A stretch of 31,791 bases of DNA, taken from the UHGV virus genome UHGV-1970909. One strand, written 5' to 3'. Below, piece by piece: positions 1-31,791 of the stretch; positions within the stretch are counted from its first letter, which is position 1; the number at the start of each line of letters is the position of its first letter. The translations under genes and the position numbers were made by a program. A model generated the notes under the pieces. The model was not told the DNA's origin. It did no database searches and saw nothing but the letters and a program-made list of their open reading frames with translations. The stretch is from a virus.

Positions 1-1
1 C

Positions 2-55
2 TACCTGCGTGAGCGTACTGGTAAGGCTGCTCGTATCAAAGAGCGTCTTAACTAA
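2..55 (+). CDS. 3' end of a host protein-coding gene (partial; C-terminus ...YLRERTGKAARIKERLN, stop TAA 53-55); identity not recognised
   Basis: Frame-2 open reading frame enters from the window start and ends at TAA 53-55; its last 14 nt are the att core duplicated at the other prophage end; a hairpin terminator follows. Confidence 0.4.
   Translation, partial: YLRERTGKAARIKERLN
42..55. repeat. Left att core copy (AGCGTCTTAACTAA), identical to 31737-31750
   Basis: Exact 14-bp direct repeat (17 bp with one mismatch) at both prophage ends; the left copy forms the last codons and stop of the host ORF. Confidence 0.55.
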
Positions 56-93
56 TACAGCGCTTTCGCAACATCCGAAAGCTTGTAGAAAAC

Positions 94-130
94 AAGGGGT
101 TAGCGTAATGCTAACCCCTTTTCTTATTTT
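94..130 (+). terminator. Rho-independent terminator downstream of the host ORF (phage-supplied)
   Basis: 11-bp perfect stem AAGGGGTTAGC (94-104) / GCTAACCCCTT (110-120), 5-nt loop, followed by TTCTTATTTT. Confidence 0.6.
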
Positions 131-131
131 A

Positions 132-170
132 ATGTCCACGAAATGTCCACGCAGATCGTGGTATGTCCAC
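132..170. promoter_or_regulatory. Integrase arm-type binding site cluster: three direct copies of ATGTCCAC
   Basis: ATGTCCAC at 132-139, 143-150 and 163-170 (plus degenerate TGACCAC at 174-180); the same 8-mer occurs twice at 31623-31641. Its reverse complement GTGGACAT resembles the TGTGGACA arm-site repeat I recall for P2 integrase. Confidence 0.5.
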
Positions 171-185
171 GATTGACCACAGTGA

Positions 186-217
186 ACAGAAAATAAAAAA
201 ACCTGCCGAAGCAGGTT
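186..217 (-). terminator. Rho-independent terminator of ogr
   Basis: Immediately after the ogr stop (218-220) on the minus strand: stem AACCTGC (200-206) / GCAGGTT (211-217) with a 4-nt loop, followed on the minus strand by a U-run (plus-strand A-run 191-199). Confidence 0.6.
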
Positions 218-436
218 TTAAAGCCAGAGTTGATGTTGCTGATATCTGGTGGGGTGGGGCGGTGCCGGTTCAATTTCACCTGGTTTAACGATGAAGCGGG
301 CGAGGGTCTCATGAGTTACAAAAGTGCATCCACAGTTGATGTTTTGGCATTGATGGTAACGTTCTTTTGTTTCAGAGCTTAAGTACCGGCTTGACCGTGC
401 ATGGGCTGCATCCTGACATAACGGACAATGCATCAT
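218..436 (-). CDS. ogr: Ogr-type zinc-finger late-gene transcription activator (72 aa)
   Basis: Translation MMHCPLCQDAAHARSSRY...KERYHQCQNINCGCTF has the C-x2-C...C-x4-C arrangement and strongly resembles the P2 Ogr sequence as I recall it; located at the end of the tail operon as in P2. Confidence 0.92.
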   Translation of the reverse strand: MMHCPLCQDAAHARSSRYLSSETKERYHQCQNINCGCTFVTHETLARFIVKPGEIEPAPPHPTRYQQHQLWL

Positions 437-468
437 AATCTTTCCCCCTCTTTTGCTGACTTGTGGGG

Positions 469-497
469 ATAATAAACCTGCAACTTACATTTGCAAG
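469..497 (-). promoter_or_regulatory. Candidate sigma70 promoter for ogr (-35 TTGCAA, 17-bp spacer, -10 TATTAT on the minus strand)
   Basis: In the D-ogr intergenic region: minus-strand TTGCAA (492-497) and TATTAT (469-474) with a 17-nt spacer, about 30 nt upstream of the ogr ATG, which is preceded by a GAGGGGGAAAG Shine-Dalgarno. Confidence 0.45.
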
Positions 498-513
498 TTA
501 TTGTTTGCTTTTT

Positions 514-1677
514 TTAATCCTCATCTTCTTCATACTCAACATCTGTAATTTTGACTTCCAACTCTAAGCCCGTCGTGAAGCCACTCCCGTTAAGGCTATG
601 CACCACACGGCTGACTATCCATGCTTGCTCGTCTATAACGCGCTTAAAGCCCTTCACCGCAACCGGTGTTTCAGGAAATAAATCAGCGCGGCCAGTGGCG
701 AGCGTAATCGAAAATTCCGCCACCCCTCGCTGTATCCTGTCCCACTTCGCCTGAGCTGCGCGCATGGCCTGCACCTTTGTCGCGTAGATGGTCGTGAGTT
801 CCAGAACATTGTCGGACTCACCGGCCATATACTCACCTTCCCGCGCTTCCTGCTCCTTTTTCTTTTTAGCCTTTGCCGATGTTTTGGCGGCCTTCGGGTG
901 CTGCAACGCACGCAGGTGCTGCTCTTTGGGTTTGCGTTTGAGCTTCACCTTTTGCTTTTGCGGTTTTGGGTCTCTGGTGTGCAGCCATTTAGCCGTGACG
1001 CCGGTGTATGCCTCGCGGTCGGCAATGGAAAACTGATGTCGGTCGCCGTCACCGCGCTCGACCGTCATTTGTGGGACAGGCTTGCCACTGGCCGTCATCG
1101 CGCTACCGGCTTTCAGGAATAACAATTTCCCGGCTTTGACCGAAACCGTTGCCCCGTTACGATCCGCCAGCCGGGACAAAAACGCCGCGTCGGATTCCTG
1201 AGACTGGTCGATATGCGGTACAGCAACAGATTTCAGGGTGTCAGCCACGCTGGCCGTCAGTTTGTTACGCTGCGCGATAGCCTCAACAATCACCCCGAGC
1301 CTGGTGTCGTGCCATGACTGTTCCCGGCGCGAGTTCAGCGTCCCGCGAAAATCCGCGCTGCGTCCCCGAATGGTCAGCCTGTCAGGCGCGCCCCGGTGCT
1401 CGATTTCGTCGACCGTGAAACTCCCTTTGTTTATCAGCGCGGAGCCCTGCCAGCCCAGCCACAGTGTCAGCGACGCCCCGCGCGGTGGTAGCTCAACCAG
1501 CCCGTCAGTATCATCAAGCTCAATATCGAGTTGATCAGCCTCAAATCCGCGATTGTCGGTCATGGTCAGCCCGATAAGCCGGTCGCTGAAATTCTGTGTG
1601 ATATCTGCGCCATTGAGCGTGAGCATAAAGCCAGGGGCGATGCACGCACCGGCCTGAATATTCATTCCCGTTATCAT
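514..1677 (-). CDS. D: Tail protein gpD (late control gene D family), 387 aa
   Basis: Position between U and ogr and length match P2 gpD; 4-nt overlap with the upstream gene; basic lysine-rich linker as in gpD homologues. Confidence 0.9.
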   Translation of the reverse strand: MITGMNIQAGACIAPGFMLTLNGADITQNFSDRLIGLTMTDNRGFEADQLDIELDDTDGLVELPPRGASLTLWLGWQGSALINKGSFTVDEIEHRGAPDRLTIRGRSADFRGTLNSRREQSWHDTRLGVIVEAIAQRNKLTASVADTLKSVAVPHIDQSQESDAAFLSRLADRNGATVSVKAGKLLFLKAGSAMTASGKPVPQMTVERGDGDRHQFSIADREAYTGVTAKWLHTRDPKPQKQKVKLKRKPKEQHLRALQHPKAAKTSAKAKKKKEQEAREGEYMAGESDNVLELTTIYATKVQAMRAAQAKWDRIQRGVAEFSITLATGRADLFPETPVAVKGFKRVIDEQAWIVSRVVHSLNGSGFTTGLELEVKITDVEYEEDED

Positions 1678-2138
1678 CCTGTCAGCCCCCCGAGCCAGTT
1701 ACCGGCAGACGTGACCAGATTATCAGCCTGCGTTTTCAGGTCACCGTAGATAGCCGCGAGCGAATCATCCACCCGCTTAAGCGACAGGCTAAACTCGATT
1801 TTTTTAGCCGCGCCGTCGCTGAATAACTCGGTGTGGATGTGAGTCACTTTATCGATAACATACATCCCGTGGATCATGCCGGTTCCGTCAATCAGCGGCC
1901 ATGCGCGCCCCTCGTCGGCCATCAGTTCGATGGCCGTCAGTGACAGACGCCCGCCGGTGATTTCAGGGTAAAGCGTGCCCGACAGGGTGCGCGAGGTTTC
2001 CCCCTCCCCGAGATACTGATAAGCCGGTGGTTTTCCGATACGGTCATTTGACACCCAGCGGTAGTCCTTAGAATACTGCATTGACTGATGCGGCAGGGTG
2101 CGCCGTTCAAACACAAAAAATCCCAGCACCATAAGCAT
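1674..2138 (-). CDS. U: Tail protein gpU, 154 aa
   Basis: Synteny (T-U-D) and size as P2 gpU; translationally coupled to D (ATGA overlap). Confidence 0.88.
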   Translation of the reverse strand: MLMVLGFFVFERRTLPHQSMQYSKDYRWVSNDRIGKPPAYQYLGEGETSRTLSGTLYPEITGGRLSLTAIELMADEGRAWPLIDGTGMIHGMYVIDKVTHIHTELFSDGAAKKIEFSLSLKRVDDSLAAIYGDLKTQADNLVTSAGNWLGGLTG

Positions 2139-2151
2139 TTTTATCCCTCCC

Positions 2152-4593
2152 TCAGTCGAGTCTCATACTGGATCGCTGGCGCGCACGTTTCTCGCGGTCA
2201 AGTTTGTCAACGGCGTCACGGAGCTGGCGGTCAAGATCACTGCCCGGCGCGACCCCACCCTGCAGATTGATGTTGTATTCGCTTTTGCTCTGGTCGATAT
2301 AAGACCGGCCTGCGGGTGCTGTAACCAGCTGATACGCCTGATAGCCGCCATAGCCTGCGGTCGCAGGGATATACCCGCCATTCGTGGACGCCTTATCCGC
2401 TTTCGCGGCCGTCTGGTCGAGGTCGCTGGATTCTTTTTTGATAATGCCGAGTTTTTCCAGCAGCCAGCCGACCTTGCCGCTCAGGCTGTTAAACATATTG
2501 AGCGGCAGCATCAGCGCATCAGCCAGCGCCTGACCAAAAGTAACGCCGACATTTTTGCAACTGTTGAGCGTGTCCTGCGTGGCTTTCACCGGCGCAAGCA
2601 GGTCTTTAAACCACTGGCAGACGACACCCAGCTTTTCAGCGATGGCGTCAAACACCGGCGCGAGCGGAGTAAACATGTCCCCCACCGGTGCAAAGGCGGC
2701 TTTCAGTCCCTCCACCACGCCTGAGAAGAATGCACCGAGCGGCTTCCAGTATTTACGGATCAGCAACGCACCGGCCACGACTGCACCGGCTACCGCCAGC
2801 ACCGGCAGGCTGATTGCGCCAATGGCCGTGACAATCGCGCCGCCGACCGTACTGAAAACCACACCGAGTACGCCAGCCGCCGCAATGATGGCATTAATCC
2901 CCATCACCACCGGCCATGCGACAAGGCCAATCCCGCCCATCACACCGATCAGCGCCAGCGCACCCCCGACCACCACGCCGAGAGTGGTCGCCAGCCCCTG
3001 ATTTTTCTGGATCCAGCCGTCGAGCCTGAGCACATATTGCGTGGCTGTCTGCGTCAGCTTACGCAGGGAGCCCTCCTGCTGATCAAACAGGTCAGTCCCG
3101 ACCGCCTCATAGGCTGACTGAAACTCTTTAAAGTCGCCGCCGAGGTTATCCTGCATCACCTTAACCAGTTCCTCAGTCTTACCGTCCGAGGCTTTAAACG
3201 CGGCGGTGAGCTGGTCGAGCTTGCCGCTTGATGCGGCGGCCATCAGAACGGCGGCCGCCGAGCTGGCTTCTTCACCGAAAATGGTTTTCATGTATTCGGC
3301 TTTCTGACCCGTTCCGAGATTGTTTTTCTCAAAACTGCGCTGCATTTCCTTCAGGATGGAAAATATCGGGCGCGTGTTGCCTTTGCTGTCGCTCGTTTTA
3401 ATGCCGAGCTCTTTGATGGCGTCATAGGCTTTACCGGTCGGCGCCTGCAGGCGACTCAGAACGGCACGGCTCCCTGTACCCGCCATCGAGCCGGTGATTT
3501 TGGAATCGTGCAGCGCCCCCACCATTGCGGCGGTTTCTTCGATACTCACCCCGGCATTTTTCGCCACCGGCGCGGCATAGGTCAGCGCATCGCTCATCCC
3601 GTCAAAATCAGCGGCGGTTTTGTTCATCGTCATCGAGAGAACATCGCCAATATGCGCGACTTTATCGTTAGAGAGCTGGAACGCGGATTTCATGCCGGTC
3701 AGCAGCGCGGCGTTTTCTTCCATCGTGCGCTTGTTCGACAGTGCCATGTTCAGCGTGACCGGCGTCGCCGCCTGAATGGCCGCCGCATCGCCGCCGCTTT
3801 TGGCAATGATAATCTGCGCACCCGCCGCATCATCGGCAGAGGCAGCGGTATTGTCACCAAGCTGGCGCGCCTGTTTACGCAGCGCCTGCATTTCGGGCGA
3901 CTGTTTGTCGACACCGAGCACGGCCTGCAGCTCAGAGTTTTTCTGTGCAAATTCATAACCCGGCGTCATCAGCTTAACCCCGGCGAGGGTTCCTGTTGTC
4001 GCAATACCGACACTGGCCGCGCCAGCGGCCGCCATGCTACCGGCAAGCGATTTACCGGCCTGATACCGCTCTTTCACCCGGCTTAACTTCGCCTGTTGTG
4101 CGCTGACTTTCGCCAGTGCCTCACGCTGACGATTGAGCTGCGCGGTGGTCTCACTGATGCGCGATTTAAGTCCCCGCTCATCATTTGCCAGATTACGGGT
4201 ATTAATTCCCGCCGCACCGAGCTCGCGTTGCTGGCGTTTAACAGACTCCGTGAGGCTGTTGTATTTCGTCTGCAGCCCTTCGGCGGCACGCTTCGCGGAT
4301 TCAAGAACCTGCGCCTGCGCGCGCGTCGGGCGCTCGGTGTTTTTAAACTGCGTGGCTAGTGCTTCGGCTTCCTGTTTCGCTTTCTCAAGCGAGTGACCGG
4401 TTACGGCAAGCTGTGCGCTGGCTTTGCGGAATCCGTCAATACGGGACGCCTGCGCGTTAAGTTCGCGCAGGCTTTTCTGTGAATTGCGGATATCACCGGA
4501 CAGGGATTTGCTGGCGTTCTGAATCGCTTTAAGCGGGCGGCTCGCCCGGTCGACGGCGTTCAGCAGCACCTCGATTCTGACGTTATTGCTCAT
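2152..4593 (-). CDS. T: Tail tape-measure protein gpT, 813 aa
   Basis: Long Ala/Gln-rich coiled-coil N-terminus, glycine-rich hydrophobic central segment, position downstream of E/E'. Confidence 0.92.
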   Translation of the reverse strand: MSNNVRIEVLLNAVDRASRPLKAIQNASKSLSGDIRNSQKSLRELNAQASRIDGFRKASAQLAVTGHSLEKAKQEAEALATQFKNTERPTRAQAQVLESAKRAAEGLQTKYNSLTESVKRQQRELGAAGINTRNLANDERGLKSRISETTAQLNRQREALAKVSAQQAKLSRVKERYQAGKSLAGSMAAAGAASVGIATTGTLAGVKLMTPGYEFAQKNSELQAVLGVDKQSPEMQALRKQARQLGDNTAASADDAAGAQIIIAKSGGDAAAIQAATPVTLNMALSNKRTMEENAALLTGMKSAFQLSNDKVAHIGDVLSMTMNKTAADFDGMSDALTYAAPVAKNAGVSIEETAAMVGALHDSKITGSMAGTGSRAVLSRLQAPTGKAYDAIKELGIKTSDSKGNTRPIFSILKEMQRSFEKNNLGTGQKAEYMKTIFGEEASSAAAVLMAAASSGKLDQLTAAFKASDGKTEELVKVMQDNLGGDFKEFQSAYEAVGTDLFDQQEGSLRKLTQTATQYVLRLDGWIQKNQGLATTLGVVVGGALALIGVMGGIGLVAWPVVMGINAIIAAAGVLGVVFSTVGGAIVTAIGAISLPVLAVAGAVVAGALLIRKYWKPLGAFFSGVVEGLKAAFAPVGDMFTPLAPVFDAIAEKLGVVCQWFKDLLAPVKATQDTLNSCKNVGVTFGQALADALMLPLNMFNSLSGKVGWLLEKLGIIKKESSDLDQTAAKADKASTNGGYIPATAGYGGYQAYQLVTAPAGRSYIDQSKSEYNINLQGGVAPGSDLDRQLRDAVDKLDREKRARQRSSMRLD

Positions 4594-5052
4594 GATGGCT
4601 TCCGCTTCGTTGCAGCGCCTTATCGCGCCATGTCAGGAGCTCGGTCACGCTCAGGGAATTCAGCTCTGATGGCGGCCAGTGGAAGATCACCGCGATATCC
4701 GCCATCAGGTCATCGACCGACAGTTTTTCCGGGAAGGTCAGCGACCCGAAGCCGGTGACAAAAAACCAACCACCTTACCAGCCAGCGAAATCAGGTCTGA
4801 CGCATCCAGACGCGCGAGTTCGTGCTCGGTCAGTGCCGGATATGTCATACGCGGCAGCACCTTAATCAGCGCATCAACGTCGGAATTTGCCAGCGAGGCC
4901 AGCGACACCCCGCGCAGGGTTCCCGCATTCGGTTTGGTTAGCGTGACCTGCTCAATTTTCTGCTCACCGCGCATCAGCGGGGTGTCAAAAATAACGACAT
5001 TCGGATTGACGTTTTCAGTGTCAGCAACAGCAGTTTCATTGATATTTTTCAT
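4583..5052 (-). CDS. E+E': Frameshift fusion product gpE+E' (about 156 aa), made by -1 slippage at 4759-4765
   Basis: Hand translation of the -1 frame after the slippery site gives about 59 further codons without a stop, ending at TAA 4583-4585 and overlapping the T start, as in the conserved P2 E/E' arrangement. Confidence 0.6.
4738..5052 (-). CDS. E: Tail assembly chaperone gpE (zero-frame product)
   Basis: 104-aa ORF between FII and T; its 3' end contains the slippery heptamer T_TTT_TTG. Confidence 0.85.
   Translation of the reverse strand: MKNINETAVADTENVNPNVVIFDTPLMRGEQKIEQVTLTKPNAGTLRGVSLASLANSDVDALIKVLPRMTYPALTEHELARLDASDLISLAGKVVGFLSPASGR
4759..4765 (-). promoter_or_regulatory. Programmed -1 ribosomal frameshift slippery site T_TTT_TTG (E to E')
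   Basis: Minus-strand TTTTTTG in the correct phase (GGT TTT TTG in the E frame), 6 codons before the E stop; the -1 frame stays open to a TAA at 4583-4585. Confidence 0.65.
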
Positions 5053-5106
5053 GCGAATTTCTCATCAGGGTAAGTGACCGGCCAGCCCCGCTGACCGGTT
5101 GAGGGA

Positions 5107-5625
5107 TTACAGGCCAATTGCCTTGCGGTGCTCTGCCATACGGTCGACACCATCGACTTTCAGCACCATGTTGATCACGTCAATTTCAATGACTTCTTTG
5201 CCGTCGATCGTGAGCTGGTAATAGGCGCACTCGGTCGCCATTTTGGTCGTGCCGCTTTCGCCCTGCTTGTTCTCACCGCCGTCGTATTCTTTATGACGGC
5301 CACGCATCACCACTTCGACGGCAGAAATCGCGCCGGTGTCGTCACGCTGATAAGAGCCGGTAAAACGCAGCGGCACGCTGTCAGCACCCGGCGAGGCGTA
5401 CTGCGCCCACAATTCAATGTCAGGCAGACCGCCGAGCGTCCACTCAAGCGACAGCGCATCGTCATCGAGGCCGAGGTCAACCGACACCGCCCCCGGCATT
5501 CCGCCGCCGCGATATTTCTCCAGCTTGCGGGTCAGTTTTGGCAGGGTGACGGATTCAACAACGCCCATATAGCTCAGGCCATCGTTGAACATATTCAGGT
5601 ATTTCAGTTTGCGGGGTAACGCCAT
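5107..5625 (-). CDS. FII: Tail tube protein gpFII, 172 aa
   Basis: Synteny directly downstream of the sheath gene; size matches P2 FII. Confidence 0.92.
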   Translation of the reverse strand: MALPRKLKYLNMFNDGLSYMGVVESVTLPKLTRKLEKYRGGGMPGAVSVDLGLDDDALSLEWTLGGLPDIELWAQYASPGADSVPLRFTGSYQRDDTGAISAVEVVMRGRHKEYDGGENKQGESGTTKMATECAYYQLTIDGKEVIEIDVINMVLKVDGVDRMAEHRKAIGL

Positions 5626-5637
5626 GCTCAGAGCTCC

Positions 5638-6831
5638 TTAGCTGTTGACCGAATCCGACAGGTTCGCCAGATAGGTATCGGTGATGCGCTGGCGCAGGGT
5701 CAGGTTTTCCAGCGGCGGGACGGGGGTGTAGTCGTAATCGATATACAGTTTCCCCACTTTCAGGGTCGCGGTGTCGTTCGACTCCGGGTCGTACCAGCAC
5801 AAGCCGTCAACGATATAACCACTGGTTTTCAGCTCGCGGAATTTGGCATTGATACCGGAAACGATGTCACGAATGAGGGTCGGGGTAATGGGTTTATCCA
5901 TCGCCCACGCGTGCGCCTCCGCCATCGTGTCGGCCAGCACCTGCGCGGTGCGGGTGTAGTTCTCAAACAGAAAAAGCGGATCATCCGAGCAGGTACGGTT
6001 TCCCCAGAATTTGAAACCATCATTGCGGATAAGCGTGGTGACACCGGCCTGATTCAGCAGGTTGGCGTCGGTCGCCGGTTCCTGCAAATCCCACGACACC
6101 GAGGCGCTGACGCCGGTCACACCGTTAACACCGACGTTTGACAGGGTTTTATGCCAGCCGACCGTCTGGTCGATTTTGGCACGCAGGCCGAGTGCGCGCG
6201 CCGTCGCCCAGGCTGTTGCTGTCGCGTTCGCCGTGGTGTCCCATGCCAGAAAATCAGGGAAGATGACCATCAGCTCGCGCTGGCTGAAATTCTCGCGGTA
6301 GTTGATGGCATCGGAAATGGTTTTACAGCCCCACGCGCTGATATAGCCAAAGGCGCGCAGGCTCTGACAGGTGGACGCGAGCGCGGTCGCCACTTCCTGC
6401 GAATCCAGCCCCGGCACGCCGAGAATCCGTGGCTTAACGCCGGTGACGGTTTTCGCCGTCAGCAGGGCTTTCAGCCCGGTATATTTGCCGTTTTCGTCGG
6501 TGGTGCCGATGATATTGGAAATGGTTTGTTTGTGCGCCGCCTCGGGGTTCTCCGGGTCTTCAATACCTTCGGCCACACGCACGGCCACGATGACCGGCTT
6601 GCACTGGTCAGCGATAGCCTGCAGGGACGTCGACAGCGTGCCCTGTTTACCGGCTTTACCGATAGCGCTCTGCACGTTCGTAATGAGCACCGGCTCATTG
6701 AGGGGAAATGTTTTTTCGTCAGCATCGCTGGCCGTACAGACCATGCCGATGATGGCCGTTGAAACGGTGGAAATGGTGCGGACGCCATCGTTAATCTCGA
6801 TGACCTGCACGCCGTGATGATAGTCACTCAT
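5638..6831 (-). CDS. FI: Contractile tail sheath protein gpFI, 397 aa
   Basis: Start placed at MSDYHHGVQVIEIN (residue 67 of the six-frame ORF), which resembles the P2 FI N-terminus as I recall it; the upstream 66 codons of the ORF are a spurious 5' extension. Confidence 0.92.
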   Translation of the reverse strand: MSDYHHGVQVIEINDGVRTISTVSTAIIGMVCTASDADEKTFPLNEPVLITNVQSAIGKAGKQGTLSTSLQAIADQCKPVIVAVRVAEGIEDPENPEAAHKQTISNIIGTTDENGKYTGLKALLTAKTVTGVKPRILGVPGLDSQEVATALASTCQSLRAFGYISAWGCKTISDAINYRENFSQRELMVIFPDFLAWDTTANATATAWATARALGLRAKIDQTVGWHKTLSNVGVNGVTGVSASVSWDLQEPATDANLLNQAGVTTLIRNDGFKFWGNRTCSDDPLFLFENYTRTAQVLADTMAEAHAWAMDKPITPTLIRDIVSGINAKFRELKTSGYIVDGLCWYDPESNDTATLKVGKLYIDYDYTPVPPLENLTLRQRITDTYLANLSDSVNS

Positions 6832-7057
6832 CCGTTTAACTCCGTGGTTAAGGGGTGAGTGATATTTTCTGTTGTGTGGCAGGTGCGGGCTATTTGTCAG
6901 GGTTGGATAAGGTCTGACACAACAGCGGTGAATATTCGGGCTGTCACGATATTTGTCAGTTAATTTGGGTAATTTTATGTAATCATATGTTGTGAAAGCG
7001 CATCGGGATGATGCAAAAACATAATGCAATACAGATGATTACTGTTCAGGGCTGGTC

Positions 7058-7642
7058 ATGTTTAAGTACGTTTTAGCACTAAATTTTATTTTTTTTGGCA
7101 ATACACACAACCTGATGAATTACTGGAAAGCGGAGGTTATCAGAAGAGAGAAATTTTCACTGCACCGTCTTTTAAGAGAGAAAAAACACCGGGGCAGAAA
7201 TTTTATTTTTTGGTGGCGCCTGGCAAATGAAATGTATTTGAATGGTGGGAAAATACACAAAAAAGCAGCAAAGCAAATCAATGCTCACCTGATGGAAAAA
7301 TTTGGCTGCGAAATATCACTTGGTGCAAATATTGGCAAAGGAATAAAAATTCCACATCATCATGGAATTGTCATTCATCATTTGGTAGACATAGGTGAAA
7401 ACTTAGTCATACGCCAAAACACAACAATCGGTCAAAAAGACAGCGATGGTAAATCCTTCAAATTGCACATTGGGGATAATGTTGATATTGGTGCAAACAC
7501 ATGTATTGTTGGCCTGAATCATACAATTGGAAATAATGTGAAAATTGGAGCGATGTCATTCGTTAACTGTGACATCCCGGATGATTGTACGCTTGTTACG
7601 ACTAAAACGACCCGATTCATTAGCCATAACAACATATCATAA
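7058..7642 (+). CDS. Cargo gene: left-handed beta-helix (hexapeptide-repeat) acetyl/acyltransferase, CysE/WcaB-like, 194 aa
   Basis: Translation contains tandem hexapeptide repeats (IGANIGKGIKIP..., IGENLVIRQNTTIGQKD, IGDNVDIGANTCIVGLNHTIGNNVKIGAMSFV); AT-rich; opposite strand to flanking tail genes; sits at the P2 Z/fun position between G and FI. Exact start uncertain. Confidence 0.7.
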   Translation: MFKYVLALNFIFFGNTHNLMNYWKAEVIRREKFSLHRLLREKKHRGRNFIFWWRLANEMYLNGGKIHKKAAKQINAHLMEKFGCEISLGANIGKGIKIPHHHGIVIHHLVDIGENLVIRQNTTIGQKDSDGKSFKLHIGDNVDIGANTCIVGLNHTIGNNVKIGAMSFVNCDIPDDCTLVTTKTTRFISHNNIS

Positions 7643-7652
7643 CGTTGGTGTC

Positions 7653-7688
7653 ATAAAGGGTAGCCTAATTATTATGACTACCCTTTAT
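7653..7688. terminator. Bidirectional hairpin terminator between the convergent acetyltransferase and G genes
   Basis: 11-bp perfect stem ATAAAGGGTAG (7653-7663) / CTACCCTTTAT (7678-7688), lying between the stop codons at 7640-7642 (+) and 7696-7698 (-). Confidence 0.55.
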
Positions 7689-7695
7689 GCGAGTG

Positions 7696-8271
7696 TTAAA
7701 TTTTATCCGGCCAGATAATGTCTGGTGCCTCGTCAGGAACAACCCGGTTTAGTAGTACCCTGTATTGTTTCCATGCCTTTAATTGCGAGATTTCACTCTC
7801 TGTTGCCATGTCAAAATCGACAGCGTCCTGTAAAGTCGCAATATTCTCGTTTGCATTTTTTAAAAGTGTATTTTTTAAATTCTTCGCATCCTCAATCTGT
7901 GCATTTTGCTTTGCAACCGCATCATCAACCCATACTTTACCATTCCATTTTTGCCACTGATTTTCAGGTGCAGCGGTTGTCGTCCCTGCCGGATATTTAC
8001 CCGGTTCGGTTATCTCCACCTGGTGACCTGTTTCAGTGTCATAGACAACCTCACCCCGATGGTCTTCAGTGGTATTCCAGCGCCCGTTTTCAGTGTCGTA
8101 AACGGGAATACATCCCGCGCTGGTTTCTGGCGGTTTTTCACTGGTACAACAGGCAGGAAGTCCGGTAAATGGTGGGATCAGTGCGTCACCTTTTTCAATA
8201 AATTCACAGGTATCTGCGCGATAGTTATAAACGGTAATTGTCCGGCTTTTCCCGGTCATTTTGAAAGTCAT
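7696..8271 (-). CDS. G: Tail fibre assembly chaperone gpG, 191 aa
   Basis: Immediately downstream of and 1-nt overlapping the tail fibre gene H; size and position as P2 G. Confidence 0.85.
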   Translation of the reverse strand: MTFKMTGKSRTITVYNYRADTCEFIEKGDALIPPFTGLPACCTSEKPPETSAGCIPVYDTENGRWNTTEDHRGEVVYDTETGHQVEITEPGKYPAGTTTAAPENQWQKWNGKVWVDDAVAKQNAQIEDAKNLKNTLLKNANENIATLQDAVDFDMATESEISQLKAWKQYRVLLNRVVPDEAPDIIWPDKI

Positions 8272-9965
8272 CAGGCAAGCCTCACGATATAGTTGAATGC
8301 GATGTTTTTGACGGTGTTTTCAGCGTTACCGGCTGCATTAACAGTGATGTTATGTCCGTGAGCCCCTATTGCCACAGTATGACTGTGTGCACCAATACCG
8401 ACATTATGGTTGTGGGCTCCGATGGCTACGGTATGGGCGTGAGCTCCGGCAGAACCTGTTGCCGTGGACGTATATTGAGTTGCCAGGCGTCCGGATGTTA
8501 GCGGCACTTTTCCGCCCTGGTTAGCACCATCTGACGTGGGTATCGGATGCGTGTGCGCCCCTGTGTTATTGGTGGTTTTCGTCCCGTAATCAAAGGTCGT
8601 GGTGGTTTTCGTTCCGTGGTCAAAAGCACTGGTGGTTTTCGTCCCTAAATCGGTGCTCGATGCGCTGGCACCGTGGGCGTGCGATTTAATCCCATCCTGC
8701 TCCTGAGACAAAATTGCGCGCCCACTTGCGGGTTTACCTTTGATTGTCCAGCCCCGCATATCAGGAATAACTCCCGACGGATACACCACAGCAAGCAGCG
8801 GATACGCGGCTTTATCAAAAGTTTGTCCCTGCATGACGGCATAGCCAGCGGGAACACTGTCAGACGGCCACGCAACGGGAGCGCCTACCGGAAAAACATC
8901 ATCAGGCGTCCACGGTGTCCATGCGCCTGTTGAATACTGGCTGCGCGAGTAGCTCCGGGAGCTGTTATAAACCCGGTATACCTGAGTCACTCCGGCATTT
9001 TTATAAATGACCAGCGTCCCGGCGTTATTTTCAGGGTAATGTCTGGCGGCTGAGGTATTGGCGTTCGCTGGCTGAAAGTAAATACCCGGCGTTTTAAGGG
9101 TGTCTAAATCCTCCGTTACCAGCCCAATAGCCTGACCGTCGAAAATATCCTTCGAGGTGACACTGGTGTCAGCATTCAGGGAATGTCCGTTAATTTTACG
9201 CGTGGAGGGAACGCGGCCATTAGCATTATCATTCGCCACTTTGACCGCTTTCGGTGTCGCAGCAAGCACCTCAGACACGCTGTCGGTGGCGCTACTGAGC
9301 TGGACAATCCCCTTCTGTGCCGTGGTCGCGTCCTGAGCCGTATATTTACCTTTCGCAAGGTCATACGCCACCTTGACCGCTTTCGGCGTTGCGGCGAGCG
9401 CCTCAGACGTGCTGTCGGTCGCACTGCTTAACTGCGTGAACCCTTTTTCTTTCAGCGTGGCGTCAGGATGGCGACGGGACTGCTCATGCTCTGCGAGTTT
9501 ATCGTCGACATAATCCTGCGTCGCCATCACCAGTGTCGTATCGATGGACAGCTCGACGGTGTCGATATCGCTCACCATGATCACCATGCGCAGCGTCTGT
9601 GCGCGGCCTGACCCTTCCGCCAGTTCGGGCTTATAACTTTCGGCCATATTGCCGACCGCAATCAGCGTGCCGGTGTCATCGTAAAGCCCCATTTCACGCA
9701 GCCAGAAACCGCCGGTCTCCGGGGGGATCACCAGCTCCGCCACGACATAATTTTTATGTTTTTTGTCCAGGCTGATTTTGTTCAGCGCATGGCGCCAGAC
9801 CTCATTGACGAGTTTTGTCTGACTGGCGTCTGGTTCGGGCAGCTTACCGCCACCGTCCCCGACGGCCATCACCGCAAAATTGACTTTTTTCCCGTTCGGG
9901 AGCGTCGCCGCCGCCAGTTTTTCCGCACCGGCTCGGGTGATAACGGTTTTATATTTCACTGTCAT
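8271..9965 (-). CDS. H: Tail fibre protein gpH, 564 aa, with internal repeats and a His-rich C-terminal tip
   Basis: N-terminus [40 protein letters not shown] is typical of P2-family H; duplicated [22 protein letters not shown] segment; C-terminal HGTKTT and GAHxH repeats. Confidence 0.9.
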
Positions 9966-9976
9966 TGTGTTCTCAC

Positions 9977-10507
9977 TTATCCGGGGTAAACCGTGATGAT
10001 GTCGCCGTCGTAGGTCAGGGCTCCGGTGAAGAGATAACCCGGGATGTCCTGAATAATATTCAGGCCGATAAGATGGCGACTGGCTGGCTTTGCATCGGCA
10101 ATAAGCCTTTCCATTTCGTAATACATTTCCTCGGTGATGCCGGTCTTCAGCACGCCGATATCAAGGCGAAACGTGCCCGGCGGGTCGTTCGTCTCCCACC
10201 ACTCCGTCACGTTAATCAGATACCCGAGCGGCTCGACCACACGACGCACCGCGCCTATCGTCCCTTTATGCGCATGGATAAACCACGCGCTGCGGATAAC
10301 CTCGCGTTTGGTTTCTTCCGGCCAGCTCTCATCCCAGCGATCAACCGAAAACGCCCAGGCCAGCCACGGCAGCAGATTTGCGGGGCAGTTGTCAGGGTTC
10401 CAGAGGTGACGCAGCGGGACAGGGGTATTTTCGATATCCGCGCAGGCGCGCGCCGCCGCCACCTCAAGCGGCGACGAGCCCACCGGCAGCAAACGGTTAT
10501 CACTCAT
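9977..10507 (-). CDS. I: Baseplate protein gpI, 176 aa
   Basis: Synteny J-I-H and size as P2 gpI. Confidence 0.88.
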
Positions 10508-11408
10508 CGTTGCCCCCGATATTTACGCTGTACGCAGTGCAATATGACGCCTGCGTCTCATTGAGTACGATGTCAGCGACCGGCGCGACAAGTTCGACAC
10601 GCTGCACGCCCTCGACGTGAAGCGCGGCATAGATGGCAGACTTGCGGATGTCACGCCCGAGCCGGTGCTGCGCGCTGATATAGGTCTGCAGCTTCGCTTT
10701 TGCCGCACTGAGCACCGGCTCGCTTTCGGGGCCGGGATAAAGATAAAGCGCGGCATCGATGGTGTAGTCGACAATGACCGCCGACTGCACGGTCACGCGG
10801 TCAGCAACCGGCCTCACATCCTCATCGTTCAGCGCATTACGCACCACGGCGAGCAGCTCCCCGGATGCCGCGCCGTTATTCTCCCGGGACAGTACCGACA
10901 CGGTCACGCAGGCAGGTTCCGGGCTGATAACAGAAATATCGGCGACCCGCCCGTCAGCGCTGCGGCCATGAAACTGATACGCACCGGTCGACCCGGCCAC
11001 GCTCATTCCTTCAAAGGCCTGTTGAATACGCAGACGGTAATCGGTGTCCGACTCCATCACAGCAGGTGTCGGCGGCAGCGTGGTTTCATCAGCAGGCGTA
11101 ATAACGAGACGTTCAACGTTGTAATTTGCGCCGATATTGTCGAGGTCGTTTGCGGCAGCACAGGCCAGCATCACCGCCCGTGCCGACTCATTCACCCGCT
11201 GACGCCAGATAACCTCCCGATACGCATTTTCCTGCAGCAGCTTAACAATCGGCTCAGATTCAAGCGTCAGCGTGCGCGCGACCGCGTCCTGTTGCTCTTC
11301 GGGATACAGCGAGACAAGCGTCGCTTTTCGCTCTGTCAGGATGGTTTCATAATCCAGCTCTTCCACAACATCAGGTGCGGCGAGCTGGCTCAGGTCAACA
11401 ATAGCCAT
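10500..11408 (-). CDS. J: Baseplate wedge protein gpJ, 302 aa
   Basis: Synteny W-J-I and size as P2 gpJ. Confidence 0.92.
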   Translation of the reverse strand: MAIVDLSQLAAPDVVEELDYETILTERKATLVSLYPEEQQDAVARTLTLESEPIVKLLQENAYREVIWRQRVNESARAVMLACAAANDLDNIGANYNVERLVITPADETTLPPTPAVMESDTDYRLRIQQAFEGMSVAGSTGAYQFHGRSADGRVADISVISPEPACVTVSVLSRENNGAASGELLAVVRNALNDEDVRPVADRVTVQSAVIVDYTIDAALYLYPGPESEPVLSAAKAKLQTYISAQHRLGRDIRKSAIYAALHVEGVQRVELVAPVADIVLNETQASYCTAYSVNIGGNDE

Positions 11409-11413
11409 AACGT

Positions 11414-11764
11414 TTAACTCAGTGGAAGGGTGATAGAAAAAGGCTGGCCTGATGCCGAACGCGTGCCGGTCATATCGACGTACATCGCGCCGTCATCCTC
11501 TCCGCGTTCAAAGGTGATGGTCGACAAACTGACGCGCGGTTCCCACTTCTGGATCGCGGAGTAGCACGCGGCCATAATCTGCAGACGCAGCGCCGGGGTC
11601 TGCGGCTGGTCAATCAGTGCAGACAACAGCGAGCCATATTCGCGGCGCATGACCCGCGATCCCACCGGCGTGACCAGAATGTCGCGCACGCTTTGCCTGA
11701 TGTGCTCAACCTCAGAAATACTGAGGCCGGTCTGGCTGTTCATTCCCAGATAACGCACCGTCAT
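11414..11764 (-). CDS. W: Baseplate protein gpW, 116 aa
   Basis: Synteny V-W-J and size as P2 gpW. Confidence 0.9.
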   Translation of the reverse strand: MTVRYLGMNSQTGLSISEVEHIRQSVRDILVTPVGSRVMRREYGSLLSALIDQPQTPALRLQIMAACYSAIQKWEPRVSLSTITFERGEDDGAMYVDMTGTRSASGQPFSITLPLS

Positions 11765-12402
11765 TTGACCCCCTTCGTCCAGTTTCCGCCTGGCTCCACG
11801 CCACCATGATCGTGGTCATCGACCTGCACGCCATTTGAGGTAAATTTCCCGCCGGTGTGCTCGATGTTCCCCGACATCGTCCCGCCTTTTTTCACTTCGA
11901 GCGTGCCGGTTGTCAGCTTGTTGGTACACACCACCTCGGGTGTATCGAGGGTGATGCGGGTGGATGCCTTAACCAGTACCAGCGGCACGGTGGCAGTAAT
12001 GGACTCTGATGCAATGACGTCGGCAGTTTTAATACCGGACACGGTGAGCGCCCCGTTTTCGGGTTCGTACTCAATAACCGCCCCGTCAGGAAACGAGACA
12101 TGCAGGGCATCGGGTGAGGCAGACGGCGCGGGATGGTCATCAGAGAAAATACCAGGCAGCACAAAGGCAGTGTCGAGTTCGCCCCCAATGGCAAGAATGA
12201 GCACCTGCTCGCCAACGGAAGGAGCCCACCACACCCGTGAGCGACCGGCGCGACAGGTCAGCCAGTTAAGCCACGTGGTTTGCATCCCTCCGGTCTGCAC
12301 ACGACAAAGCCCCTCAACGGGTTCAACGTCTGTCACAACGCCGGTGCGGATAAGGTTGCGGATCGCACGAGCGATTTCCTGCAGAGAAGTTAAATTGTTC
12401 AT
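11761..12402 (-). CDS. V: Baseplate spike/hub protein gpV, 213 aa
   Basis: Start placed at MNNLTSLQEIARAI (residue 35 of the six-frame ORF), giving a P2-V-sized product; ATGA overlap with W. Confidence 0.88.
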   Translation of the reverse strand: MNNLTSLQEIARAIRNLIRTGVVTDVEPVEGLCRVQTGGMQTTWLNWLTCRAGRSRVWWAPSVGEQVLILAIGGELDTAFVLPGIFSDDHPAPSASPDALHVSFPDGAVIEYEPENGALTVSGIKTADVIASESITATVPLVLVKASTRITLDTPEVVCTNKLTTGTLEVKKGGTMSGNIEHTGGKFTSNGVQVDDHDHGGVEPGGNWTKGVK

Positions 12403-12789
12403 GGGGAAAGGATGCCGCCGGGGAGGGGCAGCAGCAATCGAGCGGGGTTTTATGAGGGATGAAACAACAAACGGCAACTCAGACTTGTCATTACAGACCA
12501 ACACCTCCTTTGAGGGGCTGATTGAAACCTAGTCGAACATCCAGCGTTGTTCCTTAGCTGCGTGACAATGTTTTTGAACACAGTATTGGCCAAAGCTGAG
12601 CCGAAATTGGCATCCTACGAAAAATTCGATTTCTCTAGCCAGTAGTTCGATTTTAGATTTTGTATTACCTTACTCAATGAGTTTTTGGTCAGATTTTTAA
12701 CACACTCAACGCCAAAAGCGGGCGCTCACGTAAACATATCCATTTTTGCTTGAGACATATTTACTATTACAGTGAGCAGTTTATCTGTT

Positions 12790-12820
12790 TTCCAAAAGAG
12801 GCAGAGGTATATTTCTGCCT
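12790..12820 (-). terminator. Candidate terminator of the AT-rich membrane-protein cargo gene
   Basis: Hairpin AGGCAG (12799-12804) / CTGCCT (12815-12820) with a 10-nt loop, 14 nt past the stop, followed on the minus strand by CTCTTTTGG. Confidence 0.35.
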
Positions 12821-12833
12821 AGCGCATGTTGCC

Positions 12834-13820
12834 TTATGGATTTGACTTACCTGAAGTCTCTTTTTTTATTTCAAATTTCCCACCCTTGAACATGATATTC
12901 GAATCTTTGATTCCATACAAAAGCATTTCATAAGGATGGTTAATTTTTTGTTCTTTTGTAGCGATACTGGAATTCATCAATTGCAACAAAGCCACATGAT
13001 GTTCACTCGCCCCTAACTCTACCATTTTGGTAGCCATGTTGCTTATCTGTTCTCGTTTTAAAAAATCTTCCCGGAGAGAAAGTAACGTTAAACTTCGTGC
13101 GTTACAAAACTTTATCATGTAAACAACAAACGCACCTAACCCAATATAGGAAAACGATAATGCTAAATAAATAGACGGTGTGGTTATTATGTTTTGCCCA
13201 AATATAAGAAAACCCAGCAGGCCAAAAAAATAAAAAACATTCACCAAAATAAACATGTTACTCATCAGAGCCTTTGTACTTCGAGTTGCATCATATTCTT
13301 TCTCCAGATGCTCCAAAAATGATGATATTTTTATTAAATTTAACTTTTCAATTGTTTCCTTCTCTAAAATCTTGAATTGCTCACTCTCTCTAATTAATTT
13401 TTTGGTAGTGTCCTCCACTGTATCATGCAATGATTCAGTGATCGCCTCTTCAATTTTATTTTCAGAAAACACGCTTGTTAAAGCGTAATTGGCTAATTCC
13501 TTTTGTCTTTTCTCGATTAAACTTTCGACATTTTCTCTGTACGCATCAAAATATTTTTGACCACTCTCGTTTAGCAATATTTTACGAATATGAAATTTTA
13601 TTTTCTCATCTGCCATTGGTTGGCTTTCAGTGTTACCATTCTTCTTTGTGTTATTATCTTTAGTTTCCGCATTATACCTGTCCTTGCCTGAATCAAGTAA
13701 GTTCCGTGAAATGAATTTCACCACAGGACCACGCAGAATAGCTATAGCTATTGCCATTGCAAGAATGAATGGTGAAGCATCAATAAATGATCGCGCAAAT
13801 ACGAAAGAGATTTCACTCAT
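12834..13820 (-). CDS. Cargo gene: predicted integral membrane protein with coiled-coil region (about 329 aa), function unknown
   Basis: AT-rich ORF in the gap between V and S (P2 orf30 position). Hydrophobic helices at FILAMAIAIAIL and FILVNVFYFFGLLGFLIFG...IYLALSFSYIGLGAFVVYMI, with a long charged K/E-rich middle. Start chosen at MSEISF (ATG with GGGAA 6 nt upstream); the six-frame ORF begins at an upstream TTG. Confidence 0.7.
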   Translation of the reverse strand: MSEISFVFARSFIDASPFILAMAIAIAILRGPVVKFISRNLLDSGKDRYNAETKDNNTKKNGNTESQPMADEKIKFHIRKILLNESGQKYFDAYRENVESLIEKRQKELANYALTSVFSENKIEEAITESLHDTVEDTTKKLIRESEQFKILEKETIEKLNLIKISSFLEHLEKEYDATRSTKALMSNMFILVNVFYFFGLLGFLIFGQNIITTPSIYLALSFSYIGLGAFVVYMIKFCNARSLTLLSLREDFLKREQISNMATKMVELGASEHHVALLQLMNSSIATKEQKINHPYEMLLYGIKDSNIMFKGGKFEIKKETSGKSNP

Positions 13821-14133
13821 AAACATTTCCCTATCTAAAATCAAAGAGTTTACTTTTACCCATATTTTCTACTGACTGAACCAGTTTGACAAGAGAGATA
13901 AGCATCTTTAATATCGATTTTGCCCATTAGGCATGAAAATAAAAAATACCACATGAAATCAATATCATACAATGACCACGCGTTGACCTCATCCATAACC
14001 AATAAATTATCTGATCATGAAATTCTTGATATGCATTGCAGAATTCGATTTCCACCATTTCGCTTTTAGATGTTCATCAAATATCAACACCCCACTATCA
14101 GTAGTTGACAGATCAACTCGTAGCTAATTCAAA

Positions 14134-14574
14134 TCAGATGAGTAAAAAAAGATCCTCAATTAATTGTATATCGTTCCTGCTAAATCCGAGTAACTGGCGT
14201 TCTGGATATTGCACGTCCTGAGCATGAGGGTTTGGCCGGTCTTTGAGTCCGAACTGATGAATCTGCGCGATGCGTTGCACCTTGCCAGTGAATTCCACCA
14301 CGGCAGTATCATTGCGGCCACTGGCTTTCATGTAGCGACTGGTTCGCAACTTCTGAAACATCGCCCGTTTAATGCGTCCTTTTTTTGCCCTCAGCGGCTG
14401 GCGTTTTCGTGCCTGATACGGCGTGCCATCAGGTGCTTTTTGCTGTTTGATTCGTTGCTGTTGCGATCTGCGCAGTTCCTTCGCAATCTCAGCGGCCAGC
14501 TTGCGCCGACCCACCGGTGATATTGCCGCAATCAGTCCCGCAAGTTTGTCATCAAAAGGTTTAAATTCATTCAT
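14134..14574 (-). CDS. S: Tail completion / virion morphogenesis protein gpS, 146 aa
   Basis: Synteny R-S-(cargo)-V and size as P2 gpS; overlaps R by 8 nt. Confidence 0.82.
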   Translation of the reverse strand: MNEFKPFDDKLAGLIAAISPVGRRKLAAEIAKELRRSQQQRIKQQKAPDGTPYQARKRQPLRAKKGRIKRAMFQKLRTSRYMKASGRNDTAVVEFTGKVQRIAQIHQFGLKDRPNPHAQDVQYPERQLLGFSRNDIQLIEDLFLLI

Positions 14575-15034
14575 CCCATTTGCTCACCAGTTCGCCATTG
14601 ATATACAGCTCAGTCGGTCGCGTCACCGGCTCGGGTAATGGTGGCTCAGGTGCATAGCTGACATGCAGCGCCCCGTTTTCATCCCTGACGAGGGTGCGCT
14701 CGGTAAGCTGCAGGCTGATACTGATATCAACATTATCCCCGTCATTTAAATCCATCTGGAATCGATAACCCTTTTTGCGCCCCTCATCCAGCGTGCAGAT
14801 GTCCGGCTGGTTCTCACGCAGCCACGCGGCTACCGGCACGAAAATCAGGTCAGGGTCGCCGACAAAATCGCAGACAATCACATTCAGGGTGTAATTCTTT
14901 TCATGAGACAGCGAGGCCGCAAGACGCGCATCGATATTCCCCTCATCGGCAAAGATACGCATCATTTCGGGATTGTTTTTTAACTGCGGTACAGCGTCAG
15001 TAAGCGCCTGGCGCAGGCTTTTCATTTTCTGCAT
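14567..15034 (-). CDS. R: Tail completion protein gpR, 155 aa
   Basis: Synteny directly downstream of the lysis cassette; same length as P2 gpR. Confidence 0.85.
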   Translation of the reverse strand: MQKMKSLRQALTDAVPQLKNNPEMMRIFADEGNIDARLAASLSHEKNYTLNVIVCDFVGDPDLIFVPVAAWLRENQPDICTLDEGRKKGYRFQMDLNDGDNVDISISLQLTERTLVRDENGALHVSYAPEPPLPEPVTRPTELYINGELVSKWDE

Positions 15035-15287
15035 CGATTTTATCCTGACAGTCTTTGATGGTTTCGACCTTTATCGCGCAGGCGGTGAGCGCGTGCTCAA
15101 GCCTGCGAATATCGGCACTCAGGTCGCCGTTAGTTGTGGGCTCGCTTCCCGGCATCGGGCAGAGGCTCACCTTCTGGCAGGCGTTGTAAACAATGACCGG
15201 CGGAGGCGCAGCCGGTGCGGGTGTGCAACCGGCGCACAGCATCAGGCAAGTCAGCGCTATACCAGCGGCGCAAATCCTCGTTTTCAT
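14997..15287 (-). CDS. lysC: Rz1-like outer-membrane lipoprotein spanin (LysC-like), embedded/overlapping
   Basis: Signal peptide plus lipobox (LMLCAGC) followed by a Pro-rich segment; starts inside lysB in another frame and runs into R, the P2 lysB/lysC arrangement. Confidence 0.5.
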   Translation of the reverse strand: MKTRICAAGIALTCLMLCAGCTPAPAAPPPVIVYNACQKVSLCPMPGSEPTTNGDLSADIRRLEHALTACAIKVETIKDCQDKIDAENEKPAPGAY

Positions 15288-15555
15288 TCAGCAGCCTCGT
15301 TATGGTTTGTTCACGTCTTACCGCCAGCTCTCCGGCGGCGTTCAGCTCGTCGCTGAGCCTGACCTGCGCGGCTTCATTCGTCCTGGCGATGCGCTGCGAT
15401 ACGGCAAACTGATTTTTCAGCATACCAATCGTCGTCTTTTGCTCATTGGCGACCCGGTTCGCCTTTTCAAAGGAGCGGGATAAATTCGCGTTATCGTGGC
15501 GCAGCCACAGCACCACGGCGAGCAGCCCGGCCAGCAGAATAATCAGCACTTTCAT
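15130..15555 (-). CDS. lysB: Rz-like inner-membrane spanin (LysB-like), 141 aa
   Basis: Start at MKVLIILLAGLLAVVLW (N-terminal TM anchor) followed by a coiled-coil region; ATGA overlap with the endolysin stop. Confidence 0.75.
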   Translation of the reverse strand: MKVLIILLAGLLAVVLWLRHDNANLSRSFEKANRVANEQKTTIGMLKNQFAVSQRIARTNEAAQVRLSDELNAAGELAVRREQTITRLLNENEDLRRWYSADLPDAVRRLHTRTGCASAGHCLQRLPEGEPLPDAGKRAHN

Positions 15556-16061
15556 TGCATCCCCTTCACGCAGTAAGCCCACTCCCGATCGCGTCGGTTT
15601 TCCAGCCCCCGGTTTCGGACACCATTCACGTACACCCAGCGGGTGAGCTGGTCGCACGCCTGCCACCACTGATGACGCTTTATATACGAGACCAGCGTCG
15701 AACGGCAGGCAGCGCCCGTTCCCACGTTAAAGGCAAAACTGACCAGCGTGTCATAGACGCGCGGTGGCATATCCACCGGCACACAGACCGCGAGCCGTTG
15801 CTCAGTGTTGAGTACATCCGCAACGAGGTTTTCCGCCGCACGCTGCTCGGTGATATCCCCTTTAGGGACGACACCGGCAGTGTGGCCAATGCCCGACGTC
15901 CACACGCCCGCGCTGCACTGGTAAGGCGTCAGGCGACATCCTTCAAGGTCAGCAATCAGCGCCAGCCCCTCGGGCGAGGTGTTAAGCAGACGAAAGTCAG
16001 GCACCAGTGCCGCCAGCGCCAGCACGGCGGCCACACTGCAGCGTTTAATGATTGAGCTCAC
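15552..16061 (-). CDS. K: Endolysin, lysozyme-like, probably signal-anchor-release (SAR) type, 169 aa
   Basis: N-terminal weakly hydrophobic stretch CSVAAVLALAALVP, then an E...C...T arrangement (ADLEGCRLTPYQCSAGVWT) resembling SAR endolysins of the T4-lysozyme fold; position between holin and spanins. Confidence 0.82.
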   Translation of the reverse strand: MSSIIKRCSVAAVLALAALVPDFRLLNTSPEGLALIADLEGCRLTPYQCSAGVWTSGIGHTAGVVPKGDITEQRAAENLVADVLNTEQRLAVCVPVDMPPRVYDTLVSFAFNVGTGAACRSTLVSYIKRHQWWQACDQLTRWVYVNGVRNRGLENRRDREWAYCVKGMQ

Positions 16062-16266
16062 GTATCGCCCCCTTATCGAGTCCGAGCGATTTCAGATAGC
16101 GAAAGGTTTTGCGCTTAAACCAGTAGTTCGTCAGCGCGGTAAAAATGGCGCAGGCACTACCCACATACAACGCCAGCTTTTCGGGCGACATCGCCCCGAA
16201 ATAGGCCAGTCCCACGGCCAGCCAGTAAGCGATAAAGGTCGTGATTTTTTCCACACTCAGTCCCAT
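16045..16266 (-). CDS. Y: Holin (two-TM, pinholin-like), 73 aa
   Basis: Two hydrophobic helices (ITTFIAYWLAVGLAYFGAM; LALYVGSACAIFTALTNYW) and a basic C-terminus; immediately upstream of the endolysin. Confidence 0.6.
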   Translation of the reverse strand: MGLSVEKITTFIAYWLAVGLAYFGAMSPEKLALYVGSACAIFTALTNYWFKRKTFRYLKSLGLDKGAIRELNH

Positions 16267-16460
16267 AGATTCACCGTTTCGGTTTTCGGAGCGCTGTCGG
16301 TTTCGGGCAGGTCAATAGCCGTGCCGTGCGGCACAATAACGCCCAGCTCTGCCAGCCCCGGATTCGCCTGCAGCACCGTTTCAACGACGCCCTCAGTGCG
16401 CCCGTAATACCGGGCGCAAATCACATCAAGGGTGTCACCCTGCATCGCATAAACCTTCAT
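16257..16460 (-). CDS. X: Tail protein gpX, 67 aa
   Basis: Start at MKVYAMQGDTLD gives 67 aa, the P2 gpX length; 1-nt overlap with the L stop. Confidence 0.8.
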   Translation of the reverse strand: MKVYAMQGDTLDVICARYYGRTEGVVETVLQANPGLAELGVIVPHGTAIDLPETDSAPKTETVNLWD

Positions 16461-16966
16461 CAGATTTGGCCGACAATACAGCGCGGCTTGTCCTGAATAC
16501 GCGCCACCGACCAGCGCATATCCCGCCACAGTTCATCGATAACCGCCTCGGCGCTTTCCGCCTTGCGGTCACCTTTCGCCGTCGCATCGATGCCGCGATA
16601 GCGTTCAAACAGGGTGGCACTGGTCATGGCGCAAACGGCGCGGAAATAGTGGAAACAGCGCACGCTTTCACCGTCGATATCATCGGCAGGCACATCCGCC
16701 AGCGTCTGATGACCTGCAGCCATCTGGTCAGCCCGCCACAGGGCAAGCTCCGCATTGGTTTCGGCCATACCGGCTTTAATCGCATCATTCAGGCGCAGCG
16801 GGGAAACGGTCTGCTCCAGACGCATCAACTCACGCACGCGCTTCGGATCAACATCAGGAAAAAAGAAGGTGTTTTTAATTACCGGCTCGCTCACGCCCGG
16901 TGGCGGTATCACCACGCCCGGCACGTCCTGCGGCTCTTTTTTTGGCTCAATAATCACTGTCGTCAT
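16460..16966 (-). CDS. L: Head completion/stabilisation protein gpL, 168 aa
   Basis: Synteny M-L-X and size as P2 gpL. Confidence 0.9.
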   Translation of the reverse strand: MTTVIIEPKKEPQDVPGVVIPPPGVSEPVIKNTFFFPDVDPKRVRELMRLEQTVSPLRLNDAIKAGMAETNAELALWRADQMAAGHQTLADVPADDIDGESVRCFHYFRAVCAMTSATLFERYRGIDATAKGDRKAESAEAVIDELWRDMRWSVARIQDKPRCIVGQI

Positions 16967-17065
16967 GACAACCTCGGGTAATGGGTGGGCGGTGGACGCC
17001 GGTCGCAGTCAGGGCAATCAATACCCGCATTGACCGGCGTGCCGCCCGGCTCGGGGAGCGCTCGG

Positions 17066-17821
17066 TTAACCTGCGGCTTTTGCCGCTTTCGGGGGACGCC
17101 CGCGCCGTGCCGCCGGTTTAGCGACAGGTTTGCGCGTGCGCGGTTTATTCTGTTTTGGTGCGGGTTCTGGTTTGGGTTTCAGCGCGCGTTCAAGCTGCTC
17201 AATATCCTTTTTCACACCGATAGCCCGCTCTAACTGGATCGCACGCTGCAGGTGCGCCAGCGCGTCAGTCAGGTTGCCAGCATCACGCAGCACGTAGCCG
17301 GTGATTTTGTGCAGCTTCGCACGCACGATATCGGGCATGTCTGCGCGTTCGGTCAGAGTGATGGTGTCGAGCAGGAGCGACAGCCCGACAGGCTGTTTTG
17401 CATCAAGCAGGCGCTGTGCTGACAGTGCGACCTCTTCGGCCAGTAAATACGGCGTTGTGCGGCGGTGGCCGCCGGTCGGCATGGTCAGGCCATACGTCAT
17501 CGCGTAACGGGCGATCTCCAGCGCACCGGCGATATCATCAGCATCAAGACGCCAGAGCATGACGGTCATGACAATGTCATCCTGCGCCCCTTTGCCGGAG
17601 CTGAGAACACCACCCACCCACGGCAGATAAAACGGCAACAGCTCGCGCTTTTTGTCTGCCTTGCGCTCGTTGGAGCGGATTTGTTTTAACGTGCGACAGT
17701 CTGCGGCCAGCTTGACGAGCATCTGCTCATAGGCAGTTGCATTACGCAGCGGAGCAGCAGCCCGCCGCGCAGTTTCAGAGGCCGAGACCCGCATCATGTG
17801 ACGCGCTGCGGGACTCGTCAT
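17066..17821 (-). CDS. M: Terminase small (endonuclease) subunit gpM, 251 aa
   Basis: Synteny N-M-L; basic C-terminal tail; size as P2 gpM. Confidence 0.9.
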   Translation of the reverse strand: MTSPAARHMMRVSASETARRAAAPLRNATAYEQMLVKLAADCRTLKQIRSNERKADKKRELLPFYLPWVGGVLSSGKGAQDDIVMTVMLWRLDADDIAGALEIARYAMTYGLTMPTGGHRRTTPYLLAEEVALSAQRLLDAKQPVGLSLLLDTITLTERADMPDIVRAKLHKITGYVLRDAGNLTDALAHLQRAIQLERAIGVKKDIEQLERALKPKPEPAPKQNKPRTRKPVAKPAARRGRPPKAAKAAG

Positions 17822-17824
17822 GGC

Positions 17825-18892
17825 TTATTCCCCGCTTTCCGGTGCGGCAGGTGCGGTGAAGTCACCAAGGTTGATGTTTTCAATCAGGCAACCGGCTGCG
17901 TAAGCCTCGATCACATAGTCAATATTCATTGACTCGTAGTTTTCGATACGGTCTTTTTTCGGCTCTTCAATGATGGCGCGGCGGTGCGCATCATCCATGA
18001 AGTAAATCGACAGGTTATCAAGACGCGTCACCATCAGGGCATTCGCCGGGAAGTACGGCACGCGCACGGCAGGCAGGTTGCCGATCCGCTTCTGGCTGAT
18101 GATGATGTCAGCGGCCAGCGTTTCGCTGTTTTCCTGCGCCTTGTTGACCAGCGGGAAATATTTATCCGCCATAAGCTTACGGCCTGTGATAACGACGAGC
18201 TCCGGGTCATCCTGATAAATCTCATCAATCAGGTTGGTGGTCGCATCCATGACCAGCGCATCGAGGTTTTCATAGTCACCGTTTTTCCCCACGCGGATCA
18301 CATCGGAAATAACCTTGCCGTCTTCGTCGGTGATTTTTGACATCACGCGCGCTGCAGCTTCATTGCGGTACTTTTGCAGCCAGCCCACCGCGACATCCTG
18401 CAGCAGCGGGTTCTGCTTACGGTTGGAGGTCGCCGCACGGGTAATACCGTTGAAACCGGCCATGATGAAATCGAGCGACTGGCGCTTGATAATTGCGTCA
18501 CGGATACGGGTCTGAAAGTCCTGGAATCGCGCCCACAGGTCGAGCTGTTTGTAACGAATATGGAAATCGAAGTTGATTTGCGCGCATTCGTATTTGTTGG
18601 ATTCGAGCGCGGTAAAATCAGCGGTCTTACGCTCATCATCAGCGGCGGTATCGGTGGTGCTCGCAATCGTACCGTTAACACCCACCCCGACTTTTTCGCC
18701 TTTCAGCTCGTCGACCGGCACGATATTCACTTTGGTCAGAAACGCGGATGACGCCTGCAGGGTGGTCATCAGGGTTTGCGTCACCGACGGCTCGACGGTG
18801 AATTTCTTTGCCACATCGTCGGTGTCGACGCCGTTCAGCTCCGCCACGCGGGACAGGTAAGCATTAAATTTAAAGCGGGTATCTTTACGCAT
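17825..18892 (-). CDS. N: Major capsid protein gpN, 355 aa
   Basis: Start at MRKDTRFKFNAYLSRVAELNG, which resembles the P2 gpN N-terminus as I recall it. Confidence 0.92.
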   Translation of the reverse strand: MRKDTRFKFNAYLSRVAELNGVDTDDVAKKFTVEPSVTQTLMTTLQASSAFLTKVNIVPVDELKGEKVGVGVNGTIASTTDTAADDERKTADFTALESNKYECAQINFDFHIRYKQLDLWARFQDFQTRIRDAIIKRQSLDFIMAGFNGITRAATSNRKQNPLLQDVAVGWLQKYRNEAAARVMSKITDEDGKVISDVIRVGKNGDYENLDALVMDATTNLIDEIYQDDPELVVITGRKLMADKYFPLVNKAQENSETLAADIIISQKRIGNLPAVRVPYFPANALMVTRLDNLSIYFMDDAHRRAIIEEPKKDRIENYESMNIDYVIEAYAAGCLIENINLGDFTAPAAPESGE

Positions 18893-18952
18893 TGTTATTC
18901 CTGTTTCTCTAAAAAGGGGCATCAGGCCGGGTGACGCGCACCCGGCGGGTTA

Positions 18953-19807
18953 TCAGCAGTTGGTCAGCAGCTCGTCGCCCGTTCCGCCTTTCGACTTCTC
19001 GCGGCGCGGCTGGCGATGGCTTTCGGTGTTATCGAGGGAGTTTTTCAGGGCGTTAAACGCCTGCGAGCTTTGCGTGGTCTGACTGGTCACGTCCTGCTTT
19101 AGCTGGGCAAAGGCGGTTTCCAGTTCAGTGACGCGCGTTTCGGTGGCGGTCAGGTTGGTTTGCACCTGCTCAGAGACGGCTGTCACCGCTTCATGCACAT
19201 CAGCAAGGCGCGCATCGTCACTGACCTGTTTGCGGCTGAAAATCGATTTAACCTTGTCGGTCAGGCTGTTGAGCATGGTGTCGGGGACGTCTTCAAATTC
19301 CAGCTCAGCAAGGGAAGCCACCGAGAAGAGATCGCCTGGCTGGTCTTTTTTACCGGCGAGCGGGTTCTGACTGGCGCGGCTGCAGAATTCCAGGTATTCC
19401 GTGCCGAGGCTTGCCGGGTCATCAGTGACGGCGAGGCCAATCAGATAGCATTTGCCGCTGTTGGAAAAATTCGGGCGAATTTCCATCGAGGTGTAAACCT
19501 TCTGACCGGCGCGCACCATGCTGACCAGCTCATCAAGCGGGGCAATTCTGGCAAACAGCGCCTTTTTACCGTTCAGCGCAGAGTCATCGCTGATGACTTC
19601 GGCTTTGACTTCCGTCACGTCGCCATAACGCTTAAACGGACTGTCAGGCCAGAGGCTTTTGATGTGTTCGAGGTTAATGCGGCAACCGTAGACACGCGGG
19701 TCGAAGGAATCCGCCATTTCCTGAATGTCATCACCGCTGATGACACGGCCATCGCAGGTGTCACCCTCGACGCCGATGCGAAACCATTTAGAAACTTTCT
19801 TTGCCAT
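18953..19807 (-). CDS. O: Capsid scaffolding protein gpO, 284 aa
   Basis: Same length as P2 gpO; first gene of the O-N-M-L operon, divergent from P. Confidence 0.92.
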   Translation of the reverse strand: MAKKVSKWFRIGVEGDTCDGRVISGDDIQEMADSFDPRVYGCRINLEHIKSLWPDSPFKRYGDVTEVKAEVISDDSALNGKKALFARIAPLDELVSMVRAGQKVYTSMEIRPNFSNSGKCYLIGLAVTDDPASLGTEYLEFCSRASQNPLAGKKDQPGDLFSVASLAELEFEDVPDTMLNSLTDKVKSIFSRKQVSDDARLADVHEAVTAVSEQVQTNLTATETRVTELETAFAQLKQDVTSQTTQSSQAFNALKNSLDNTESHRQPRREKSKGGTGDELLTNC

Positions 19808-19973
19808 TGTTCAGGTGTCCTGATGTTGGGTTTTCGGTTCGGGGGTAGTTTCCCGACTCCGCCCCACATCAGCCACCGCTTGCGGAAGTGCAACCCCTGA
19901 CACAACAGGGGGTTAGCGATAATACCCGGCTATTTCCTTAGCCTTGCCCCGTATTCACCAGTACGAGGCAACC
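19808..19973. promoter_or_regulatory. Divergent late promoter region (O operon leftward, P-Q rightward) with candidate activator dyad
   Basis: 166-bp intergenic region between divergent O and P; contains the 12-mer CTGACACAACAG (19897-19908) within an imperfect dyad AACCCCTG...CAGGGGGTT; the identical 12-mer lies upstream of FI. Confidence 0.5.
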
Positions 19974-21743
19974 ATGACCATTTCGACTGACCTCTCCCTT
20001 TTGCATGACCCTAGACGACAGGCGCGTCTGTTGTTCTGGCAGGGATTTTCCGTACCACAAATCGCCGACACGCTGCAGGTTAAGCGCCCGACCGTGCAGA
20101 GCTGGAAACAGCGCGACGGGTGGGAGGAAACCGCGCCACTTAACCGCGTGGAAACGACGCTCGAGGCGCGCCTGATTCAGCTTTATGCAAAGCCTGACCT
20201 GACGCCGCATGACTTCAAGGTCGCTGATTTTCTGTCACGCCAGATGGAGCGATTCGCACGCATCAACCGCTACGGTCAGACCGGAAACGAGGTGGATTTA
20301 AACCCCAATATTGCCAGCCGTAACAAGGGCGATCGCCGTAAGCCAAAACGTAATTTTTTCAGCGATGAGGCCATCGAAAAGCTGGAGGAGATTTTCTTCG
20401 ATCAGTCTTTTGAGTATCAGCTCAACTGGCACAAGGCCGGTATCGCGCACCGCATTCGCCACATCCTCAAATCACGCCAGATTGGCGCGACGTTCTACTT
20501 TGCCCGTGAGTCATTGCTGCGCGCCCTCAAAACCGGGCAAAACCAGATATTCTTATCGGCCAGTAAGACGCAGGCTTACGTGTTCCGAAAATACATCATC
20601 GCCTTTGCGCGCATGGTTGACGTCGACCTGTCAGGCGACCCGATTGTCATCGGCAATAACGGCGCAGAGCTGATTTTCCTCGGGACAAACTCAAACACCG
20701 CGCAGAGCCACAACGGCGACCTGTACGTCGATGAAATCTTCTGGATCCCCAACTTTCAGAGGCTGCGCAAAGTCGCCTCGGGGATGGCGTCACAGTCCCA
20801 CCTGCGCACCACCTACTTTTCAACCCCTTCGACGCTGGCGCACGGCGCGTATCCGTTCTGGTCAGGTGAGCTGTTTAACCGGGGACGCAGCAGCGCGAGT
20901 GAGCGCGTCGACATCGACATCAGTCACAAGGCGCTCGCCGGTGGCGTGCTGTGCGATGACGGCCAGTGGCGGCAGATTGTCACCATCGAGGACGCCCTCG
21001 CCGGGGGATGCACCCTGTTTAATCTGGATCAACTGAAACAGGAAAACAGCGCCGACGATTTCCGCAACCTCTTCATGTGCGAGTTTGTCGACGACAAGGC
21101 GTCGGTATTCCCGTTCGAGGAGCTGCAGCGCTGCATGGTCGATGCGATGGAAGAATGGGAAGACTTTGCGCCGTTCTCTGACCGTCCGTTTAACTGGCGC
21201 CCGGTCTGGATTGGCTATGACCCGTCGCACACCGGCGACAGTGCAGGCTGTGCGGTACTGGCTCCGCCGCTGGTTGCCGGTGGCAAGTTCCGCATCCTTG
21301 AGCGTCACCAGTGGAAAGGGATGGATTTTGCAACGCAGGCCGAGGCTATCCGCGAGCTGACAGAGAAATATTGCGTCGAGTATATCGGCATCGATGCAAC
21401 CGGCATCGGCCAGGGGGTGTACCAGCTCGTGCGCTCCTTCTTTCCGGCAGCCCGCGCCATTCACTACACGCCTGAAATGAAAACCGCAATGGTGCTGAAA
21501 GCGAAAGACACCATCCGTCGCGGATGCCTGGAATATGACGCCGGTGCAACCGACATCACACAGTCGTTTATGGCTATTCGTAAAACCATGACCAGCAGCG
21601 GGCGTAGCGCCACCTATGAAGCCAGCCGCAGTGAGGAAGCCAGCCACGCGGATATCGCATGGGCGACCATGCACGCCCTGTTAAACGAGCCGCTTTCCGC
21701 CGGTAGCGGGATGCAATCAACCTCAATTCTGGATATTAACTAA
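19974..21743 (+). CDS. P: Terminase large (ATPase) subunit gpP, 589 aa
   Basis: Start at the second Met (MTISTDLSLL) gives the P2 gpP length; divergent from O as in P2. Confidence 0.93.
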   Translation: MTISTDLSLLHDPRRQARLLFWQGFSVPQIADTLQVKRPTVQSWKQRDGWEETAPLNRVETTLEARLIQLYAKPDLTPHDFKVADFLSRQMERFARINRYGQTGNEVDLNPNIASRNKGDRRKPKRNFFSDEAIEKLEEIFFDQSFEYQLNWHKAGIAHRIRHILKSRQIGATFYFARESLLRALKTGQNQIFLSASKTQAYVFRKYIIAFARMVDVDLSGDPIVIGNNGAELIFLGTNSNTAQSHNGDLYVDEIFWIPNFQRLRKVASGMASQSHLRTTYFSTPSTLAHGAYPFWSGELFNRGRSSASERVDIDISHKALAGGVLCDDGQWRQIVTIEDALAGGCTLFNLDQLKQENSADDFRNLFMCEFVDDKASVFPFEELQRCMVDAMEEWEDFAPFSDRPFNWRPVWIGYDPSHTGDSAGCAVLAPPLVAGGKFRILERHQWKGMDFATQAEAIRELTEKYCVEYIGIDATGIGQGVYQLVRSFFPAARAIHYTPEMKTAMVLKAKDTIRRGCLEYDAGATDITQSFMAIRKTMTSSGRSATYEASRSEEASHADIAWATMHALLNEPLSAGSGMQSTSILDIN

Positions 21744-21744
21744 G

Positions 21745-22761
21745 ATGAAAAAACACCAAAAGAAAACCGCCAACATGACCGCCAGCGCACCGCAAAAAAT
21801 GGAGGCGTTCACCTTTGGTGAGCCTTCCCCCGTTCTGGATCGCCGCGACATCCTCGACTATGTCGAGTGCATCAATAACGGGAAATGGTACGAGCCGCCG
21901 GTCAACTTCTCGGGGCTGGCAAAAAGCCTGCGCGCCGCCGTCCATCACAGTTCCCCGATTTACGTGAAACGTAACATTCTGGCGAGCACCTACATTCCGC
22001 ACCCGTTGCTGTCACGTCAGGATTTCAGCCGCCTTGTGCTTGATTATCTGGTGTTTGCCAACGGCTATCTTGAAAAGCGCATGAGCGTCACCGGCCAGCT
22101 ATTAAAACTGGAAACCTCCCCGGCCAAATACACGCGGCGCGGTGTCGAGGATGGTGTTTACTGGTATGTATCGAGCTACACCCACCCGCACCCGTTCGCC
22201 CCCGGTTCGGTGTGTCATCTGCTTGAGCCCGATATCAATCAGGAGCTATACGGAATGCCGGAATACCTGAGCGCACTCAATTCAGCCTGGCTGAATGAAT
22301 CCGCCACCCTGTTTCGTCGCAAGTATTACCAGAACGGAGCACACGCGGGGTACATCATGTACGTCACCGACGCTGCGCAAAGCAGCACCGACGTTGAATC
22401 GCTCCGCAACGCGATGCGTGACTCGAAAGGGCTGGGGAATTTTAAGAACCTGTTTTTCTATGCGCCCAACGGGAAACCGGACGGGATCAAGATTGTGCCG
22501 TTGAGTGAAGTCGCCACGAAAGATGATTTTTTCAATATCAAAAAGGTGAGCGCCGCCGACCTGCTCGATGCGCACCGCGTGCCATTTCAGCTGATGGGCG
22601 GCAAGCCTGAAAACATCGGCTCAATGGGGGATGTCGAGAAGGTGGCGCGGGTGTTTGTGCGTAACGAACTGACACCGCTGCAAGAGCGTTTCAAAGAGAT
22701 TAACGACTGGCTGGGAATGGAGGTGATCCGCTTTAAAGATTACAGCCTCGAATCAGAATAA
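21745..22761 (+). CDS. Q: Portal (capsid vertex) protein gpQ, 338 aa
   Basis: Directly follows P and ends about 170 bp before cos, as in P2. Confidence 0.93.
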   Translation: MKKHQKKTANMTASAPQKMEAFTFGEPSPVLDRRDILDYVECINNGKWYEPPVNFSGLAKSLRAAVHHSSPIYVKRNILASTYIPHPLLSRQDFSRLVLDYLVFANGYLEKRMSVTGQLLKLETSPAKYTRRGVEDGVYWYVSSYTHPHPFAPGSVCHLLEPDINQELYGMPEYLSALNSAWLNESATLFRRKYYQNGAHAGYIMYVTDAAQSSTDVESLRNAMRDSKGLGNFKNLFFYAPNGKPDGIKIVPLSEVATKDDFFNIKKVSAADLLDAHRVPFQLMGGKPENIGSMGDVEKVARVFVRNELTPLQERFKEINDWLGMEVIRFKDYSLESE

Positions 22762-22774
22762 CCCCCTCAAAATG

Positions 22775-22795
22775 CCGCCTCCGGGCGGTATTATC
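22775..22795 (+). terminator. Candidate weak terminator after Q
   Basis: Short GC hairpin CCGCC-TCCG-GGCGG (22775-22788) followed by TATTATC, 14 nt after the Q stop. Confidence 0.3.
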
Positions 22796-22927
22796 ACTGA
22801 GCGCCTCAGACGCACCACACACCACCTAACCACCCGGCAGGCATCAGCCCGACCCGTAAAGCGACAGCGCCACCACGACGCGCTCAGGTGCGTAAAAATA
22901 AATGCTGTCACCACGTCTGGCGCGCAG

Positions 22928-22946
22928 TGCTATCCCCGCCTCGCCT
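22928..22946 (-). other. cos: cos site (19-nt cohesive-end sequence, minus strand GGCGAGGCGGGGATAGCAC)
   Basis: One mismatch from the P2 cohesive end as I recall it (GGCGAGGCGGGGAAAGCAC); located just beyond Q as in P2/186. Confidence 0.7.
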
Positions 22947-23194
22947 GCGCGCTTGATGGGGCGGTTTTAATGCAGATGCCAGCTTCGATTTTTCCTTGTC
23001 AATATTGACTTGAGTTACCGAGAATTTAGTCTGAAAAAAATGCAAATTAATGCAACAGAATGCCTTGTTTTCGCAGAAAGCTATCTGAACTCAAAATGGT
23101 ATTTACAACCCCCTTGTATTGATTATCATTATGAAAATGCACGTTTTACTAATCTATCACAAAAAACTCATGCATCAGTTTTGAAGGAGTTAGC

Positions 23195-24460
23195 ATGAAT
23201 ATAATGAAATGTTTTGAATGCGAAACCTGTGGTACACACATTGATTGTAGAATAGGACTTTCAAATCGAGATGTGCAGCCTTTTCAGTTTGCTTGTCCTG
23301 AATGTGAAGAAAAAATTACTTTTAATATTTTGGGTGAAGACTTCAACCTAGAAGGGGCCATTGATCTTGTTGATTTTGAGGCACCATTTACGGGGGGTAA
23401 TCATTTCATAGATTTACACTTGGATTTTCCCGCCTCATTTGAAAAATATGAAATGGGATTTACTCCATTCATGCGAGCTGCTCAGGAAATCGGTCATGAG
23501 AACTATCAGCATCTTAATGAGAGACTGAATGCTCTTAACTACTTATACCCTAAAAAGAGAGAGTTAAGACGCTTAATAACTCAGTATAAACGAGGCGAAG
23601 TAAATACATTTCGAAAAACCTGCAATAAGCTTCTTGGTATACAATTAAAATCTAATAAGAAACAAGATATATTAGCCGCTTTGTATACAGCAACATCCAT
23701 AATGTCTTCACCTTTTACCATACATCAACATAATGAAGAAATAAGCACTAAAATGCCTGATTTATTACGTTCGCTTGATTACACTCACAAAATAAAAACA
23801 AGGGCGTTTTTTGAACAGTTAATTAAAACTGGTTTCTTACGAAATGTACACCATGAATGCCTATCCTTGTACCCAAAAATCGTAGAATTAGACCTACCAT
23901 TAAGGCCAGCCCTTTATTTTGACTACAAGCAATTAAATGAAGGGGATAAAATTTCAGGGCGGGTTTCAACTGCTGACTTTGATAGTTGCAGTAATTTATA
24001 TAAGGATCTATCTGAAGTCTTTTCGCGATTATTAACATTAGTTGCGGGGCTTAATAATCTGCTAAAACGTGGAGATTATGATCTGTTTGATGATTCAGTT
24101 CGTTTAAATAAAAAACAAGAATTAATTAAAGAACTTGCATCTTTAAATAATTTTACCAATATGGATTTAGGTAAAAAAATAGAGTGTATTGATGATTCAT
24201 TTTATTACATCGACAAGAGTGCAATTAATCACAAGTTACGAAATGCAATTGCCCATTATAAATATGAGTACGAAGAATCTACACAAATGATTTTCTATTA
24301 CCCAAATAGAGAAGGAATGAGCAGAGAGAACATGTATGAAATTTCATTTCTTGAATTTCTTAGATATTCTTTGATGCTTTTTCGTGAGGTTCATTCATTG
24401 AATCACATTGTTAAATCATTGTTTTTTTACACTGTGCTTGTTTTAAAGAAGGACATTTAA
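23195..24460 (+). CDS. Cargo gene: N-terminal zinc-ribbon + C-terminal HEPN-like (R-x4-H) domain protein, 421 aa; candidate abortive-infection RNase
   Basis: AT-rich ORF with a strong AAGGAG Shine-Dalgarno; N-terminus CFECETCGTH...ACPECEEK (C-x2-C...C-x2-C); C-terminal motif HKLRNAIAHYKYEY (R349-N-x3-H354, nt 24239-24256); sits between cos and A, where P2 carries tin/old. Confidence 0.75.
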   Translation: MNIMKCFECETCGTHIDCRIGLSNRDVQPFQFACPECEEKITFNILGEDFNLEGAIDLVDFEAPFTGGNHFIDLHLDFPASFEKYEMGFTPFMRAAQEIGHENYQHLNERLNALNYLYPKKRELRRLITQYKRGEVNTFRKTCNKLLGIQLKSNKKQDILAALYTATSIMSSPFTIHQHNEEISTKMPDLLRSLDYTHKIKTRAFFEQLIKTGFLRNVHHECLSLYPKIVELDLPLRPALYFDYKQLNEGDKISGRVSTADFDSCSNLYKDLSEVFSRLLTLVAGLNNLLKRGDYDLFDDSVRLNKKQELIKELASLNNFTNMDLGKKIECIDDSFYYIDKSAINHKLRNAIAHYKYEYEESTQMIFYYPNREGMSRENMYEISFLEFLRYSLMLFREVHSLNHIVKSLFFYTVLVLKKDI

Positions 24461-24471
24461 AGCTAAAGGTA

Positions 24472-24509
24472 AGCTATGTAAATTACGTTTTTAATTACAT
24501 AGCTTTTAT
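24472..24509 (+). terminator. Rho-independent terminator of the HEPN cargo gene
   Basis: About 12-bp stem AGCTATGTAA(A)TT (24472-24484) / AATTACATAGCT (24493-24504) with loop ACGTTTTT, followed by TTTTATCTG; 12 nt after the stop. Confidence 0.6.
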
Positions 24510-24568
24510 CTGTTAATAATCTTTACGAATTTCTCAGATATTTGTTTAAGATCTTATATTATCATAAC

Positions 24569-24751
24569 CTACTCAGTCTTATAAAAAATATCATCTTCGG
24601 TTTCATTATTTTCGCTGTTTGCTAGATCAGCAATGAGAGTGAGCGCAAGCTTTAAATCTGCAGGCTTGCAGTTTGCAATCAGAGATACCTCGGCAATGAA
24701 TTGCACACAAGCCCACTTTTGCTGCGTTCGGCTGAAATGTTCCCCAACCAT
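24569..24751 (-). CDS. Small SOS-regulated ORF (60 aa, acidic C-terminus); candidate Tum-like antirepressor
   Basis: ATG preceded by GGGAGAG; a strong LexA box and a TTGCCA -35 lie directly upstream; position (far end from the immunity region, near cos) matches the 186 tum arrangement, but the protein is shorter than 186 Tum (146 aa). Confidence 0.55.
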   Translation of the reverse strand: MVGEHFSRTQQKWACVQFIAEVSLIANCKPADLKLALTLIADLANSENNETEDDIFYKTE

Positions 24752-24771
24752 GAAATCTCTCCCAATATTTT

Positions 24772-24791
24772 GACTGTATATTTATACAGTA
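24772..24791. promoter_or_regulatory. LexA (SOS) box GACTGTATATTTATACAGTA overlapping the -10 region of the small-ORF promoter
   Basis: CTGT-N8(AT-rich)-ACAG palindrome closely matching the consensus TACTGTATATATATACAGTA; minus strand shows TTGCCA -35 about 17 nt upstream of a TATAAA/TAAATA -10 inside the box. Confidence 0.7.
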
Positions 24792-24865
24792 TCACGTATT
24801 GGCAATTGATGGGAAGAGAAAAAGTGGATCACGTAGGTGTTGTATGTGCATGATATGGATGCGAA

Positions 24866-27088
24866 TTAGTCACCTATTAGCTTTGATGTTTCTGCCAATG
24901 CTGCAACACGATTGAGGATTTCCCTGGCCTTAGCCTGGCGTGATGGTGAGGTGGAAAATATCTCCCCTTTAGATGTTCCCTTGAGCCATTTTCCATCGAA
25001 ACAGCTTTTACCACCGGCCATAAGATGCAGGGCTTCACCCCGGCTGATGTTGATGCCGGTTGTCAGATGGATCTCGTCGATAGTCTTCTCTATCGCGGCG
25101 TTTTGCTCATCCGTGCCGTGGATAAATTTCTCCCTTTTTGGTGGCTTTGGCTTCTTGAGTCGGTTCGTCAGCTCTCGCCTTTCACGTCTACTCAGAGGTT
25201 TTGATAAATCGAGTTCCGGCGGATCACTTTCGCTTCCCGTACAGTTATTGACAGAACTCCAAGGGACGGCGAAGCCGTCCTTAACGTCAACGGCCAAATC
25301 AACGGCACGCTTCGGTACAATTTTCCATTGCGTGAGCCGGGTTAAAATCGGGGTGCCAGCTCCGACAGCAGAATCGTATACACCACGAATGCAGACAGTT
25401 TCCTCACCATACTGGTTAATTTCGGTACGCGGTTCATAAAGCGTGCGCACCTGCAAATCATCGCGACGGACAAACGGACCGCCCTGCGCATTAACATAGC
25501 CAGCCCAATCACCGGCGTCGGCGGCATCATGGACAGCCGCAAACTCAACACTCAGACCGTGTGCGGTCTCGGTATCTGCAAGGCGACGCAATTCACGATA
25601 GACAGTAACCGGCGCACCGCCAATAAACTGAAACTGGCGTATATGCCAGCGAGCAGCCCATGCTGAAACAGCGGGAGCTGACTCTTTTAGCAGTTCGCCG
25701 CTTTCATCATCGGTTTCACCATCAAGAGCATAACCATCGATATTTTTCGAGATGTATTTCGCGACGTAGCCGGTTGCGCTGCCTTTCTCCGGATCAATGG
25801 CTTCTGCGTGGAAACGTGCTTTTTTGGCTTTATCGCTTTTGAGTTCGTGAAAATCTTCCTGCCATGCGTAGTCCCGAATAATGCCACGAACGGTATCGAC
25901 GTCCTCCGGGAGCATAAACATCAGCATATGCCAGTGAGGGCAACCGTCATGGTGAGGCTCTGCAACGCGGATCCCGAAAATACGAATGTCTTCACGGTGG
26001 AGTTTTGCGCGAATGCGTGCCCACAGGCCAGTGAGATAACATTGCGTATCGGATGGATTGGATCCACTCCATTTGGTGTTACGGTAGCCTGCCTTTGTCG
26101 TGGCGTGATATTTAGACGGTGCGGTCAGGGTGTAAAACTCACCAACATAACCGAGCTCATTGCAGATATTTTCAAACCCACGAATGCGGGTCATAAGCTC
26201 ACAGCGTCGAATCGCAGGGTTAGCGACTGAGCCATCGTATTTTTCAATCAGGCTGATACGGTTGCCGTCTTCGTCTTCAAGCTCCAGACCTTTGAGAAAT
26301 TCGCGCGTCCGGCGCTTCTGTTCACGCCAGTCTGTCACGCAGTGTTTACTCGCGTAGACATGTTTTTTCTTACTGACATTTCCGATTGCGATTTGCAGGT
26401 GTTCGCGCCACGCAGCCGCAACGCGACGCAGACGTCCACGCCACCATTTTTCCGAAAACATACGGGCAATTGCTGGAGCGACTTTATCCTGATCCCAATA
26501 TTTATCCCGCGACCGTTCCCACTCTGGTGGCATTATCCTGAATTGCTGAGTGATGAAACCAGCATGCATATACCAGGCATTTAATGTCTCCAGTTCACAC
26601 ATGTCAGAATCGTCAATGTTGACTAACTCTGCACGGATAAAATCGGCGATATCAGCAGCCAGCAGGTCGATGTCGGCGCGTGCCATATCCGGGAGTCGGT
26701 TGTATCTGGCGACTATGTTGACCATGCGAGACGCCAGATATTGCATAAGCTGGGTATCGAAATGACAACCGAAAACAGCGGCTGATACGTTGCTGTTAAT
26801 ACCGGTGCACTCGTATTTTTTTGCGACCAGTTCAAGACGCGGCAATGCCTTTTTGCAAAAGCTGATTAAAAAGGCATTGGCTCGTTGACTGCCCTGATTT
26901 TGCTCCAGCACAGCAGCGGTGCGATAAACATCAAAACGCACACATTCAGGCTGGAGAGAAAGCACCTTTCTCGCATGCAGCAAAGCCGCGAACATACGGT
27001 CACGGCGATACTGTTGGTCGTAGGTAAGATATGGACTGGTTATTGCCGACCGTGGAGCATTCCACGGAAAAGCGAATTGAACAGCCAA
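24866..27088 (-). CDS. A: Rolling-circle replication initiation protein gpA (HUH endonuclease), 740 aa
   Basis: Contains EPHHDGCPHWHMLMF (HUH-type motif) and GYVAKYISKNIDGYALDG (active-site tyrosine region) as in P2 A; six-frame start is TTG overlapping the upstream stop, so the true start is uncertain (first in-frame ATG is at residue 32). Confidence 0.9.
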   Translation of the reverse strand: MAVQFAFPWNAPRSAITSPYLTYDQQYRRDRMFAALLHARKVLSLQPECVRFDVYRTAAVLEQNQGSQRANAFLISFCKKALPRLELVAKKYECTGINSNVSAAVFGCHFDTQLMQYLASRMVNIVARYNRLPDMARADIDLLAADIADFIRAELVNIDDSDMCELETLNAWYMHAGFITQQFRIMPPEWERSRDKYWDQDKVAPAIARMFSEKWWRGRLRRVAAAWREHLQIAIGNVSKKKHVYASKHCVTDWREQKRRTREFLKGLELEDEDGNRISLIEKYDGSVANPAIRRCELMTRIRGFENICNELGYVGEFYTLTAPSKYHATTKAGYRNTKWSGSNPSDTQCYLTGLWARIRAKLHREDIRIFGIRVAEPHHDGCPHWHMLMFMLPEDVDTVRGIIRDYAWQEDFHELKSDKAKKARFHAEAIDPEKGSATGYVAKYISKNIDGYALDGETDDESGELLKESAPAVSAWAARWHIRQFQFIGGAPVTVYRELRRLADTETAHGLSVEFAAVHDAADAGDWAGYVNAQGGPFVRRDDLQVRTLYEPRTEINQYGEETVCIRGVYDSAVGAGTPILTRLTQWKIVPKRAVDLAVDVKDGFAVPWSSVNNCTGSESDPPELDLSKPLSRRERRELTNRLKKPKPPKREKFIHGTDEQNAAIEKTIDEIHLTTGINISRGEALHLMAGGKSCFDGKWLKGTSKGEIFSTSPSRQAKAREILNRVAALAETSKLIGD

Positions 27089-27089
27089 T

Positions 27090-27311
27090 TCATACGCCCC
27101 GATAATGCTTTGATTTAAGCTCGGCGATTTGCTGACAGGTCACGCAAAAAGCCACGCCCGGAATCGCAATGCGGCGGGCTTCTGGGATTGGTGCGTTGCA
27201 TTCTTCGCAGAAAAAACGAGAAGGCACAGCGATACGGCTGCGCACGTTGTTGATATGGCGCTCGCGCTCGGCTTGTTCGCGCTCCTGTACTCCATCCATA
27301 ACGTCGGCCAT
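27090..27311 (-). CDS. DksA/TraR-family C4 zinc-finger protein, 73 aa
   Basis: CEECNAPIPEARR...CVTCQ four-cysteine motif; directly upstream of A as a small ORF of this kind is in P2. Confidence 0.8.
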   Translation of the reverse strand: MADVMDGVQEREQAERERHINNVRSRIAVPSRFFCEECNAPIPEARRIAIPGVAFCVTCQQIAELKSKHYRGV

Positions 27312-27538
27312 TAGTGCAACTCCTGAGATTCATTTTCAAAGCGGGTGGCTTCACGGCGCAGCAATTCAGCGGCCTCTTTGCCGTTCATACCTTCATTGGT
27401 TATATGGATAGCCAGCGCCTCAAGACGGATTGAAACGGCGAGTGCGCGGTCTTTGCGCTCTTCTTTTTTGGCATCTGTCAGCAGCACGGCCAGCGCGTCA
27501 CTATCAGTATTAAAACTATGGGGTTCGGTATTGCGCAT
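27311..27538 (-). CDS. Hypothetical early-region protein, 75 aa
   Basis: ATG-initiated ORF in the same orientation as the early operon; 1-nt overlap with the downstream gene. Confidence 0.55.
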   Translation of the reverse strand: MRNTEPHSFNTDSDALAVLLTDAKKEERKDRALAVSIRLEALAIHITNEGMNGKEAAELLRREATRFENESQELH

Positions 27539-27607
27539 AACTAACTCTCCTGATTTCGGGCAATAAAATGCCCGGCGGGTTTACGCCAGAAAATTAATTG
27601 TGATTAA

Positions 27608-27808
27608 TTAGCTATAGCCAAATACAACGGCAGGTTTACTTTTTAACTGGCTGATAATTTCAGCTTTCAGGCCATCCTTAAACTCTTTGCAGCACTCCCA
27701 CTCAGGGTCAACCCGAAGTATTGCACCGTCGCGAGTTTTAATTTCAAAACCGTCTTCCATATTCGGAATCATGGCTCCTAAAACAATTCTTAATTCATCG
27801 CGTGACAT
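27608..27808 (-). CDS. Hypothetical early-region protein, about 66 aa (start at MSRDEL)
   Basis: ORF with internal ATG preceded by AAAGG; sits where 186 carries small host-interaction genes (fil/dhr), but no similarity to them is claimed. Confidence 0.45.
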   Translation of the reverse strand: MSRDELRIVLGAMIPNMEDGFEIKTRDGAILRVDPEWECCKEFKDGLKAEIISQLKSKPAVVFGYS

Positions 27809-27968
27809 GTTTAATACCTTTAATAATAAAGTGGACAATACGAACAATTAAAAAGCCTGACGACTTCGGCGGCTTTGTTTCCAGCCCTTTTAATAATTCG
27901 GACTGTGAGCAGCACGGATGCCAGCGCTTGCCATCTTTCCCCGCAATCCAACCGTGGCCGTAATGCAT
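27795..27968 (-). CDS. Possible small early ORF, about 57 aa (uncertain)
   Basis: Fills the gap between cII and the next gene; no convincing Shine-Dalgarno; overlaps neighbours. Confidence 0.25.
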   Translation of the reverse strand: MHYGHGWIAGKDGKRWHPCCSQSELLKGLETKPPKSSGFLIVRIVHFIIKGIKHVTR

Positions 27969-28029
27969 GCCGGGACTTTGCTTAACGAGCAGAGAAGCGA
28001 ATGAAGGTTCATTTTTCAGCACAGGTACC

Positions 28030-28539
28030 TCATACCAAACCGAATGTTGCGCCAATGCCGGTCATGGTGTCGACGACACTCGACATTGCCGGGTTAGCCT
28101 GGAGGCGAGCCTGTAACGCCAGCGCCGACAATGACAGCATGCGAATACCGGCGTTAACGCTTTCAACCATGTTGTGTTTACGAGCAGAGGACAGGCGTTC
28201 ATCAGATGCAGCACCGTTCGCCAGTTCGCCGAGTTCGCTCATTGCGCGCATGACATAGGACTGCAATTTATCTTTAGCCAACTCATTAACCGGCACACAA
28301 GGTAGACAATGGATCTGCGCCAGAAAGCCATCAACGAGGGTTGAGTCTTCGGTCAGATCAGTCAGCAGCCATAACTCAGGCGGTGTGAACTGGTGAGGCT
28401 GTTCCGGGTTAAGTTTGTTACGTAACGTCTGAACATTCATACCCGCACGCTCGGCCAGCTTCGCCATGTTGTGACGCTGCGCGAAAGCCCGGCACGCTTC
28501 GTCATAGTGGGGATGTTTGGAAATTTGAAAATCAAACAT
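28030..28539 (-). CDS. cII: CII-like transcriptional regulator (186 CII family), 169 aa
   Basis: Same length as 186 CII as I recall it; helix-turn-helix segment MAKLAERAGMNVQTLRNKL; position downstream of apl. Confidence 0.78.
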   Translation of the reverse strand: MFDFQISKHPHYDEACRAFAQRHNMAKLAERAGMNVQTLRNKLNPEQPHQFTPPELWLLTDLTEDSTLVDGFLAQIHCLPCVPVNELAKDKLQSYVMRAMSELGELANGAASDERLSSARKHNMVESVNAGIRMLSLSALALQARLQANPAMSSVVDTMTGIGATFGLV

Positions 28540-28574
28540 GTATTTTTCCTCGCTATCTTAAATAATCGAGTTGC

Positions 28575-28799
28575 TCAGGCTGCCACATAGCGGCAATTGA
28601 GACCCTGAGCCAAGAGTCGAGCACGGAAGGCAACCATATTGATACGCGCTGCACCACCGTCTTTTTTACGAGGCATCAGGAGGAGGTCTCCATCAGCAAC
28701 CATCTGTTTTACAGTACGAATGCAGTAGCCGTAGCATTCGGCAAATTCGTCATAAGTCATGAGATCAGCGCCGGGCGGGATTGCAATTTGTGGAGTCAT
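28575..28799 (-). CDS. apl: Apl/Cox-like excisionase and switch repressor, 74 aa
   Basis: Small HTH protein (MTYDEFAECYGYCIRTVKQMV) as first gene of the lytic operon, divergent from cI, as in 186 (Apl) and P2 (Cox). Confidence 0.72.
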   Translation of the reverse strand: MTPQIAIPPGADLMTYDEFAECYGYCIRTVKQMVADGDLLLMPRKKDGGAARINMVAFRARLLAQGLNCRYVAA

Positions 28800-28864
28800 A
28801 AGTAATCATCTCCGGTTATTAGTTGGTTTGGTGCATTGGCGTGCATTTTTAAATTCAAGTGAGA

Positions 28865-28892
28865 ATCTTATCTCGAAAATGCGAGATGTCAA
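28865..28892 (-). promoter_or_regulatory. Candidate lytic promoter pR (minus-strand -35 TTGACA, 16-bp spacer, -10 TAAGAT) with palindromic operator in the spacer
   Basis: Minus strand TTGACA (28887-28892) and TAAGAT (28865-28870); perfect inverted repeat ATCTCG-N6-CGAGAT (28870-28887) lies between them; about 60 bp upstream of apl. Confidence 0.5.
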
Positions 28893-28924
28893 TTTGGATT
28901 TTCGCGATAACTCGGATTTTTAAG

Positions 28925-29503
28925 ATGAAATTGGATGAGTTAGAGGGTGGAAAAGCAGTGCTGCAGCGCATCCTTGATGCGTATGGCTTCACCATGCAAA
29001 AACAACTCGGTGACCTGCATGAGCTGTCATCGGGAACAATTAGCACGTGGGTTAGGCGTAATTTTTTCCCCGGGGATGTTGTTGTTGCATGCGCTTTGGA
29101 TACTGGGGTGTCTTTACGTTGGTTGGCAACAGGGAAGGGGAACAAGTTTGATGCTGACCATACTAATGGCGAAATGAAAACATTAGACCGATTGGATATT
29201 GTTGCAGGTAAGCTGCAGGAAAACGGTCATTGGATTGTTGATGCTAATCTTTTTTCTACTGACGCGACGCACCCTAATTACATAGTAAAAGGCCAGCAGT
29301 CCTGGATAGTTGACTTCGATATGACTGATATAGCAAATGGCCGATGGATGCTCAGTATCGACGGGGATCATGATGTCTATGACGTTGCAAGGATCCCGGG
29401 GAACAGAATAAAAGTCAGCAACGCTGATGCCGATTTTCAATGCTCAGTTTCTGAGGTTAAGTGTATTGGCATGGTGCTGGTAAGCCTGACGAAATCTAGC
29501 TAA
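28925..29503 (+). CDS. cI: CI immunity repressor (186-CI-like), 192 aa
   Basis: Start at MKLDELEGGKAVLQRILDAYGF gives 192 aa, the 186 CI length as I recall it; N-terminal HTH; immediately upstream of int on the same strand. Confidence 0.85.
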   Translation: MKLDELEGGKAVLQRILDAYGFTMQKQLGDLHELSSGTISTWVRRNFFPGDVVVACALDTGVSLRWLATGKGNKFDADHTNGEMKTLDRLDIVAGKLQENGHWIVDANLFSTDATHPNYIVKGQQSWIVDFDMTDIANGRWMLSIDGDHDVYDVARIPGNRIKVSNADADFQCSVSEVKCIGMVLVSLTKSS

Positions 29504-29507
29504 TGAT

Positions 29508-30536
29508 ATGAGTGTTAAAAAACTGACATCGGGTGAATGGCTTTGTGATTTCCGCGTCGACGGGGCTGAAAGTCGCCGCGTGCGTAAGAAGTTTTCAACC
29601 AAAGGTGAAGCCCTTGCCTTCGAGCAGTATTACCGAGAAGAGGCACAAAATAAGCCGTGGATGGGTGAGAAGGAAGACCGTCGACGTTTGAGTGAACTGA
29701 TTGAGCTTTGGCATAACCTCCATGGTCAGTCGCTCGCTGCCAGCAAATCACGATTGGCCAAACTGCACATTGTTTGCCGAGGTCTTGGTGATCCGATAGC
29801 AACCCAGCTTACCGCTAAAGATTTTGCCCATTATCGTGATAAGCGCCTCAAGGGTGAAATCGACAATGGCTATCACGCGAATCCTGAAAAGTGGATTGCG
29901 AAACCCGTCACTGTGAACCGGGAGCAGCAGTACCTTGAGGCCGTTTTCAATGAGCTGAAACGCTTGGGGGAGTGGAGTTTGCCAAATCCTCTCGAAGGTG
30001 TGCGAGTTTTCAAAGAAGCCGAAAAAGAAATGTCCTGGCTTACCCAGCCTCAAATTCGCGAAGTGCTCAACGCGTGTGAATGCTACGGAAAAATTTACTT
30101 AACTCGCATCGTCAAAGTATGCCTTGCGACCGGTGCTCGATGGAGCGAGGCCGAACGCCTTACTCGTTCACAGCTTTCGCCCCATAAGTTGACTTTCACG
30201 AAAACGAAGGGAAAGAAGAATCGTACAGTACCGATCCCTCGCTGGCTGTATGACGAGTTGGCTCCTTTGCAGGGAAAAATGTTCCACCCCTGTTATCAGG
30301 AGTTCAAGAAAATGCTCGCACTGACCGATATTGTGTTGGCTGAAGGGCAGAAGACCCACGTGTTACGCCATACGTTTGCAAGCCATTTTATGATGAATGG
30401 GGGTAACATCTTGGTACTCCAACGGATTCTTGGTCACGCGAACATACGGGAGACGATGCGTTATGCTCACTTTGCACCGGATCATTTAGAGGAAGCTGCT
30501 CAATTGAATCCAATTGCAAAACTTATTACTCATTGA
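29508..30536 (+). CDS. int: Tyrosine integrase, 342 aa
   Basis: C-terminal catalytic signature ...THVLRHTFASHFMMNGGNILVLQRILGHANIRETMRYAHF (H-x-x-R ... Y); downstream of cI. Confidence 0.93.
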   Translation: MSVKKLTSGEWLCDFRVDGAESRRVRKKFSTKGEALAFEQYYREEAQNKPWMGEKEDRRRLSELIELWHNLHGQSLAASKSRLAKLHIVCRGLGDPIATQLTAKDFAHYRDKRLKGEIDNGYHANPEKWIAKPVTVNREQQYLEAVFNELKRLGEWSLPNPLEGVRVFKEAEKEMSWLTQPQIREVLNACECYGKIYLTRIVKVCLATGARWSEAERLTRSQLSPHKLTFTKTKGKKNRTVPIPRWLYDELAPLQGKMFHPCYQEFKKMLALTDIVLAEGQKTHVLRHTFASHFMMNGGNILVLQRILGHANIRETMRYAHFAPDHLEEAAQLNPIAKLITH

Positions 30537-30595
30537 TTTTTTTTCTATGAATGTTTTGCGTGAAGATTCTTGTCCATTATTATTAAGGAGTTTGA

Positions 30596-31600
30596 ATGCC
30601 TACCAATCGTACTAGATACTCATTTTTAAGCCCAATGAGTATCAGTGATAGCGTCAGTGTTTTTTTTGCAGCCCTTGATTTTTTTTCAATCCCTGGACAG
30701 GACAAGGTTAGGAAAACTATAGCTATACCTCAAACCAATAATGGTATTCATCCTCTTCCTGCTGGTTCTTTCATGGATTATATTAAGGCGTTAAATATTT
30801 TGGCTGAGCCTGATCGCCACATGCAAAATATACGAAAGCTACTTAACAAAATGGAAGGTGTAGGTTTGTTAGTACCTATGGGGAACTCTGGGAGTGTATT
30901 TTTCCCAACCAATTATTACTTCTTGAAAGAATTAACTGAGAGAGAAAAGAAAGGTCGATTCTGGTTGTCTGAATGCTTGGGGCCTGAGTATGTGTACAAG
31001 TTTTTTGGTAATTTAATCATACATATCGTAGGCATGACATCAGATGGAGATGAACATGGAGGCACTGGAGTTATTATTAATGATAAACTGGTTTTGACAT
31101 GCAAGCATGTAATCGATGAAATGGTTATCAATGATACTCAATTTATTAATGGTAGTCAGATCAAAGTAGTCAACACGCATACACATAATGAAATTGATGT
31201 TGGAATTATTGAGTTCGAACCAAATAGCTTTATTGTAAATGGGAATGTGTGTTTTGATTCTCCGCACTTAAATGATGATATATATGTTTTAGGCTATCCA
31301 CCAATTCCATATTCAAAAGAAGTTGCGCCAATAATGCAGAAAGGTGAGATTACTAACCCTGAAATTACTACATTGGATAATCATACGGTTTTTCTTTTCT
31401 CTGCTATAGCTAGACCTGGTAATAGTGGAGGTCCAATTATTGCTAGGAATGGCAGGATCCTTGGGATAGTCACGAAAGAGCTATCACTTCAAGAAAGCAA
31501 TAACTTCCCGTTCTTTGCGGGGATTCCAACAAATGAAATAGTAACAGCCCTCTCTGATATGGGGTTTGGAGGGATACTTCCTGTCGAAAATTATCAGTAG
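30596..31600 (+). CDS. Cargo gene: two-domain protein with C-terminal trypsin/chymotrypsin-like serine protease (H171, D201, S277 in GNSGGP) and an unrecognised N-terminal domain, 334 aa
   Basis: AT-rich ORF with a perfect AAGGAG Shine-Dalgarno; motifs TCKHVI, EIDVGIIEF and ARPGNSGGPII in H-D-S order; no signal peptide evident; sits between int and the right integrase arm repeats. Confidence 0.75.
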   Translation: MPTNRTRYSFLSPMSISDSVSVFFAALDFFSIPGQDKVRKTIAIPQTNNGIHPLPAGSFMDYIKALNILAEPDRHMQNIRKLLNKMEGVGLLVPMGNSGSVFFPTNYYFLKELTEREKKGRFWLSECLGPEYVYKFFGNLIIHIVGMTSDGDEHGGTGVIINDKLVLTCKHVIDEMVINDTQFINGSQIKVVNTHTHNEIDVGIIEFEPNSFIVNGNVCFDSPHLNDDIYVLGYPPIPYSKEVAPIMQKGEITNPEITTLDNHTVFLFSAIARPGNSGGPIIARNGRILGIVTKELSLQESNNFPFFAGIPTNEIVTALSDMGFGGILPVENYQ

Positions 31601-31622
31601 TGCTGGAAAACTGTACCATTCG

Positions 31623-31645
31623 ATGTCCACATTATGTCCACGCAG
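31623..31645. promoter_or_regulatory. Integrase arm-type binding sites (two direct copies of ATGTCCAC) at the right end
   Basis: ATGTCCAC at 31623-31630 and 31634-31641, same 8-mer and orientation as at 132-170; about 95 bp from the right att core. Confidence 0.5.
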
Positions 31646-31736
31646 CATGTTTTTGGTTGCACTTGATTGCACTGGAGATACATATAACTAACTGTTTGTA
31701 ATGAAAAATATATGTTTATCAATGGTGTTGGGTAAA

Positions 31737-31750
31737 AGCGTCTTAACTAA
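31737..31750. repeat. Right att core copy (AGCGTCTTAACTAA)
   Basis: Identical to 42-55; an in-frame TAA immediately upstream shows this copy is not preceded by the host ORF, consistent with phage-derived DNA to its left and host DNA to its right. Confidence 0.55.
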
Positions 31751-31791
31751 GATTTCGCTTAAGCGACATCCTGTTAAGAAGGGCTGGCCAA

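What the first reader, a model, noticed from the sequence alone, without database searches (positions are those of the whole stretch)
42..31750. Prophage boundaries: 14-bp att core at the 3' end of a host ORF, arm-site repeats at both ends, and a phage-supplied terminator
AGCGTCTTAACTAA occurs at 42-55 (closing the host ORF) and 31737-31750. ATGTCCAC repeats sit 80-115 bp inside both cores in the same orientation. The phage side of the left junction supplies a strong hairpin terminator (94-130) that replaces the displaced host terminator. This defines a precise excision product of about 31.7 kb and indicates integration into a protein-coding gene rather than a tRNA.
Basis: seen in the sequence. 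Interest (0 to 1): 0.4.

Follow-up and report, generated by a model that had tools for sequence, protein, structure and literature searches.

The report
P2-like prophage inserted at rplS end

Summary
AGCGTCTTAACTAA occurs only at 42-55 and 31737-31750. The left copy closes rplS (ribosomal protein L19). The E. coli K-12 empty site equals window 1-55 joined to 31751-31791, base for base. The element between the copies is an intact-looking P2/186-family prophage with ogr at the left end and CI, integrase and a cargo gene at the right end. Excision would give a 31,695-bp circle.

The ATGTCCAC repeats match the arm-type integrase sites of phage P2 in sequence, orientation and roughly 11-bp spacing.

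Three refinements:
- The "phage-supplied" terminator is a phage-borne copy of the rplS 3' untranslated region and terminator. It is 85% identical to the native Salmonella sequence and only 50% identical to E. coli's. That explains why identity is only 14 bp in E. coli.
- Related phage and lysogen sets place strand exchange in the left part of the core, most likely AGCGTCT (42-48). The last codons and stop codon of rplS in lysogens are therefore phage DNA.
- The integrase is PSP3-like (76% identity) in its core-binding and catalytic parts, but its N-terminal domain goes with P2-type arm sites.

The rplS site is already recorded for a PSP3-like Salmonella prophage, and about 1.6% of complete E. 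coli genomes have it occupied. Interest is low to moderate.

The parts
1..55 (+). 3' end of host rplS (L19), the last 17 codons plus the stop codon. Bases from about 49 onward are inferred to be phage-derived in the lysogen.
   Evidence: The translation is YLRERTGKAARIKERLN*. RefSeq annotates this as rplS in E. coli. It is identical to K-12.
42..55 (+). Left junction core (attL): the 14-bp identity block AGCGTCTTAACTAA.
   Evidence: There is a single copy in the K-12 empty site.
42..48 (+). Inferred strand-exchange (overlap) region AGCGTCT.
   Evidence: Free phage Midge attP has AGCGTCTGAACTAA. The related SA53-3 lysogen has G in attL and T in attR. Strain 10035210-2 has TGA in attL and TAA in attR. 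Window identity starts at 42. This is an inference, not shown for this phage.
56..87 (+). Phage-borne copy of the first hairpin of the rplS 3'UTR (ACATCC in the loop).
   Evidence: Fold. It is homologous to native rplS 3'UTRs of Salmonella, Pectobacterium and others.
94..130 (+). Intrinsic terminator (stem 94-120, T-rich tail 121-130), a phage-borne copy of the rplS operon terminator. It ends rplS transcription in the lysogen. It would end the cI-int-cargo transcript in the excised phage.
   Evidence: Covariation in 10 of 15 pairs. No other terminator lies between 31600 and the core.
132..180 (+). ogr-side arm (P arm in P2 naming): Int arm-type sites ATGTCCAC at 132, 143 and 163, plus a degenerate TGACCAC at 174-180.
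   Evidence: Compared with the P2 P arm CGTCCAC/TGACCAC. Consensus from PMC3448106.
198..219 (-). Terminator of ogr and the late operon.
   Evidence: The same element is annotated in P2.
218..436 (-). ogr-type late transcription activator, the leftmost phage gene.
   Evidence: Pfam Ogr_Delta, E = 3.5e-21.
28575..28799 (-). Cox/Apl-like excisionase and repressor.
   Evidence: phrog_575, E = 4.3e-20.
28859..29503 (+). CI-type immunity repressor (186 type).
   Evidence: Pfam Phage_CI_repr and Phage_CI_C.
29508..30536 (+). Tyrosine integrase.
   Evidence: Pfam Int_N and Phage_integrase. It is 76-77% identical to PSP3 and Midge Int and 38-40% to P2 Int.
30596..31600 (+). Cargo gene (trypsin-like serine peptidase) between int and the int-side arm sites. 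Not part of the recombination machinery.
   Evidence: Pfam Trypsin_2. PADLOC gives domain-level hits only. Other genes occupy this place in relatives, and none does in PSP3.
31623..31641 (+). int-side arm (P' arm in P2 naming): two ATGTCCAC sites 11 bp apart.
   Evidence: The P2 P' arm is TGTCCAC twice, 11 bp apart.
31657..31673 (+). Direct repeat TTGCACT twice, 10 bp apart. Candidate Cox/Apl binding sites, judged by position only.
   Evidence: Sequence. Cox sites occupy this position in P2. Similar paired repeats are present in PSP3, Midge and SA53-3. Not tested.
31737..31750 (+). Right junction core (attR).
31751..31791 (+). Host DNA: the native E. coli rplS 3'UTR and the first half of the native rplS terminator, whose stem begins near 31776.
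   Evidence: Identical to K-12. Terminator scan of K-12.

Best explanation
The window is a complete P2/186-family (Peduoviridae) prophage. Its own tyrosine integrase inserted it into the 3' end of the E. coli ribosomal protein gene rplS.

The phage attachment site lies between the int-side genes and ogr. It consists of:
- two P2-type arm sites on the int side;
- about 95 bp of spacer, probably carrying excisionase sites;
- a core that copies the last bases of rplS;
- a copy of the rplS 3' untranslated region and terminator;
- three to four more arm sites on the ogr side.

Recombination with the chromosomal rplS end exchanges strands within the shared core, most likely the 7 bp AGCGTCT at 42-48. 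After integration, rplS ends in phage-supplied codons, stop codon, 3'UTR and terminator. These are identical in coding sense, so L19 is unchanged. Transcription of the highly expressed rpsP-rimM-trmD-rplS operon is stopped before it can run antisense into ogr and the tail genes. The displaced host terminator then ends the prophage's cI-int-cargo transcript. Excision by Int together with the Cox/Apl-like protein would give a 31,695-bp circle and restore the K-12-type site.

Shown: the junctions, the empty site, the homology of the terminator, and the arm-site pattern. Inferred: the exact exchange positions, the accessory-protein sites, and the transcriptional roles.
For: - Junctions: the empty site in K-12 equals the left flank plus one core plus the right flank. 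The host gene is rplS and the neighbour is yfiB.
- Phage identity: gene order and family hits. The best whole-genome relatives are Enterobacter phage ENT4 (84.7% over 68%) and other Peduoviridae.
- attP in virion genomes: PSP3, SW9 and Midge carry the predicted contiguous attP, in the order int-side arm, core AGCGTCT(T/G)AACTAA, hairpins, ogr-side arm.
- Arm sites: they match the P2 arm sites in sequence, orientation and spacing (PMC3448106).
- Terminator: conserved with compensatory changes. It is homologous to native rplS 3'UTRs, 85% to S. enterica diarizonae with a 40-nt perfect block and 50% to E. coli. Those native sites have no phage genes next to them.
- Exchange position.
- Frequency: 85 of 5,426 complete E. 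coli genomes have a phage junction at this place. About 25 of 70 species-level loci across Enterobacterales have ogr and D next to rplS.
- Literature: a PSP3-like Salmonella prophage is recorded at yfiN-rplS (PMC6449608).
Against: - There is no experimental evidence of excision for this prophage.
- No free-phage genome with this exact combination (P2-type arms plus rplS core) was found. The exact predicted attP junction gave no match in IMG/VR. The arm-pattern scan gave only integrated or ambiguous junctions.
- The T tract of this copy of the terminator is interrupted (TTTTCTTATTTT), whereas relatives have T6-T8.
- Only a weak IHF-consensus match exists between the core and the ogr-side arm.
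- The exchange positions are inferred from phages with 76-77% identical integrases, not from this one.
- A heterology inside the overlap, resolved by replication, could give the same attL/attR pattern.
Confidence: 0.88

Rival explanations
1. The boundaries are right, but the prophage is defective. It is a fixed resident that no longer excises, so no 31.7-kb circle is ever produced.
For: This cannot be excluded from sequence. Decayed remnants do occur at this very site. E. coli E2348/69 keeps only a truncated integrase, a cargo gene and attR next to tail-fibre genes. FORC 064 has an internal stop in the replication gene.
Against: All expected P2-family genes appear as full-length ORFs in the expected order. 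Int, the Cox-like protein, CI and CII have full-length family matches. Both arms and both cores are intact.
Confidence: 0.1
2. The hairpin at 94-130 exists for the phage's own needs. It ends the cI-int-cargo transcript in the non-integrated genome, or it shapes the intasome. Under this reading, restoring rplS termination is a by-product rather than the selected function.
For: No other terminator lies between the cargo gene stop (31600) and the core, so in attP this hairpin is the first terminator downstream of int. The one near-consensus IHF match (90-102) overlaps its 5' stem. P2-like attP sites that target tRNA or tmRNA ends show the same layout of gene end, hairpin and arm sites (L133, L145, L146).
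Against: The segment is homologous to native rplS 3'UTRs, including the upstream hairpin, which has no evident phage role. The two roles are not exclusive.
Confidence: 0.3
3. The 14-bp repeat is a chance match, and the true junctions lie elsewhere.
For: Exact 14-17-nt repeats occur by chance elsewhere in the window.
Against: The K-12 empty site joins the two flanks exactly at this repeat. Independent lysogens and free phages share the same core.
Confidence: 0.01

Closest known systems
Phage P2 Int/attP system (Peduovirus P2, NC_001895)
   Same: attP lies between int and ogr. Arm sites are TGTCCAC-type direct repeats in pairs about 11 bp apart on both sides of the core, all in one orientation. 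The ogr-side arm includes a TGACCAC variant. A Cox-like excisionase gene is present. The int-side arm lies about 90 bp from the core.
   Different: Int is only 38-40% identical. The P2 core (locI) does not lie in a gene end and carries no terminator copy. The P2 ogr-side arm is about 36 bp from the core, against 77 bp here. The repressor here is the 186-type CI, not P2 C.
Salmonella phage PSP3, SW9 and Escherichia phage Midge (Eganvirus and relatives)
   Same: They have the same core (AGCGTCT(T/G)AACTAA), the same rplS 3'UTR and terminator copy in attP, and an Int 76-77% identical overall, 85-88% in the core-binding domain. A PSP3-like prophage is recorded at yfiN-rplS in Salmonella Pullorum (PMC6449608).
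   Different: Their arm repeats are the 186 type (TGGCGGCA), not TGTCCAC. Their Int N-terminal domains are only 49-51% identical to this one. They have no cargo gene between int and attP.
Phage 186 and other P2-like phages that integrate into tRNA or tmRNA genes
   Same: The strategy is the same. attP carries the 3' end of the target gene, so integration regenerates an intact gene (PMC3448106). The layout of gene end, hairpin and arm sites is seen in tRNA-targeting relatives.
   Different: The target here is a protein-coding gene. The duplicated part is 14 bp of coding sequence with its stop codon, plus the 3'UTR and terminator.
Group B Streptococcus prophages with integrase type GBSInt3
   Same: They also insert at the 3' end of rplS (PMC7487436, Table 1).
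   Different: The host phylum, attachment sequence (GATTCCGGCAGGGGACAT) and phage are all unrelated. The shared target gene is a case of convergence.

Membership tests
P2-like (Peduoviridae) Int/attP site-specific recombination module | Tyrosine integrase with an N-terminal arm-binding domain, a core-binding domain and a catalytic domain | tested here: met
   Pfam Int_N (E = 5.6e-34) and Phage_integrase (E = 6e-20). It aligns end to end with P2 and PSP3 Int.
P2-like (Peduoviridae) Int/attP site-specific recombination module | attP located between int and ogr, so that the prophage ends are ogr and int | tested here: met
   ogr is at 218-436(-) at the left end. int is at 29508-30536(+) near the right end. 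The order is the same in P2 and PSP3.
P2-like (Peduoviridae) Int/attP site-specific recombination module | At least two direct arm-type repeats on each side of the core (P2-type consensus tgTGGaCa) | tested here: met
   Three or four copies on the ogr side and two on the int side, all on the same strand. Consensus from PMC3448106.
P2-like (Peduoviridae) Int/attP site-specific recombination module | A core shared by attP and attB: a direct repeat at the prophage ends and a single copy in the empty site | tested here: met
P2-like (Peduoviridae) Int/attP site-specific recombination module | Cox/Apl excisionase with binding sites between the int-side arm and the core | tested here: inconclusive
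   The gene is present (phrog_575). TTGCACT twice at 31657-31673 is only a positional candidate for the sites.
P2-like (Peduoviridae) Int/attP site-specific recombination module | IHF site between the core and the ogr-side arm | tested here: inconclusive
   There is only one 1-mismatch match to WATCAANNNNTTR, at 90-102.
P2-like (Peduoviridae) Int/attP site-specific recombination module | Demonstrated integration and excision activity | not testable with these tools
   Needs PCR, sequencing or in vitro recombination.
PSP3-type (Eganvirus) rplS-targeting integrases | Core AGCGTCT(T/G)AACT(A/G)A at the rplS stop codon, followed by a copy of the rplS 3'UTR and terminator | tested here: met
PSP3-type (Eganvirus) rplS-targeting integrases | 186-type arm repeats (tgccGCCActt, i.e. 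TGGCGGCA) and the matching N-terminal domain residues (W, E, Y) | tested here: not met
   The window has TGTCCAC arms. Its residues are W11, D14 and R16, and the N-terminal domain is 49-51% identical (discriminator positions from PMC3448106).
Integrative elements whose attP duplicates the 3' end of the target gene | The phage side of the junction regenerates the gene end, so the product is unchanged | tested here: met
   The L19 C-terminus is unchanged. Relatives replace CTT by CTG, or TAA by TGA, without changing the protein.

The most novel reading that the evidence does not exclude
The integrase may be a natural domain hybrid. Its core-binding and catalytic body would be PSP3-type, keeping rplS specificity, and its arm-binding domain would have switched to P2-type arm sites. 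The attP arms would have co-switched.

Of the three discriminator positions proposed by Nilsson et al. 2011, it has the P2 residues at two (D14, R16) and the 186 residue at the third (W11). If arm specificity really follows this domain, the pair of phage types sharing one attB would be a ready-made test of which residues read the arm sites. It would also show that arm and core specificity are exchanged as separate modules in nature.
Probability: 0.4. Interest if true: 0.35.

Novelty: new member of a known kind. Interest (0 to 1): 0.25.

Why it matters
It gives a clean, fully resolved example of a phage that inserts into an essential ribosomal protein gene without harming it. The phage does so by carrying a spare copy of the gene's end, 3'UTR and terminator.

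Three practical points follow:
- The exact repeat at prophage ends (14 bp here, 8 bp for Midge-type phages in E. coli) can greatly understate the real homologous attachment region. That region is about 85 bp in Salmonella-type hosts.
- The last codons of rplS in lysogens are phage DNA.
- The rplS end is a widely used attachment site across Enterobacterales. At least two integrase types with different arm specificities use it, which is useful for prophage annotation and for choosing integrase and att pairs as tools.

None of this changes current understanding of P2-family integration.

Tried and rejected
- Literature: searches for rplS with P2-like, prophage or yfiB found no dedicated description. 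One table entry (PMC6449608) and the streptococcal cases were the only records.
- Exact predicted attP junction (AAAAGCGTCTTAACTAATA) in IMG/VR: no match.
- Arm-pattern scan in IMG/VR: mostly unrelated elements carrying the same arm motif. It found one further attL (L141) and one ambiguous junction (L038), but no clean free-phage attP of this type.
- Rfam: nothing at gathering score in the window. The only weak match over 26-137 was SpF03_sRNA at 25.4 bits against a cut-off of 50, E = 0.12, treated as chance.
- IHF consensus: no convincing site.
- tRNA or tmRNA target: none in the window.
- I looked for an inverted repeat around the overlap as core-type Int sites. None was convincing by eye, so none is claimed.
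- YfiB is not downstream of rplS in the Salmonella loci. I therefore judged the native status of those sites by the absence of ogr, D and int instead.


Full report
**The observation**

The 14-mer AGCGTCTTAACTAA is present at 42-55 and 31737-31750 and nowhere else in the window, even with one mismatch allowed. ATGTCCAC occurs five times, all on the + strand and all within about 115 bp of the two cores: 132, 143, 163, 31623 and 31634. Shuffles of the whole window give 0.82 expected. With one mismatch allowed the motif is no more frequent than chance elsewhere.

The repeat finder adds three points:
- The core sits in a 38-nt imperfect repeat (39-76 vs 31734-31771, 79% identity).
- The arm repeats form a 23-nt unit, ATGTCCAC-N3-ATGTCCACGCAG, at both ends.
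- Other exact 14-17-nt repeats occur by chance in the window. The 14-mer is therefore significant because of where it lies, not because it exists.

The hairpin at 94-120 with a T-rich tail is found by the terminator scan. The fold of 40-135 is -30.3 kcal/mol, z = -4.3.

**What the flanks are**

Frame 2-55 encodes YLRERTGKAARIKERLN*, the C-terminus of ribosomal protein L19. RefSeq annotates the matching E. coli sequence as rplS, the last gene of rpsP-rimM-trmD-rplS, with yfiB convergent downstream.

In E. coli K-12 MG1655 the sequence reads ...ATCAAAGAGCGTCTTAACTAAGATTTCGCTTAAGCGACATCCTGTTAAGAAGGGCTGGCCAATTGGCTGGCCCTTTTTT. This is window 1-55 followed directly by window 31751-31791, with one copy of the core. 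The native rplS terminator lies to the right of the right junction and is cut by the end of the window.

**What lies between**

The ORF order, composition and family matches are those of a P2/186-family phage:
- ogr, D, U, the tape measure gene and the other tail genes, then lysis and head genes;
- the replication gene A, with CII, Fil and Cox-like early genes;
- the CI repressor, int, and a cargo gene.

The nearest sequenced phages are Enterobacter phage ENT4 (84.7% over 68% of the query) and other Peduoviridae at about 77%. No tRNA and no Rfam family are present. The distance between the two cores is 31,695 bp, a normal genome size for this family.

**Evidence from free phage genomes**

I joined the two phage-side ends into the predicted attP and searched phage genomes. 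Alignments in PSP3, SW9 and SI22 run across the junction. PSP3, SW9 and Midge were read directly. In each the order is:
- int;
- int-side arm repeats;
- an AT-rich spacer;
- the core, (G)AGCGTCTTAACTAA in PSP3 and SW9 and AGCGTCTGAACTAA in Midge;
- a first hairpin with ACATCC in the loop;
- a GC-rich hairpin with a T tract;
- the ogr-side arm repeats, the ogr terminator and ogr.

The architecture inferred for the window therefore exists as contiguous DNA in virion genomes.

**Arm sites**

The phage P2 record annotates the experimentally defined attP. On the strand where int reads forward, the int-side (P') arm is TGTCCAC-N4-TGTCCAC and the ogr-side (P) arm is CGTCCAC-N4-TGACCAC.

The window has ATGTCCAC-N3-ATGTCCAC on the int side. 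On the ogr side it has ATGTCCAC-N3-ATGTCCAC, then ATGTCCAC-N2-TTGACCAC, with the same orientation and the same 10-11-bp phasing. Nilsson et al. 2011 give tgTGGaCa as the P2-type arm consensus and tgccGCCActt as the 186 type (PMC3448106). The window's repeats are the reverse complement of the P2 type.

**The terminator is a copy of the host's own**

I scanned IMG/VR and one genome per bacterial species for the core plus the ACATCC motif. This returned 43 and 70 loci. Sorted by what lies on each side, they fall into three classes:
- empty chromosomal sites: rplS on the left, no ogr, D or int nearby. Examples are Salmonella enterica arizonae and diarizonae, Pectobacterium polonicum, Serratia marcescens and Dryocola;
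- left junctions: rplS followed by arm repeats and ogr/D, about 25 species-level loci in Kosakonia, Enterobacter, Citrobacter, Escherichia, Pectobacterium, Brenneria, Lonsdalea, Symbiopectobacterium and Pluralibacter;
- right junctions: int and the int-side arm followed by host DNA.

The empty sites already contain the same two hairpins after the rplS stop codon. In the 44-sequence alignment, the window's segment after the core is 85% identical to the native S. enterica diarizonae 3'UTR, with a 40-nt perfect block. It is 82% identical to the Salmonella flank found at many right junctions and only 50% identical to native E. coli, which has a 10-nt deletion there. The terminator stem keeps pairing through compensatory changes in 10 of 15 pairs.

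So the phage carries a copy of the rplS tail, 3'UTR and terminator, in the way tRNA-targeting phages carry the 3' part of the tRNA gene. The identity block shrinks to 14 bp only because E. coli's 3'UTR has diverged.

No terminator-like site lies between the cargo gene stop (31600) and the core. This hairpin is therefore also the first terminator downstream of cI-int-cargo in the excised genome. In the prophage that transcript instead meets the displaced host terminator. These transcriptional roles are inferred.

**Where strands are exchanged**

- Free phage Midge has G at the position equivalent to window 49. E. coli has T.
- In E. coli SA53-3, which carries a Midge-like prophage, the left junction has G and the right junction has T.
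- In strain 10035210-2 the left junction ends rplS with TGA and the right junction keeps TAA.

Both cases place the exchange to the left of position 49. For Midge-type phages the uninterrupted identity with E. coli is only GAGCGTCT (41-48). In the window, identity begins at 42. If these 76-77% identical integrases cut at the same positions, the overlap is AGCGTCT (42-48), 7 bp as in other lambda-family integrases (general knowledge). The last codons, the stop codon and everything downstream of rplS in the lysogen are then phage DNA. This is an inference. A heterology inside the overlap resolved by replication could mimic the pattern.

**The integrase**

It is 96% identical to integrases of prophages at the same site in 13 E. 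coli genomes such as FORC 064. It is 76-77% identical to PSP3 and Midge Int and 38-40% identical to P2 Int.

By domain against PSP3, identity is 51% for residues 1-55, 88% for 56-175 and 78% for 176-335. High conservation of the core-binding part fits the shared core. The divergent N-terminal part fits the different arm repeats: PSP3, SW9, Midge, SA53-3 and 10035210-2 all have TGGCGGCA-type arms.

At the three discriminator positions proposed by Nilsson et al. (Y/W, D/E, R/Y) the window has W11, D14 and R16. The second and third are P2-like and the first is 186-like. That paper also noted that 186-type integrases tend to target tRNA genes. This clade is 186/PSP3-like overall but targets a protein gene.

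**How common and how new**

- All 5,426 complete E. coli genomes have the site. 85 have a phage junction covering at least 80% of window 1-131.
- 17 have a right junction with this P2-type arm.
- No E. coli complete genome holds this whole prophage.
- A table in a Salmonella Pullorum study lists a PSP3-like prophage at yfiN-rplS (PMC6449608).
- Nilsson et al. left the PSP3 site blank.
- Unrelated streptococcal prophages also use the rplS 3' end (PMC7487436; PMC8115907).

The kind of system and the site are thus known. This phage, its arm and core combination, and the fine structure described here are new only in detail.

**Limits**

- Excision has not been observed.
- Accessory sites are unresolved. 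The only IHF-consensus match has one mismatch. The TTGCACT pair at 31657-31673 is a candidate Cox/Apl site by position only.
- The T tract of this terminator copy is interrupted.
- I did not find a free-phage genome with exactly this arm and core combination.

Noticed in passing
window 30596-31600 (+): A 334-aa trypsin-like serine peptidase gene (Pfam Trypsin_2) sits between int and the int-side arm sites, at lower GC (about 43%). PADLOC gives only domain-level matches to protease parts of defence proteins (RT-Protease_XI, LmuA, HamA). Relatives carry different genes at this place (FORC 064, SA53-3, 10035210-2, E2348/69) and PSP3 carries none. It looks like a variable cargo slot next to attP, possibly for defence genes.
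   Followed up: partly
window 23195-24460 (+), 12834-13844 (-), 7058-7642 (+): Three low-GC (34-39%) inserts lie at positions that in P2 hold variable or moron genes (after the portal and cos region, between S and V, and between FI and G). The 421-aa protein matches only phrog_13366 (unknown function). The 336-aa ORF matches nothing. The 194-aa protein matches phrog_2154, with weak hexapeptide-repeat hits. None matches PADLOC. From my own knowledge, P2 hotspots often carry anti-phage systems.
   Followed up: partly
window 29508-29672 (Int residues 1-55): The N-terminal arm-binding domain is only 49-51% identical to PSP3-type integrases, while the core-binding domain is 85-88% identical. Residues W11, D14 and R16 mix the 186-type and P2-type discriminators proposed by Nilsson et al. 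2011.
   Followed up: yes
window 56-87, and native rplS 3'UTRs in L053-L122: A hairpin with ACATCC in its loop lies between the rplS stop codon and the terminator in many Enterobacterales and in the phage copies. Two alternative stems (CTTTCG/CGAAAG or CACGC/GCGTG) present the same loop. Its invariance is partly forced by my search pattern, but E. coli K-12, which the pattern did not select, also has ACATCC at the same offset. The function is unknown and there is no Rfam family.
   Followed up: partly
L096 and L100 (Pectobacterium fontis contig NZ_JSXC01000034.1); also L054/L084, L079/L087, L070/L113: Several Pectobacterium genomes have two rplS-type junctions on one contig. L096 has phage-type sequence on both sides of the core: int and the int-side arm on the left, 186-type arm repeats on the right, and no ogr or D beyond. 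This suggests tandem integrations or leftover scars at this site, involving phages with different arm types.
   Followed up: no
L105 (CACSKA010000005.1, labelled Chryseobacterium sp. 18061): This contig carries an enterobacterial rplS (96.6% protein identity to E. coli L19). Its left junction is almost identical to the window's and to that of Citrobacter sp. OP27. The record is probably mislabelled or contaminated.
   Followed up: no
L009 (E. coli O127:H6 E2348/69, NC_011601 2973156-2979323): At the same site E2348/69 keeps only a remnant: a 3' fragment of the integrase gene, a cargo gene and the right junction, fused directly to tail-fibre genes.
   Followed up: no
L133, L145, L146 (IMG/VR contigs): Other elements with the same TGTCCAC-N4-TGTCCACGCAG arm pair sit next to the 3' end of a tRNA or tmRNA-like gene (...GGTTCAAGTCCCGCCGCCTCCACCA) followed by a hairpin terminator. 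The layout of gene end, terminator copy and arm sites recurs with different targets.
   Followed up: no

What the first reader, a model, noticed from the sequence alone, without database searches (positions are those of the whole stretch)
4583..5052. Conserved -1 programmed frameshift in the tail chaperone gene (E to E')
A T_TTT_TTG heptamer in the correct phase sits 6 codons before the E stop, and the -1 frame continues open for about 59 codons to a TAA overlapping the T start. This is the tail-assembly-chaperone frameshift found across long-tailed phages; automated callers will miss the fused product.
Basis: partly seen in the sequence, partly recalled or inferred. Interest (0 to 1): 0.35.

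Follow-up and report, generated by a model that had tools for sequence, protein, structure and literature searches.

The report
P2-type tail chaperone frameshift (E/E+E')
This is the well-known programmed -1 ribosomal frameshift that lets a P2-like prophage make two tail-assembly chaperones (E and the longer E+E') from one start codon; it is real and strongly conserved, but it was characterised in phage P2 long ago, so it is ordinary.

Summary
On the minus strand, gene E (5052..4738, 104 aa) carries an in-phase T_TTT_TTG heptamer (4765..4759) six codons before its TGA. The -1 frame stays open for 59 more codons to TAA 4585..4583, ending 11 nt inside the tape-measure gene T (ATG 4593). The window is a P2/186-like prophage with the gene order FI-FII-E-E'-T-U-D.

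- **Family match:** E matches Pfam Phage_TAC_7. The -1 extension matches Phage_P2_GpE (E=9e-19).
- **Identity to P2:** E is 73% and E' 69% identical to P2 gpE and E'. The P2 GenBank record annotates a "-1 frameshift; essential tail protein" at the same heptamer.
- **Conservation of the shift:** In 86 of 87 related loci E' lies in the -1 frame. 83 loci have TTTTTTG.
- **Frozen codons:** The three synonymous positions inside the heptamer never vary.
- **No start of its own:** The -1 frame shows coding-type variation upstream of its only ATG. That ATG is not conserved in the wider family.
- **Stimulators:** No conserved downstream hairpin exists. A conserved Shine-Dalgarno-like UAAGGUGGU lies 3 nt upstream, at an unusual spacing, and is unexplained.

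Automated annotation (PGAP) does split the product. Verdict: already known, low interest.

The parts
4738..5052 (-). Gene E: zero-frame tail assembly chaperone, 104 aa, ending ...GKVVGFLSPASGR*
   Evidence: ORF list and translation. Pfam PF10109 Phage_TAC_7 scores 42 bits against a cutoff of 25. 73% identical to P2 gpE. The exact sequence is public as 'phage tail assembly protein' in E. coli and Citrobacter.
4759..4765 (-). Slippery heptamer T_TTT_TTG (U_UUU_UUG in the mRNA); P-site codon UUU (Phe97), A-site codon UUG (Leu98)
   Evidence: Read directly from the sequence. Present in phase in 83 of 87 related loci, with TTTTTTA in 2. Synonymous positions are frozen: GGT 78/78, TTT 79/79, TTG 77/79. 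It is the same heptamer as the annotated P2 frameshift site.
4583..4758 (-). E' : -1-frame extension (VTGFGSLTFPEKLSVDDLMADIAVIFHWPPSELNSLSVTELLTWRDKALQRSGSHHEQ*), 58 codons after the heptamer plus the TAA stop
   Evidence: Translation. Pfam PF06528 Phage_P2_GpE, E=8.9e-19. phrog_1756 covers fusion residues 96-155. 69% identical to P2 E'. The frame is open in 78/78 unique relatives while the other two frames are closed, and third-codon-position variation follows the -1 frame.
4583..5052 (-). Composite E+E' coding region; predicted 156-aa fusion, with junction ...KVVGF-L-VTGF... under tandem slippage or ...GF-F-VTGF... under P-site-only slippage
   Evidence: Inferred from the P2 join at the G of TTTTTTG. 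tblastn of the fusion hits 405 phage records; nearly all of the 60 sampled rows match as two pieces, and tblastn on the fetched loci places E' one frame back from E.
4775..4777 (-). TAA that closes the -1 frame upstream, so the shift must occur within a 34-nt overlap
   Evidence: Read directly from the sequence. The overlap was computed.
4769..4777 (-). Shine-Dalgarno-like UAAGGUGGU, with its 3' edge 3 nt upstream of the heptamer; role unknown
   Evidence: Predicted duplex with the 16S rRNA 3' end is -8.4 kcal/mol, and it is the only site at or below -5 in the 60 nt upstream. The Lys codon here is AAG in 69/69 sequences, against AAA 171: AAG 87 elsewhere in E. The next Val codon is GTG in 73/79.
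4703..4705 (-). Internal ATG of E' (Met117 of the fusion), used by automated callers as the start of a 40-aa 'GpE family' ORF (4583..4705); probably not a real start
   Evidence: PGAP-style call in E. coli S42. No SD-like sequence precedes it. It is ATA in Yersinia aldovae and Ala, Val, Ile or Tyr in other genera.
2152..4593 (-). Gene T, tail tape measure protein (813 aa); its first 11 nt overlap the end of E'
   Evidence: ORF list. Pfam PF10145, E=6.9e-44.
5107..5625 (-). Gene FII, tail tube protein, immediately upstream of E
   Evidence: Pfam PF04985, E=3e-59.

Best explanation
The window is a P2/186-like (Peduoviridae) prophage, and the finding is its E/E+E' tail-assembly-chaperone recoding site.

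**What happens at the site.** Most ribosomes translate E in frame and stop at TGA 4738, giving the 104-aa chaperone E. A minority slip back one nucleotide on U_UUU_UUG (4765..4759) and read the -1 frame to TAA 4583. That gives a 156-aa protein made of E residues 1-98 plus the 58-residue E' domain.

**What the products do (by analogy with P2 and lambda G/GT).** The shared E part is thought to coat the tape measure protein T. The rare E' part is thought to recruit the tube protein so that the tube, and then the sheath, polymerise around T. The fixed slip frequency would set the E : E+E' ratio. Neither product is expected in the virion.

**Shown here:** the anatomy, the homology to P2, the conservation of the shift and of the heptamer at the nucleotide level, the coding constraint on the -1 frame, and its lack of an initiation codon of its own.

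**Inferred:** that slippage occurs in this phage, its frequency, the junction residue, and the protein functions.
For: 1. Gene order and families: sheath, tube, Phage_TAC_7, Phage_P2_GpE in the -1 frame, tape measure, GpU, GpD.
2. E is 73% and E' 69% identical to P2 gpE and E'. P2 record AF063097 and the L-413C and Musica records annotate a joined -1 frameshift CDS at the homologous TTTTTTG.
3. PMC3091744 states that the P2 -1 shift occurs at TTTTTTG and yields a 91-aa E and a 142-aa E+E'.
4. In 86 of 87 loci from many genera E' is one frame back from E. An in-phase heptamer lies in the overlap in all 86: TTTTTTG in 83, TTTTTTA in 2, G_GGA_AAG in a Mannheimia phage. A_AAT_TTT and T_TTT_TTT occur in two further genera.
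5. The synonymous sites inside the heptamer are invariant while neighbouring third positions vary freely.
6. The -1 frame is open in 78/78 unique relatives. Per-codon-position entropy between the E stop and the internal Met is 0.61/0.44/1.20, which is a coding pattern. 63 of 80 sequences have no ATG, GTG or TTG in that stretch.
7. The internal Met is not conserved family-wide.
Against: - There is no direct evidence of expression or slippage for this particular prophage.
- U_UU.U_UU.G is not among the high-efficiency -1 motifs measured in E. coli (PMC4066793; PMC5009743).
- No conserved downstream stem-loop exists. The window's own hairpin is paired in 64.6% of cells across relatives, against 64.2% in shuffles.
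- The conserved SD-like element sits 3-5 nt upstream, outside the 9-14 nt range known to stimulate -1 shifts.
- So what raises slippage to a useful level is not explained.
- The figure of about 10% efficiency for P2 rests on my memory of Christie et al. 2002, which the library did not hold.
Confidence: 0.9

Rival explanations
1. The fusion is made by transcriptional slippage, not ribosomal slippage. RNA polymerase would add one U in the U6 run, and the edited mRNA would then be read normally into E'.
For: The site is a homopolymer run (T6). An added U gives exactly the E+E' frame and a GFFV junction, so detecting a fusion protein alone cannot separate the two mechanisms. U_UUU_UUG is a mediocre ribosomal slip site in E. 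coli, and no conserved stimulatory structure is present.
Against: - To my knowledge, productive transcriptional slippage in bacteria needs runs of about 8-9 or more. Here the run is exactly 6 in all 85 TTTTTT-type loci.
- The seventh base is G in 83 of those 85 loci and A in 2. In the 79 enterobacterial sequences the codon always remains a Leu codon (TTG 77, TTA 2). The heptamer model predicts this for the A-site codon.
- Related genera use non-homopolymeric heptamers, G_GGA_AAG and A_AAT_TTT, at the same place. These fit tandem tRNA slippage but not polymerase stuttering.
Confidence: 0.04
2. E' is a separate small gene, as automated annotation has it. A 40-aa 'GpE family' protein would be initiated at ATG 4705, and no frameshift would be needed.
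For: PGAP and several phage records annotate exactly this ORF. The 40-aa sequence is recorded on 1000 or more contigs, the look-up's counting limit. The Pfam PF06528 model starts at that Met.
Against: - No Shine-Dalgarno-like sequence precedes the ATG.
- The 19 -1-frame codons upstream of it evolve as coding sequence and stay open in all relatives, although 63 of 80 have no start codon there.
- The Met is ATA in Y. aldovae and is replaced by Ala, Val, Ile or Tyr in Ralstonia, Klebsiella/Salmonella, Mannheimia and Vibrio phages, while the domain stays conserved.
- phrog_1756 aligns from fusion residue 96.
- The P2 record states that E+E' shares the amino terminus of gpE.
Confidence: 0.04
3. The signal is a relic. 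The prophage would be defective or silent, so the heptamer and -1 ORF are inherited sequence with no current function in this host.
For: The window is a prophage of unknown activity, and nothing here measures expression. One relative, a Symbiopectobacterium symbiont (L006), has an 11-nt deletion that destroys the two-product arrangement.
Against: All tail genes around the site are full-length with strong family matches. E, E' and T are intact, and the heptamer is unchanged. The identical E protein occurs on 38 contigs and the identical E' ORF on 1000 or more, which suggests recent spread and not decay.
Confidence: 0.02

Closest known systems
Bacteriophage P2 gpE / gpE+E' (F operon FI-FII-E-E'-T-U-D; Christie et al. 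2002, J Bacteriol 184:6522; GenBank AF063097)
   Same: Same gene order and the same two Pfam families. E is 73% and E' 69% identical. The heptamer TTTTTTG is identical and sits in the same phase, six codons before the E stop. E' ends the same 11 nt inside T.
   Different: E here is 104 aa against 91 aa, with a 13-residue longer N-terminus, and the fusion is 156 aa against 142 aa. The immunity region of this prophage is 186-type (CI/CII), not P2 C/Cox. Nothing differs at the recoding site itself.
Phage lambda gpG / gpGT and the conserved tail-assembly-chaperone frameshift of long-tailed phages (Levin 1993; Xu, Hendrix, Duda 2004, 2013, 2014)
   Same: Two overlapping ORFs lie between the major tail/tube gene and the tape measure gene. 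A -1 shift near the end of the first ORF gives a short abundant product and a long rare product from one start. The presumed roles are binding the tape measure and recruiting the tube subunit (PMC5009743).
   Different: To my knowledge there is no detectable sequence similarity; it was not tested here. The slip site is G_GGA_AAG in lambda and U_UUU_UUG here. This is a contractile tail, so a sheath is also assembled. The lambda ratio is about 30:1, and the ratio here is unknown.
E. coli dnaX -1 frameshift (A_AAA_AAG with an SD 10 nt upstream and a 3' stem-loop)
   Same: A bacterial -1 shift on an X_XXY_YYZ heptamer with an upstream SD-like sequence present.
   Different: No conserved 3' stem-loop is present. 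The SD-like element lies 3-5 nt, not 9-14 nt, from the site. The heptamer is less slippery in E. coli. The frameshift product here is longer, not shorter.
HIV-1 gag-pol U_UUU_UUA slip site
   Same: An almost identical heptamer with Phe and Leu codons. For HIV the junction is heterogeneous, 70-80% Leu and 20-30% Phe (PMC5009743). The same ambiguity (GFLV or GFFV) applies here.
   Different: The HIV site works on eukaryotic ribosomes with a downstream stimulatory structure, and its biology is unrelated.

Membership tests
P2-type gpE / gpE+E' tail assembly chaperone pair (Peduoviridae) | The upstream ORF belongs to Pfam PF10109 (Phage_TAC_7) | tested here: met
   42 bits against a cutoff of 25. 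73% identical to P2 gpE.
P2-type gpE / gpE+E' tail assembly chaperone pair (Peduoviridae) | The -1 frame extension belongs to Pfam PF06528 (Phage_P2_GpE) | tested here: met
   67.1 bits against a cutoff of 23, E=8.9e-19. 69% identical to P2 E'.
P2-type gpE / gpE+E' tail assembly chaperone pair (Peduoviridae) | Position between the tube gene FII and the tape measure gene T in an FI-FII-E-E'-T-U-D cluster | tested here: met
   Pfam assignments of all seven ORFs. The layout matches AF063097.
P2-type gpE / gpE+E' tail assembly chaperone pair (Peduoviridae) | An in-phase TTTTTTG heptamer inside the short 0/-1 overlap near the end of E | tested here: met
   Heptamer at 4765..4759. The overlap is 34 nt with a single heptamer. 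The position is identical to the annotated P2 site.
P2-type gpE / gpE+E' tail assembly chaperone pair (Peduoviridae) | E' has no translation start of its own and is under coding constraint from the slip site onward | tested here: met
   Entropy by codon position is 0.61/0.44/1.20 upstream of the internal Met. 63 of 80 sequences have no start codon there. The Met is not conserved.
P2-type gpE / gpE+E' tail assembly chaperone pair (Peduoviridae) | A fusion polypeptide is actually produced, and E' is essential for tail assembly | not testable with these tools
   This needs proteomics or genetics. It is annotated as essential in the P2 record.
Lambda G/GT-type conserved tail chaperone frameshift (functional class) | Two overlapping ORFs lie directly upstream of the tape measure gene and are joined by a -1 shift on a slippery sequence conserved among relatives | tested here: met
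Lambda G/GT-type conserved tail chaperone frameshift (functional class) | The short product binds the tape measure and the extension binds the tube/major tail protein | not testable with these tools
   A single-sequence AlphaFold model was unusable, with mean pLDDT 37.8. No solved homologue was found by sequence.
dnaX-type stimulated -1 frameshift | A conserved 3' stem-loop or pseudoknot 5-9 nt after the heptamer | tested here: not met
   The window's hairpin starts 11 nt downstream. Across 80 relatives it is paired in 64.6% of cells against 64.2% in shuffles, and several pairs are mostly broken. PMC3091744 reports no hairpin in P2 or in KS5, KS14 and KL3.
dnaX-type stimulated -1 frameshift | An SD-like sequence 9-14 nt 5' of the shift site | tested here: not met
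   The only strong anti-SD match (UAAGGUGGU, -8.4 kcal/mol) ends 3 nt before the heptamer. The spacing rule comes from PMC5009743.

The most novel reading that the evidence does not exclude
The conserved Shine-Dalgarno-like UAAGGUGGU (4777..4769) may be a functional part of the recoding signal.

- Its synonymous sites are frozen: AAG in 69/69 sequences and GTG in 73/79.
- It ends only 3 nt before the heptamer, a spacing at which SD pairing is known to favour +1 shifts. By my memory of Larsen et al. 1994, that spacing inhibits -1 shifts.
- It might tune the E : E+E' ratio, or it might bias the shift toward a P-site-only slip with a Phe junction.
- If so, P2-type sites would be a distinct mechanistic variant of bacterial -1 frameshifting: a weak heptamer, no 3' structure and a close 5' rRNA-pairing element.
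Probability: 0.15. Interest if true: 0.35.

Novelty: already known. Interest (0 to 1): 0.08.

Why it matters
- **Annotation.** The site matters mainly for correct annotation. Standard pipelines report E plus a spurious 40-aa 'GpE family' gene and omit the 156-aa E+E' protein, which P2 genetics says is essential for tail assembly.
- **Biology.** Nothing new is added. The recoding event, its site and its conservation across P2-like phages were published in 2002-2010.
- **Remaining question.** A heptamer that performs poorly in E. coli reporter assays, with no 3' structure, must still reach a useful slip frequency. The conserved upstream SD-like element may play a part in that.

Tried and rejected
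1. **Downstream stimulatory hairpin.** The 99 nt after the heptamer fold to -39.5 kcal/mol (z=-2.1), with a 14-bp interrupted hairpin starting 11 nt downstream. Pair counts on 80 relatives equal the shuffled control. Rejected as a conserved element.
2. **RNAalifold consensus.** It pairs the 10 nt just upstream of the heptamer with the SVDDL-coding stretch 43 nt downstream. There is almost no compensatory change, and the 5' arm would be inside the ribosome during the slip. Rejected.
3. **Structure prediction.** The fused protein without an alignment gave mean pLDDT 37.8, so no fold search was run.
4. **Solved structures and NCBIfam.** A sequence search of solved structures found nothing below E=0.6. 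NCBIfam gave no hit.
5. **Christie et al. 2002.** The paper could not be read by DOI or by PMC135442. Its content is cited through PMC3091744, PMC5009743 and the GenBank record.
7. **Another heptamer.** C_CCG_GGT in gene I (10043), with a long -1 frame running into gene H, was judged a chance hit.
Full report
**Observation**

The feature lies on the minus strand. Gene E runs from ATG 5052 to TGA 4740..4738 and encodes 104 aa ending ...AGKVVGFLSPASGR. The codons GGT TTT TTG place a T_TTT_TTG heptamer at 4765..4759 in X_XXY_YYZ phase, and exactly six sense codons follow before the stop.

The -1 frame is closed by TAA 4777..4775, four codons upstream of the slip. It then stays open to TAA 4585..4583. 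The tape-measure ORF T (2152..4593, 813 aa) starts at ATG 4593, so E' ends 11 nt inside T. The stretch where both frames are open is only 34 nt and holds one in-phase heptamer.

**Chance**

In-phase X_XXY_YYZ heptamers occur at about 0.0047 per codon in the window's long ORFs, so about 0.05 are expected in the 11-codon overlap. Of 72 in-phase heptamers in all mechanical ORFs of 90 aa or more, five have a -1 frame extending at least 30 codons past the zero-frame stop. The other four sit in spurious or unrelated ORFs. Conservation, described below, settles the question.

**Context**

Pfam identifies the neighbours as follows:
- sheath FI (5638..7029)
- tube FII (5107..5625)
- E as Phage_TAC_7
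- tape measure T
- GpU (1674..2138)
- GpD (514..1677)

The -1 extension matches Phage_P2_GpE at E=8.9e-19. The rest of the window is a P2/186-like prophage. It carries tail fibre genes, gpA, a 186-type CI and CII, and an integrase.

**Identity with the known P2 feature**

- E is 73% and E' 69% identical to P2 gpE and E'.
- P2 record AF063097 annotates gpE and gpE+E' ('shares amino terminus with gpE; -1 frameshift; essential tail protein'). It also marks a 'site of -1 translational frameshift' at the base right after the same TTTTTTG, which is in the same codon phase.
- The L-413C and Burkholderia phage Musica records carry the same joined CDS.
- Lynch et al. 2010 (PMC3091744) state that in P2 the -1 shift occurs at TTTTTTG and yields a 91-aa E and a 142-aa E+E'. 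They also state that the site is conserved in Burkholderia P2-like phages and that no downstream hairpin exists there or in P2.
- The primary paper, Christie et al. 2002, is cited in PMC5009743 but could not be read. Its figure of about 10% efficiency is from my memory of the abstract.

**Conservation**

- tblastn of the fused protein hits 405 phage records from Escherichia, Yersinia, Salmonella, Klebsiella, Burkholderia, Ralstonia, Pseudomonas, Mannheimia and Vibrio. Nearly all of the 60 sampled records match as two pieces.
- I analysed 79 bacterial genome loci, seven annotated regions from phage records and an E. coli prophage, and the window itself. In 86 of these 87, E' is one frame back from E.
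- 83 have an in-phase TTTTTTG, two have TTTTTTA, and a Mannheimia phage has G_GGA_AAG.
- Eight further phage loci from other Peduoviridae genera mostly keep TTTTTTG. A_AAT_TTT occurs in Xuanwuvirus and T_TTT_TTT in a Vibrio phage.
- The heptamer columns are 96-98% identical while adjacent third-codon positions are 44-78% identical.
- Among 79 distinct enterobacterial sequences the synonymous choices inside the heptamer are frozen: Gly GGT 78/78, Phe TTT 79/79, Leu TTG 77/79. By contrast the Gly four codons upstream uses four different codons.

**The -1 frame is coding and has no start of its own**

- Downstream of the slip the -1 frame is open in 78/78 unique relatives. The other two frames are interrupted in 78 and 73 of them.
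- Mean entropy by -1-frame codon position is 0.49/0.27/0.87 over the whole extension. It is 0.61/0.44/1.20 in the stretch between the E stop and the only in-frame ATG (4705). In that stretch 63 of 80 sequences have no ATG, GTG or TTG at all.
- That ATG has no SD-like sequence upstream. It is ATA in Yersinia aldovae. It is replaced by Ala, Val, Ile or Tyr in Ralstonia, Klebsiella/Salmonella, Mannheimia and Vibrio phages, whose E' domain is otherwise conserved.
- phrog_1756 aligns from fusion residue 96, which is upstream of the Met.

These results argue against the 40-aa 'GpE family' gene model that PGAP and several phage records use. The exact E protein and the exact 40-aa ORF are in public protein sets, but neither possible 156-aa fusion is.

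**Mechanism**

The best explanation is tandem -1 slippage. tRNA-Phe on UUU in the P site and tRNA-Leu on UUG in the A site both re-pair one base back onto U_UU and U_UU. The next codon read is then GUC. This gives ...KVVGF-L-VTGFGS..., which is the P2 join position.

By analogy with the HIV U_UUU_UUA site, a fraction may instead carry Phe (GFFV). That would follow from a P-site-only slip followed by decoding of UUU in the new frame (PMC5009743).

By analogy with P2 and lambda G/GT, E would coat the tape measure and the rare E' domain would recruit tube subunits. This functional step is inferred.

**Stimulators**

- The window's own hairpin after the site is not conserved.
- U_UU.U_UU.G is not among the efficient E. 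coli motifs (PMC4066793; PMC5009743).
- A strong SD-like UAAGGUGGU (4777..4769) ends 3 nt before the heptamer, with a predicted duplex with the anti-SD of -8.4 kcal/mol.
- Its synonymous sites are unusually constrained. The Lys codon is AAG in 69/69 sequences against AAA 171: AAG 87 at other Lys positions of E, and the Val codon is GTG in 73/79.
- AGGUG-type motifs recur at 4-8 nt in the Felsduovirus, Senquatrovirus, Aresaunavirus and Citexvirus loci but not in all genera.
- The known stimulatory spacing for -1 shifts is 9-14 nt, and 3 nt favours +1. Its role is therefore unexplained, and conserved Val coding may account for part of the signal.

**Rivals**

- Transcriptional slippage on the T6 run would give the same frame. 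It is disfavoured because the run is short and invariant in length, the seventh base is conserved, and sister genera use non-homopolymeric heptamers.
- Independent initiation of E' is disfavoured by the coding and start-codon evidence above.
- A defunct relic cannot be excluded without expression data, but all the tail genes are intact.

**Verdict**

The feature is a member of the already characterised P2 E/E+E' recoding system. Novelty: already known. Interest is low. Its only practical value is as an annotation correction, and the unexplained upstream SD-like element is a small open question.

Noticed in passing
window 5077-5099 (minus strand), between the FII stop (5107) and the E start (5052): A GC-rich 10-bp hairpin (ACCGGUCAGC-GGG-GCUGGCCGGU) sits directly after the tube gene. 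Relatives keep a hairpin at the same place with different stem sequences, several followed by T-rich tails, and a Mannheimia phage record annotates it as a rho-independent terminator. It may be a partial terminator or an mRNA-stabilising element that lowers E-T-U-D expression relative to sheath and tube.
   Followed up: partly
window 4769-4777 (minus strand): An SD-like UAAGGUGGU lies 3 nt upstream of the slippery heptamer, with frozen synonymous sites (AAG 69/69, GTG 73/79). The spacing does not fit the known 9-14 nt rule for -1 stimulation.
   Followed up: partly
window 23195-24460 (+), GC about 0.34: A low-GC 421-aa ORF lies between the portal gene and gpA, which is the position of the P2 old/tin cargo locus. 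It matches only phrog_13366 (unknown function) and has no Pfam or PADLOC hit. The related E. coli S42 prophage carries a DUF262 gene pair there instead. It is a candidate uncharacterised cargo or defence gene.
   Followed up: partly
window 12834-13844 (-), GC about 0.34: A low-GC 336-aa ORF lies between the virion-morphogenesis gene and baseplate gene V. It has no family match in PHROGs or PADLOC and only a sub-threshold Pfam DUF2852 hit. The S42 relative has a different hypothetical gene at the same place.
   Followed up: partly
window 7058-7642 (+), GC about 0.39: A low-GC 194-aa ORF on the opposite strand lies between sheath gene FI and the tail-fibre assembly gene, which is the position of P2 fun(Z). 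It has weak hexapeptide-repeat (acetyltransferase-like) similarity and matches phrog_2154.
   Followed up: partly
window 30596-31600 (+): A 334-aa trypsin-like peptidase gene lies just beyond the integrase. It has partial PADLOC matches to the protease domains of RT-Protease_XI, LmuA and HamA. It may be prophage-edge cargo or host DNA.
   Followed up: no
L006:1730-1745 (Candidatus Symbiopectobacterium sp.): An 11-nt deletion immediately upstream of TTTTTTG removes the SD-like AAGGTG and puts E and E' in one frame. Only the fused protein could then be made, which probably reflects a decaying prophage in a symbiont genome.
   Followed up: partly
L086, L095, L097 (Mannheimia, Xuanwuvirus and Vibrio phages): Other Peduoviridae genera use different in-phase heptamers at the homologous place: G_GGA_AAG (the lambda type), A_AAT_TTT and T_TTT_TTT. 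The frameshift is therefore conserved while the slip sequence has been replaced several times.
   Followed up: partly
window 28030-29503: The immunity region is 186-type (CI repressor with Phage_CI_repr and CI_C domains, and CII/CP76), whereas the tail genes are closest to P2. The prophage is therefore a P2/186 mosaic.
   Followed up: no

What the first reader, a model, noticed from the sequence alone, without database searches (positions are those of the whole stretch)
6869..6925. Shared 12-mer CTGACACAACAG and nested dyads upstream of FI and O: candidate late-promoter activator sites
The identical 12-mer lies at 6914-6925 (about 85-95 bp upstream of the FI ATG) and at 19897-19908 (about 90-100 bp upstream of the O ATG). 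In the FI region it is part of nested inverted repeats (CTGTTGTG ... TGTCAG-N13-CTGACA-CAACAG). P2 late promoters are activated by Ogr through a dyad upstream of the -10. I could not find an exact TGT-N12-ACA match by eye, so the precise operator is unresolved; the V upstream region (12440-12510) has related ACAACA/TGTCA elements in a different order.
Basis: seen in the sequence. Interest (0 to 1): 0.45.

Follow-up and report, generated by a model that had tools for sequence, protein, structure and literature searches.

The report
Ogr-type late promoter activator sites
The shared 12-mer is the strong half of the already well-known binding site through which the small zinc-finger activator (Ogr/B family) of P2-like phages switches on the late genes; this is an ordinary instance of it in a P2/186-like prophage.

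Summary
The window is a P2/186-like prophage in reverse gene order, with an Ogr/Delta zinc-finger activator gene at 218-436(-).

Read in the sense of FI and O, the 12-mer is CTGTTGTGTCAG. The same 12-mer sits inside the site that the P2 record annotates as 'activator binding site; pO, pP promoters'. The FI copy aligns base for base with the annotated pF site of P2 and the B-protein site of 186 pJ (16 of 20 identical).

It is GTTGTG-N12-CAAC (TGT-N12-CCA, as in P2) at 6902-6923, about 56 bp upstream of the predicted start. The O copy is one site shared by the divergent pO and pP promoters, 55.5 bp from each predicted start. A third site (12447-12468) serves pV.

Among relatives:
- The 12-mer is exact upstream of O in 54 of 76 loci and in P2.
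- It is exact in 0 of 77 loci upstream of FI, where only GTTGT(G) and CCAAC are conserved.
- The inner dyad is not conserved.
- The outer arm is a separate conserved block next to the pF -10.

This is a known element; interest is low.

The parts
6914..6925 (-). 12-mer copy 1. It reads CTGTTGTGTCAG in FI sense, at -69..-58 of the predicted pF start. It covers the promoter-distal half-site (GTTGTG) plus 2 nt upstream and 4 nt of spacer.
   Evidence: It aligns with P2's annotated pF activator site.
6902..6923 (-). pF activator-binding dyad: GTTGTGTCAGACCTTATCCAAC (GTTG-N14-CAAC, equivalent to TGT-N12-CCA). Its centre is about -56.5.
   Evidence: The first 20 nt are 16/20 identical to the annotated B-protein site of 186 pJ, GTTGTGCCAGACATCATCCA. 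It is orthologous to P2 17555-17583. GTTGT is present in 67/67 and GTTGT-N14-AAC in 62/67 distinct pF sequences. These are the highest-information columns of the alignment.
6869..6877 (-). It reads ACACAACAG in FI sense, at -21..-13, directly next to the -10. It is an inverted copy of the distal half-site, and its role is unproven.
   Evidence: CACAACAGAAAAT is present in 42/67 distinct pF sequences. P2 has GCGCAACTGAAAATA and 186 lacks the block.
6863..6868 (-). Predicted pF -10 hexamer AAAATA. The predicted start is at about 6856.
   Evidence: Alignment to P2, whose F-operon start is annotated at 17626-17628 behind AAAATA. This is inferred, not measured.
19897..19908 (-). 12-mer copy 2. It reads CTGTTGTGTCAG in O sense, at -68..-57 of predicted pO and -54..-43 of predicted pP.
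   Evidence: The identical 12-mer lies at P2 3059-3070, inside the annotated pO/pP activator site. It is exact in 54/76 related loci, about 101 nt upstream of the O ATG.
19885..19906 (.). Shared pO/pP activator site: GTTGTGTCAGGGGTTGCACTTC in O sense (TGT-N12-ACT). It has a strong left half and a weak right half. Its centre, 19895.5, lies 55.5 nt from both predicted starts.
   Evidence: Orthology to P2 3057-3087 and to 186 3798-3817, both annotated as serving two divergent promoters. Geometry.
19847..19852 (-). Predicted pO -10 hexamer GAAACT. The predicted start is at about 19840.
   Evidence: Alignment to P2's annotated start at 3127. The block GTCGGGAAACTA is conserved in relatives.
19939..19944 (+). 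Predicted pP -10 hexamer TAGCCT. The predicted start is at about 19951.
   Evidence: Alignment to P2's annotated start at 3016.
12447..12468 (-). pV activator site: GTTGTTTCATCCCTCATAAAAC (GTTG-N14-AAAC). Its centre is 55.5 nt upstream of the V ATG at 12402.
   Evidence: Conserved GTTGT...CA-AAAAC block in 77 distinct V-upstream sequences. Corresponds in position to P2 10239-10266. TGTTGT-N14-AAC matches only here and at pF in the whole window, with 0.2 expected.
218..436 (-). Gene for the late activator, an Ogr/B homologue of 72 aa with a C4 zinc finger.
   Evidence: PF04606 Ogr_Delta, E 3.5e-21. It has the CX2CX22CX4C motif. It is 51/72 identical to 186 B and 43/72 to P2 Ogr.
5638..6831 (-). 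FI (tail sheath), first gene of the F operon driven by pF.
   Evidence: tblastn, 81% identity to P2 FI.
18953..19807 (-). O (head scaffold), first gene of the O operon driven by pO.
   Evidence: tblastn, 70% identity to P2 O.
19974..21743 (+). P (large terminase), first gene of the P-Q operon driven by pP.
   Evidence: tblastn, 83% identity to P2 P.
11761..12402 (-). V (baseplate), first gene of the V operon driven by pV.
   Evidence: tblastn, 73% identity to P2 V.

Best explanation
The two 12-mer copies are the strong half, plus a few flanking bases, of the binding sites for the prophage's own Ogr/B-family zinc-finger activator, encoded at 218-436.

Each site is a roughly 22-bp imperfect hyphenated dyad that starts with GTTGT(G). 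It is centred about 55-57 bp upstream of a late transcription start.

There are three such sites:
- 6902-6923 for pF.
- 19885-19906, shared by the divergent pO and pP.
- 12447-12468 for pV.

The late promoters have a -10-like hexamer but no usable -35. [quoted passage not shown] This switches on head, tail and lysis genes late in infection.

What is shown here: sequence, position, orthology to annotated sites, conservation, and presence of the activator gene.

What is inferred: the transcription starts (transferred from P2 by alignment), binding, and the alpha-contact mechanism.

The full 12/12 identity between the two promoters has three components:
- An invariant 6-bp core (GTTGTG).
- A semi-conserved Y-CAG extension, also seen in 186 pJ and P2 pO.
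- Two 5' bases (CT) that, at pF, lie outside the conserved promoter block and probably match by chance.
For: 1. Gene map. The window is collinear with P2 in reverse order and includes ogr, D...FI, V, O, P and Q. The activator has the Ogr_Delta domain and zinc-finger motif.

2. P2 annotation. The P2 record annotates activator sites at pF, pV and a shared pO/pP site. The pO/pP site contains the identical 12-mer CTGTTGTGTCAG.

3. 186 annotation. The 186 record annotates B-protein sites that start with GTTGTG and end with CCA. The window's pF site is 16/20 identical to the 186 pJ site.

4. Conservation at pF. In 67 distinct FI-upstream sequences, information peaks at GTTGTG and CCAAC, then again at the -10 block, while the spacer and the -45..-22 stretch vary. 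Homology between relatives upstream of FI begins at the GTTGTG, about 92 nt before the ATG.

5. Conservation at pO and pV. The 12-mer is exact in 54/76 O-upstream loci at a fixed position. GTTGT is the only strongly conserved block in the variable DNA upstream of V.

6. Geometry. With starts transferred from P2, the dyads lie at -67..-46 (pF) and -66..-45 (pO, pP, pV). The shared site is equidistant from pO and pP.

7. Specificity. TGTTGT-N14-AAC occurs only at pF and pV in the window (2 matches, 0.2 expected). A weight matrix built from O-side relatives ranks the pF site second in the whole window (20.0 bits, next hit 3.1). A matrix built from F and V relatives ranks the O/P site third.

8. 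Promoter type. No sigma-70 consensus promoter is found at the predicted late promoters.

9. Literature. Ogr binds conserved inverted repeats centred at about -55 and must contact the alpha subunit (PMC3152322). TGT-N12-ACA is the consensus of the four P2 late promoters (PMC3931495).
Against: - No binding or transcription data exist for this element. The transcription starts are inferred by alignment only.
- The promoter-proximal half of the O/P site is weak here (CTTC against CAAC; TGT-N12-ACT). It differs between groups of relatives, so the exact extent of that site is uncertain.
- Within this genome alone the motif has little statistical power. TGTTGT is the only 6-mer common to the three regions, and one shared 6-mer is expected by chance (P = 0.36).
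- The F+V weight matrix separates the O/P site only marginally from background (9.6 against 9.0 bits).
- The relatives sampled are fairly close (85-99% protein identity), so part of the conservation is simply shared ancestry.
Confidence: 0.9

Rival explanations
1. The shared 12-mer is a chance coincidence with no function of its own.
For: - Exact 12-mer repeats are plentiful in the window: 124 repeated 12-mers, and dozens are expected by chance.
- The exact 12-mer is absent from the FI-upstream region of all 77 relatives.
- The flanks of the two copies share nothing further.
- The first two bases at pF lie outside the conserved promoter block.
Against: - Both copies sit in late-promoter DNA, in the same orientation, within 1 bp of the same predicted position (-69..-58 and -68..-57).
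- Both coincide with sites annotated as activator-binding in P2 and 186.
- The 6-bp core is nearly invariant.
- Chance can account for only the outermost 2-4 of the 12 bases.
Confidence: 0.04
2. The nested inverted repeats are the functional unit. They would act either as a larger operator bound at both arms, or as a DNA cruciform or RNA hairpin. Candidates are the 9-nt outer pair and 6-nt inner pair at pF, and the CCCCTG/CAGGGG palindrome around the O/P copy.
For: - The 9-nt perfect inverted repeat is somewhat unusual: 3.4% of simulated regions reach it.
- Both of its arms are conserved in many relatives (GTTGTG far upstream, CACAACAG next to the -10 in 42/67).
- A 6-bp palindrome does flank the O/P half-site.
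Against: - The inner TGTCAG-N13-CTGACA dyad is present in only 7/67 distinct pF sequences.
- 186 pJ lacks the CACAACAG block and P2 has only GCAACTG.
- The O/P palindrome decays without compensating changes in relatives and is absent from P2.
- The O/P site and the upstream pF arms lie upstream of the predicted starts, so they are not transcribed into RNA by these promoters.
- pO, pP and pV show no matching element at -21..-13, although each has its own conserved block there.
Confidence: 0.1
3. The sequences are bound by a different regulator, for example the 186-type CI repressor, CII or a host factor, rather than by the Ogr/B-type activator.
For: The prophage has a 186-type CI and CII. In 186, CI controls late expression indirectly by repressing pB (annotation).
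Against: - In the 186 record the CI and CII sites are annotated elsewhere (at pR, pL, pB and pE).
- The sites that start with GTTGTG are annotated as B-protein sites.
- The same holds for P2, which has a different repressor but the same 12-mer at pO/pP.
Confidence: 0.02

Closest known systems
Bacteriophage P2 late promoters pF, pO/pP and pV with their Ogr (and P4 Delta) activator-binding sites, as annotated in NC_001895
   Same: - Same operons and same gene order.
- Same arrangement of three sites for four promoters, with one site shared by the divergent pO and pP.
- The identical 12-mer CTGTTGTGTCAG is in the pO/pP site.
- The pF site has the same TGT-N12-CCA form and the same spacing to GACAAATAGCC and to the AAAATA -10.
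- Sites are centred at -55 to -58.

   Different: - The activator is only 60% identical to Ogr.
- The proximal half of the O/P site differs (CTTC against CATC).
- The pV region downstream of the site is unrelated to P2's.
- The block next to the pF -10 reads ACACAACAG instead of GCGCAACTG.
- The DNA upstream of pF is a different moron (a transferase-like gene instead of fun(Z)).
Coliphage 186 B-protein binding sites at pJ and at pV/p12, as annotated in NC_001317
   Same: - The sites begin with GTTGTG and end with CCA.
- The window's pF site is 16/20 identical to the pJ site.
- A shared site lies between the divergent head promoters.
- The activator is 71% identical to B.
- The immunity region is also 186-type (CI, CII).

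   Different: - 186 pV/p12 reads GTTGTGTGGG, so the 12-mer is not kept.
- 186 pJ lacks the CACAACAG block next to the -10.
- The 186 record annotates no site for its V homologue (orf32).
Satellite phage P4 Delta-dependent promoters (Psid, PLL)
   Same: They belong to the same activator family and the same class of -55 site. I recall this from the literature (Julien and Calendar 1995, cited); the paper could not be opened here.
   Different: Delta is a covalent double of the Ogr domain. From memory only, and not verified here, Psid has a second Delta site near -18. No P4-type genes are present in the window.

Membership tests
Ogr/B/Delta-dependent late promoters of P2-like phages | An Ogr/Delta-family C4 zinc-finger activator is encoded by the same element. 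| tested here: met
   218-436(-): PF04606, E 3.5e-21. CX2CX22CX4C motif. 71% identical to 186 B and 60% to P2 Ogr.
Ogr/B/Delta-dependent late promoters of P2-like phages | The site lies upstream of the first gene of a late (head, tail or lysis) operon orthologous to P2 F, O, P or V. | tested here: met
   tblastn map of P2 proteins on the window. The sites lie 46-101 nt upstream of the FI, O, P and V start codons.
Ogr/B/Delta-dependent late promoters of P2-like phages | The sequence is orthologous to sites annotated as activator-binding in reference phages. | tested here: met
   P2 3057-3087 contains the same 12-mer. P2 17555-17583 and 186 14091-14110 align with window 6902-6925.
Ogr/B/Delta-dependent late promoters of P2-like phages | A hyphenated dyad of the TGT-N12-ACA type. 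| tested here: inconclusive
   None of the three sites matches exactly: pF is TGT-N12-CCA, pO/pP is TGT-N12-ACT and pV is TGT-N12-AAA. P2's own annotated sites are equally inexact (CCA, CCA, CAA). The GTTG-N14-CAAC dyad is clear at pF and partial at pV (AAAC). The proximal half is weak at pO/pP (CTTC).
Ogr/B/Delta-dependent late promoters of P2-like phages | The site is centred about 55 bp upstream of the transcription start. | tested here: met
   Centres are at -56.5 (pF) and -55.5 (pO, pP, pV), using starts transferred from P2's annotated starts through the conserved -10 blocks. The starts themselves were not measured.
Ogr/B/Delta-dependent late promoters of P2-like phages | A weak core promoter: -10-like hexamer, no -35 consensus. 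| tested here: met
   The sigma-70 consensus scan finds nothing at the predicted pF, pO or pP positions. The -10 hexamers AAAATA, GAAACT and TAGCCT are the same hexamers as in P2.
Ogr/B/Delta-dependent late promoters of P2-like phages | The activator binds the site, and transcription depends on it and on contact with the RNA polymerase alpha C-terminal domain. | not testable with these tools
   This needs footprinting, reporter assays and an rpoA mutant host. The mechanism is known for P2 (PMC3152322).

The most novel reading that the evidence does not exclude
The conserved block ACACAACAG at -21..-13 of pF (6869-6877) is a perfect inverted copy of the distal half-site. It could be a second, promoter-proximal contact for the activator. 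In that case pF in this clade would be tuned, either damped at high activator levels or boosted, by a third half-site three helical turns from the proximal CCAAC, rather than the block being just part of the core promoter.
Probability: 0.12. Interest if true: 0.35.

Novelty: already known. Interest (0 to 1): 0.1.

Why it matters
It matters little beyond annotation. The result places the four late promoters and the three activator sites of this prophage precisely. It explains why no exact TGT-N12-ACA could be found, since the reference sites are themselves inexact. It also shows which bases are actually constrained: GTTGT(G) and, at pF, CCAAC.

The sites could be used to annotate late promoters in the many uncharacterised P2/186-like prophages of enterobacteria.

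The only open point is the conserved half-site-like block next to the pF -10.

Tried and rejected
1. TGTTGT is the only 6-mer common to the FI, V and O upstream regions, but one shared 6-mer is expected by chance (P = 0.36). The comparison with relatives was what resolved the site.

2. Exact TGT-N12-ACA. It is absent here and also absent from P2's annotated sites.

3. Hairpin or palindrome at the O/P copy (CCCCTG-N6-CAGGGG). It is not conserved and shows no compensating changes. Rejected as a functional unit.

4. A further TGTTGTG at 6988-6994(+), 64-70 nt upstream of the transferase-like gene, considered as a possible fourth activator site. It has no matching second half, and the only relative carrying that gene has TGTTGCG. 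Probably chance.

5. The sigma-70-like match at 6959..6931(-) upstream of pF. It is at chance level: 1 found, 0.9 expected.

6. Gene conversion between pF and pO as the source of the identity. The flanks of the two 12-mers share nothing.

7. Primary papers (Julien and Calendar 1995; Van Bokkelen 1991; Pountney 1997) are not in the library. Statements about them rest on citing papers, the GenBank annotations or memory, and are marked as such.

Full report
**Observation.** The 12-mer CTGACACAACAG occurs exactly twice in the window, at 6914-6925 and 19897-19908, both on the + strand. The outer pair is CTGTTGTGT 6869-6877 / ACACAACAG 6917-6925, 9 nt and perfect. The inner pair is TGTCAG 6895-6900 / CTGACA 6914-6919.

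An exact 12-mer repeat is not in itself remarkable. The window contains 124 repeated 12-mers, and first-order Markov simulations give about 44 pairs. What is remarkable is where the two copies lie. A 9-nt inverted repeat within 60 nt was reached in 3.4% of simulated regions of this size. Six-nt repeats are common.

**Context.** tblastn with all P2 proteins shows a P2-like prophage in reverse order:

| Gene | Window coordinates (tblastn match) |
|---|---|
| ogr | 221-436(-) |
| D | 544-1677(-) |
| FI | 5641-6831(-) |
| V | 11800-12402(-) |
| O | 18956-19807(-) |
| P | 19974-21731(+) |
| Q | 21742-22758(+) |
| A | 25217-27073(-) |
| int | 29508-30515(+) |

The closest isolated phage in the phage collection is Enterobacter phage ENT4, at 85% identity over 68% of the first 25 kb. 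FI and O are both on the - strand, so in gene sense the 12-mer reads CTGTTGTGTCAG. It lies 83-94 nt upstream of the FI ATG and 90-101 nt upstream of the O ATG.

**The activator.** The 72-aa product of 218-436(-) matches Pfam Ogr_Delta (E 3.5e-21). It has the CX2CX22CX4C zinc-finger pattern. It is 51/72 identical to 186 B and 43/72 to P2 Ogr.

**Comparison with annotated reference phages.** The P2 record annotates 'activator binding site' features at pF (17555-17583), pV (10239-10266) and a single site for both pO and pP (3057-3087). It also annotates the transcription starts.

The pO/pP site reads TGCTGTTGTGTCAGTGATAAGCCATCCGGGA, so it contains the very same 12-mer.

The window's FI-upstream DNA aligns without gaps to P2's pF region:
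- Window: GCTGTTGTGTCAGACCTTATCCAACCCTGACAAATAGCC
- P2: GTGGTTGTGCTGTCGATTAGCCAACCGGGACAAATAGCC

The 186 record annotates B-protein sites GTTGTGCCAGACATCATCCA (pJ, the FI homologue) and GTTGTGTGGGCGGTTGTCCA (shared by the divergent pV and p12). The window's pF site GTTGTGTCAGACCTTATCCA is 16/20 identical to the pJ site.

All these reference sites are TGT-N12-CCA (CAA at P2 pV), not TGT-N12-ACA.

**Conservation in relatives.** I fetched up to 80 related loci each for O, FI and V from viral contigs and aligned the distinct upstream sequences together with P2.

- *Upstream of FI (67 distinct sequences).* Information content peaks at GTTGTG and at CCAAC, 12 nt further on. It falls to near zero from about -45 to -22, then rises again over ACACAACAGAAAATA and the leader. 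GTTGT is in 67/67, GTTGT-N14-AAC in 62/67 and CACAACAGAAAAT in 42/67. The exact 12-mer is in none of the 77 FI-upstream loci. The nearest are CTGTTGTGCCAG, CGGTTGTGTCAG and TCGTTGTGTCAG. Homology between relatives upstream of FI starts about 92 nt before the ATG, at the GTTGTG. Beyond that point the DNA is variable cargo.
- *Upstream of O.* The 12-mer is exact in 54/76 loci, about 101 nt upstream of the O ATG. Most of the rest differ at one base (GTTGTA).
- *Upstream of V (77 distinct sequences).* The only strongly conserved block in otherwise unrelated DNA is GTTGT, followed 10-11 nt later by CA-AAAAC. This places the window's pV site at 12447-12468, GTTGTTTCATCCCTCATAAAAC.

**Geometry.** I transferred P2's annotated starts through the conserved -10 blocks.

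| Promoter | -10 hexamer | Predicted start | Dyad position |
|---|---|---|---|
| pF | AAAATA | ~6856 | -67..-46 |
| pO | GAAACT | ~19840 | -66..-45 |
| pP | TAGCCT | ~19951 | -66..-45 |
| pV | not conserved with P2 (window: CATCCT at -12..-7) | ~12402 | -66..-45 |

For pV the start was not transferred through a -10 block. It was placed 55.5 nt downstream of the dyad centre, which falls on the A of the V ATG, just as P2 annotates its pV start on the V ATG.

The 12-mer occupies -69..-58 at pF and -68..-57 at pO. The shared O/P dyad is exactly equidistant (55.5 nt) from the two divergent starts, as in P2 (-55 and -56). A sigma-70 consensus scan finds no promoter at any predicted late-promoter position, as expected for activator-dependent promoters without a -35.

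**Specificity.**
- TGTTGT-N14-AAC matches only the pF and pV sites in the whole window (2 matches, 0.2 expected).
- A weight matrix built only from O-side relatives ranks the pF site second in the window (20.0 bits; next hit 3.1).
- A matrix built from F- and V-side relatives ranks the O/P site third, but only just above background (9.6 against 9.0 bits).
- Motif discovery confined to this genome is underpowered. TGTTGT is the sole 6-mer shared by the three regions, and that is not significant on its own.

**Interpretation.** The 12-mer is the promoter-distal strong half (GTTGTG) of the Ogr/B-type activator site, plus two bases upstream and four bases of spacer.

The identity of the two copies has three layers:
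- An invariant core.
- A Y-CAG extension, which also appears in 186 pJ and P2 pO but not in P2 pF or 186 pV/p12.
- The 5' CT, which at pF lies outside the conserved block and most likely matches by chance.

The mechanism follows from what is known for P2. [quoted passage not shown] The consensus is TGT-N12-ACA (PMC3931495). Binding, dependence on the activator and the starts themselves are inferred here, not shown.

**What remains unexplained.** The proximal half of the O/P site is weak in this lineage (CTTC) and differs between groups of relatives.

The block ACACAACAG at -21..-13 of pF is an exact inverted copy of the distal half-site and is conserved in most relatives. However, 186 lacks it. 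pO, pP and pV each have their own, different, conserved block in the same position. It is therefore most simply part of the pF core promoter. From memory, and not verified here, P4 Psid has a second Delta site near -18. A second activator contact therefore cannot be excluded, and I give it about 12%.

**Verdict.** This is a correct rediscovery of a textbook regulatory element in a new P2/186-like prophage. Novelty: already known. Interest: low.

Noticed in passing
window 39-76 and 31734-31771; also 133-180 and 31620-31645: A direct repeat lies near both ends of the window, with core AGCGTCTTAACTAA. At the left end the core coincides with the end of an open reading frame that runs in from outside the window (...RIKERLN-stop). 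Repeated ATGTCCAC(G) motifs lie just inside both ends. These look like attL and attR with integrase arm-type sites, so the prophage spans almost the whole window. No tRNA gene is present.
   Followed up: partly
window 28030-30536: The immunity and integration region is 186-type, not P2-type. CI repressor is at 28859-29503 (PF07022 and PF16452), CII at 28030-28539 (PF06892), and integrase at 29508-30536. In 186, CI represses the promoter of B, so the activator gene here may be under direct repressor control. This was not examined.
   Followed up: no
window 7058-7642 (+): A 194-aa ORF is transcribed divergently from FI, in AT-rich DNA at the position of P2 fun(Z). Its only hits are weak, below-threshold matches to hexapeptide-repeat (transferase-like) families. 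It is probably cargo. Among the 80 FI-upstream loci, its upstream DNA is found only in L083.
   Followed up: partly
window 6988-6994 (+): A further TGTTGTG lies 64-70 nt upstream of the ATG of the transferase-like ORF. It has no second half-site, and L083 has TGTTGCG at this position. Probably chance.
   Followed up: yes
window 12834-13844 (-), 23195-24460 (+), 30596-31600 (+): Three further cargo-like ORFs. A 336-aa ORF with no Pfam match lies between S and V, where P2 has orf30. A 421-aa ORF with no Pfam match lies downstream of Q. A 334-aa trypsin-like peptidase (PF13365, E 5e-16) lies between int and the right end.
   Followed up: no
window 12402 (V start codon): Placing the pV start 55.5 nt from the dyad centre puts it on the A of the V ATG. 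The P2 record likewise annotates its pV start on the V ATG. This suggests a leaderless or nearly leaderless V mRNA. GGCATCCTTTCCCCATG is highly conserved in relatives.
   Followed up: partly
window 8570-8645 (-), in the tail fibre gene H: Three copies of a 30-nt period repeat (TGGTGGTTTTCGT...) lie inside the H gene.
   Followed up: no
window 19892-19914: The O/P half-site is framed by a 6-bp palindrome, CCCCTG-ACACAA-CAGGGG, with an alternative register AACCCC/GGGGTT. Close relatives share it, but it decays without compensating changes in others and is absent from P2.
   Followed up: yes
L084-L162 (FI-upstream loci of relatives): In most relatives a terminator-like hairpin (GCCCTCCAC-CCGGAGGGC followed by a run of T) ends within about 10 nt of the GTTGTG of pF. 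The end of the preceding operon therefore abuts the activator site. In the window and in L083 this is replaced by the transferase-like cargo region.
   Followed up: partly

What the first reader, a model, noticed from the sequence alone, without database searches (positions are those of the whole stretch)
7058..7642. Hexapeptide-repeat acetyltransferase on the opposite strand at the Z/fun slot
A left-handed-beta-helix acyltransferase (CysE/WcaB-like repeats) is inserted between G and FI, the position of P2 Z/fun, with its own bidirectional terminator hairpin. It is AT-rich and is the only plus-strand gene in the whole tail region. Candidate roles are lysogenic conversion (acetylation of a surface polysaccharide, altering the phage receptor) or a small-molecule or protein-modifying defence function.
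Basis: partly seen in the sequence, partly recalled or inferred. Interest (0 to 1): 0.5.

Follow-up and report, generated by a model that had tools for sequence, protein, structure and literature searches.

The report
Prophage sugar acetyltransferase beside tail-fibre genes
A small acetyl-transferring enzyme gene sits at the end of the tail-fibre genes of a P2-like E. coli prophage; databases call it a cysteine-pathway enzyme, but it most likely decorates a cell-surface sugar, an ordinary but untested kind of prophage cargo.

Summary
ORF 7058-7642 (+, 194 aa) is intact, about 37% GC against 55-60% around it, and is the only plus-strand gene in the tail region. It lies between tail-fibre assembly gene G and sheath gene FI of a P2-like E. 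coli prophage, and a hairpin follows it.

The protein is a left-handed beta-helix acetyltransferase with serine-acetyltransferase architecture (AF2 pLDDT 93.9). It keeps the catalytic His and acid. It lacks three serine-binding residues that all 7 cysS-linked relatives keep, so the database name "serine acetyltransferase" is wrong.

Relatives without that signature sit among glycosyltransferases. The nearest non-phage relatives sit in Pseudomonas LPS-core clusters.

In phages the gene is almost always at the end of the fibre module:
- 12 of 18 dereplicated clusters are convergent with Tfa, and 4 more lie at a fibre-module end.
- A 1.8-kb fibre-tip + Tfa + acetyltransferase block is shared at 93% identity between P1-like and P2-like phages.

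Best reading, with confidence about 0.55: it O-acetylates an envelope glycan, probably LPS, giving lysogenic conversion or receptor masking. Substrate, expression and phenotype are untested.

A T8 tract in codons 11-13 occurs as T7 or T9 (out of frame) in other isolates.

This is a new member of a known kind, of moderate interest.

The parts
5638..6831 (-). Tail sheath gene FI, the left boundary of the slot. The true start is ATG 6831, giving 397 aa.
   Evidence: Pfam Phage_sheath_1, Phage_sheath_1C and Gp18_domIII_N. Called as 397 aa in identical contigs.
6832..7057 (.). Divergent intergenic region between FI and the acetyltransferase. It holds a 16-nt block, TTTATGTAATCATATG (6973-6988), that stays conserved where the flanks have diverged. 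No promoter was identified on the + strand.
   Evidence: Alignment with L005, L006 and L010. The consensus scan found no + strand sigma-70 site here.
7047..7051 (+). Shine-Dalgarno-like CAGGG, 6 nt before the ATG.
   Evidence: Read from the sequence. TCAGGGyTGGTCATG is conserved in L005, L006 and L010.
7058..7642 (+). LbH acetyltransferase ORF of 194 aa. Residues 1-82 form a helical N-domain containing the WWRLANEMY motif. The beta-helix starts at about residue 84. The catalytic residues are E85 and H100.
   Evidence: (phrog_2154, 1e-67).
7089..7096 (+). T8 homopolymer in codons 11-13. T7 and T9 variants in other E. coli assemblies break the reading frame.
7652..7689 (.). Inverted repeat with a 12-14 bp stem between the two convergent stop codons. 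It looks like a bidirectional terminator.
   Evidence: Folds. Not called by the scan. The structure, but not the sequence, recurs in L005, L011, L012, L013 and L065.
7696..8271 (-). Tail-fibre assembly gene G (Tfa), convergent with the acetyltransferase. It is AT-rich like the acetyltransferase and belongs to the same mobile block.
   Evidence: Pfam Caudo_TAP at 1.9e-34. GC 0.40-0.46. Cassette comparison.
8271..8880 (-). The 3' part of tail-fibre gene H (whole gene 8271-9965), encoding the C-terminal receptor-binding tip that travels with Tfa and the acetyltransferase.
   Evidence: The C-terminal 150 aa are 65-87% identical across P2-like, P1-like and phiNP loci whose fibre N-termini are unrelated. 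The 93% shared block ends about 610 nt into the fibre gene.

Best explanation
The ORF encodes a soluble, acetyl-CoA-dependent O-acetyltransferase. It is presumably trimeric, as LbH enzymes are. It belongs to an uncharacterised, phage-associated clade (phrog_2154) that descends from the serine-acetyltransferase/WcaB/EpsC branch of the left-handed beta-helix superfamily but is not a serine acetyltransferase.

It is carried as a moron at the 3' end of the tail-fibre module, as part of a fibre-tip + Tfa + acetyltransferase block that recombines between phage backbones.

Most likely it O-acetylates a sugar of an envelope glycan at the cytoplasmic face of the inner membrane. Candidates are lipid A-core or an undecaprenyl-linked O-unit, ECA or colanic-acid intermediate. 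That would change the surface presented to phages and to the animal host, which is lysogenic conversion, superinfection exclusion or protection of progeny from debris.

Shown here:
- The gene, the fold and the catalytic dyad.
- The loss of the serine-binding residues.
- The synteny and the cassette transfer.
- The gene neighbourhoods of chromosomal relatives.

Inferred:
- The acceptor substrate.
- Expression from its own promoter in the lysogen.
- The phenotype.
For: 1. Fold and chemistry.
- The AF2 model has pLDDT 93.9.
- Foldseek hits serine acetyltransferases with probability 1.0.
- H100 is invariant in 113 of 113 relatives.
- The acid at CysE position D143 is always D or E.

2. It is not a serine acetyltransferase.
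- CysE D157, R192 and H193 correspond to P99, F134 and K135 in the window, and these columns vary across the family.
- As an internal control, all 7 cysS-adjacent homologues and 17 others carry xDHRH.
- None of the 78 Tfa-linked loci carries it.
- The profile alignment stops at CysE residue 235 of 273, so the C-terminal tail is absent.
- All NCBIfam equivalog scores are far below their cutoffs.

3. Glycan context of signature-negative relatives.
- Among 94 flanking ORFs of 50 loci there are 21 GT1/GT4, 10 GT2, 4 Wzy_C and 3 NeuB proteins, plus UDP-sugar dehydrogenases.
- All 7 CysS neighbours fall in the signature-positive set.

4. Nearest full-length non-phage relatives.
- P. mendocina P0093 (54% identity) overlaps a GT2 gene by 4 nt.
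- That cluster holds four Kdo/WaaP-family kinases, a carbamoyltransferase and an MsbA-like ABC transporter.
- Related Pseudomonadaceae and Leminorella loci have GT2, Kdo-kinase, NeuB or O-antigen-ligase-family neighbours.

5. Phage synteny.
- Of the 18 dereplicated (90% identity) phage clusters that have enough flanking sequence to judge (21 clusters in all), 12 are convergent with and adjacent to Tfa or the fibre gene.
- One more has one or two genes between; the gene next to the acetyltransferase is HtrL_YibB, an LPS-related family.
- Three more sit directly after fibre or RBP genes: L075-79, L176 and S. thermophilus 987-group phages.

6. Cassette.
- P1-like L012 and P2-like L013 share 93% nt identity over exactly the acetyltransferase, the spacer, Tfa and the last 610 nt or so of the fibre gene.

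7. Moron hallmarks: AT-rich, opposite strand, own hairpin.

8. Precedent in the same slot.
- NeaT, an AT3-family acyltransferase, is AT-rich, opposite in orientation, and has envelope and virulence phenotypes (PMC3573123).
- Prophage acetyltransferases are GWAS predictors of Klebsiella K-loci (PMC13123978).
Against: - No substrate, expression or phenotype data exist for any member. Papers that mention it call its role unknown (PMC9603915).
- No convincing sigma-70 promoter was found upstream.
- In the common E. coli variant the gene lies co-directionally after the late genes FI-U, so it may be expressed late rather than in lysogeny.
- The end of the fibre operon is a generic moron site. The same Tfa type occurs without the acetyltransferase in about 4,100 more E. 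coli genomes. The linkage could therefore be hitch-hiking rather than function.
- Several enterobacterial chromosomal copies are orphan island genes with no glycan genes nearby.
- O-acetylation of the E. coli LPS core is not a classical modification (my own knowledge).
- About 12% of contigs carrying this allele are frameshifted. That fits either switching or decay.
Confidence: 0.55

Rival explanations
1. It is a genuine serine O-acetyltransferase, an auxiliary metabolic gene that boosts cysteine synthesis, as every database name says.
For: The best PDB, NCBIfam and Foldseek matches are serine acetyltransferases. The catalytic His and acid are conserved.
Against: - Serine/cysteine-binding D157, R192 and H193 are absent. 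All cysS-linked homologues keep them.
- The CysE score is 72 bits against a cutoff of 210.65.
- There is no C-terminal CysK-binding tail, and about 57 residues of the N-domain are missing.
- The context is never cysteine metabolism.
Confidence: 0.03
2. It is an anti-phage or counter-defence enzyme that acetylates a non-glycan target, such as a small molecule, nucleotide or protein, in line with P2 hotspots being reservoirs of defence genes.
For: The P2 variable slots carry defence systems (PMC9122126; bioRxiv 2024.10.15.618418). P2 Z/fun in this slot excludes T5 (my own knowledge). The gene stands alone and is AT-rich.
Against: - PADLOC gives no hit at E<=1.
- The two hotspot papers searched for the term (PMC9122126, PMC13586616) do not mention an acetyltransferase.
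- Relatives sit in glycan clusters, not defence islands.
- The linkage is to fibre genes in many phage types, not to the P2 slot as such.
Confidence: 0.17
3. It acts late in infection on the phage's own machinery, for example by acetylating the fibre, Tfa or another virion component, rather than on the host envelope.
For: It is always next to the fibre and Tfa genes. In the E. coli inverted-block variant and in S. thermophilus phages it is co-directional with late structural genes.
Against: - In the window and most loci it is antisense to the late operon and separated from it by a hairpin.
- Most phages with the same Tfa and tip type lack it, so it is not needed for assembly.
- Its relatives sit in glycan-synthesis contexts, which points to a sugar acceptor.
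Confidence: 0.07
4. It is a hitch-hiking passenger with no current benefit. It sits at a permissive operon end, is dragged along by frequent tail-fibre recombination, and is decaying in part of the population.
For: T7 and T9 frameshift alleles exist. The Tfa type is about ten times more common without it. No promoter was found.
Against: - The catalytic and structural residues are conserved at 41-75% identity across many genera.
- Family-level matches occur in 784 of 5,426 complete E. coli genomes.
- The position is retained in Gram-positive phages.
- All of this argues for purifying selection.
Confidence: 0.1

Closest known systems
Serine O-acetyltransferase CysE (EC 2.3.1.30; e.g. E. coli 1t3d, N. 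gonorrhoeae 6wye/7ra4)
   Same: - The architecture matches: a helical N-domain followed by a left-handed beta-helix.
- The catalytic His158 and acid at position 143 are kept.
- CysE proteins give the best sequence and structure matches.
   Different: - It lacks substrate-binding D157, R192 and H193.
- It lacks about 57 N-terminal residues and the C-terminal regulatory/CysK-binding tail.
- Scores are far below the equivalog cutoff.
- There is no cysteine-pathway context.
WcaB (colanic acid) and EpsC, CysE-like acetyltransferases of polysaccharide clusters
   Same: They belong to the same LbH sub-branch. EpsC is the best NCBIfam hit and WcaB aligns over residues 82-184. Signature-negative relatives likewise sit among glycosyltransferases.
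   Different: The scores are 83.5 against a cutoff of 150 for EpsC and 64.5 against 196 for WcaB, so it is not an equivalog. It is phage-borne, single and not in a wca or eps cluster. It has a distinct conserved N-domain motif, WWRLANEMY.
NeuO, the polysialic-acid O-acetyltransferase of prophage CUS-3 in E. coli K1 (PMC3046976)
   Same: It is a prophage-encoded LbH O-acetyltransferase that modifies a surface glycan. It is phase-variable through a repeat tract in the 5' coding region (for phase variability; the tract detail is my own knowledge). The window gene has a T7/T8/T9 polymorphic tract in codons 11-13.
   Different: NeuO belongs to the NodL/LacA/maltose-acetyltransferase branch and uses heptanucleotide repeats (my own knowledge). 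This protein is on the CysE/WcaB branch (its LacA hit is only 1.2e-5). Switching at its homopolymer is unproven.
NeaT of P2-like prophage phi-b0847 in E. coli CFT073 (PMC3573123)
   Same: It occupies the same G/FI moron slot, in the opposite orientation to the tail genes, and is strongly AT-rich. It is a single acyltransferase gene with envelope-related and virulence phenotypes.
   Different: NeaT is a membrane Acyl_transf_3 (PF01757) protein and is unrelated in fold. It is a positional and functional analogue, not a homologue.
P2 Z/fun
   Same: It occupies the same slot between G and FI in phage P2, is non-essential cargo, and affects other phages (and my own knowledge).
   Different: There is no sequence relationship, and fun is not an acetyltransferase. 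Z/fun itself was not compared directly.
Oac (Sf6), OafA and GtrC, the O-antigen acetylases of serotype-converting phages
   Same: They carry out phage-borne O-acetylation of LPS, causing seroconversion and superinfection exclusion.
   Different: They are integral-membrane AT3 enzymes that act at the periplasmic side (my own knowledge). This protein is soluble, has an LbH fold, and would have to act on cytoplasmic-face intermediates.

Membership tests
Left-handed beta-helix (hexapeptide) acyltransferase superfamily | LbH fold built from hexapeptide repeats | tested here: met
   AF2 pLDDT 93.9, with short strands of regular spacing from residue 84. Foldseek hits LbH enzymes with probability 1.0. 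Pfam Hexapep is only 22.7 bits against a GA of 27.
Left-handed beta-helix (hexapeptide) acyltransferase superfamily | Catalytic general-base His, as in the CysE/WcaB branch | tested here: met
   H100 aligns with CysE H158 and is invariant in 113 of 113 relatives. E85 aligns with D143, which is D or E in all of them.
Serine O-acetyltransferase (CysE) | Serine/cysteine-binding residues D157, R192 and H193 (E. coli numbering). D92 could not be aligned. | tested here: not met
   The window has P99, F134 and K135, and these columns vary in the family. In the control, cysS-adjacent homologues all carry xDHRH, while 0 of 78 Tfa-linked loci do.
Serine O-acetyltransferase (CysE) | Score above the curated equivalog cutoff (TIGR01172, 210.65 bits) | tested here: not met
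   72.4 bits.
Serine O-acetyltransferase (CysE) | C-terminal tail that binds CysK and mediates feedback inhibition | tested here: not met
   The family profile ends at CysE residue 235 of 273. The protein ends about 10 residues after the helix.
Serine O-acetyltransferase (CysE) | Serine-dependent acetyl-CoA turnover | not testable with these tools
   An enzyme assay is needed.
WcaB colanic-acid acetyltransferase | Equivalog score (cutoffs 196 and 194.65) and location in the wca cluster | tested here: not met
   64.5 and 62.2 bits. The gene lies in a prophage tail region.
EpsC (NF041874) | Equivalog score of at least 150 | tested here: not met
   83.5 bits.
phrog_2154 (phage protein family of unknown function) | Near full-length profile match | tested here: met
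   E 1.1e-67, residues 14-188 matched to profile positions 4-179 of 185.
Known anti-phage defence systems (PADLOC-DB v2) | Match to any defence-protein model | tested here: not met
   No family at E<=1.
Phage lysogenic-conversion glycan O-acetyltransferases (functional class; NeuO, Oac) | Prophage-borne, non-essential, AT-rich gene with its own transcription signals | tested here: inconclusive
   It is prophage-borne, AT-rich, on the opposite strand and followed by a hairpin. No promoter was identified.
Phage lysogenic-conversion glycan O-acetyltransferases (functional class; NeuO, Oac) | Acetylation of a surface glycan that alters serotype or phage adsorption | not testable with these tools
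   Only indirect evidence exists: the glycan-cluster context of relatives and the linkage to fibre genes.

The most novel reading that the evidence does not exclude
The acetyltransferase is the third working part of a mobile receptor cassette made of fibre tip, Tfa chaperone and receptor-masking enzyme. It would acetylate the very LPS or glycan epitope that the linked fibre tip recognises. Any phage that acquires the tip would then also acquire self-exclusion and protection of its progeny from debris. In this allele the enzyme would be switched ON and OFF by slippage of the T8 tract in codons 11-13.
Probability: 0.2. Interest if true: 0.65.

Novelty: new member of a known kind. Interest (0 to 1): 0.4.

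Why it matters
- **Prevalence and annotation.** Family-level matches occur in about 14% of complete E. coli genomes, including O157:H7 and O111, and in P1-like phage-plasmids. Everywhere it is annotated as a cysteine-biosynthesis enzyme.
- **Corrected reading.** The active-site and context tests show that the label is wrong. They point instead to envelope-glycan acetylation.
- **If confirmed.** Tail-fibre swapping between phages would also spread a surface-modifying enzyme. That would affect serotyping, phage-therapy host-range prediction and possibly virulence, as happened with NeaT in the same slot.
- **In the field's terms.** It would add a soluble, cytoplasmic-face enzyme class to phage seroconversion, which is currently dominated by membrane AT3 acetylases and Gtr glucosyltransferases. 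It would still be a familiar type of cargo rather than a new principle.

Tried and rejected
- **Nucleotide searches.** Megablast of 6830-7700 against INPHARED phages and 5,426 complete E. coli genomes matched only the FI end. This allele is rare, and relatives appear only in protein or "distant" mode.
- **Defence models.** PADLOC gave nothing.
- **Promoter and terminator scan.** It found no + strand promoter upstream and no canonical terminator. Manual reading of 6832-7057 gave no convincing -35/-10 pair.
- **Tandem repeats.** Tandem Repeats Finder found nothing in 6800-7800, so there are no NeuO-like heptad repeats.
- **Longer relatives.** P0031 and P0034 (269 and 278 aa) were checked for informative fusions. 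Their extra N-termini look like over-extended start calls.
- **Literature.**
  - The P2/P4 hotspot papers (PMC9122126, PMC13586616) do not mention this gene.
  - Searches on CP-933T, the S. thermophilus 987 group, and moron plus tail fibre found only annotations.
- **Antibiotic or xenobiotic acetyltransferase.** Rejected, because no CatB/Vat model appears among the 22 NCBIfam hits.
- **Strict tie to one fibre-tip type.** Rejected. L011, L080/82 and L086 carry the gene next to unrelated tips.
- **Orphan chromosomal copies.** The copies in Citrobacter, Pantoea and Cronobacter, and the one carried by P0070 in a JGI metagenome assembly, gave no functional hint.
Full report
**What is there**

The window is a P2-like (Peduoviridae) prophage. 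Its closest phage record is Enterobacter phage ENT4, at 84.7% nt identity over 68% of the first 25 kb of the window. It carries the standard genes D, U, T, E, FII, FI, G, H, I, J, W, V, S and R on the minus strand, then P, Q, A, the CII-like regulator, the CI-like repressor and the integrase.

The exact protein and its Tfa neighbour are annotated in many E. coli assemblies under consecutive accession numbers, and also in Citrobacter enshiensis. The host is therefore E. coli.

The finding's coordinates match an intact ORF of 194 aa, from ATG 7058 to the stop at 7642 on the + strand. An SD-like CAGGG lies 6 nt upstream. The ORF sits between sheath gene FI (5638-6831, -) and tail-fibre assembly gene G (7696-8271, -), which is the P2 Z/fun slot. 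GC is 0.37-0.40 over 7001-8000 against 0.55-0.60 on either side. The AT-rich stretch includes gene G. No other real gene of the tail region is on the + strand.

Between the two convergent stop codons, a 12-14 bp inverted repeat (7652-7689) folds at -19.3 and -20.9 kcal/mol, with z-scores of -3.4 and -6.2. Its long loop and short U-tracts keep it below the terminator scan's rule.

**What the protein is**

Sequence models place it on the CysE/WcaB/EpsC branch of the hexapeptide acyltransferases, but far below every curated cutoff. EpsC scores 83.5 against 150, CysE 72.4 against 210.65, and WcaB 64.5 against 196. Pfam Hexapep scores 22.7 against 27.

It matches phrog_2154, a phage family of unknown function, almost end to end at 1e-67. 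It matches no PADLOC defence model.

An AF2 model built from 32 homologues is confident (pLDDT 93.9). It shows five N-terminal helices followed by a beta-helix. Its best PDB matches are all serine acetyltransferases.

**Is it a serine acetyltransferase?**

I aligned the family to E. coli CysE. I recalled that sequence from memory and checked the recall: D92, D143, D157, H158, R192 and H193 all fall on the expected letters.

- The catalytic His is invariant (window H100; 113 of 113 relatives), and the partner acid is always D or E (window E85).
- The substrate-binding D157, R192 and H193 are P99, F134 and K135 in the window, and these columns vary across the family.
- The profile alignment also ends at CysE residue 235 of 273, so the regulatory C-terminal tail is missing.

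An internal control makes this test credible. Among homologues fetched from genomes, all 7 that lie next to cysS, and 17 others, carry the full xDHRH signature. None of the 78 loci that also hold a Tfa gene does. The database name "serine acetyltransferase" is therefore not supported.

**What the non-SAT relatives do**

I pooled the ORFs immediately flanking the homologues in the genome loci and scanned them against Pfam.

- All the glycosyltransferase neighbours fall in the signature-negative set of 50 loci and 94 ORFs. They comprise 21 GT1/GT4, 10 GT2, 4 Wzy_C and 3 NeuB proteins, plus UDP-sugar dehydrogenases and polysaccharide flippases.
- All 7 CysS neighbours fall in the signature-positive set.

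The nearest full-length non-phage relative is P. mendocina P0093, at 54% identity.

- Its gene overlaps a GT2 gene by 4 nt.
- The cluster around it holds four Kdo/WaaP-family kinases, a carbamoyltransferase, an MsbA-like ABC transporter and Mig-14.
- From my own knowledge, this layout corresponds to the Pseudomonas LPS-core locus.
- Related loci have GT2, Kdo-kinase, NeuB or O-antigen-ligase-family neighbours.

Some enterobacterial chromosomal copies are orphan island genes and tell us nothing.

**Synteny in phages**

Protein-level relatives occur in these phages:

- P2-like phages.
- P1-like phage-plasmids (JL22, Ro157c2YLVW).
- Citrobacter phiNP.
- Hafnia yong2.
- Phage 613R2.
- S. thermophilus 987-group phages, at 30% identity.

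I surveyed 93 phage-context loci with profile HMMs for the acetyltransferase, Tfa, fibre and sheath proteins. After dereplication at 90% identity there are 21 clusters, of which 18 have enough flanking sequence to judge.

- 12 clusters are convergent with, and directly adjacent to, Tfa or the fibre gene. Gaps run from -36 to +54 nt.
- 1 cluster (L008/9) has one or two genes between; the gene next to the acetyltransferase is HtrL_YibB, an LPS-related family.
- 3 clusters that my HMMs scored as "none" are in fact at a fibre-module end. L075-79 follow the fibre gene, Tfa and a 151-aa ORF. Buttiauxella L176 is convergent with a phage_tail_N fibre gene. The S. thermophilus gene follows the RBP genes and precedes the holin.
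- Only L074 and L084 show no fibre genes nearby.

The commonest E. coli version sits in a P2-like prophage whose FI-FII-E-T-U block is inverted. There the gene lies between U and G, so it stays with G and not with FI. O157:H7 carries this version.

**A mobile block**

P1-like L012 and P2-like L013 share 93% nt identity over exactly 6009-7806. That span is the acetyltransferase from its first codons, the 44-nt spacer, Tfa and the last 610 nt or so of the fibre gene. Apart from two short, weak fibre-gene matches (71% and 79% identity), they share nothing else.

Across backbones whose fibre N-termini are unrelated, the C-terminal 150 residues of the fibre remain 65-87% identical to the window's, and Tfa remains 47-62% identical. 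The spacer hairpin recurs with different sequences.

The tie is not to a single tip type. L011, L080/82 and L086 carry other tips.

The association also runs one way. The Tfa half of the cassette is found in 4,636 of 5,426 complete E. coli genomes, while the acetyltransferase-plus-Tfa block is found in 528. Family-level matches to the window gene occur in 784 genomes, in 522 chromosomal and 351 plasmid places.

**Mechanism**

The best-supported reading is a soluble acetyl-CoA-dependent O-acetyltransferase acting on a sugar of an envelope glycan at the cytoplasmic face. LPS core, or an undecaprenyl-linked intermediate, is the most attractive acceptor for two reasons:

- The closest non-phage relatives sit in LPS clusters.
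- P2/P1/Mu-type fibres bind LPS core (my own knowledge).

The consequence would be lysogenic conversion, exclusion of phages using that receptor, or protection of progeny from debris.

The steps that are shown are the fold, the catalytic dyad, the loss of the serine site, the neighbourhoods and the cassette. The acceptor, the timing of expression and the phenotype are inferred.

Several points count against this reading:

- No promoter was found.
- The gene is co-directional with late genes in the common E. coli variant.
- The operon end is a generic moron site.
- No member has been tested experimentally. The JL22 paper states that the role is unknown.

**Comparison with known systems**

- The closest homologues, CysE, WcaB and EpsC, each fail membership tests.
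- The closest functional analogues are NeuO of prophage CUS-3, an LbH enzyme that acetylates capsule and is phase-variable (PMC3046976), and the AT3-family acetylases Oac, OafA and GtrC.
- The closest positional analogue is NeaT. It is an AT3 acyltransferase in the same G/FI slot of a P2-like prophage, opposite in orientation and AT-rich, with virulence and aggregation phenotypes (PMC3573123).
- A 2026 study found prophage acetyltransferases among the strongest predictors of Klebsiella K-loci and proposed prophage-driven sugar modification (PMC13123978).

**Side observation**

Codons 11-13 contain a T8 tract (7089-7096). Near-identical alleles in other E. coli assemblies have T7 (L188, and metagenome contig L010) or T9 (L189, L190). 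The T7 and T9 alleles share the same flanking SNPs and differ only in tract length, and both break the frame.

In the 90% cluster, roughly 17 of about 140 contigs carry truncated annotations. Other alleles of the family have no such tract. This could be ON/OFF switching or simply a decay hotspot.

**Verdict**

The gene is a new, mis-annotated member of a known kind of prophage cargo. Its interest is moderate, and rests mainly on the fibre-cassette linkage and the possible switch.

Noticed in passing
window 7089-7096: A T8 homopolymer lies in codons 11-13 of the acetyltransferase. Near-identical alleles elsewhere carry T7 (L188, L010) or T9 (L189, L190), both out of frame. It may be a slipped-strand ON/OFF switch or a decay hotspot.
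   Followed up: partly
window 23195-24460 (+): A 421-aa ORF with 29-36% GC lies between portal gene Q and replication gene A, which is the P2 old/tin defence hotspot. It has no Pfam or PADLOC match and is a candidate for unknown defence cargo.
   Followed up: partly
window 12834-13844 (-): A 336-aa ORF with 34-38% GC lies between baseplate spike gene V and tail-completion gene S. It has no Pfam or PADLOC match. This is a third AT-rich island, in the P2 orf30 position.
   Followed up: partly
window 30596-31600 (+): An AT-rich (35-37% GC) trypsin-like peptidase gene lies just after the integrase. It has weak PADLOC matches to the protease domains of RT-protease, LmuA and HamA models. It is either cargo at the attachment-site end or flanking host DNA.
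   Followed up: no
window 6973-6988: The 16-nt block TTTATGTAATCATATG, 70-85 nt upstream of the acetyltransferase start, is conserved in L005, L006 and L010 although the surrounding intergenic sequence has diverged. It may be a regulatory site. No sigma-70 match was found.
   Followed up: partly
L008 3074-5958 and L009: In a Salmonella-like prophage with PipA upstream, the 73%-identical acetyltransferase is convergent with an HtrL_YibB (PF09612, LPS-related) gene. A DUF1353 gene and a DUF4376/Caudo_TAP fibre-assembly gene follow.
   Followed up: partly
L177 1008-9195 (E. coli) and L187 (O157:H7): The common E. coli P2-like prophage has its FI-FII-E-T-U block inverted relative to P2. The acetyltransferase therefore lies between U and G and is co-directional with late genes. 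In the O157:H7 copy, an IS3 element follows Tfa and the tape-measure gene is frameshifted.
   Followed up: partly
L174 6001-7299 (Cronobacter malonaticus): Two hexapeptide-repeat genes lie convergently in an island next to rpoD and mug. A Pantoea homologue sits in the same rpoD-mug neighbourhood beside an IS21 element and JetD.
   Followed up: no
L003 (phage JL22) 848-8215: In P1-like phage-plasmids the acetyltransferase lies in the middle of the cin-invertible C segment, between the two alternative fibre-tip and assembly gene sets. Inversion would therefore change whether it is downstream of or antisense to the expressed fibre operon.
   Followed up: no

What the first reader, a model, noticed from the sequence alone, without database searches (positions are those of the whole stretch)
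7058..31600. Four AT-rich single-gene islands in a GC-rich backbone coincide with variable P2-family cargo slots
By eye, the segments 7058-7642, 12834-13820, 23000-24560 and 30540-31620 are much more AT-rich than the surrounding phage genes, and each has its own promoter-like and terminator-like sequences. They sit at Z/fun, orf30, tin/old and the int-att junction respectively. This is the pattern expected for independently acquired morons, and P2-family cargo slots are reported to concentrate anti-phage genes.
Basis: partly seen in the sequence, partly recalled or inferred. Interest (0 to 1): 0.5.

Follow-up and report, generated by a model that had tools for sequence, protein, structure and literature searches.

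The report
AT-rich cargo genes in P2-like prophage
Four low-GC, one-gene inserts in an E. coli P2/186-type prophage sit in the phage family's known swap-in cargo slots; the pattern is textbook, but the four genes are uncharacterised candidates for phage exclusion or cell-surface modification.

Summary
The four segments have GC 0.32-0.37 against a 0.54 backbone (z -4.2 to -6.5). 5519 of 5933 low-GC bases fall in the stretches that six relatives lack (0 of 5000 shifts match this). The window is a P2-structural/186-early hybrid prophage inserted at the rplS stop codon of E. coli. The islands lie at G|FI (Z/fun), S|V (orf30), cos/Q|A (tin/old) and int|attP. Relatives have these slots empty or filled with unrelated, equally AT-rich genes. 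This repeats what is published for P2 (old, tin, fun and orf30 are 0.33-0.35 GC) and for P2 defence hotspots, so the pattern is already known.

Each island holds one intact gene, and none matches a complete system in PADLOC:
- A: a truncated CysE/WcaB-like left-handed beta-helix acetyltransferase.
- B: a 3-TM protein.
- C: a 421-aa Zn-ribbon protein with an invariant RNxIxH motif and weak HEPN-like fold matches. It occurs sporadically across Proteobacteria, next to recombinases and defence genes.
- D: a cytoplasmic S1 protease with a conserved N-terminal domain, probably co-transcribed with cI-int.

Families A and B also occur in other P2-family slots. The claim that each island has its own promoter and terminator holds only in part. 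An anti-phage role is inferred, not shown.

The parts
42..55 (+). att core copy 1 (AGCGTCTTAACTAA), overlapping the rplS stop codon; left prophage boundary
   Evidence: An exact 14-bp direct repeat with 31737-31750. The K-12 empty site reads rplS...AGCGTCTTAACTAA|GATTTCGC, which equals window 31751 onward.
132..170 (+). Three ATGTCCAC repeats (132, 143, 163): putative Int arm-type binding sites of attP
   Evidence: The octamer occurs only 5 times in the window, all in one orientation, and flanks the att core 3+2 as annotated for 186. Their function is inferred.
6924..7744 (.). Island 1, Z/fun slot between FI (tail sheath) and G (tail fibre assembly)
   Evidence: Absent from all six relatives. 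GC 0.378. No near match in 5426 E. coli genomes.
7058..7642 (+). Gene A, 194 aa: left-handed beta-helix acetyltransferase, CysE/EpsC/WcaB-like but truncated
   Evidence: NCBIfam EpsC 1.3e-23, cysE 4e-20 and WcaB 7e-18, all far below their cut-offs. phrog_2154 1e-67. PDB serine acetyltransferase 6wye 4.7e-15, covering only the catalytic LbH part, residues 132-263 of 293. Homologues lie beside tail-fibre assembly genes or in the int-att slot of other phages.
7652..7688 (.). Hairpin between the convergent genes A and G
   Evidence: RNAfold -19.3 kcal/mol for 7640-7700, with no clear T tract.
12470..14152 (.). Island 2, orf30 slot between V and S
   Evidence: Absent from P2, 186, ENT4, RCIP0057 and E. 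coli A15. Present at 99.9% identity in 5 E. coli genomes. GC 0.355.
12834..13820 (-). Gene B, 328 aa (ATG at 13820): three-TM membrane protein with a coiled-coil linker and a conserved C-terminal HPYE motif
   Evidence: Hydrophobic segments at about 10-38, 184-213 and 215-239. 100% identical to WP_001290067.1. Small family of 87 representatives. No Pfam or PADLOC family. No similarity to P2 Orf30. Terminator-like hairpin plus TCTTTT downstream.
22934..22945 (-). cos-like core (reverse complement of GGCGAGGCGGGG)
   Evidence: Pattern match. The position corresponds to P2 cos between Q and old.
22980..24557 (.). Island 3, tin/old (cos-proximal Q|A) slot
   Evidence: Covered by 0 of 6 relatives. 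GC 0.324. No near match in E. coli genomes.
23102..23129 (+). Promoter-like site upstream of gene C (TTTACA-16-TATCAT, 10/12)
   Evidence: A consensus match only. A strong SD (AAGGAG) lies 6 nt before the ATG.
23195..24460 (+). Gene C, 421 aa: N-terminal CxxC..CxxC Zn-ribbon domain, helical body, invariant R349-N-x-I-x-H354 (Rx4H)
24467..24511 (+). Terminator-like hairpin after gene C, followed by TTTTAT
   Evidence: RNAfold -13.9 kcal/mol.
24569..24751 (-). 60-aa backbone gene (phrog_1993), low GC but conserved in 186-like relatives; not part of the swapped cassette
   Evidence: phrog_1993 4e-31. Alignment to Klebsiella phage RCIP0057 resumes at 24557. Called in all copies.
28925..30536 (+). 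cI (186-type repressor) and int: the lysogenic operon immediately upstream of gene D
   Evidence: Pfam Phage_CI_repr and Phage_CI_C. Gene calls of 192 aa and 342 aa. Same order as 186 cI-int-orf69.
30537..31622 (.). Island 4, int|attP slot
   Evidence: Not covered by any relative from about 30512. GC 0.364. No near match in E. coli genomes except attP/host DNA from 31624.
30596..31600 (+). Gene D, 334 aa: conserved ~145-aa N-terminal domain (helices plus a beta hairpin) and a C-terminal S1/HtrA-MarP-like serine protease with an intact H171-D201-S277 triad; no signal peptide or TM
   Evidence: Trypsin_2 5e-16. The protease domain alone matches PADLOC RT-Protease_XI, LmuA and HamA models. 242 homologues of uniform length. 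Invariant triad. AF2 pLDDT 90.2. Foldseek Rv3671c/DegS 1e-11. No hydrophobic segment. SD AAGGAG; starts 60 bp after the int stop.
31623..31641 (+). Two ATGTCCAC repeats: putative Int arm-type sites on the other attP arm
31737..31750 (+). att core copy 2; right prophage boundary, host DNA from 31751

Best explanation
The window is an E. coli prophage with a P2-type structural module and a 186-type early/immunity module. It is integrated at the 3' end of rplS. The four AT-rich islands are accessory cargo cassettes ('morons', or lysogenic-conversion genes), one gene each. They occupy the four intergenic positions where Peduoviridae genomes tolerate and exchange foreign DNA: G|FI, S|V, cos/Q|A and int|attP. 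They were brought in by recombination from a shared low-GC mobile gene pool and are not needed for phage growth.

Most likely they are expressed from the prophage and benefit the lysogen. C and B would use their own promoters. D would be the last gene of the cI-int lysogenic transcript.

My committed functional reading follows. Steps marked 'inferred' are not shown.
- C is a stand-alone abortive-infection-type effector. A Zn-ribbon sensor or binding domain is joined to a HEPN-like Rx4H nuclease domain (inferred, about 0.45).
- D is a cytoplasmic serine-protease effector whose N-terminal domain gates activity (inferred, about 0.4).
- B is an inner-membrane exclusion or Abi protein (inferred, about 0.35).
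- A O-acetylates a sugar or surface polysaccharide rather than serine, altering a phage receptor or antigen (inferred, about 0.4).
For: Composition:
- Islands are 0.32-0.37 GC against 0.54 for the backbone. GC3 is 0.27-0.36 against 0.59-0.73.
- Low-GC and variable segments coincide, with 0 of 5000 shifts reaching the observed overlap.

Slots:
- Positions match the P2 and 186 maps.
- Relatives have the slots empty or filled with unrelated cargo.
- That cargo is equally AT-rich: P2 orf30, fun, tin and old are 0.33-0.35; the retron and DUF3696 cargo are 0.31-0.35.

Mobility:
- Family B occurs in the S|V slot and directly after int in other P2-like contigs.
- Family A occurs in G|FI and int-att slots.
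- Family C is found in 79 species across alpha-, beta- and gamma-proteobacteria. Only one of these is in a P2-like Q|A slot. There is no conserved neighbour; neighbours include integrases, resolvases, GAPS4 and GmrSD.
- A 50% homologue of D sits beside an int remnant at the same rplS/yfiB locus in another genus.

Intactness:
- All four ORFs are full length, with family-wide invariant catalytic or motif residues.

Boundaries:
- The 14-bp att core is confirmed by the K-12 empty site, which places D inside the phage.

Literature:
- Defence hotspots at A|Q, fun, downstream of gpL and int-att (PMC9122126, PMC9519451, PMC13586616, doi 10.1101/2024.10.15.618418).
Against: - No island gene matches a complete known defence system. 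Only D's generic protease domain hits PADLOC models.
- Promoter and terminator consensus counts are not above shuffles, and A and D lack a recognisable own promoter.
- B diverges roughly in step with the backbone in one relative (B 89% against 87-95% for the flanks), so it can be inherited vertically for long periods.
- Hotspots also carry non-defence cargo, such as partition systems and CDT (PMC9122126).
- There are no expression or phenotype data.
Confidence: 0.8

Rival explanations
1. The cargo genes are lysogenic-conversion or fitness genes unrelated to phage defence, for example surface-antigen modification for host interaction, membrane physiology or proteolysis. The hotspot location says nothing specific about function.
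For: A is a sugar/serine-type LbH acetyltransferase, a class usually tied to polysaccharide modification. PADLOC finds no complete system. P2 hotspots are known to carry partition systems and cytolethal distending toxin (PMC9122126). Only about 21% of old/tin-hotspot cargo families hit DefenseFinder (doi 10.1101/2024.10.15.618418).
Against: C homologues sit beside GAPS4, GmrSD and recombinases. D's protease domain is closest to defence-associated protease effectors in PADLOC. Untested unknown-function genes in the equivalent P4 hotspot gave protection in 6 of 8 trials (PMC13586616). Receptor modification by A would itself act as phage exclusion.
Confidence: 0.3
2. Gene D is not cargo of the present phage. 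It is a leftover of an older prophage at the rplS site and lies outside the true att boundary.
For: In another genus, a 50% homologue of D persists with only a 72-aa int fragment and no prophage. In one contig it lies outside a newer 186-like prophage. E2348/69 has an int remnant plus an unrelated gene at this site.
Against: Here int is complete at 342 aa, and D starts 60 bp after its stop with a strong SD. The ATGTCCAC arm-type repeats and the 14-bp core lie distal to D. The K-12 empty site matches only from 31737. Several assemblies carry int-D-att identically.
Confidence: 0.07
3. The AT-rich segments are intrinsic phage regulatory or essential regions whose composition reflects function (for example late promoters, cos or att architecture) rather than foreign origin.
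For: The islands abut late promoters, cos (22934-22945) and attP arms. AT-rich DNA is common at such sites.
Against: Each island is mostly one long intact ORF with GC3 of 0.27-0.36. The islands are missing from relatives that are viable phages, such as P2, 186 and RCIP0057.
Confidence: 0.03
4. The islands are decaying, non-functional remnants.
For: No expression data exist. A and D lack a recognisable own promoter.
Against: The ORFs are full length and match family length: about 421, 334 and 328 aa. Catalytic or motif residues are invariant across families. The copies in several assemblies are identical. Defence pseudogenes are rare in P2 (PMC13586616).
Confidence: 0.05

Closest known systems
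Phage P2 lysogenic-conversion genes old, tin, fun(Z) and orf30
   Same: Same four kinds of position on the P2 map for three of the islands (S|V, G|FI, Q/cos|A). Same strong AT bias: 0.33-0.35 GC against a 0.53-0.56 backbone. Non-essential, one or two genes per slot. From my own knowledge, Calendar et al. 1998 already noted the unusually high AT content of the P2 conversion genes; this reference is cited in doi 10.1101/2024.10.15.618418.
   Different: There is no sequence relationship. B against Orf30 gives no similarity. C and A have no match to old, tin or fun regions in the DNA comparison. The domain content differs: acetyltransferase, 3-TM protein, Zn-ribbon/Rx4H protein and S1 protease.
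P2-like prophage defence hotspots (Rousset 2022 PMC9122126; Vassallo 2022 PMC9519451; Egorov 2024 doi 10.1101/2024.10.15.618418; Moura de Sousa 2026 PMC13586616)
   Same: The hotspots are gpA|gpQ next to cos, the Z/fun locus, the region downstream of gpL within the tail genes, and int|att. Cargo is swapped rapidly, and cargo families are shared with other mobile elements.
   Different: None of the four genes is recognised by PADLOC 2.0 as a system. Islands 1, 3 and 4 are absent from 5426 complete E. coli genomes, so they were probably not sampled in E. coli-centred surveys.
Phage 186 accessory genes (orf69 after int; tum and orf97 next to cos)
   Same: The early region here is 186-like: cI, CP76/cII, fil, dhr. 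186 also carries a gene between int and attP as the last gene of the lysogenic operon, and its att core is flanked by 3+2 arm-type repeats.
   Different: D is unrelated to orf69 in size and domains. tum and orf97 are replaced by C. The attB is the rplS 3' end, not a tRNA-Ile gene.
Lambdoid 'morons' (Juhala/Hendrix concept; Cumby 2012, as cited in PMC9122126)
   Same: An extra gene lies between genes that are adjacent in relatives. Its composition is deviant, and C and B have a plausible own promoter and terminator.
   Different: A and D lack a recognisable own promoter. D looks like an operon extension of cI-int. The Q|A slot is not observed empty in any relative examined here: cargo is swapped rather than added.
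HEPN-domain abortive-infection and toxin RNases (Csm6, HEPN-MNT toxins, Las1, AbiA C-terminal domain)
Protease effector modules of defence systems (retron type XI RT-protease, Lamassu LmuA-protease, Hachiman HamA-protease, Avs1)
   Same: D's trypsin-like domain aligns to these PADLOC models at 8e-16 to 5e-3. It is cytoplasmic, and the H-D-S triad is intact.
   Different: Only the protease domain matches. D has no RT, SMC or STAND partner or fusion. It is a stand-alone 334-aa protein with its own conserved N-terminal domain and no conserved neighbour.

Membership tests
P2-family (Peduoviridae) prophage | Conserved gene order Q-P / O-N-M-L-X-lysis-R-S / V-W-J-I-H-G / FI-FII-E-T-U-D-ogr, plus gpA replication and int | tested here: met
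   DNA matches to 220 phage records, including P2-like phages. Co-linear with annotated P2, 186 and E. coli prophages.
P2-family cargo slot / hotspot | Located between the same conserved flanking genes as a published hotspot (gpA|gpQ-cos, G|FI, S|V, int|att) | tested here: met
   Flanks identified by alignment and Pfam. Published hotspots are in PMC9122126, PMC9519451 and PMC13586616.
P2-family cargo slot / hotspot | Content differs among otherwise co-linear relatives | tested here: met
   Island 2 is shared by 5 of 5426 E. coli genomes.
Moron (sensu Hendrix) | Nucleotide composition differs from the surrounding phage genes | tested here: met
Moron (sensu Hendrix) | Own promoter and terminator flanking the gene | tested here: inconclusive
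   Scan counts are not above shuffles. Plausible elements exist for C and B. A has only a hairpin, and D has neither.
Known anti-phage defence system (PADLOC-DB 2.0) | Full-length match to a system's component models | tested here: not met
   A, B and C have no hits. D matches only through its protease domain. B family members give scattered single hits only.
HEPN superfamily (gene C) | Conserved Rx4-6H motif | tested here: met
   R349, N350, I352 and H354 are invariant in 32 sequences at 50-75% identity to the query.
HEPN superfamily (gene C) | Four-helix HEPN fold recognisable by structure or profile comparison | tested here: inconclusive
HEPN superfamily (gene C) | RNase activity dependent on the R and H residues | not testable with these tools
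   Needs biochemistry.
S1 (chymotrypsin/HtrA-like) serine peptidase (gene D) | Pfam Trypsin_2/Trypsin above the gathering score and a His-Asp-Ser triad | tested here: met
   60.2 bits against 27.6. H171, D201 and S277 are invariant. Foldseek to Rv3671c/DegS at 1e-11.
HtrA/DegP family proper (gene D) | C-terminal PDZ domain(s) and periplasmic targeting | tested here: not met
   No PDZ hit. NCBIfam scores are far below the cut-offs. There is no hydrophobic N-terminus.
Serine O-acetyltransferase CysE (gene A) | Equivalog-level score and the N-terminal SATase helical domain | tested here: not met
   cysE 72.4 bits against 210.65, and EpsC 83.5 against 150. The alignment covers only the LbH part of solved SATs. 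By my reading of that alignment, the CysE Asp143 and Arg192/His193 positions are not conserved (inference from memory of the E. coli CysE residues).
Left-handed beta-helix acyltransferase superfamily (gene A) | Hexapeptide-repeat LbH domain with significant similarity to solved members | tested here: met
   30 PDB sequences at E <= 1e-3, the best at 4.7e-15. Pfam Hexapep is sub-threshold at 22.7 against 27.

The most novel reading that the evidence does not exclude
Gene C founds an undescribed single-gene anti-phage family: about 421 aa, a Zn-ribbon plus an Rx4H HEPN-like domain, and at least 281 homologues. It is spread patchily across alpha-, beta- and gamma-proteobacteria on islands, plasmids and P2-like prophages. 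Gene D is a second undescribed stand-alone system, an N-terminal sensor domain fused to a cytoplasmic S1 protease, that rides at the integrase-att junction and survives as a remnant after prophage loss. In addition, cargo families (A, B) hop between different slots of the same phage family, which would mean that the slots draw on one common cassette pool.
Probability: 0.35. Interest if true: 0.5.

Novelty: new member of a known kind. Interest (0 to 1): 0.3.

Why it matters
The pattern itself (AT-rich foreign genes in fixed P2 slots) has been known since the 1990s and has been mined systematically since 2022. Its value here is as a pointer: one prophage offers four intact, uncharacterised, single-gene candidates. 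Two of them belong to well-conserved, widely dispersed families that have no entry in Pfam or PADLOC as systems: C, the Zn-ribbon/Rx4H protein, and D, the N-domain plus S1 protease. Single-gene candidates are cheap to clone and test. The int|att position of D, and its survival next to integrase remnants, also illustrates how prophage cargo can become fixed chromosomal islets.

Tried and rejected
1. I first took ATGTCCACGCAG (143 / 31634) as the att core and read the ~90% match of 31624-31791 as a sign of a non-E. coli host. I rejected both. The K-12 empty site shows a 14-bp core at the rplS stop. Host flanks on an identical contig are 99.4% identical to K-12. The ~90% stretch is phage attP-arm DNA.
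2. A 62-aa ORF (23010-23198) overlapping the start of C was considered as a partner gene. It is not called in public copies, has no family hit, and there is no conserved neighbour in 79 loci.
3. B as a homologue of P2 Orf30: no similarity.
4. D as the same gene as the trypsin-like peptidase at the ogr-att end of E. coli WP2-S18: only 23% identity, within the protease domain.
5. No tRNA and no Rfam family in the window.
6. tblastn of C against 50,697 phage records: no match. Viral-contig scans: 2 loci for C and none for D with single-protein queries.
7. PDB sequence searches for C and for the D N-domain: nothing significant. Pfam on the isolated domains: nothing.
8. The afdb50 fold library was unavailable.
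9. A literature search for accession or PHROG identifiers of the cargo found no papers. A search for phage 'serine acetyltransferase' function returned only annotation-level mentions.

Full report
OBSERVATION

A sliding-window profile and direct counts show four deep GC troughs in a 0.54-GC backbone. The segments 7058-7642, 12834-13820, 23000-24560 and 30540-31620 have GC of 0.366, 0.341, 0.322 and 0.369. All lie below the minimum of same-length backbone windows (z -4.2 to -6.5). Third-position GC of the four ORFs is 0.27-0.36, against 0.59-0.73 for structural genes.

WHAT THE WINDOW IS

The window matches P2-like phages and prophages over the whole structural module. It is co-linear with annotated P2 and 186. 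The late genes are 93-97% identical to E. coli prophages at the yegQ/yegR site, which carry P2-type immunity. The early region here is 186-type: cI with Phage_CI_repr and Phage_CI_C, plus CP76, fil and dhr.

The left end of the window is the last 55 nt of rplS. A 14-bp direct repeat, AGCGTCTTAACTAA, lies at 42-55 and at 31737-31750. The uninterrupted K-12 locus reads rplS...AGCGTCTTAACTAA|GATTTCGC, which is identical to window 31751 onward. That fixes the prophage boundaries.

The octamer ATGTCCAC occurs exactly five times in the window, all in the same orientation: three just inside the left core and two just inside the right core. This resembles the 3+2 arm-type Int sites annotated for 186, but the function is inferred.

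Host flanks on an identical public contig are 99.4% identical to K-12, so the host is E. coli. My earlier idea of a different host was wrong.

SLOTS AND VARIABILITY

I ran local blastn of the window against six relatives: two E. coli prophages, P2, 186, Enterobacter phage ENT4 and Klebsiella phage RCIP0057. It leaves gaps at 6924-7744, about 12417/12470-14152/14178, 22946/22980-24557/24772 and about 30497/30512-31736. These are the G|FI (Z/fun), S|V (orf30), cos/Q|A (tin/old) and int|attP positions. A cos-like core sits at 22934-22945, 35 bp before island 3.

GC falls with the number of relatives that cover a base: 0.368 for bases covered by none, and 0.573 for bases covered by all six. Of 5933 low-GC bases, 5519 lie in segments covered by at most one relative. 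The permutation mean is 1472, and 0 of 5000 circular shifts reach the observed value.

Slot content in relatives:
- G|FI: empty in both E. coli relatives, 186 and RCIP0057; fun(Z) in P2.
- S|V: empty in 186 and RCIP0057; Orf30 in P2; an unrelated 597-aa gene in strain A15; the identical gene B in WP2-S18.
- Q|A: old+tin in P2; tum+orf97 in 186; a retron RT plus nuclease; a DUF3696 pair.
- int|att: nothing in P2; orf69 in 186; an unrelated ~309-aa gene in E. coli prophages with the same attP (E2348/69, FORC64); Abi plus an acetyltransferase in ESSI2_ev040.

Cargo in relatives is equally AT-rich. P2 orf30, fun, tin and old are 0.33-0.35; the retron, DUF3696 and 597-aa genes are 0.31-0.35.

Among 5426 complete E. 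coli genomes, island 2 occurs in 5, at 99.9% identity, which is higher than the 97.4% of its flanks. Islands 1, 3 and 4 occur in none.

These four are not the only variable blocks. The tail-fibre genes H/G, a lysis segment (15309-16260) and the immunity block 28542-30353 (GC 0.475) also differ.

PROMOTERS AND TERMINATORS

Consensus scans give counts that are indistinguishable from shuffles, or only marginally above them. Inspection and folding give the following:
- C: TTTACA-16-TATCAT at 23102-23129, a strong SD, and a hairpin followed by TTTTAT.
- B: TTGTCA-17-GAAAAT at 13892-13864, and a hairpin followed by TCTTTT.
- A: only a -19 kcal/mol hairpin shared with the convergent G gene.
- D: neither element. 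It starts 60 bp after the int stop with AAGGAG. Like 186 orf69, it is probably the last gene of the cI-int lysogenic transcript (inferred).

GENE A (7058-7642, 194 aa)

A is an LbH acetyltransferase. Its best NCBIfam hits are EpsC, CysE and WcaB, all far below their cut-offs. It matches phrog_2154. It aligns only to the catalytic LbH part of solved serine acetyltransferases and lacks the N-terminal SATase domain. It is therefore not a CysE equivalog. I infer a sugar or polysaccharide acceptor.

Homologues lie convergent to tail-fibre assembly genes (vB_EcoM-613R2) or in the int-att slot next to an Abi gene (ESSI2_ev040).

GENE B (12834-13820, 328 aa)

B has three hydrophobic segments and a coiled-coil-like linker. 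Its family is small, with 87 representatives. The conserved C-terminal part carries an invariant HPxE, which is HPYE in most members. It has no Pfam or PADLOC family and is unrelated to P2 Orf30.

In viral contigs, the family occupies the S|V slot (100, 89 and 64% identity) and, in two 186-like contigs, the position directly after int (58-62%).

GENE C (23195-24460, 421 aa)

C matches phrog_13366 but no Pfam, NCBIfam or PADLOC family. It has 281 homologues of uniform length, at 50-81% identity among those listed (Pseudomonas, Vibrio, Klebsiella, Serratia, Shewanella and others). A genome scan found it in 79 species-representative genomes across alpha-, beta- and gamma-proteobacteria. Only one of these, Serratia sp. 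Ag1, has it between a P2-type portal and gpA.

There is no conserved neighbour. Recurrent neighbours are integrases and resolvases. In Klebsiella it sits next to GAPS4, and in Vibrio it lies on an element with GmrSD, a methylase and serine recombinases.

The alignment shows invariant C9/C12/C34/C37 and an invariant R349-N-x-I-x-H354, plus R397/H400/N403/H404. AF2 is confident, with pLDDT 89.6 and pTM 0.90.

I therefore treat 'HEPN-like nuclease effector' as the leading hypothesis, with confidence of about 0.45.

GENE D (30596-31600, 334 aa)

D has a Trypsin_2 domain. The H171-D201-S277 triad is invariant. It has no hydrophobic N-terminus. AF2 gives pLDDT 90.2, and the protease domain resembles Rv3671c/MarP and DegS. 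The ~145-residue N-terminal domain is conserved across 242 homologues. It is helical with a beta hairpin, which could be winged-helix-like, but it matches nothing by sequence.

PADLOC matches involve only the protease domain of RT-Protease_XI, LmuA, HamA and Avs1b.

A 50% homologue lies at the same rplS/yfiB locus in another enterobacterial genus. There it sits beside a 72-aa int fragment with no prophage, and in one contig it lies distal to a newer 186-like prophage. Cargo at this junction can evidently outlive its phage. In Pseudomonas the family is a stand-alone chromosomal gene.

COMPARISON WITH WHAT IS KNOWN

The AT-rich, non-essential genes old, tin, fun(Z) and orf30 of P2 are the classical precedent (computed; Calendar 1998 is from my own knowledge and is cited in doi 10.1101/2024.10.15.618418). 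Published work on these positions:
- The A|Q cos-proximal hotspot: Rousset 2022 (PMC9122126).
- The A|Q and fun loci: Vassallo 2022 (PMC9519451).
- Both classical hotspots in 1008 P2-like phages: Egorov 2024.
- int-att (3% of systems), int-primase (8%) and downstream of gpL (16%): Moura de Sousa 2026 (PMC13586616).

That last paper also reports that most unknown-function P4 hotspot genes tested gave protection.

The finding is therefore a correct rediscovery of a known architecture. What is new is the specific cargo.

VERDICT

The moron/cargo-slot interpretation is supported. Anti-phage function is plausible but unshown. Novelty: new members of a known kind. Interest is modest at 0.3. The most interesting leads are C and D as untested single-gene defence candidates, and the evidence that cargo families move between slots.

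Noticed in passing
window 42-55 and 31737-31750; 56-131: The prophage integrates at the last 14 bp of rplS and duplicates them. After integration, rplS is followed by a phage-supplied terminator hairpin (about 94-124, -30 kcal/mol for 56-135) instead of the native one.
   Followed up: partly
window 132-170 and 31623-31641: ATGTCCAC occurs exactly five times in 31.8 kb, all in the same orientation, arranged 3+2 around the att core. These are probably Int arm-type sites, as in 186.
   Followed up: partly
L024, L025, L026 (metagenome contigs, another enterobacterial genus): At the same rplS/yfiB locus there is a 72-aa integrase fragment plus a 50% homologue of gene D and no prophage. In L025 a newer 186-like prophage has inserted proximal to this remnant. 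Cargo at the int-att junction outlives its phage.
   Followed up: partly
L113-L117 (IMG/VR contigs); L032, L033: The same cargo families appear in different P2-family slots. B occurs in S|V and directly after int. The A-like acetyltransferase occurs in G|FI and in int-att.
   Followed up: partly
L001 4255-5106 (E. coli WP2-S18-ESBL-07): A different trypsin-like peptidase (283 aa, 23% identical to D within the protease domain, GC 0.388) sits at the opposite prophage end, between ogr and att. Att-proximal proteases may recur in P2-like prophages.
   Followed up: partly
window 22980-24860: No tum (SOS antirepressor) homologue was seen, although the early region is 186-like. The slot that holds tum/orf97 in 186 and tum in RCIP0057 holds gene C here, so SOS inducibility may be lost.
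   Followed up: no
window 7696-9965: The tail-fibre assembly gene G has low GC3 (0.40). G and the C-terminal part of H are not alignable to P2, 186, ENT4 or RCIP0057, which is consistent with receptor-binding module swapping next to the Z/fun slot.
   Followed up: no
window 15309-16260: A lysis-region segment is not alignable to P2 or 186 but is present in the E. coli relatives. It is a further variable block with normal GC.
   Followed up: no
window 5638-7029: The mechanical ORF for the tail sheath is over-extended from a TTG at 7029. Relatives and the sequence support an ATG start at 6831, which leaves room for the late promoter region before island 1.
   Followed up: partly
window 24569-24751: A 60-aa gene (phrog_1993) next to gpA has fairly low GC3 (0.43; the surrounding 400-bp windows are about 0.33 GC) but is conserved in 186-like relatives. 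Low GC alone does not mark swapped cargo.
   Followed up: partly

What the first reader, a model, noticed from the sequence alone, without database searches (positions are those of the whole stretch)
12834..13820. AT-rich three-helix membrane protein with a coiled-coil middle inserted between baseplate gene V and tail gene S
The V-S gap (P2 orf30 slot) is expanded to about 1.7 kb and holds one AT-rich gene in a GC-rich operon. The product has one N-terminal and two central hydrophobic helices separated by a long charged K/E-rich segment, and I recognise no family. Membrane proteins in late-operon cargo slots are typical superinfection-exclusion or abortive-infection effectors.
Basis: partly seen in the sequence, partly recalled or inferred. 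Interest (0 to 1): 0.6.

Follow-up and report, generated by a model that had tools for sequence, protein, structure and literature searches.

The report
Orphan membrane cargo gene in P2-like prophage
An AT-rich gene sitting between two tail-gene operons of a P2-like prophage encodes a three-helix inner-membrane protein from an unnamed, horizontally mobile family. It occupies slots where related prophages carry proven anti-phage genes, so it is a good but untested candidate for a new single-gene phage-defence protein.

Summary
A 328-aa ORF (12834-13820, minus strand; GC 0.34 against 0.52 for the rest of the window) is the only gene in a 1.63-kb AT-rich island between gpS and gpV. It has hydrophobic helices at about residues 14-31, 189-208 and 217-237, and a 37%-charged helical middle.

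It is a real gene. Two informative pairs give dN/dS of about 0.1, and the C-terminal half gives 0.04. A sigma-70-like promoter travels with it between loci.

It belongs to an unannotated family with 88 clusters at 50% identity. Members keep one architecture and a C-terminal signature, HPYE-x3-K-G-x3-S-N-x3-K-G-G-K. No Pfam, NCBIfam, PHROG or PADLOC family matches, and no solved structure or fold does.

The gene is always solitary. It sits in the S-V slot of P2-like prophages, fused behind the integrase in 186-like prophages, in lambdoid prophages, next to AbiE or OLD-like genes, or beside IS elements.

In sibling E. coli prophages the same S-V slot holds a Tin homologue or a PD-T4-2-like pair.

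No mechanism is shown. My best guess is a lysogen-expressed inner-membrane defence protein that permeabilises the membrane when triggered. It is a new family of a known kind, of moderate interest.

The parts
12505..14133 (.). AT-rich cargo island (GC 0.35) between gpS and the pV control region
   Evidence: Composition profile and GC computation. In 5426 complete E. coli genomes the whole island, flanks included, occurs only together with the gene, in 5 genomes.
12834..13820 (-). CDS of the 328-aa three-helix membrane protein (includes the stop codon)
   Evidence: ORF list and sequence. Identical RefSeq CDS WP_001290067.1. 23 close homologue clusters. dN/dS 0.10-0.12.
13329..13820 (-). Variable N-terminal half (aa 1-164): TM1 (aa ~14-31, nt 13728-13781), a low-confidence linker (aa 51-70 below pLDDT 50) and charged helices
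   Evidence: Alignment A1. dN/dS 0.2 here against 0.04 for the C-terminal half. Hydropathy. AF2 model.
13110..13256 (-). Transmembrane helical hairpin: TM2 aa 189-208, an 8-residue uncharged loop, TM3 aa 217-237
   Evidence: Hydropathy and charge distribution. AF2 helices 147-207 and 215-269 with pLDDT above 90. N194, Y225, F231 and Y234 are conserved across the wide family.
12876..12938 (-). C-terminal family signature HPYE-x3-(K/Y)-G-x3-S-N-x3-K-G-G-K (aa 295-315)
   Evidence: Present in nearly all 70 aligned members.
13864..13892 (-). Sigma-70-like promoter TTGTCA-17 nt-GAAAAT that travels with the gene
   Evidence: Promoter scan. The -35 hexamer and the -10 A2/T6 positions are conserved in window, L009, L002 (a non-phage locus), L003 and L010 (alignment A3).
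13828..13832 (-). Shine-Dalgarno AGGGA, 7 nt upstream of the ATG
   Evidence: Read directly from the sequence.
12794..12820 (-). Terminator-like hairpin (7-bp stem AGGCAGA/UCUGCCU followed by CUUUU), 14 nt after the stop codon
   Evidence: RNA fold -16.1 kcal/mol, z = -2.8. It missed the simple scan's T-run threshold.
12486..12503 (.). TGT-N12-ACA dyad, the likely Ogr-type activator site of the pV late promoter; marks the V-side edge of the island
   Evidence: Pattern search. The equivalent activator binding site is annotated upstream of V in P2 AF063097. That it functions here is inferred.
14134..14574 (-). gpS (tail completion), upstream flank
   Evidence: Pfam Phage_tail_S 1.5e-37.
11761..12402 (-). 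gpV (baseplate spike), downstream flank
   Evidence: Pfam Phage_base_V plus Phage_spike. RefSeq coordinates.

Best explanation
The gene is a self-contained accessory cassette carried by temperate phages for the benefit of the lysogen. It makes an inner-membrane protein with a short periplasmic N-terminus, TM1, a roughly 155-residue cytoplasmic helical region, a TM hairpin and a 90-residue cytoplasmic C-terminal module.

I propose that it is made in the lysogen, from its own promoter here and from the cI-int transcript in 186-like prophages. It would sit inert in the membrane, probably as an oligomer. An infecting phage would trigger the conserved hairpin and C-terminal module to permeabilise or depolarise the inner membrane, aborting the infection. 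The fast-evolving N-terminal half would set trigger specificity or hold the effector in check.

Shown: the gene is real and under selection; the predicted membrane architecture and topology; the gene is solitary and mobile; it carries its own promoter-like element or is coupled to the integrase gene; it occupies defence hotspots.

Inferred: expression in the lysogen; oligomerisation; anti-phage activity; membrane permeabilisation as the effect.
For: 1. Location.
- The slot lies between late operons, as P2 orf30 does.
- Sibling E. coli prophages carry in it a Tin homologue (PADLOC 2.1e-88), an NsnA/PD-T4-2_A-like gene (6.6e-80 / 9.5e-43) with a HEPN partner, or other unrelated orphans.
- PD-T4-2 is an experimentally validated defence system (PMC9519451).
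- Published surveys list hotspots within the P2 tail genes and between int and att (PMC13586616).

2. Close homologues (58-67% identity).
- They sit directly behind the integrase of 186-like prophages: a 4-nt ATGA overlap in L018 and a 2-nt gap in L020. That places them in the repressor-integrase transcription unit.

3. Other contexts.
- A lambdoid prophage next to xis-int and a DndB-like gene.
- A lambdoid prophage region holding a TIR_2 gene.
- Next to AbiEi/AbiEii near smpB.
- Next to an OLD-like TOPRIM gene.
- Next to IS110 or IS91.
- No partner gene recurs.

4. Retention. The gene stays intact in an Enterobacter ludwigii P2 remnant in which V and J are truncated.

5. Selection. dN/dS is 0.117 (window-L009) and 0.103 (window-L002). 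In the window-L009 pair the C-terminal half gives 0.036 and the N-terminal half 0.205.

6. Promoter. The promoter-like element is conserved across phage and non-phage loci.

7. Composition. The gene is 0.11-0.25 lower in GC than its flanks in 16 of 20 loci. Members of the marine branch above 90% identity are found in Vibrio, Aeromonas and Pseudoalteromonas.

8. Architecture.
- The N-terminal TM, helical spacer, TM hairpin and C-terminal module are conserved in nearly all of 70 diverse members.
- Positive charges flank the cytoplasmic sides and the inter-TM loop is uncharged.
- The AF2 model has pLDDT above 90 over residues 130-290.
- One member carries an N-terminal MepK-like periplasmic peptidase, which fits an N-out topology.
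Against: - There is no functional data of any kind.
- No PADLOC model matches the window protein. Among 70 members the only hits are weak (LeoBC in 5 members, best 7.6e-5; 2TM effector models in 1-2 members) and probably reflect composition.
- No SLATT, SieB, Imm or holin Pfam model matches.
- The TM hairpin is very hydrophobic, with only N194 polar within the membrane, so nothing marks an aqueous pore.
- Several distant members lie among ordinary chromosomal genes.
- Guilt by location is weak evidence. P2 hotspots also carry non-defence cargo (PMC9122126), and P2 orf30 in this same slot has no known function.
- AT-rich foreign genes in enterobacteria are often silenced by H-NS (general knowledge), so a promoter match does not prove expression.
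- The family is absent from 50,697 isolated phage genomes and 72,556 plasmids.
Confidence: 0.35

Rival explanations
1. Superinfection exclusion by blocking genome entry. The protein would sit in the inner membrane and interfere with the ejection or tape-measure machinery, or with the inner-membrane entry route of incoming phages. Cells would survive, as with P22 SieA or T4 Imm.
For: The context evidence is the same as for the main explanation. Constitutive expression of a solitary, apparently non-toxic membrane protein with no antitoxin partner fits a passive blocker well. SieA is an inner-membrane protein that is sufficient for exclusion (PMC10883804 abstract). SNIPE shows that membrane-resident single proteins can act at the injection site (PMC13190303).
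Against: Almost the whole protein is predicted to be cytoplasmic. The periplasmic parts are only about 13 N-terminal residues and an 8-residue loop. The most conserved part is the cytoplasmic C-terminus. There is no sequence or fold similarity to any Sie or Imm family.
Confidence: 0.2
2. Lysogenic-conversion or host-fitness function unrelated to phages. Examples would be envelope or membrane-stress tolerance, or resistance to bacteriocins or tailocins.
For: Distant members lie in ordinary chromosomal neighbourhoods (RsgA/TruA, CheW-type genes, DUF2130/Fic). One member is fused to a peptidoglycan endopeptidase, which hints at an envelope role. P2 hotspots also hold non-defence cargo (PMC9122126).
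Against: Ten of about 17 distinct contexts are prophage cargo slots. Three more are adjacent to defence-type genes. The distribution is sparse and patchy with recent cross-genus transfer, which is typical of conflict genes.
Confidence: 0.2
3. Phage-cycle accessory, such as a lysis-timing regulator, holin-like protein or morphogenesis helper, transcribed with the late genes.
For: The gene has the same orientation as the late operons. No terminator is detectable between S and the gene, so late read-through is possible. The lysis cassette is close by.
Against: Homologues sit in the lysogenic cI-int unit and in non-phage loci. The slot is empty of this family in nearly all related prophages: 5 of 52 E. 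coli genomes with related S or V genes carry it. P2 orf30 in the same slot is annotated as nonessential. No PHROG or Pfam lysis or structural family matches.
Confidence: 0.05
4. Selfish addiction module: a membrane toxin controlled by an unrecognised antisense RNA or small peptide.
For: It is a membrane-hairpin protein on mobile DNA. A divergent promoter-like site (TTGACA-17-TAATAT, 13886-13914, plus strand) overlaps its -35 region.
Against: The small upstream ORFs are not conserved in L009. The flanks are not conserved between loci. No Rfam match. At 328 aa with a large conserved soluble part, it is unlike type I toxins.
Confidence: 0.05

Closest known systems
Cargo of the P2 S-V ('orf30') slot and other P2-like prophage hotspots (P2 orf30; Tin; PD-T4-2-like pairs)
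   Same: Same position: between the O-operon end and the pV activator site. It is AT-rich, non-essential-type cargo that differs between otherwise related prophages.
   Different: No sequence similarity to Orf30, Tin, Old or any PADLOC model. It is co-oriented with the late genes, whereas orf30 and the three other single-gene occupants examined (Tin homologue, 309-aa and 543-aa orphans) are on the opposite strand; the PD-T4-2-like pair is co-oriented like this gene. The slot itself is not singled out in the hotspot papers I read, which speak only of 'within the tail genes' or 'downstream of GpL'.
SLATT-type two-TM effector domains of conflict systems (Burroughs et al. 2015, cited from memory)
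   Same: A TM helical hairpin whose two helices continue into long cytoplasmic helices. It is found on mobile or defence-associated DNA. The proposed role is triggered membrane disruption.
   Different: None of 70 members hits a SLATT or DUF4231 Pfam model. The only structural echo is a non-significant BFVD hit at E = 3.9. There is no associated nucleotide-signalling or sensor gene. This family has an extra N-terminal TM and a unique HPYE...KGGK C-terminal module.
Inner-membrane superinfection-exclusion proteins (P22 SieA, T4 Imm, lambda/P22 SieB)
   Same: Solitary, prophage-expressed small membrane proteins that protect the lysogen (PMC10883804).
   Different: No sequence or fold similarity. 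This protein is larger and mostly cytoplasmic.
SNIPE membrane-bound nuclease (PMC13190303)
   Same: A single-protein defence constitutively anchored in the inner membrane.
   Different: SNIPE carries a nuclease domain. No nuclease or other enzymatic domain is detectable here.
Eleos LeoBC (dynamin-like membrane protein)
   Same: Helical regions plus a membrane hairpin. Five of 70 members gave weak PADLOC LeoBC hits (best 7.6e-5).
   Different: The window protein gives no hit. No GTPase domain and no LeoA partner are present. The hits are probably compositional.

Membership tests
P2 Orf30 (the gene in this slot in phage P2) | Sequence homology to P2 Orf30 | tested here: not met
   tblastn of the protein against 50,697 phage records, which include P2 AF063097, gave no match at E <= 0.01.
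Known P2 exclusion genes (tin, old, fun) and PADLOC defence families | Match to the family HMM | tested here: not met
   PADLOC gave 0 families for the window protein at E <= 10. Among 70 relatives there were only weak scattered hits.
SLATT / DUF4231 2TM effectors | Match to Pfam SLATT_1-6, SLATT_fungal or DUF4231 | tested here: not met
   No such hit for the window protein at E <= 1, nor for any of 70 members at E <= 0.01.
SLATT / DUF4231 2TM effectors | TM hairpin flanked by long helices | tested here: met
   AF2 helices 147-207 and 215-269 span the two TM segments. Hydropathy agrees.
SLATT / DUF4231 2TM effectors | Fusion to, or operon with, a sensor or nucleotide-signalling partner (SMODS, SLOG, TIR and similar) | tested here: not met
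   No neighbour recurs across about 17 distinct contexts.
Sie/Imm superinfection-exclusion families (SieB, Imm and others in Pfam) | Match to the family HMM | tested here: not met
   Pfam scans.
Holins, spanins and virion structural proteins | Match to a Pfam or PHROG lysis or structural family | tested here: not met
   PHROGs gave only phrog_10554 (unknown function, E = 0.019) for the window protein. Among 70 members only the MepK-like fusion domain of P0077 hits an endolysin PHROG.
Prophage defence-hotspot cargo (operational class) | Lies between conserved core genes at a position whose content varies among related prophages | tested here: met
   S-V slot contents differ among E. coli prophages with related S/V genes.
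Prophage defence-hotspot cargo (operational class) | Other occupants of the same slot are recognised defence genes | tested here: met
   Tin 2.1e-88; NsnA 6.6e-80 / PD-T4-2_A 9.5e-43, with a HEPN neighbour.
Prophage defence-hotspot cargo (operational class) | Confers resistance to phage infection | not testable with these tools
   Needs cloning and a phage challenge.
Toxin-antitoxin or two-gene Abi module | Conserved adjacent partner gene or RNA | tested here: not met
   DNA similarity between loci stops at the CDS and promoter. Upstream small ORFs are not conserved. No Rfam hit.

The most novel reading that the evidence does not exclude
This is the founding member of a new, widespread single-protein membrane immunity family. 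Members occur in Enterobacterales, Vibrionales, Aeromonas, Burkholderiales, Rhodospirillales, Desulfobacterota and Campylobacterota. Its invariant cytoplasmic HPYE...KGGK module and TM hairpin would form an effector unlike any described one. Its fast-evolving N-terminal half would be the phage sensor.
Probability: 0.4. Interest if true: 0.6.

Novelty: new variant of a known kind. Interest (0 to 1): 0.5.

Why it matters
If the protein does protect against phages, it would add a compact 1-kb, one-gene, promoter-included defence module with no similarity to catalogued systems.

It would also mark the P2 S-V ('orf30') gap, and its exchange with the int-att slot of 186-like phages, as a productive place to mine.

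The split between an invariant C-terminal half and a variable N-terminal half gives a ready hypothesis for separating effector from sensor.

If it is not a defence gene, it is still an unannotated family of membrane proteins that moves between distant bacteria.

Tried and rejected
- Family searches. Pfam, PHROGs, PADLOC and NCBIfam scans of the window protein and of 70 relatives found no family. A PDB sequence profile search found nothing below E = 0.02.
- First AF2 run. With only the close family as alignment the model was poor (pLDDT 60) and was discarded for the 70-sequence run.
- Collection scans. The genome-contig scan with the close-family alignment confirmed nothing. The wide alignment was too divergent for that tool. 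A hand-made degenerate DNA pattern of the C-terminal signature then found 7 loci.
- Profile rerun. The word-indexed search with the profile returned only the close family plus one other protein (P0108).
- Paralogue check. The 334-aa ORF after int in this window (30596-31600) is unrelated.
- Hidden partner. I looked for small conserved ORFs, RNA families and conserved flanks and found none.
- Integron idea. I looked for attC-like repeats in the Thaumasiovibrio locus and found none.
- Literature. No paper holds the RefSeq accession. None of the hotspot papers read describes this family.
- Isolated phages and plasmids. No homologue was found, and megablast found no close relative of the S-V region among isolated phages.

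Full report
**What is in the sequence**

The window is a P2/186-type prophage. It matches an IMG/VR viral contig at 100% protein identity (99.9% at the DNA level over the S-V region). Over the S-V region it is 99.9% identical to prophages in 5 of 5426 complete E. coli genomes.

On the minus strand, gpS (14134-14574; Pfam Phage_tail_S 1.5e-37) and gpV (11761-12402; Phage_base_V plus Phage_spike) are separated by 1731 bp. From 12505 to 14133 the GC content falls to 0.32-0.37, against 0.52 for the rest of the window.

The only substantial ORF in the gap is 12834-13820 (minus strand, 328 aa), preceded by AGGGA 7 nt before the ATG. RefSeq calls the identical CDS a hypothetical protein. An open frame this long at this composition has a chance probability of about 3e-11.

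Hydropathy peaks lie at about residues 11-30, 189-208 and 217-237. Residues 71-188 are 37% charged.

First, the island is not inside an operon. A TGT-N12-ACA dyad sits at 12486-12503, at the GC-rich edge of the island and 84-101 bp before the V start codon.

In P2 itself the annotated order is gpS, the O-operon terminator, orf30 (opposite strand, 'nonessential'), the pV activator binding site, then V. The cargo therefore lies between two late transcription units.

Second, AlphaFold2 predicts the charged middle as helices 70-83, 87-117, 120-145 and 147-207. It does not predict one continuous helix. That fits a helical bundle packed on the cytoplasmic extensions of the TM hairpin. I could not inspect the coordinates, so this stays open.

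**It is a real gene and a single-gene unit**

A word-indexed search of 5.8 billion proteins found 23 clusters at 58-99% identity, all 314-333 aa long. In codon alignments most pairs are saturated at synonymous sites. Two pairs are informative:

| Pair | Whole gene | N-terminal half | C-terminal half |
|---|---|---|---|
| window-L009 | 0.117 | 0.205 | 0.036 |
| window-L002 | 0.103 | 0.155 | 0.039 |

All values are dN/dS.

DNA similarity between loci stops at the coding sequence. The exception is a promoter-like element, TTGTCA-17-GAAAAT (13892-13864). Its -35 hexamer and its -10 A2/T6 positions are conserved in two other S-V-slot lineages and in a non-phage Pectobacterium locus.

The small ORFs upstream in the window are broken in the 86%-identical L009 island. 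No Rfam family matches. A hairpin followed by CUUUU lies 14 nt after the stop codon. In E. coli the island's non-coding flanks occur only together with the gene.

**The family is wider than the close homologues suggest**

A profile search of 1.84 billion cluster representatives found 88 proteins, 74 of them at E <= 1e-10. Nearly all are 290-360 aa.

In a 70-member alignment the architecture recurs almost everywhere: an N-terminal TM, about 150 helical residues, a TM hairpin and about 90 C-terminal residues.

F231, R242, E251, E290, H295 and P296 are invariant. F190, Y225, Y234, N285, Y297, E298, S307, G313 and G314 are nearly so. The end of the protein carries the signature HPYE-x3-K-G-x3-S-N-x3-K-G-G-K.

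Named hosts include:
- E. coli, Enterobacter, Pectobacterium, Dickeya and Serratia;
- Vibrio cholerae, V. parahaemolyticus and V. vulnificus, Aeromonas, Pseudoalteromonas, Marinomonas and Thalassolituus;
- Duganella, Rugamonas and Janthinobacterium;
- a Rhodospirillales MAG, Desulfotalea and Arcobacter.

Members of the marine branch above 90% identity occur in different genera and orders, which indicates recent transfer. The gene is 0.11-0.25 lower in GC than its flanks in 16 of 20 loci.

Every source names it 'hypothetical', apart from one evident misnomer.

**No known family or fold**

- Pfam, PHROGs, PADLOC and NCBIfam give nothing for the window protein.
- Across 70 members there are only scattered weak hits. 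One member has a MepK-like peptidase fused at its N-terminus.
- There is no homologue among isolated phage genomes or plasmids.

**Topology**

Lys and Arg cluster after TM1 (five within 20 residues), before TM2 (three), and after TM3 (five). The 8-residue inter-TM loop has none.

By the positive-inside rule the N-terminus and the loop face the periplasm. The helical region and the conserved C-terminus face the cytoplasm. The one fusion protein, with a periplasmic-type peptidoglycan endopeptidase ahead of TM1, agrees with this. This is a prediction, not a measurement.

**Where the family sits**

1. The S-V slot of P2-like prophages in E. coli, Enterobacter and metagenomes.
2. The same slot in an Enterobacter ludwigii remnant. 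Only lysC-R-S, this gene and truncated V and J survive there, and the gene is intact.
3. Directly behind the integrase of 186-like prophages, downstream of cI. There is an ATGA overlap in L018, a 2-nt gap in L020 and 115-127 bp gaps in L011 and L012. From memory of phage 186 biology, cI and int form the lysogenic transcript, so these copies should be expressed in lysogens.
4. Two lambdoid prophage regions. One is next to xis-int and a DndB-like gene. The other is in a region holding a TIR_2 gene.
5. Next to AbiEi/AbiEii near smpB in Dickeya, and next to an OLD-like TOPRIM gene in Thaumasiovibrio.
6. Beside IS110 or IS91 elements, a group II intron RT and a DUF4365 gene.
7. Ordinary-looking chromosomal spots.

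No neighbour recurs across these contexts.

**The slot itself is a defence slot**

Among E. coli prophages with related S/V genes, the gap holds:
- a Tin homologue (PADLOC 2.1e-88);
- an NsnA/PD-T4-2_A-like gene (6.6e-80 / 9.5e-43) with a HEPN-domain neighbour;
- unrelated orphans of 309 and 543 aa.

PD-T4-2 is experimentally validated, including by deletion in its native strain (PMC9519451). Surveys of P2-like prophages describe the gpA-gpQ and Z/fun hotspots. [quoted passage not shown]

None of them describes this family, and no paper holds its accession.

**Interpretation**

The evidence fits a horizontally mobile, lysogen-expressed accessory gene that is under selection for the host's or the prophage's benefit. 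Its preferred homes are defence hotspots.

The combination below is what one expects of a self-contained sensor-effector:
- a solitary gene with no antitoxin;
- an invariant TM hairpin and cytoplasmic C-terminal module;
- a faster-evolving N-terminal half.

My best guess (0.35) is triggered permeabilisation of the inner membrane, that is, abortive infection. A block of genome entry is the main rival (0.2). It fits the apparent harmlessness of constitutive expression, but fits poorly with a protein that is almost entirely cytoplasmic. A non-defence conversion function (0.2) cannot be excluded. A lysis or virion role (0.05) is unlikely because the family occurs in lysogenic-operon and non-phage contexts. 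An addiction-toxin role (0.05) is unlikely because no partner was found.

None of the mechanistic steps is shown.

**Verdict**

This is an unannotated family, so it is more than a new homologue of a known system. The kind of thing it appears to be, prophage hotspot cargo encoding a membrane protein, is familiar. Interest is moderate (0.5). It is a clean, well-delimited candidate with specific residues and domain swaps to test.

Noticed in passing
window 23195-24460 (+): A second AT-rich island (GC 0.29-0.37) between the portal gene and the replication gene gpA, the classic P2 old/tin hotspot. It holds a 421-aa ORF with no PADLOC or NCBIfam hit. I did not run Pfam on it.
   Followed up: partly
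window 30596-31600 (+): A third AT-rich cargo ORF (334 aa, GC about 0.37) directly after the integrase, in the slot where homologues of the studied family sit in other prophages. It is unrelated to that family (BLASTP E = 8.8). By eye it carries a serine-protease-like GNSGGP motif.
   Followed up: partly
L001 26449-29120 (NZ_AP021944.1), compared with window 22800-24800: A sibling prophage with a 99.9% identical S-V island carries different cargo at the gpQ-gpA hotspot: an AAA_15/AAA_21/DUF3696 ATPase plus a 370-aa orphan. The hotspots of one prophage lineage therefore swap independently.
   Followed up: partly
L023 3906-5520 (NZ_CP028578.2); similar V-gene hits in about 30 E. coli genomes: Here the S-V slot holds a DUF262 gene (PADLOC NsnA / PD-T4-2_A) with a HEPN-domain gene. 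The slot is not singled out as a hotspot in the papers I read.
   Followed up: partly
L021 1268-1981 (NZ_OZ282453.1): A Tin homologue (PADLOC 2.1e-88) lies in the S-V slot rather than at the gpA-gpQ locus where P2 carries tin.
   Followed up: no
window 13886-13914 (+): A promoter-like site, TTGACA-17-TAATAT (10 of 12), points away from the gene and overlaps its -35 hexamer. It may be chance.
   Followed up: no
P0077 (550 aa, 2.1-kb metagenome contig): One family member has an N-terminal MepK-like L,D-endopeptidase domain (NCBIfam 2.9e-44; Pfam Peptidase_M15_2 4e-49) fused ahead of TM1. This fits an N-out topology and hints at a link to the envelope.
   Followed up: partly
L004-L007 (Enterobacter ludwigii): A 3.5-kb P2 remnant (lysC-R-S, the cargo gene, truncated V and J) is embedded among host genes and recurs in several assemblies. 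In L005 it lies next to the tail end of another P2-like prophage.
   Followed up: partly
window 13821-14133: No terminator-like site is detectable between gpS and the cargo gene, whereas P2 has an annotated O-operon terminator there. Late read-through into the cargo gene is therefore possible.
   Followed up: no

What the first reader, a model, noticed from the sequence alone, without database searches (positions are those of the whole stretch)
15130..16266. Lysis cassette looks like holin/SAR-endolysin/spanin rather than a canonical holin-endolysin pair
The endolysin N-terminus is a weakly hydrophobic, Ala/Leu-rich stretch typical of signal-anchor-release domains, and the 73-aa two-TM holin resembles pinholins. 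There is no separate lysA-like gene between K and lysB. Rz1-like lysC is embedded out of frame across the lysB/R junction.
Basis: inference. Interest (0 to 1): 0.3.

Follow-up and report, generated by a model that had tools for sequence, protein, structure and literature searches.

The report
P2-like prophage SAR-endolysin lysis cassette
This is the host-lysis gene block of a P2-like prophage, in which the classic P2 holin, endolysin and LysA genes are replaced by a small two-helix holin and a membrane-tethered (SAR) lysozyme while the P2 spanin pair is kept; the arrangement is real but common and already recognised in related phages.

Summary
Four overlapping minus-strand genes lie between tail gene X and tail gene R:
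- a 73-aa two-helix holin (16045-16266);
- a 169-aa GH24 lysozyme (15552-16061);
- LysB i-spanin (15130-15555);
- LysC o-spanin (14997-15287), in the +1 frame, starting inside lysB and ending inside R.

No homologue of P2 Y, K or LysA occurs anywhere in the window.

The lysozyme has a basic N-terminus (K6, R7) followed by a hydrophobic helix. It carries the P1 Lyz cysteine pattern: C8 in the helix, then E40-G-C42...C49...T55. Its best sequence and fold matches are P1 Lyz, then R21.

The holin is a distant relative of the phage 21 pinholin and the HP1 holin family. It scores below Pfam's thresholds for both.

The SAR reading is well supported. The pinholin (small-hole) reading is plausible but untested.

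The cassette is ordinary:
- 58 of 80 species-level Enterobacterales genomes carrying a relative of this endolysin have the same arrangement.
- 104 complete E. coli genomes carry it.
- Phages Midge and RCIP0057 are already annotated with a SAR endolysin.
- HP1, a P2-like phage, has an experimentally characterised pinholin/SAR-endolysin pair.

Interest is low.

The parts
16045..16266 (-). Class II (two-TMD) holin, 73 aa. The ATG overlaps the end of gene X by 10 nt. An alternative GTG start at codon 5 (16254) would give a 69-aa form.
   Evidence: PHROG 20 holin at 3e-21. Sub-threshold matches to PF16080 (HP1 holin, 22.6 bits against cutoff 28.8) and PF04971 (S21 holin, 18.3 against 26). hhalign against EssD gives prob 82%, E 1e-5. 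It is 40% identical to a Serratia NucE-like holin that passes the PF16080 cutoff. TMD analysis.
15552..16061 (-). GH24 (T4-lysozyme-type) endolysin with an N-terminal SAR-like signal anchor, 169 aa. It starts at GTG and overlaps the holin 3' end by 17 nt.
   Evidence: PF00959 at 4e-36. Best PDB sequence hits are P1 Lyz 1XJT/1XJU, then R21 3HDE and RrrD 4ZPU. The AF2 model (pLDDT 78.6) matches full-length active P1 Lyz 1XJT best, TM 0.75.
15984..16040 (-). SAR-like hydrophobic segment, residues 8-26 (CSVAAVLALAALVPDFRLL), preceded by K6 and R7. It contains the invariant C8.
   Evidence: Translation. The 19-aa Kyte-Doolittle mean is 1.87, against 2.07 for P1 Lyz and 2.11 for RrrD; P2 K has no such window. 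C8 is invariant in 75 of 75 species loci and in 48 of 48 aligned homologues.
15897..15944 (-). Catalytic and caging motif E40-G-C42-x6-C49-x5-T55 (EGCRLTPYQCSAGVWT).
   Evidence: Translation. It aligns residue for residue with P1 Lyz E42-G-C44...C51...T57. It is invariant in homologues.
15130..15555 (-). lysB, an Rz-like i-spanin of 141 aa with an N-terminal TMD (residues 3-18). Its start codon overlaps the endolysin stop codon (ATGA).
   Evidence: TIGR03495 phage_LysB equivalog at 135 bits, cutoff 92.75. PHROG 89 at 2.8e-51. TMD Kyte-Doolittle mean 3.16.
14997..15287 (-). lysC, an Rz1-like o-spanin lipoprotein of 96 aa. It lies in the +1 frame, starts inside lysB, extends 133 nt beyond the lysB stop, and overlaps the R start by 38 nt ('overlapped' architecture).
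   Evidence: NF038368 P2_Rz1 at 1e-35 and PF23793 at 5e-15. The signal and lipobox segment LTCLMLCAGC is identical to that of P2 LysC. Overlap arithmetic.
16257..16463 (-). Tail gene X (upstream boundary of the cassette).
   Evidence: PF05489 at 1.2e-27.
14567..15034 (-). Tail completion gene R (downstream boundary of the cassette).
   Evidence: PF06891 at 2.8e-44.

Best explanation
This is the late-operon lysis cassette of a P2-like (Peduoviridae) prophage. The P2 Y-K-lysA module has been replaced by a two-gene module, and the P2 lysB/lysC spanin pair is retained.

The replacement module has two parts:
- a small class II holin of the S21/HP1 holin superfamily;
- a P1-Lyz-type signal-arrest-release lysozyme.

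Proposed mechanism:
1. The Sec system exports the lysozyme. [quoted passage not shown]
2. While tethered it is inactive, because catalytic-position C49 is locked in a disulfide with C42.
3. The holin accumulates and triggers, collapsing the membrane potential, most likely through small holes.
4. The SAR helix then leaves the bilayer. C8 attacks the C42-C49 disulfide and frees C49. The helix refolds into the enzyme body and the peptidoglycan is degraded.
5. LysB and LysC then fuse the inner and outer membranes.

Shown here: gene identities, overlaps, homologies, the conserved cysteine pattern, and the absence of Y, K and lysA.

Inferred: membrane tethering and release, disulfide isomerisation, and hole size.
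For: Gene calls and family assignments:
- There is no P2 Y, K or LysA homologue in the window.

Endolysin relatives:
- The nearest solved relatives are the prototype SAR endolysins P1 Lyz (E 1e-22) and R21/RrrD.
- It is 32% identical to P1 Lyz, and the BLASTP alignment starts at C8 paired with P1 C13.

N-terminal helix:
- The N-terminus has two basic residues and then a hydrophobic helix. Its 19-aa Kyte-Doolittle mean is 1.87, comparable with P1 Lyz (2.07) and RrrD (2.11), and no such window exists in soluble P2 K.
- This fits the published description of SAR endolysins (PMC9239132).
- Relatives at 55-62% identity have 16-27 uncharged residues at the same place, so the segment is homologous to a full TMD.

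Cysteine pattern:
- C8, C42 and C49 are invariant in 75 species-level loci and in 48 aligned homologues.
- Among 38 diverse relatives with a TM-like N-terminus, 30 of the 33 with E-x-C...C have a Cys in that helix, and 0 of the 5 with catalytic Asp do (Fisher p 1e-4; the sequences are not independent).
- The role of the catalytic-triad Cys disulfide in P1 Lyz regulation is described in PMC3556154.

Structure prediction:
- AF2 folds residues 10-30 as helices with mean pLDDT of 83 (residues 11-20) and 91 (residues 21-30).
- The best PDB fold match is full-length active P1 Lyz 1XJT (TM 0.75, 174 columns). In that structure the SAR segment is part of the folded enzyme.

Holin:
- It has two TMDs and a basic tail. 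It is related to the S21 pinholin homologue EssD and, through a Serratia homologue, to the HP1 family.
- S21 68 has been shown experimentally to be a pinholin (PMC9239132). HP1 Hol was concluded to be one from its lack of beta-galactosidase leakage and killing without lysis (PMC7312051).

Independent annotation:
- Expert annotators labelled an 87.5%-identical protein in phage Midge 'SAR endolysin' and labelled its holin 'holin class II'.
Against: - The uncharged hydrophobic core is only 14 residues (C8-P21) and is followed by D22 and R24. P1 Lyz and R21 have 24 uncharged residues, and HP1 Lys has 16.
- The core contains no Gly and is 43% G/A/S/T, against 50-62% in the prototypes. It therefore looks partly like the h-region of a signal peptide.
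- No SignalP or TMHMM-type predictor was available.
- The holin misses the curated Pfam cutoffs for both PF16080 and PF04971. It shows no direct similarity to HP1 Hol or to the P1 pinholin LydD.
- The holin's TMD1 (17-aa Kyte-Doolittle mean 1.54) is far more hydrophobic than the SAR-like TMD1 of EssD (0.56).
- The holin lacks the Lys-containing dual-start motif of S21.
- SAR endolysins can also work with large-hole holins (P1 LydA, PMC9025707), so the pairing does not prove a pinholin.
- From my recollection, unverified because the paper is not held: the related Serratia NucE was reported to act as a holin in E. coli, possibly together with a soluble endolysin. If so, that would argue for large holes.
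Confidence: 0.78

Rival explanations
1. The cassette and SAR endolysin are as described, but the 73-aa protein is a canonical large-hole holin. It simply depolarises the membrane, as P1 LydA does for Lyz, and is not a pinholin.
For: - TMD1 is not SAR-like: its 17-aa Kyte-Doolittle mean is 1.54, against 0.56 in EssD.
- It has no S21-type dual start with an extra Lys.
- It falls below the Pfam cutoffs for the two families whose type members (S21 68, HP1 Hol) are characterised pinholins.
- SAR endolysins work with canonical holins (PMC9025707; N4 gp61 in the bioRxiv preprint).
- The homologous Serratia NucE is cited as functioning as a holin in E. coli (title cited in PMC4259817). My unverified recollection is that it supported lysis with a soluble endolysin.
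Against: - Its only detectable characterised relatives are the S21 pinholin family and the HP1 pinholin family.
- It is only 69-73 aa with two TMDs.
- TMD2 keeps a small-residue face (A32, G36, A40, A44) at the positions of the S21-type G40/S44/G48. This comes from my ungapped alignment of the sequences; G36 is invariant and A32, A40 and A44 are at least 90% conserved.
Confidence: 0.35
2. The endolysin N-terminus is a cleavable Sec signal peptide. The enzyme would then be secreted and free in the periplasm, as in Oenococcus fOg44 Lys44 or as re-evaluated for T4 RI, and would be controlled by something other than membrane tethering.
For: - The architecture is short and signal-peptide-like: n-region MSSIIKR, a 13-14 residue h-region, then Pro-Asp.
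- HP1 Lys, which has a similar 16-residue stretch, was called a signal peptide by SignalP (PMC7312051).
- There is precedent for a supposed SAR domain that turned out to be cleaved (PMC8385771, listed).
Against: - By my manual inspection of the sequence, there is no good -3/-1 small-residue cleavage site after P21. The residues that follow are D, F, R, L, L, N; the only candidates are A-L-A|A inside the h-region or L-N-T|S.
- C8 lies at the n/h boundary and would be discarded with a cleaved peptide. Yet it is invariant across 75 species loci at 61-90% identity, and it co-occurs with the caging cysteines.
- AF2 packs the N-terminal helix onto the enzyme with high confidence, and the model matches full-length active P1 Lyz best.
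Confidence: 0.1
3. The true endolysin start is the internal GTG/ATG at codon 10, as in several database entries of 158-160 aa. That would give a protein without K6, R7 and C8, which would be cytoplasmic and holin-dependent.
For: Several homologues in public databases are annotated with this shorter start.
Against: - The upstream GTG has a strong AAGGGGG Shine-Dalgarno sequence at 6-nt spacing.
- R7 and C8 lie downstream of the holin stop codon, so their invariance is not imposed by the overlapping holin frame.
- Even a start at V10 would leave most of the hydrophobic helix at the N-terminus.
Confidence: 0.03

Closest known systems
Haemophilus phage HP1 hol-lys-orf25 cassette (Peduoviridae, Hpunavirus), concluded experimentally to be a pinholin plus SAR endolysin (PMC7312051)
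   Same: - Both are P2-like myophages.
- Both have a small class II holin with no dual start and no antiholin, and the holin overlaps the endolysin gene.
- Both endolysins are GH24 lysozymes with a short uncharged N-terminal stretch (16 aa in HP1, 14 here). Both carry the same Cys-in-helix plus E-G-C...C pattern.
- In both, a LysB-like gene follows directly.
   Different: - The endolysins are only 29% identical.
- The holins show no direct similarity.
- The cassette lies after the tail tube gene in HP1, not between X and R.
- HP1 is not annotated with a LysC-type overlapped o-spanin.
Phage P1 Lyz (PDB 1XJT/1XJU), the prototype SAR endolysin activated by disulfide isomerisation
   Same: - It is the best sequence and fold match.
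- It has the same catalytic motif E-x8-C-x5-T.
- It has the same three regulatory cysteines: C13/C44/C51 in P1, C8/C42/C49 here.
- Each protein has seven cysteines in total (sequences), and the four other cysteines of the window enzyme are invariant in its close homologues.
   Different: - Identity is 32%.
- The P1 SAR domain has 24 uncharged Gly/Ala-rich residues, against 14 Ala/Leu/Val residues followed by D22 and R24 here.
- P1 lyz is not in a holin-first cassette. It works with three holins (LydA, LydC, LydD).
Lambdoid phage 21 / DLP12 S21(EssD)-R21(RrrD)-Rz/Rz1, the paradigm pinholin/SAR-endolysin/spanin system
   Same: - The gene order is the same: holin, SAR endolysin, i-spanin with an out-of-frame o-spanin.
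- The holin is detectably homologous (32-38% over 50-59 residues).
- The endolysin matches at E 2e-18.
   Different: - R21 has catalytic Asp and no regulatory cysteines.
- S21 has a very weakly hydrophobic TMD1 and an M-K-S-M dual start.
- The phage 21 spanins are embedded (lambda type), not overlapped (P2 type).
Phage P2 Y-K-lysA-lysB-lysC
   Same: - The genomic slot between X and R is identical.
- lysB and lysC are equivalogs with the same +1 overlapped layout, and lysC overlaps R by the same 38 nt.
   Different: - P2 Y is a 93-aa holin with three hydrophobic stretches, P2 K is a soluble endolysin of another fold family, and LysA is a multi-TMD putative antiholin.
- None of the three has a homologue in the window.
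Escherichia phage Midge, Klebsiella phage RCIP0057, the Yersinia vB_YpM_* phages, Erwinia phage EtG, and E. coli prophages
   Same: - They carry the same cassette family at 79-97% DNA identity.
- Midge is annotated 'SAR endolysin' and 'holin class II'. RCIP0057 is annotated 'SAR-endolysin'.
   Different: - Midge, and 10 of 80 species loci, carry an extra lysA-like antiholin between the endolysin and lysB.
- The window belongs to the majority form without it (58 of 80).
Serratia nucE-nucD-nucC locus (holin, lysozyme, Ogr-like activator)
   Same: In Serratia sp. H1w the NucE-like holin is 40% identical and the NucD-like lysozyme 61% identical to the window proteins. The lysozyme has the same KRC...EGC...C pattern.
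   Different: It is a stand-alone chromosomal remnant without X, lysB, lysC or R. Its role in nuclease secretion was proposed and later disputed (PMC4259817).

Membership tests
SAR (signal-arrest-release) endolysin | A muralytic catalytic domain; here GH24 with the E-x8-D/C-x5-T triad | tested here: met
   PF00959 at 4e-36. The E40...C49...T55 motif was read directly and aligns with the P1 Lyz triad.
SAR (signal-arrest-release) endolysin | An N-terminus with 2-3 basic residues followed by an uncharged, weakly hydrophobic TMD | tested here: inconclusive
   - K6 and R7 are present.
- The 19-aa Kyte-Doolittle mean is 1.87, similar to P1 Lyz and RrrD.
- However, only 14 residues are uncharged, there is no Gly, and 43% are G/A/S/T against 50-62% in the prototypes.
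- The homologous segment in relatives has 16-27 uncharged residues.
SAR (signal-arrest-release) endolysin | The signal anchor is not cleaved; the protein is membrane-tethered and then released on depolarisation or by a pinholin | not testable with these tools
   Only indirect evidence is available: the invariant C8 in the helix and an AF2 model that resembles full-length active P1 Lyz. PMC9239132 calls release by a pinholin the definitive test.
P1 Lyz-type disulfide-regulated SAR endolysin | A Cys in the SAR helix, a Cys two residues after the catalytic Glu, and a Cys at the catalytic D/C position | tested here: met
   C8, C42 and C49 are invariant in 48 of 48 aligned homologues and in 75 of 75 species loci. 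The association holds in diverse relatives.
P1 Lyz-type disulfide-regulated SAR endolysin | Disulfide isomerisation on release activates the enzyme | not testable with these tools
   This needs thiol trapping or mutagenesis.
Phage 21 S holin / pinholin family (Pfam PF04971) | A score above the curated family threshold | tested here: not met
   The score is 18.3 bits against a cutoff of 26. Weaker homology signals exist: BLASTP E 3e-4 and hhalign prob 82%, E 1e-5.
Phage 21 S holin / pinholin family (Pfam PF04971) | A SAR-like, very weakly hydrophobic TMD1 and a dual-start motif with an extra basic residue | tested here: not met
   - The TMD1 Kyte-Doolittle mean is 1.54, against 0.56 in EssD.
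- The N-terminus MGLS(V/M)EK has no Lys or Arg between the two candidate starts.
Pinholin (functional class) | It forms nanometre-scale holes: lethal depolarisation without release of soluble endolysin or cytoplasmic proteins | not testable with these tools
   This needs the lambda S-null/R+ complementation test against S21-null/R21+, or a reporter leakage assay.
HP1 holin family (Pfam PF16080) | A score above the curated family threshold | tested here: not met
   The score is 22.6 bits against a cutoff of 28.8. A 40%-identical Serratia homologue scores 51.1. HP1 Hol itself shows no direct similarity. NCBI names close homologues 'HP1 family phage holin'.
Class II holin (two TMDs, N-in/C-in, basic C-terminal tail) | Two hydrophobic helices separated by a short loop, and a positively charged C-terminus | tested here: met
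   Uncharged stretches at 8-28 and 31-50, loop S-P-E-K, and a C-terminal net charge of +5. The topology itself is inferred.
P2 LysB/LysC two-component spanin, overlapped architecture | [quoted passage not shown] | tested here: met
   - TIGR03495 and NF038368 both score above cutoff.
- The LysB TMD spans residues 3-18.
- The LysC signal and lipobox segment is identical to that of P2 LysC.
- lysC is in the +1 frame, overlaps lysB by 158 nt and extends 133 nt beyond it.
- The definition of 'overlapped' comes from PMC6139136.
Canonical P2 holin-endolysin-antiholin set (Y, K, LysA) | Homologues of Y, K and LysA lie between X and lysB | tested here: not met
   There is no BLASTP similarity between the holin and P2 Y. 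tblastn of Y, K and LysA against the whole window gives E of at least 1.9.

The most novel reading that the evidence does not exclude
This Enterobacterales subfamily may work by a variant mechanism rather than as a copy of the phage 21 system.

Two features suggest it:
- The holin has a fairly hydrophobic TMD1 and a weaker TMD2, which is the reverse of S21. Its distant relative HP1 Hol was reported to be N-in/C-out when overexpressed. Hole formation might therefore involve externalising TMD2 and the C-terminus rather than TMD1.
- The endolysin has an unusually short 14-residue SAR core that ends in a conserved Pro-Asp. This could be a minimal SAR domain whose release is tuned by the D22(/R24) charges.

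A 73/69-aa pair produced from the ATG(1) and GTG(5) starts could add charge-independent regulation.
Probability: 0.1. Interest if true: 0.4.

Novelty: already known. Interest (0 to 1): 0.1.

Why it matters
It matters mainly for annotation.

PGAP labels these genes only 'lysozyme' and 'HP1 family phage holin', 'hypothetical protein' or even 'primosomal protein'. The membrane-tethered nature of the enzyme is therefore lost.

The cassette shows clean module swapping inside the P2 late operon: the holin and endolysin were exchanged while the spanins were kept.

Biologically it adds nothing new to the established two-pathway picture of lysis in Gram-negative hosts. A SAR endolysin with a very short hydrophobic core could be a convenient minimal model for SAR release, but that is a modest point.

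Tried and rejected
- **Direct homology to experimentally characterised pinholins other than S21.** HP1 Hol gave BLASTP E 1.2 and hhalign prob 0.7%. P1 LydD gave no alignment. Neither can be used as direct evidence.
- **A hidden lysA, Y or K elsewhere in the window.** None was found.
- **Foreign composition of the cassette.** Its GC content of 0.56-0.62 matches the flanking phage genes, so there is no compositional sign of recent import.
- **NCBIfam naming of the holin.** There was no hit.
- **Primary papers.** The primary papers on P1 Lyz (Xu 2004), disulfide caging (Kuty 2010), R21 (Sun 2009) and NucE (Berkmen 1997) are not held in the library. Their content is cited only through other papers or marked as recollection.
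- **Dedicated predictors.** No SignalP, TMHMM or Phobius equivalent was available. I used Kyte-Doolittle and uncharged-stretch comparisons against reference proteins instead.
- **The dual-start idea for the holin.**
  - The first four codons are dictated by the overlapping end of gene X.
  - Codon 5 is M, V, L or T in homologues.
  - No basic residue separates the two candidate starts.
  - A classical antiholin isoform is therefore not supported.
Full report
**What is there**

The window is almost a complete P2-like prophage, with its late genes on the minus strand in P2 order. The genes from N to S are:

| Gene | Coordinates | Notes |
|---|---|---|
| N | 17825-18922 | |
| M | 17066-17821 | |
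| L | 16460-16966 | |
| X | 16257-16463 | |
| holin ORF | 16045-16266 | 73 aa |
| lysozyme ORF | 15552-16061 | 169 aa |
| lysB | 15130-15555 | |
| lysC | 14997-15287 | |
| R | 14567-15034 | |
| S | 14134-14574 | |

The four lysis genes are tightly coupled:
- The holin ATG overlaps the end of X by 10 nt.
- The endolysin GTG, preceded by AAGGGGG, overlaps the holin 3' end by 17 nt.
- The lysB ATG overlaps the endolysin stop codon (ATGA).
- lysC starts 268 nt into lysB in the +1 frame, shares 158 nt with it, runs 133 nt past its stop, and ends 38 nt inside R.

This is the P2 'overlapped' spanin layout (PMC6139136). It is not the lambda 'embedded' one.

The finding's coordinates are therefore correct, except that they omit the last 133 nt of lysC.

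**Family assignments**

- LysB scores 135 bits against TIGR03495 (cutoff 92.75), and LysC matches NF038368 at 1e-35. Both meet NCBI's equivalog models for the P2 proteins.
- The LysC signal and lipobox segment LTCLMLCAGC is identical to that of P2 LysC.
- The endolysin is a GH24 phage lysozyme (PF00959, 4e-36).
- The holin matches PHROG 20 'holin' at 3e-21. It gets only sub-threshold Pfam hits: PF16080, the HP1 holin family, at 22.6 bits against 28.8; and PF04971, the phage 21 S family, at 18.3 bits against 26.
- P2 Y, K and LysA have no counterpart anywhere in the 31.8 kb.

**Is the endolysin a SAR endolysin?**

*Closest relatives.* Its best matches among solved structures are P1 Lyz (1XJT/1XJU, E 1e-22), then R21 (3HDE) and DLP12 RrrD (4ZPU). 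These are the prototype SAR endolysins.

*N-terminus.* The sequence starts MSSIIKR and continues CSVAAVLALAALVPDFRLL. This is two basic residues followed by a hydrophobic helix, the general signature described for SAR endolysins (PMC9239132). The 19-residue Kyte-Doolittle mean is 1.87, against 2.07 for P1 Lyz and 2.11 for RrrD. Soluble P2 K has no such window.

*Atypical features.*
- Only 14 residues (C8-P21) are uncharged, against 24 in the prototypes.
- The segment has no glycine and is 43% G/A/S/T, against 50-62%.
- HP1 Lys, reported as a SAR endolysin on topology prediction, lysis when overexpressed alone and azide (Sec) sensitivity, has a similarly short stretch of 16 residues (PMC7312051).
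- Relatives at 55-62% identity carry 16-27 uncharged residues at the homologous position, for example CLVGAVLAIAATLPGFQQLHTSV.
- The segment is therefore homologous to a full transmembrane helix, whose periplasmic end has acquired D22 and R24 in this clade.

*Cysteine pattern.* This is the strongest argument against a cleaved signal peptide.
- The enzyme has E40-G-C42-x6-C49-x5-T55. This superimposes on P1 Lyz E42-G-C44...C51...T57.
- It also has a Cys (C8) at the start of the helix, as P1 has C13 and HP1 Lys has C11.
- In P1 Lyz the catalytic-triad Cys is held in a disulfide until activation (PMC3556154).
- C8, C42 and C49 are invariant in 48 aligned homologues and in 75 species-level loci at 61-90% identity.
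- R7 and C8 lie downstream of the holin stop codon, so the overlapping frame does not impose this conservation.
- Among 38 diverse relatives with a TM-like N-terminus, 30 of the 33 with E-x-C...C carry a Cys in the helix. The three exceptions begin inside or right at the hydrophobic stretch, which may mean truncated gene calls. None of the 5 with a catalytic Asp carries one. The Fisher p is 1e-4, but the sequences are not independent.
- One database homologue has lost C8 and C42 together.

*Structure prediction.* An AF2 model (mean pLDDT 78.6) folds residues 10-30 as confident helices. Its best PDB match is full-length active P1 Lyz 1XJT (TM 0.75 over 174 columns), ahead of the N-terminally truncated inactive form 1XJU.

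I put the SAR reading at about 0.8 and a cleaved signal peptide at about 0.1.

**Is the holin a pinholin?**

*Evidence for:*
- It is 73 aa, or 69 aa if translation starts at the GTG at codon 5.
- It has two uncharged stretches (8-28 and 31-50), a short S-P-E-K loop, and a +5 tail. This is class II architecture.
- It is unrelated to P2 Y.
- It is weakly but reproducibly related to EssD, the DLP12 copy of the phage 21 pinholin. BLASTP gives 32% identity over 59 residues, E 3e-4. A profile of 22 homologues gives 82% probability, E 1e-5.
- In an ungapped alignment anchored on the shared LTN-x-(Y/W)-F-K motif, the S21-type G40/S44/G48 positions correspond to A32/G36/A40(/A44). G36 is invariant and A32, A40 and A44 are at least 90% conserved in the family.
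- A Serratia homologue that is 40% identical passes the PF16080 threshold. This places the family in the S21/HP1 holin superfamily.
- S21 68 is an experimentally established pinholin (PMC9239132), and HP1 Hol was concluded to be one (PMC7312051).

*Evidence against:*
- There is no direct similarity to HP1 Hol or to P1 LydD.
- TMD1 has a Kyte-Doolittle mean of 1.54, against 0.56 in EssD, so it is not obviously SAR-like.
- There is no basic residue between the two candidate starts.
- SAR endolysins also cooperate with large-hole holins (PMC9025707).
- The Serratia homologue sits in a holin-lysozyme-Ogr locus that matches nucE-nucD-nucC. NucE is cited as a functional holin in E. coli. I could not read that paper, so its bearing on hole size is unverified.

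I rate pinholin against canonical holin at roughly 55:35.

**How common and how known**

- The same X, holin, endolysin, lysB, lysC, R block occurs at 79-84% DNA identity in isolated phages. These include Yersinia vB_YpM_*, Klebsiella RCIP0057 (annotated 'SAR-endolysin'), Erwinia EtG, Enterobacter ENT4, and Escherichia phage Midge.
- The Center for Phage Technology annotated Midge with 'SAR endolysin' and 'holin class II'.
- The block occurs at up to 96.6% identity in E. coli. 104 of 5,426 complete genomes carry at least 80% of it.
- A scan of one genome per species found 199 stretches that encode a relative of the endolysin. Of the best 80 loci, 58 have exactly this arrangement and 10 have an extra lysA-like gene, as in Midge.
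- The pinholin/SAR-endolysin/spanin pathway is one of the two textbook lysis pathways (bioRxiv 10.1101/2025.11.12.688109).

**Verdict**

The finding is ordinary: a common, already annotated cassette type that results from replacing the P2 Y-K-lysA module while retaining the P2 spanins.

Two points remain open. One is the hole size of this holin subfamily. The other is whether the unusually short SAR core behaves like the prototypes. Both are simple bench questions.

Noticed in passing
window 12550-14200 (ORF 12834-13844, minus strand): An AT-rich island (GC 0.31-0.37, against 0.55-0.62 around it) lies between tail genes V and S, in the slot of the non-essential P2 orf30. It holds one 336-aa ORF with hydrophobic segments. 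The ORF has no Pfam or PADLOC hit and is probably a cargo (moron) gene of unknown function.
   Followed up: partly
window 23195-24460 (+): A 421-aa orphan ORF lies between the portal-side gene Q (21745-22761) and the replication gene (24866-27088). It has no Pfam or PADLOC hit and is another candidate accessory gene.
   Followed up: partly
window 7058-7642 (+): A 194-aa ORF on the opposite strand lies between the tail sheath gene and the tail-fibre assembly gene. It has weak, sub-threshold hexapeptide-repeat (acyltransferase-like) matches.
   Followed up: partly
window 16254-16266: The holin has two candidate starts: ATG at 16266 (73 aa) and GTG at codon 5, 16254 (69 aa). The first four codons (MGLS) are dictated by the overlapping end of gene X. 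Most database homologues have Met at codon 5 and many are annotated as 69 aa. The Serratia homologue begins exactly at that position.
   Followed up: partly
L001 484-774, L002 and L003 1091-1381: In phages Midge and RCIP0057 and the Yersinia phages, the o-spanin is annotated as a 52-aa ORF that lacks the signal and lipobox. The full 96-aa LysC ORF with LCVGC is present in the DNA (checked in Midge L001 and Yersinia L003). This is a wrong-start annotation error of the kind described in PMC6139136.
   Followed up: yes
proteins P0121, P0132, P0144, P0150 and others: Close homologues of the holin are widely named 'primosomal protein' in NCBI and UniRef records. This looks like a propagated misannotation.
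   Followed up: no
L080 2799-3833 (Serratia sp. H1w): This is a stand-alone locus of holin, SAR-type lysozyme and an Ogr/Delta zinc-finger activator, with no X, lysB, lysC or R. It matches the Serratia nucE-nucD-nucC operon and looks like a domesticated remnant of this cassette.
   Followed up: partly
endolysin homologue listed (MSSIVKRYSVAAV...DLEGGRL): A single database homologue has lost C8 (to Y) and C42 (to G) together and has gained a Cys at position 24. This could reflect functional coupling of the two cysteines, or it could be a poor sequence.
   Followed up: no
window 15870-15941 (endolysin residues 41-64): The AF2 model is confident everywhere except residues 1-5, 41-48 and 51-64. 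The last two regions form the catalytic hairpin that holds C42, C49 and T55. From memory, this is the region that differs between the active and inactive P1 Lyz structures.
   Followed up: no
window 28030-31600: The immunity and integration end is of the 186/PsP3 type: a CII/CP76 gene (28030-28539), a CI repressor with PF07022 and PF16452 (28859-29503), and a 342-aa ORF (29508-30536) in the integrase position that I did not scan. A trypsin-like peptidase ORF follows (30596-31600) and may be a host gene or cargo.
   Followed up: partly
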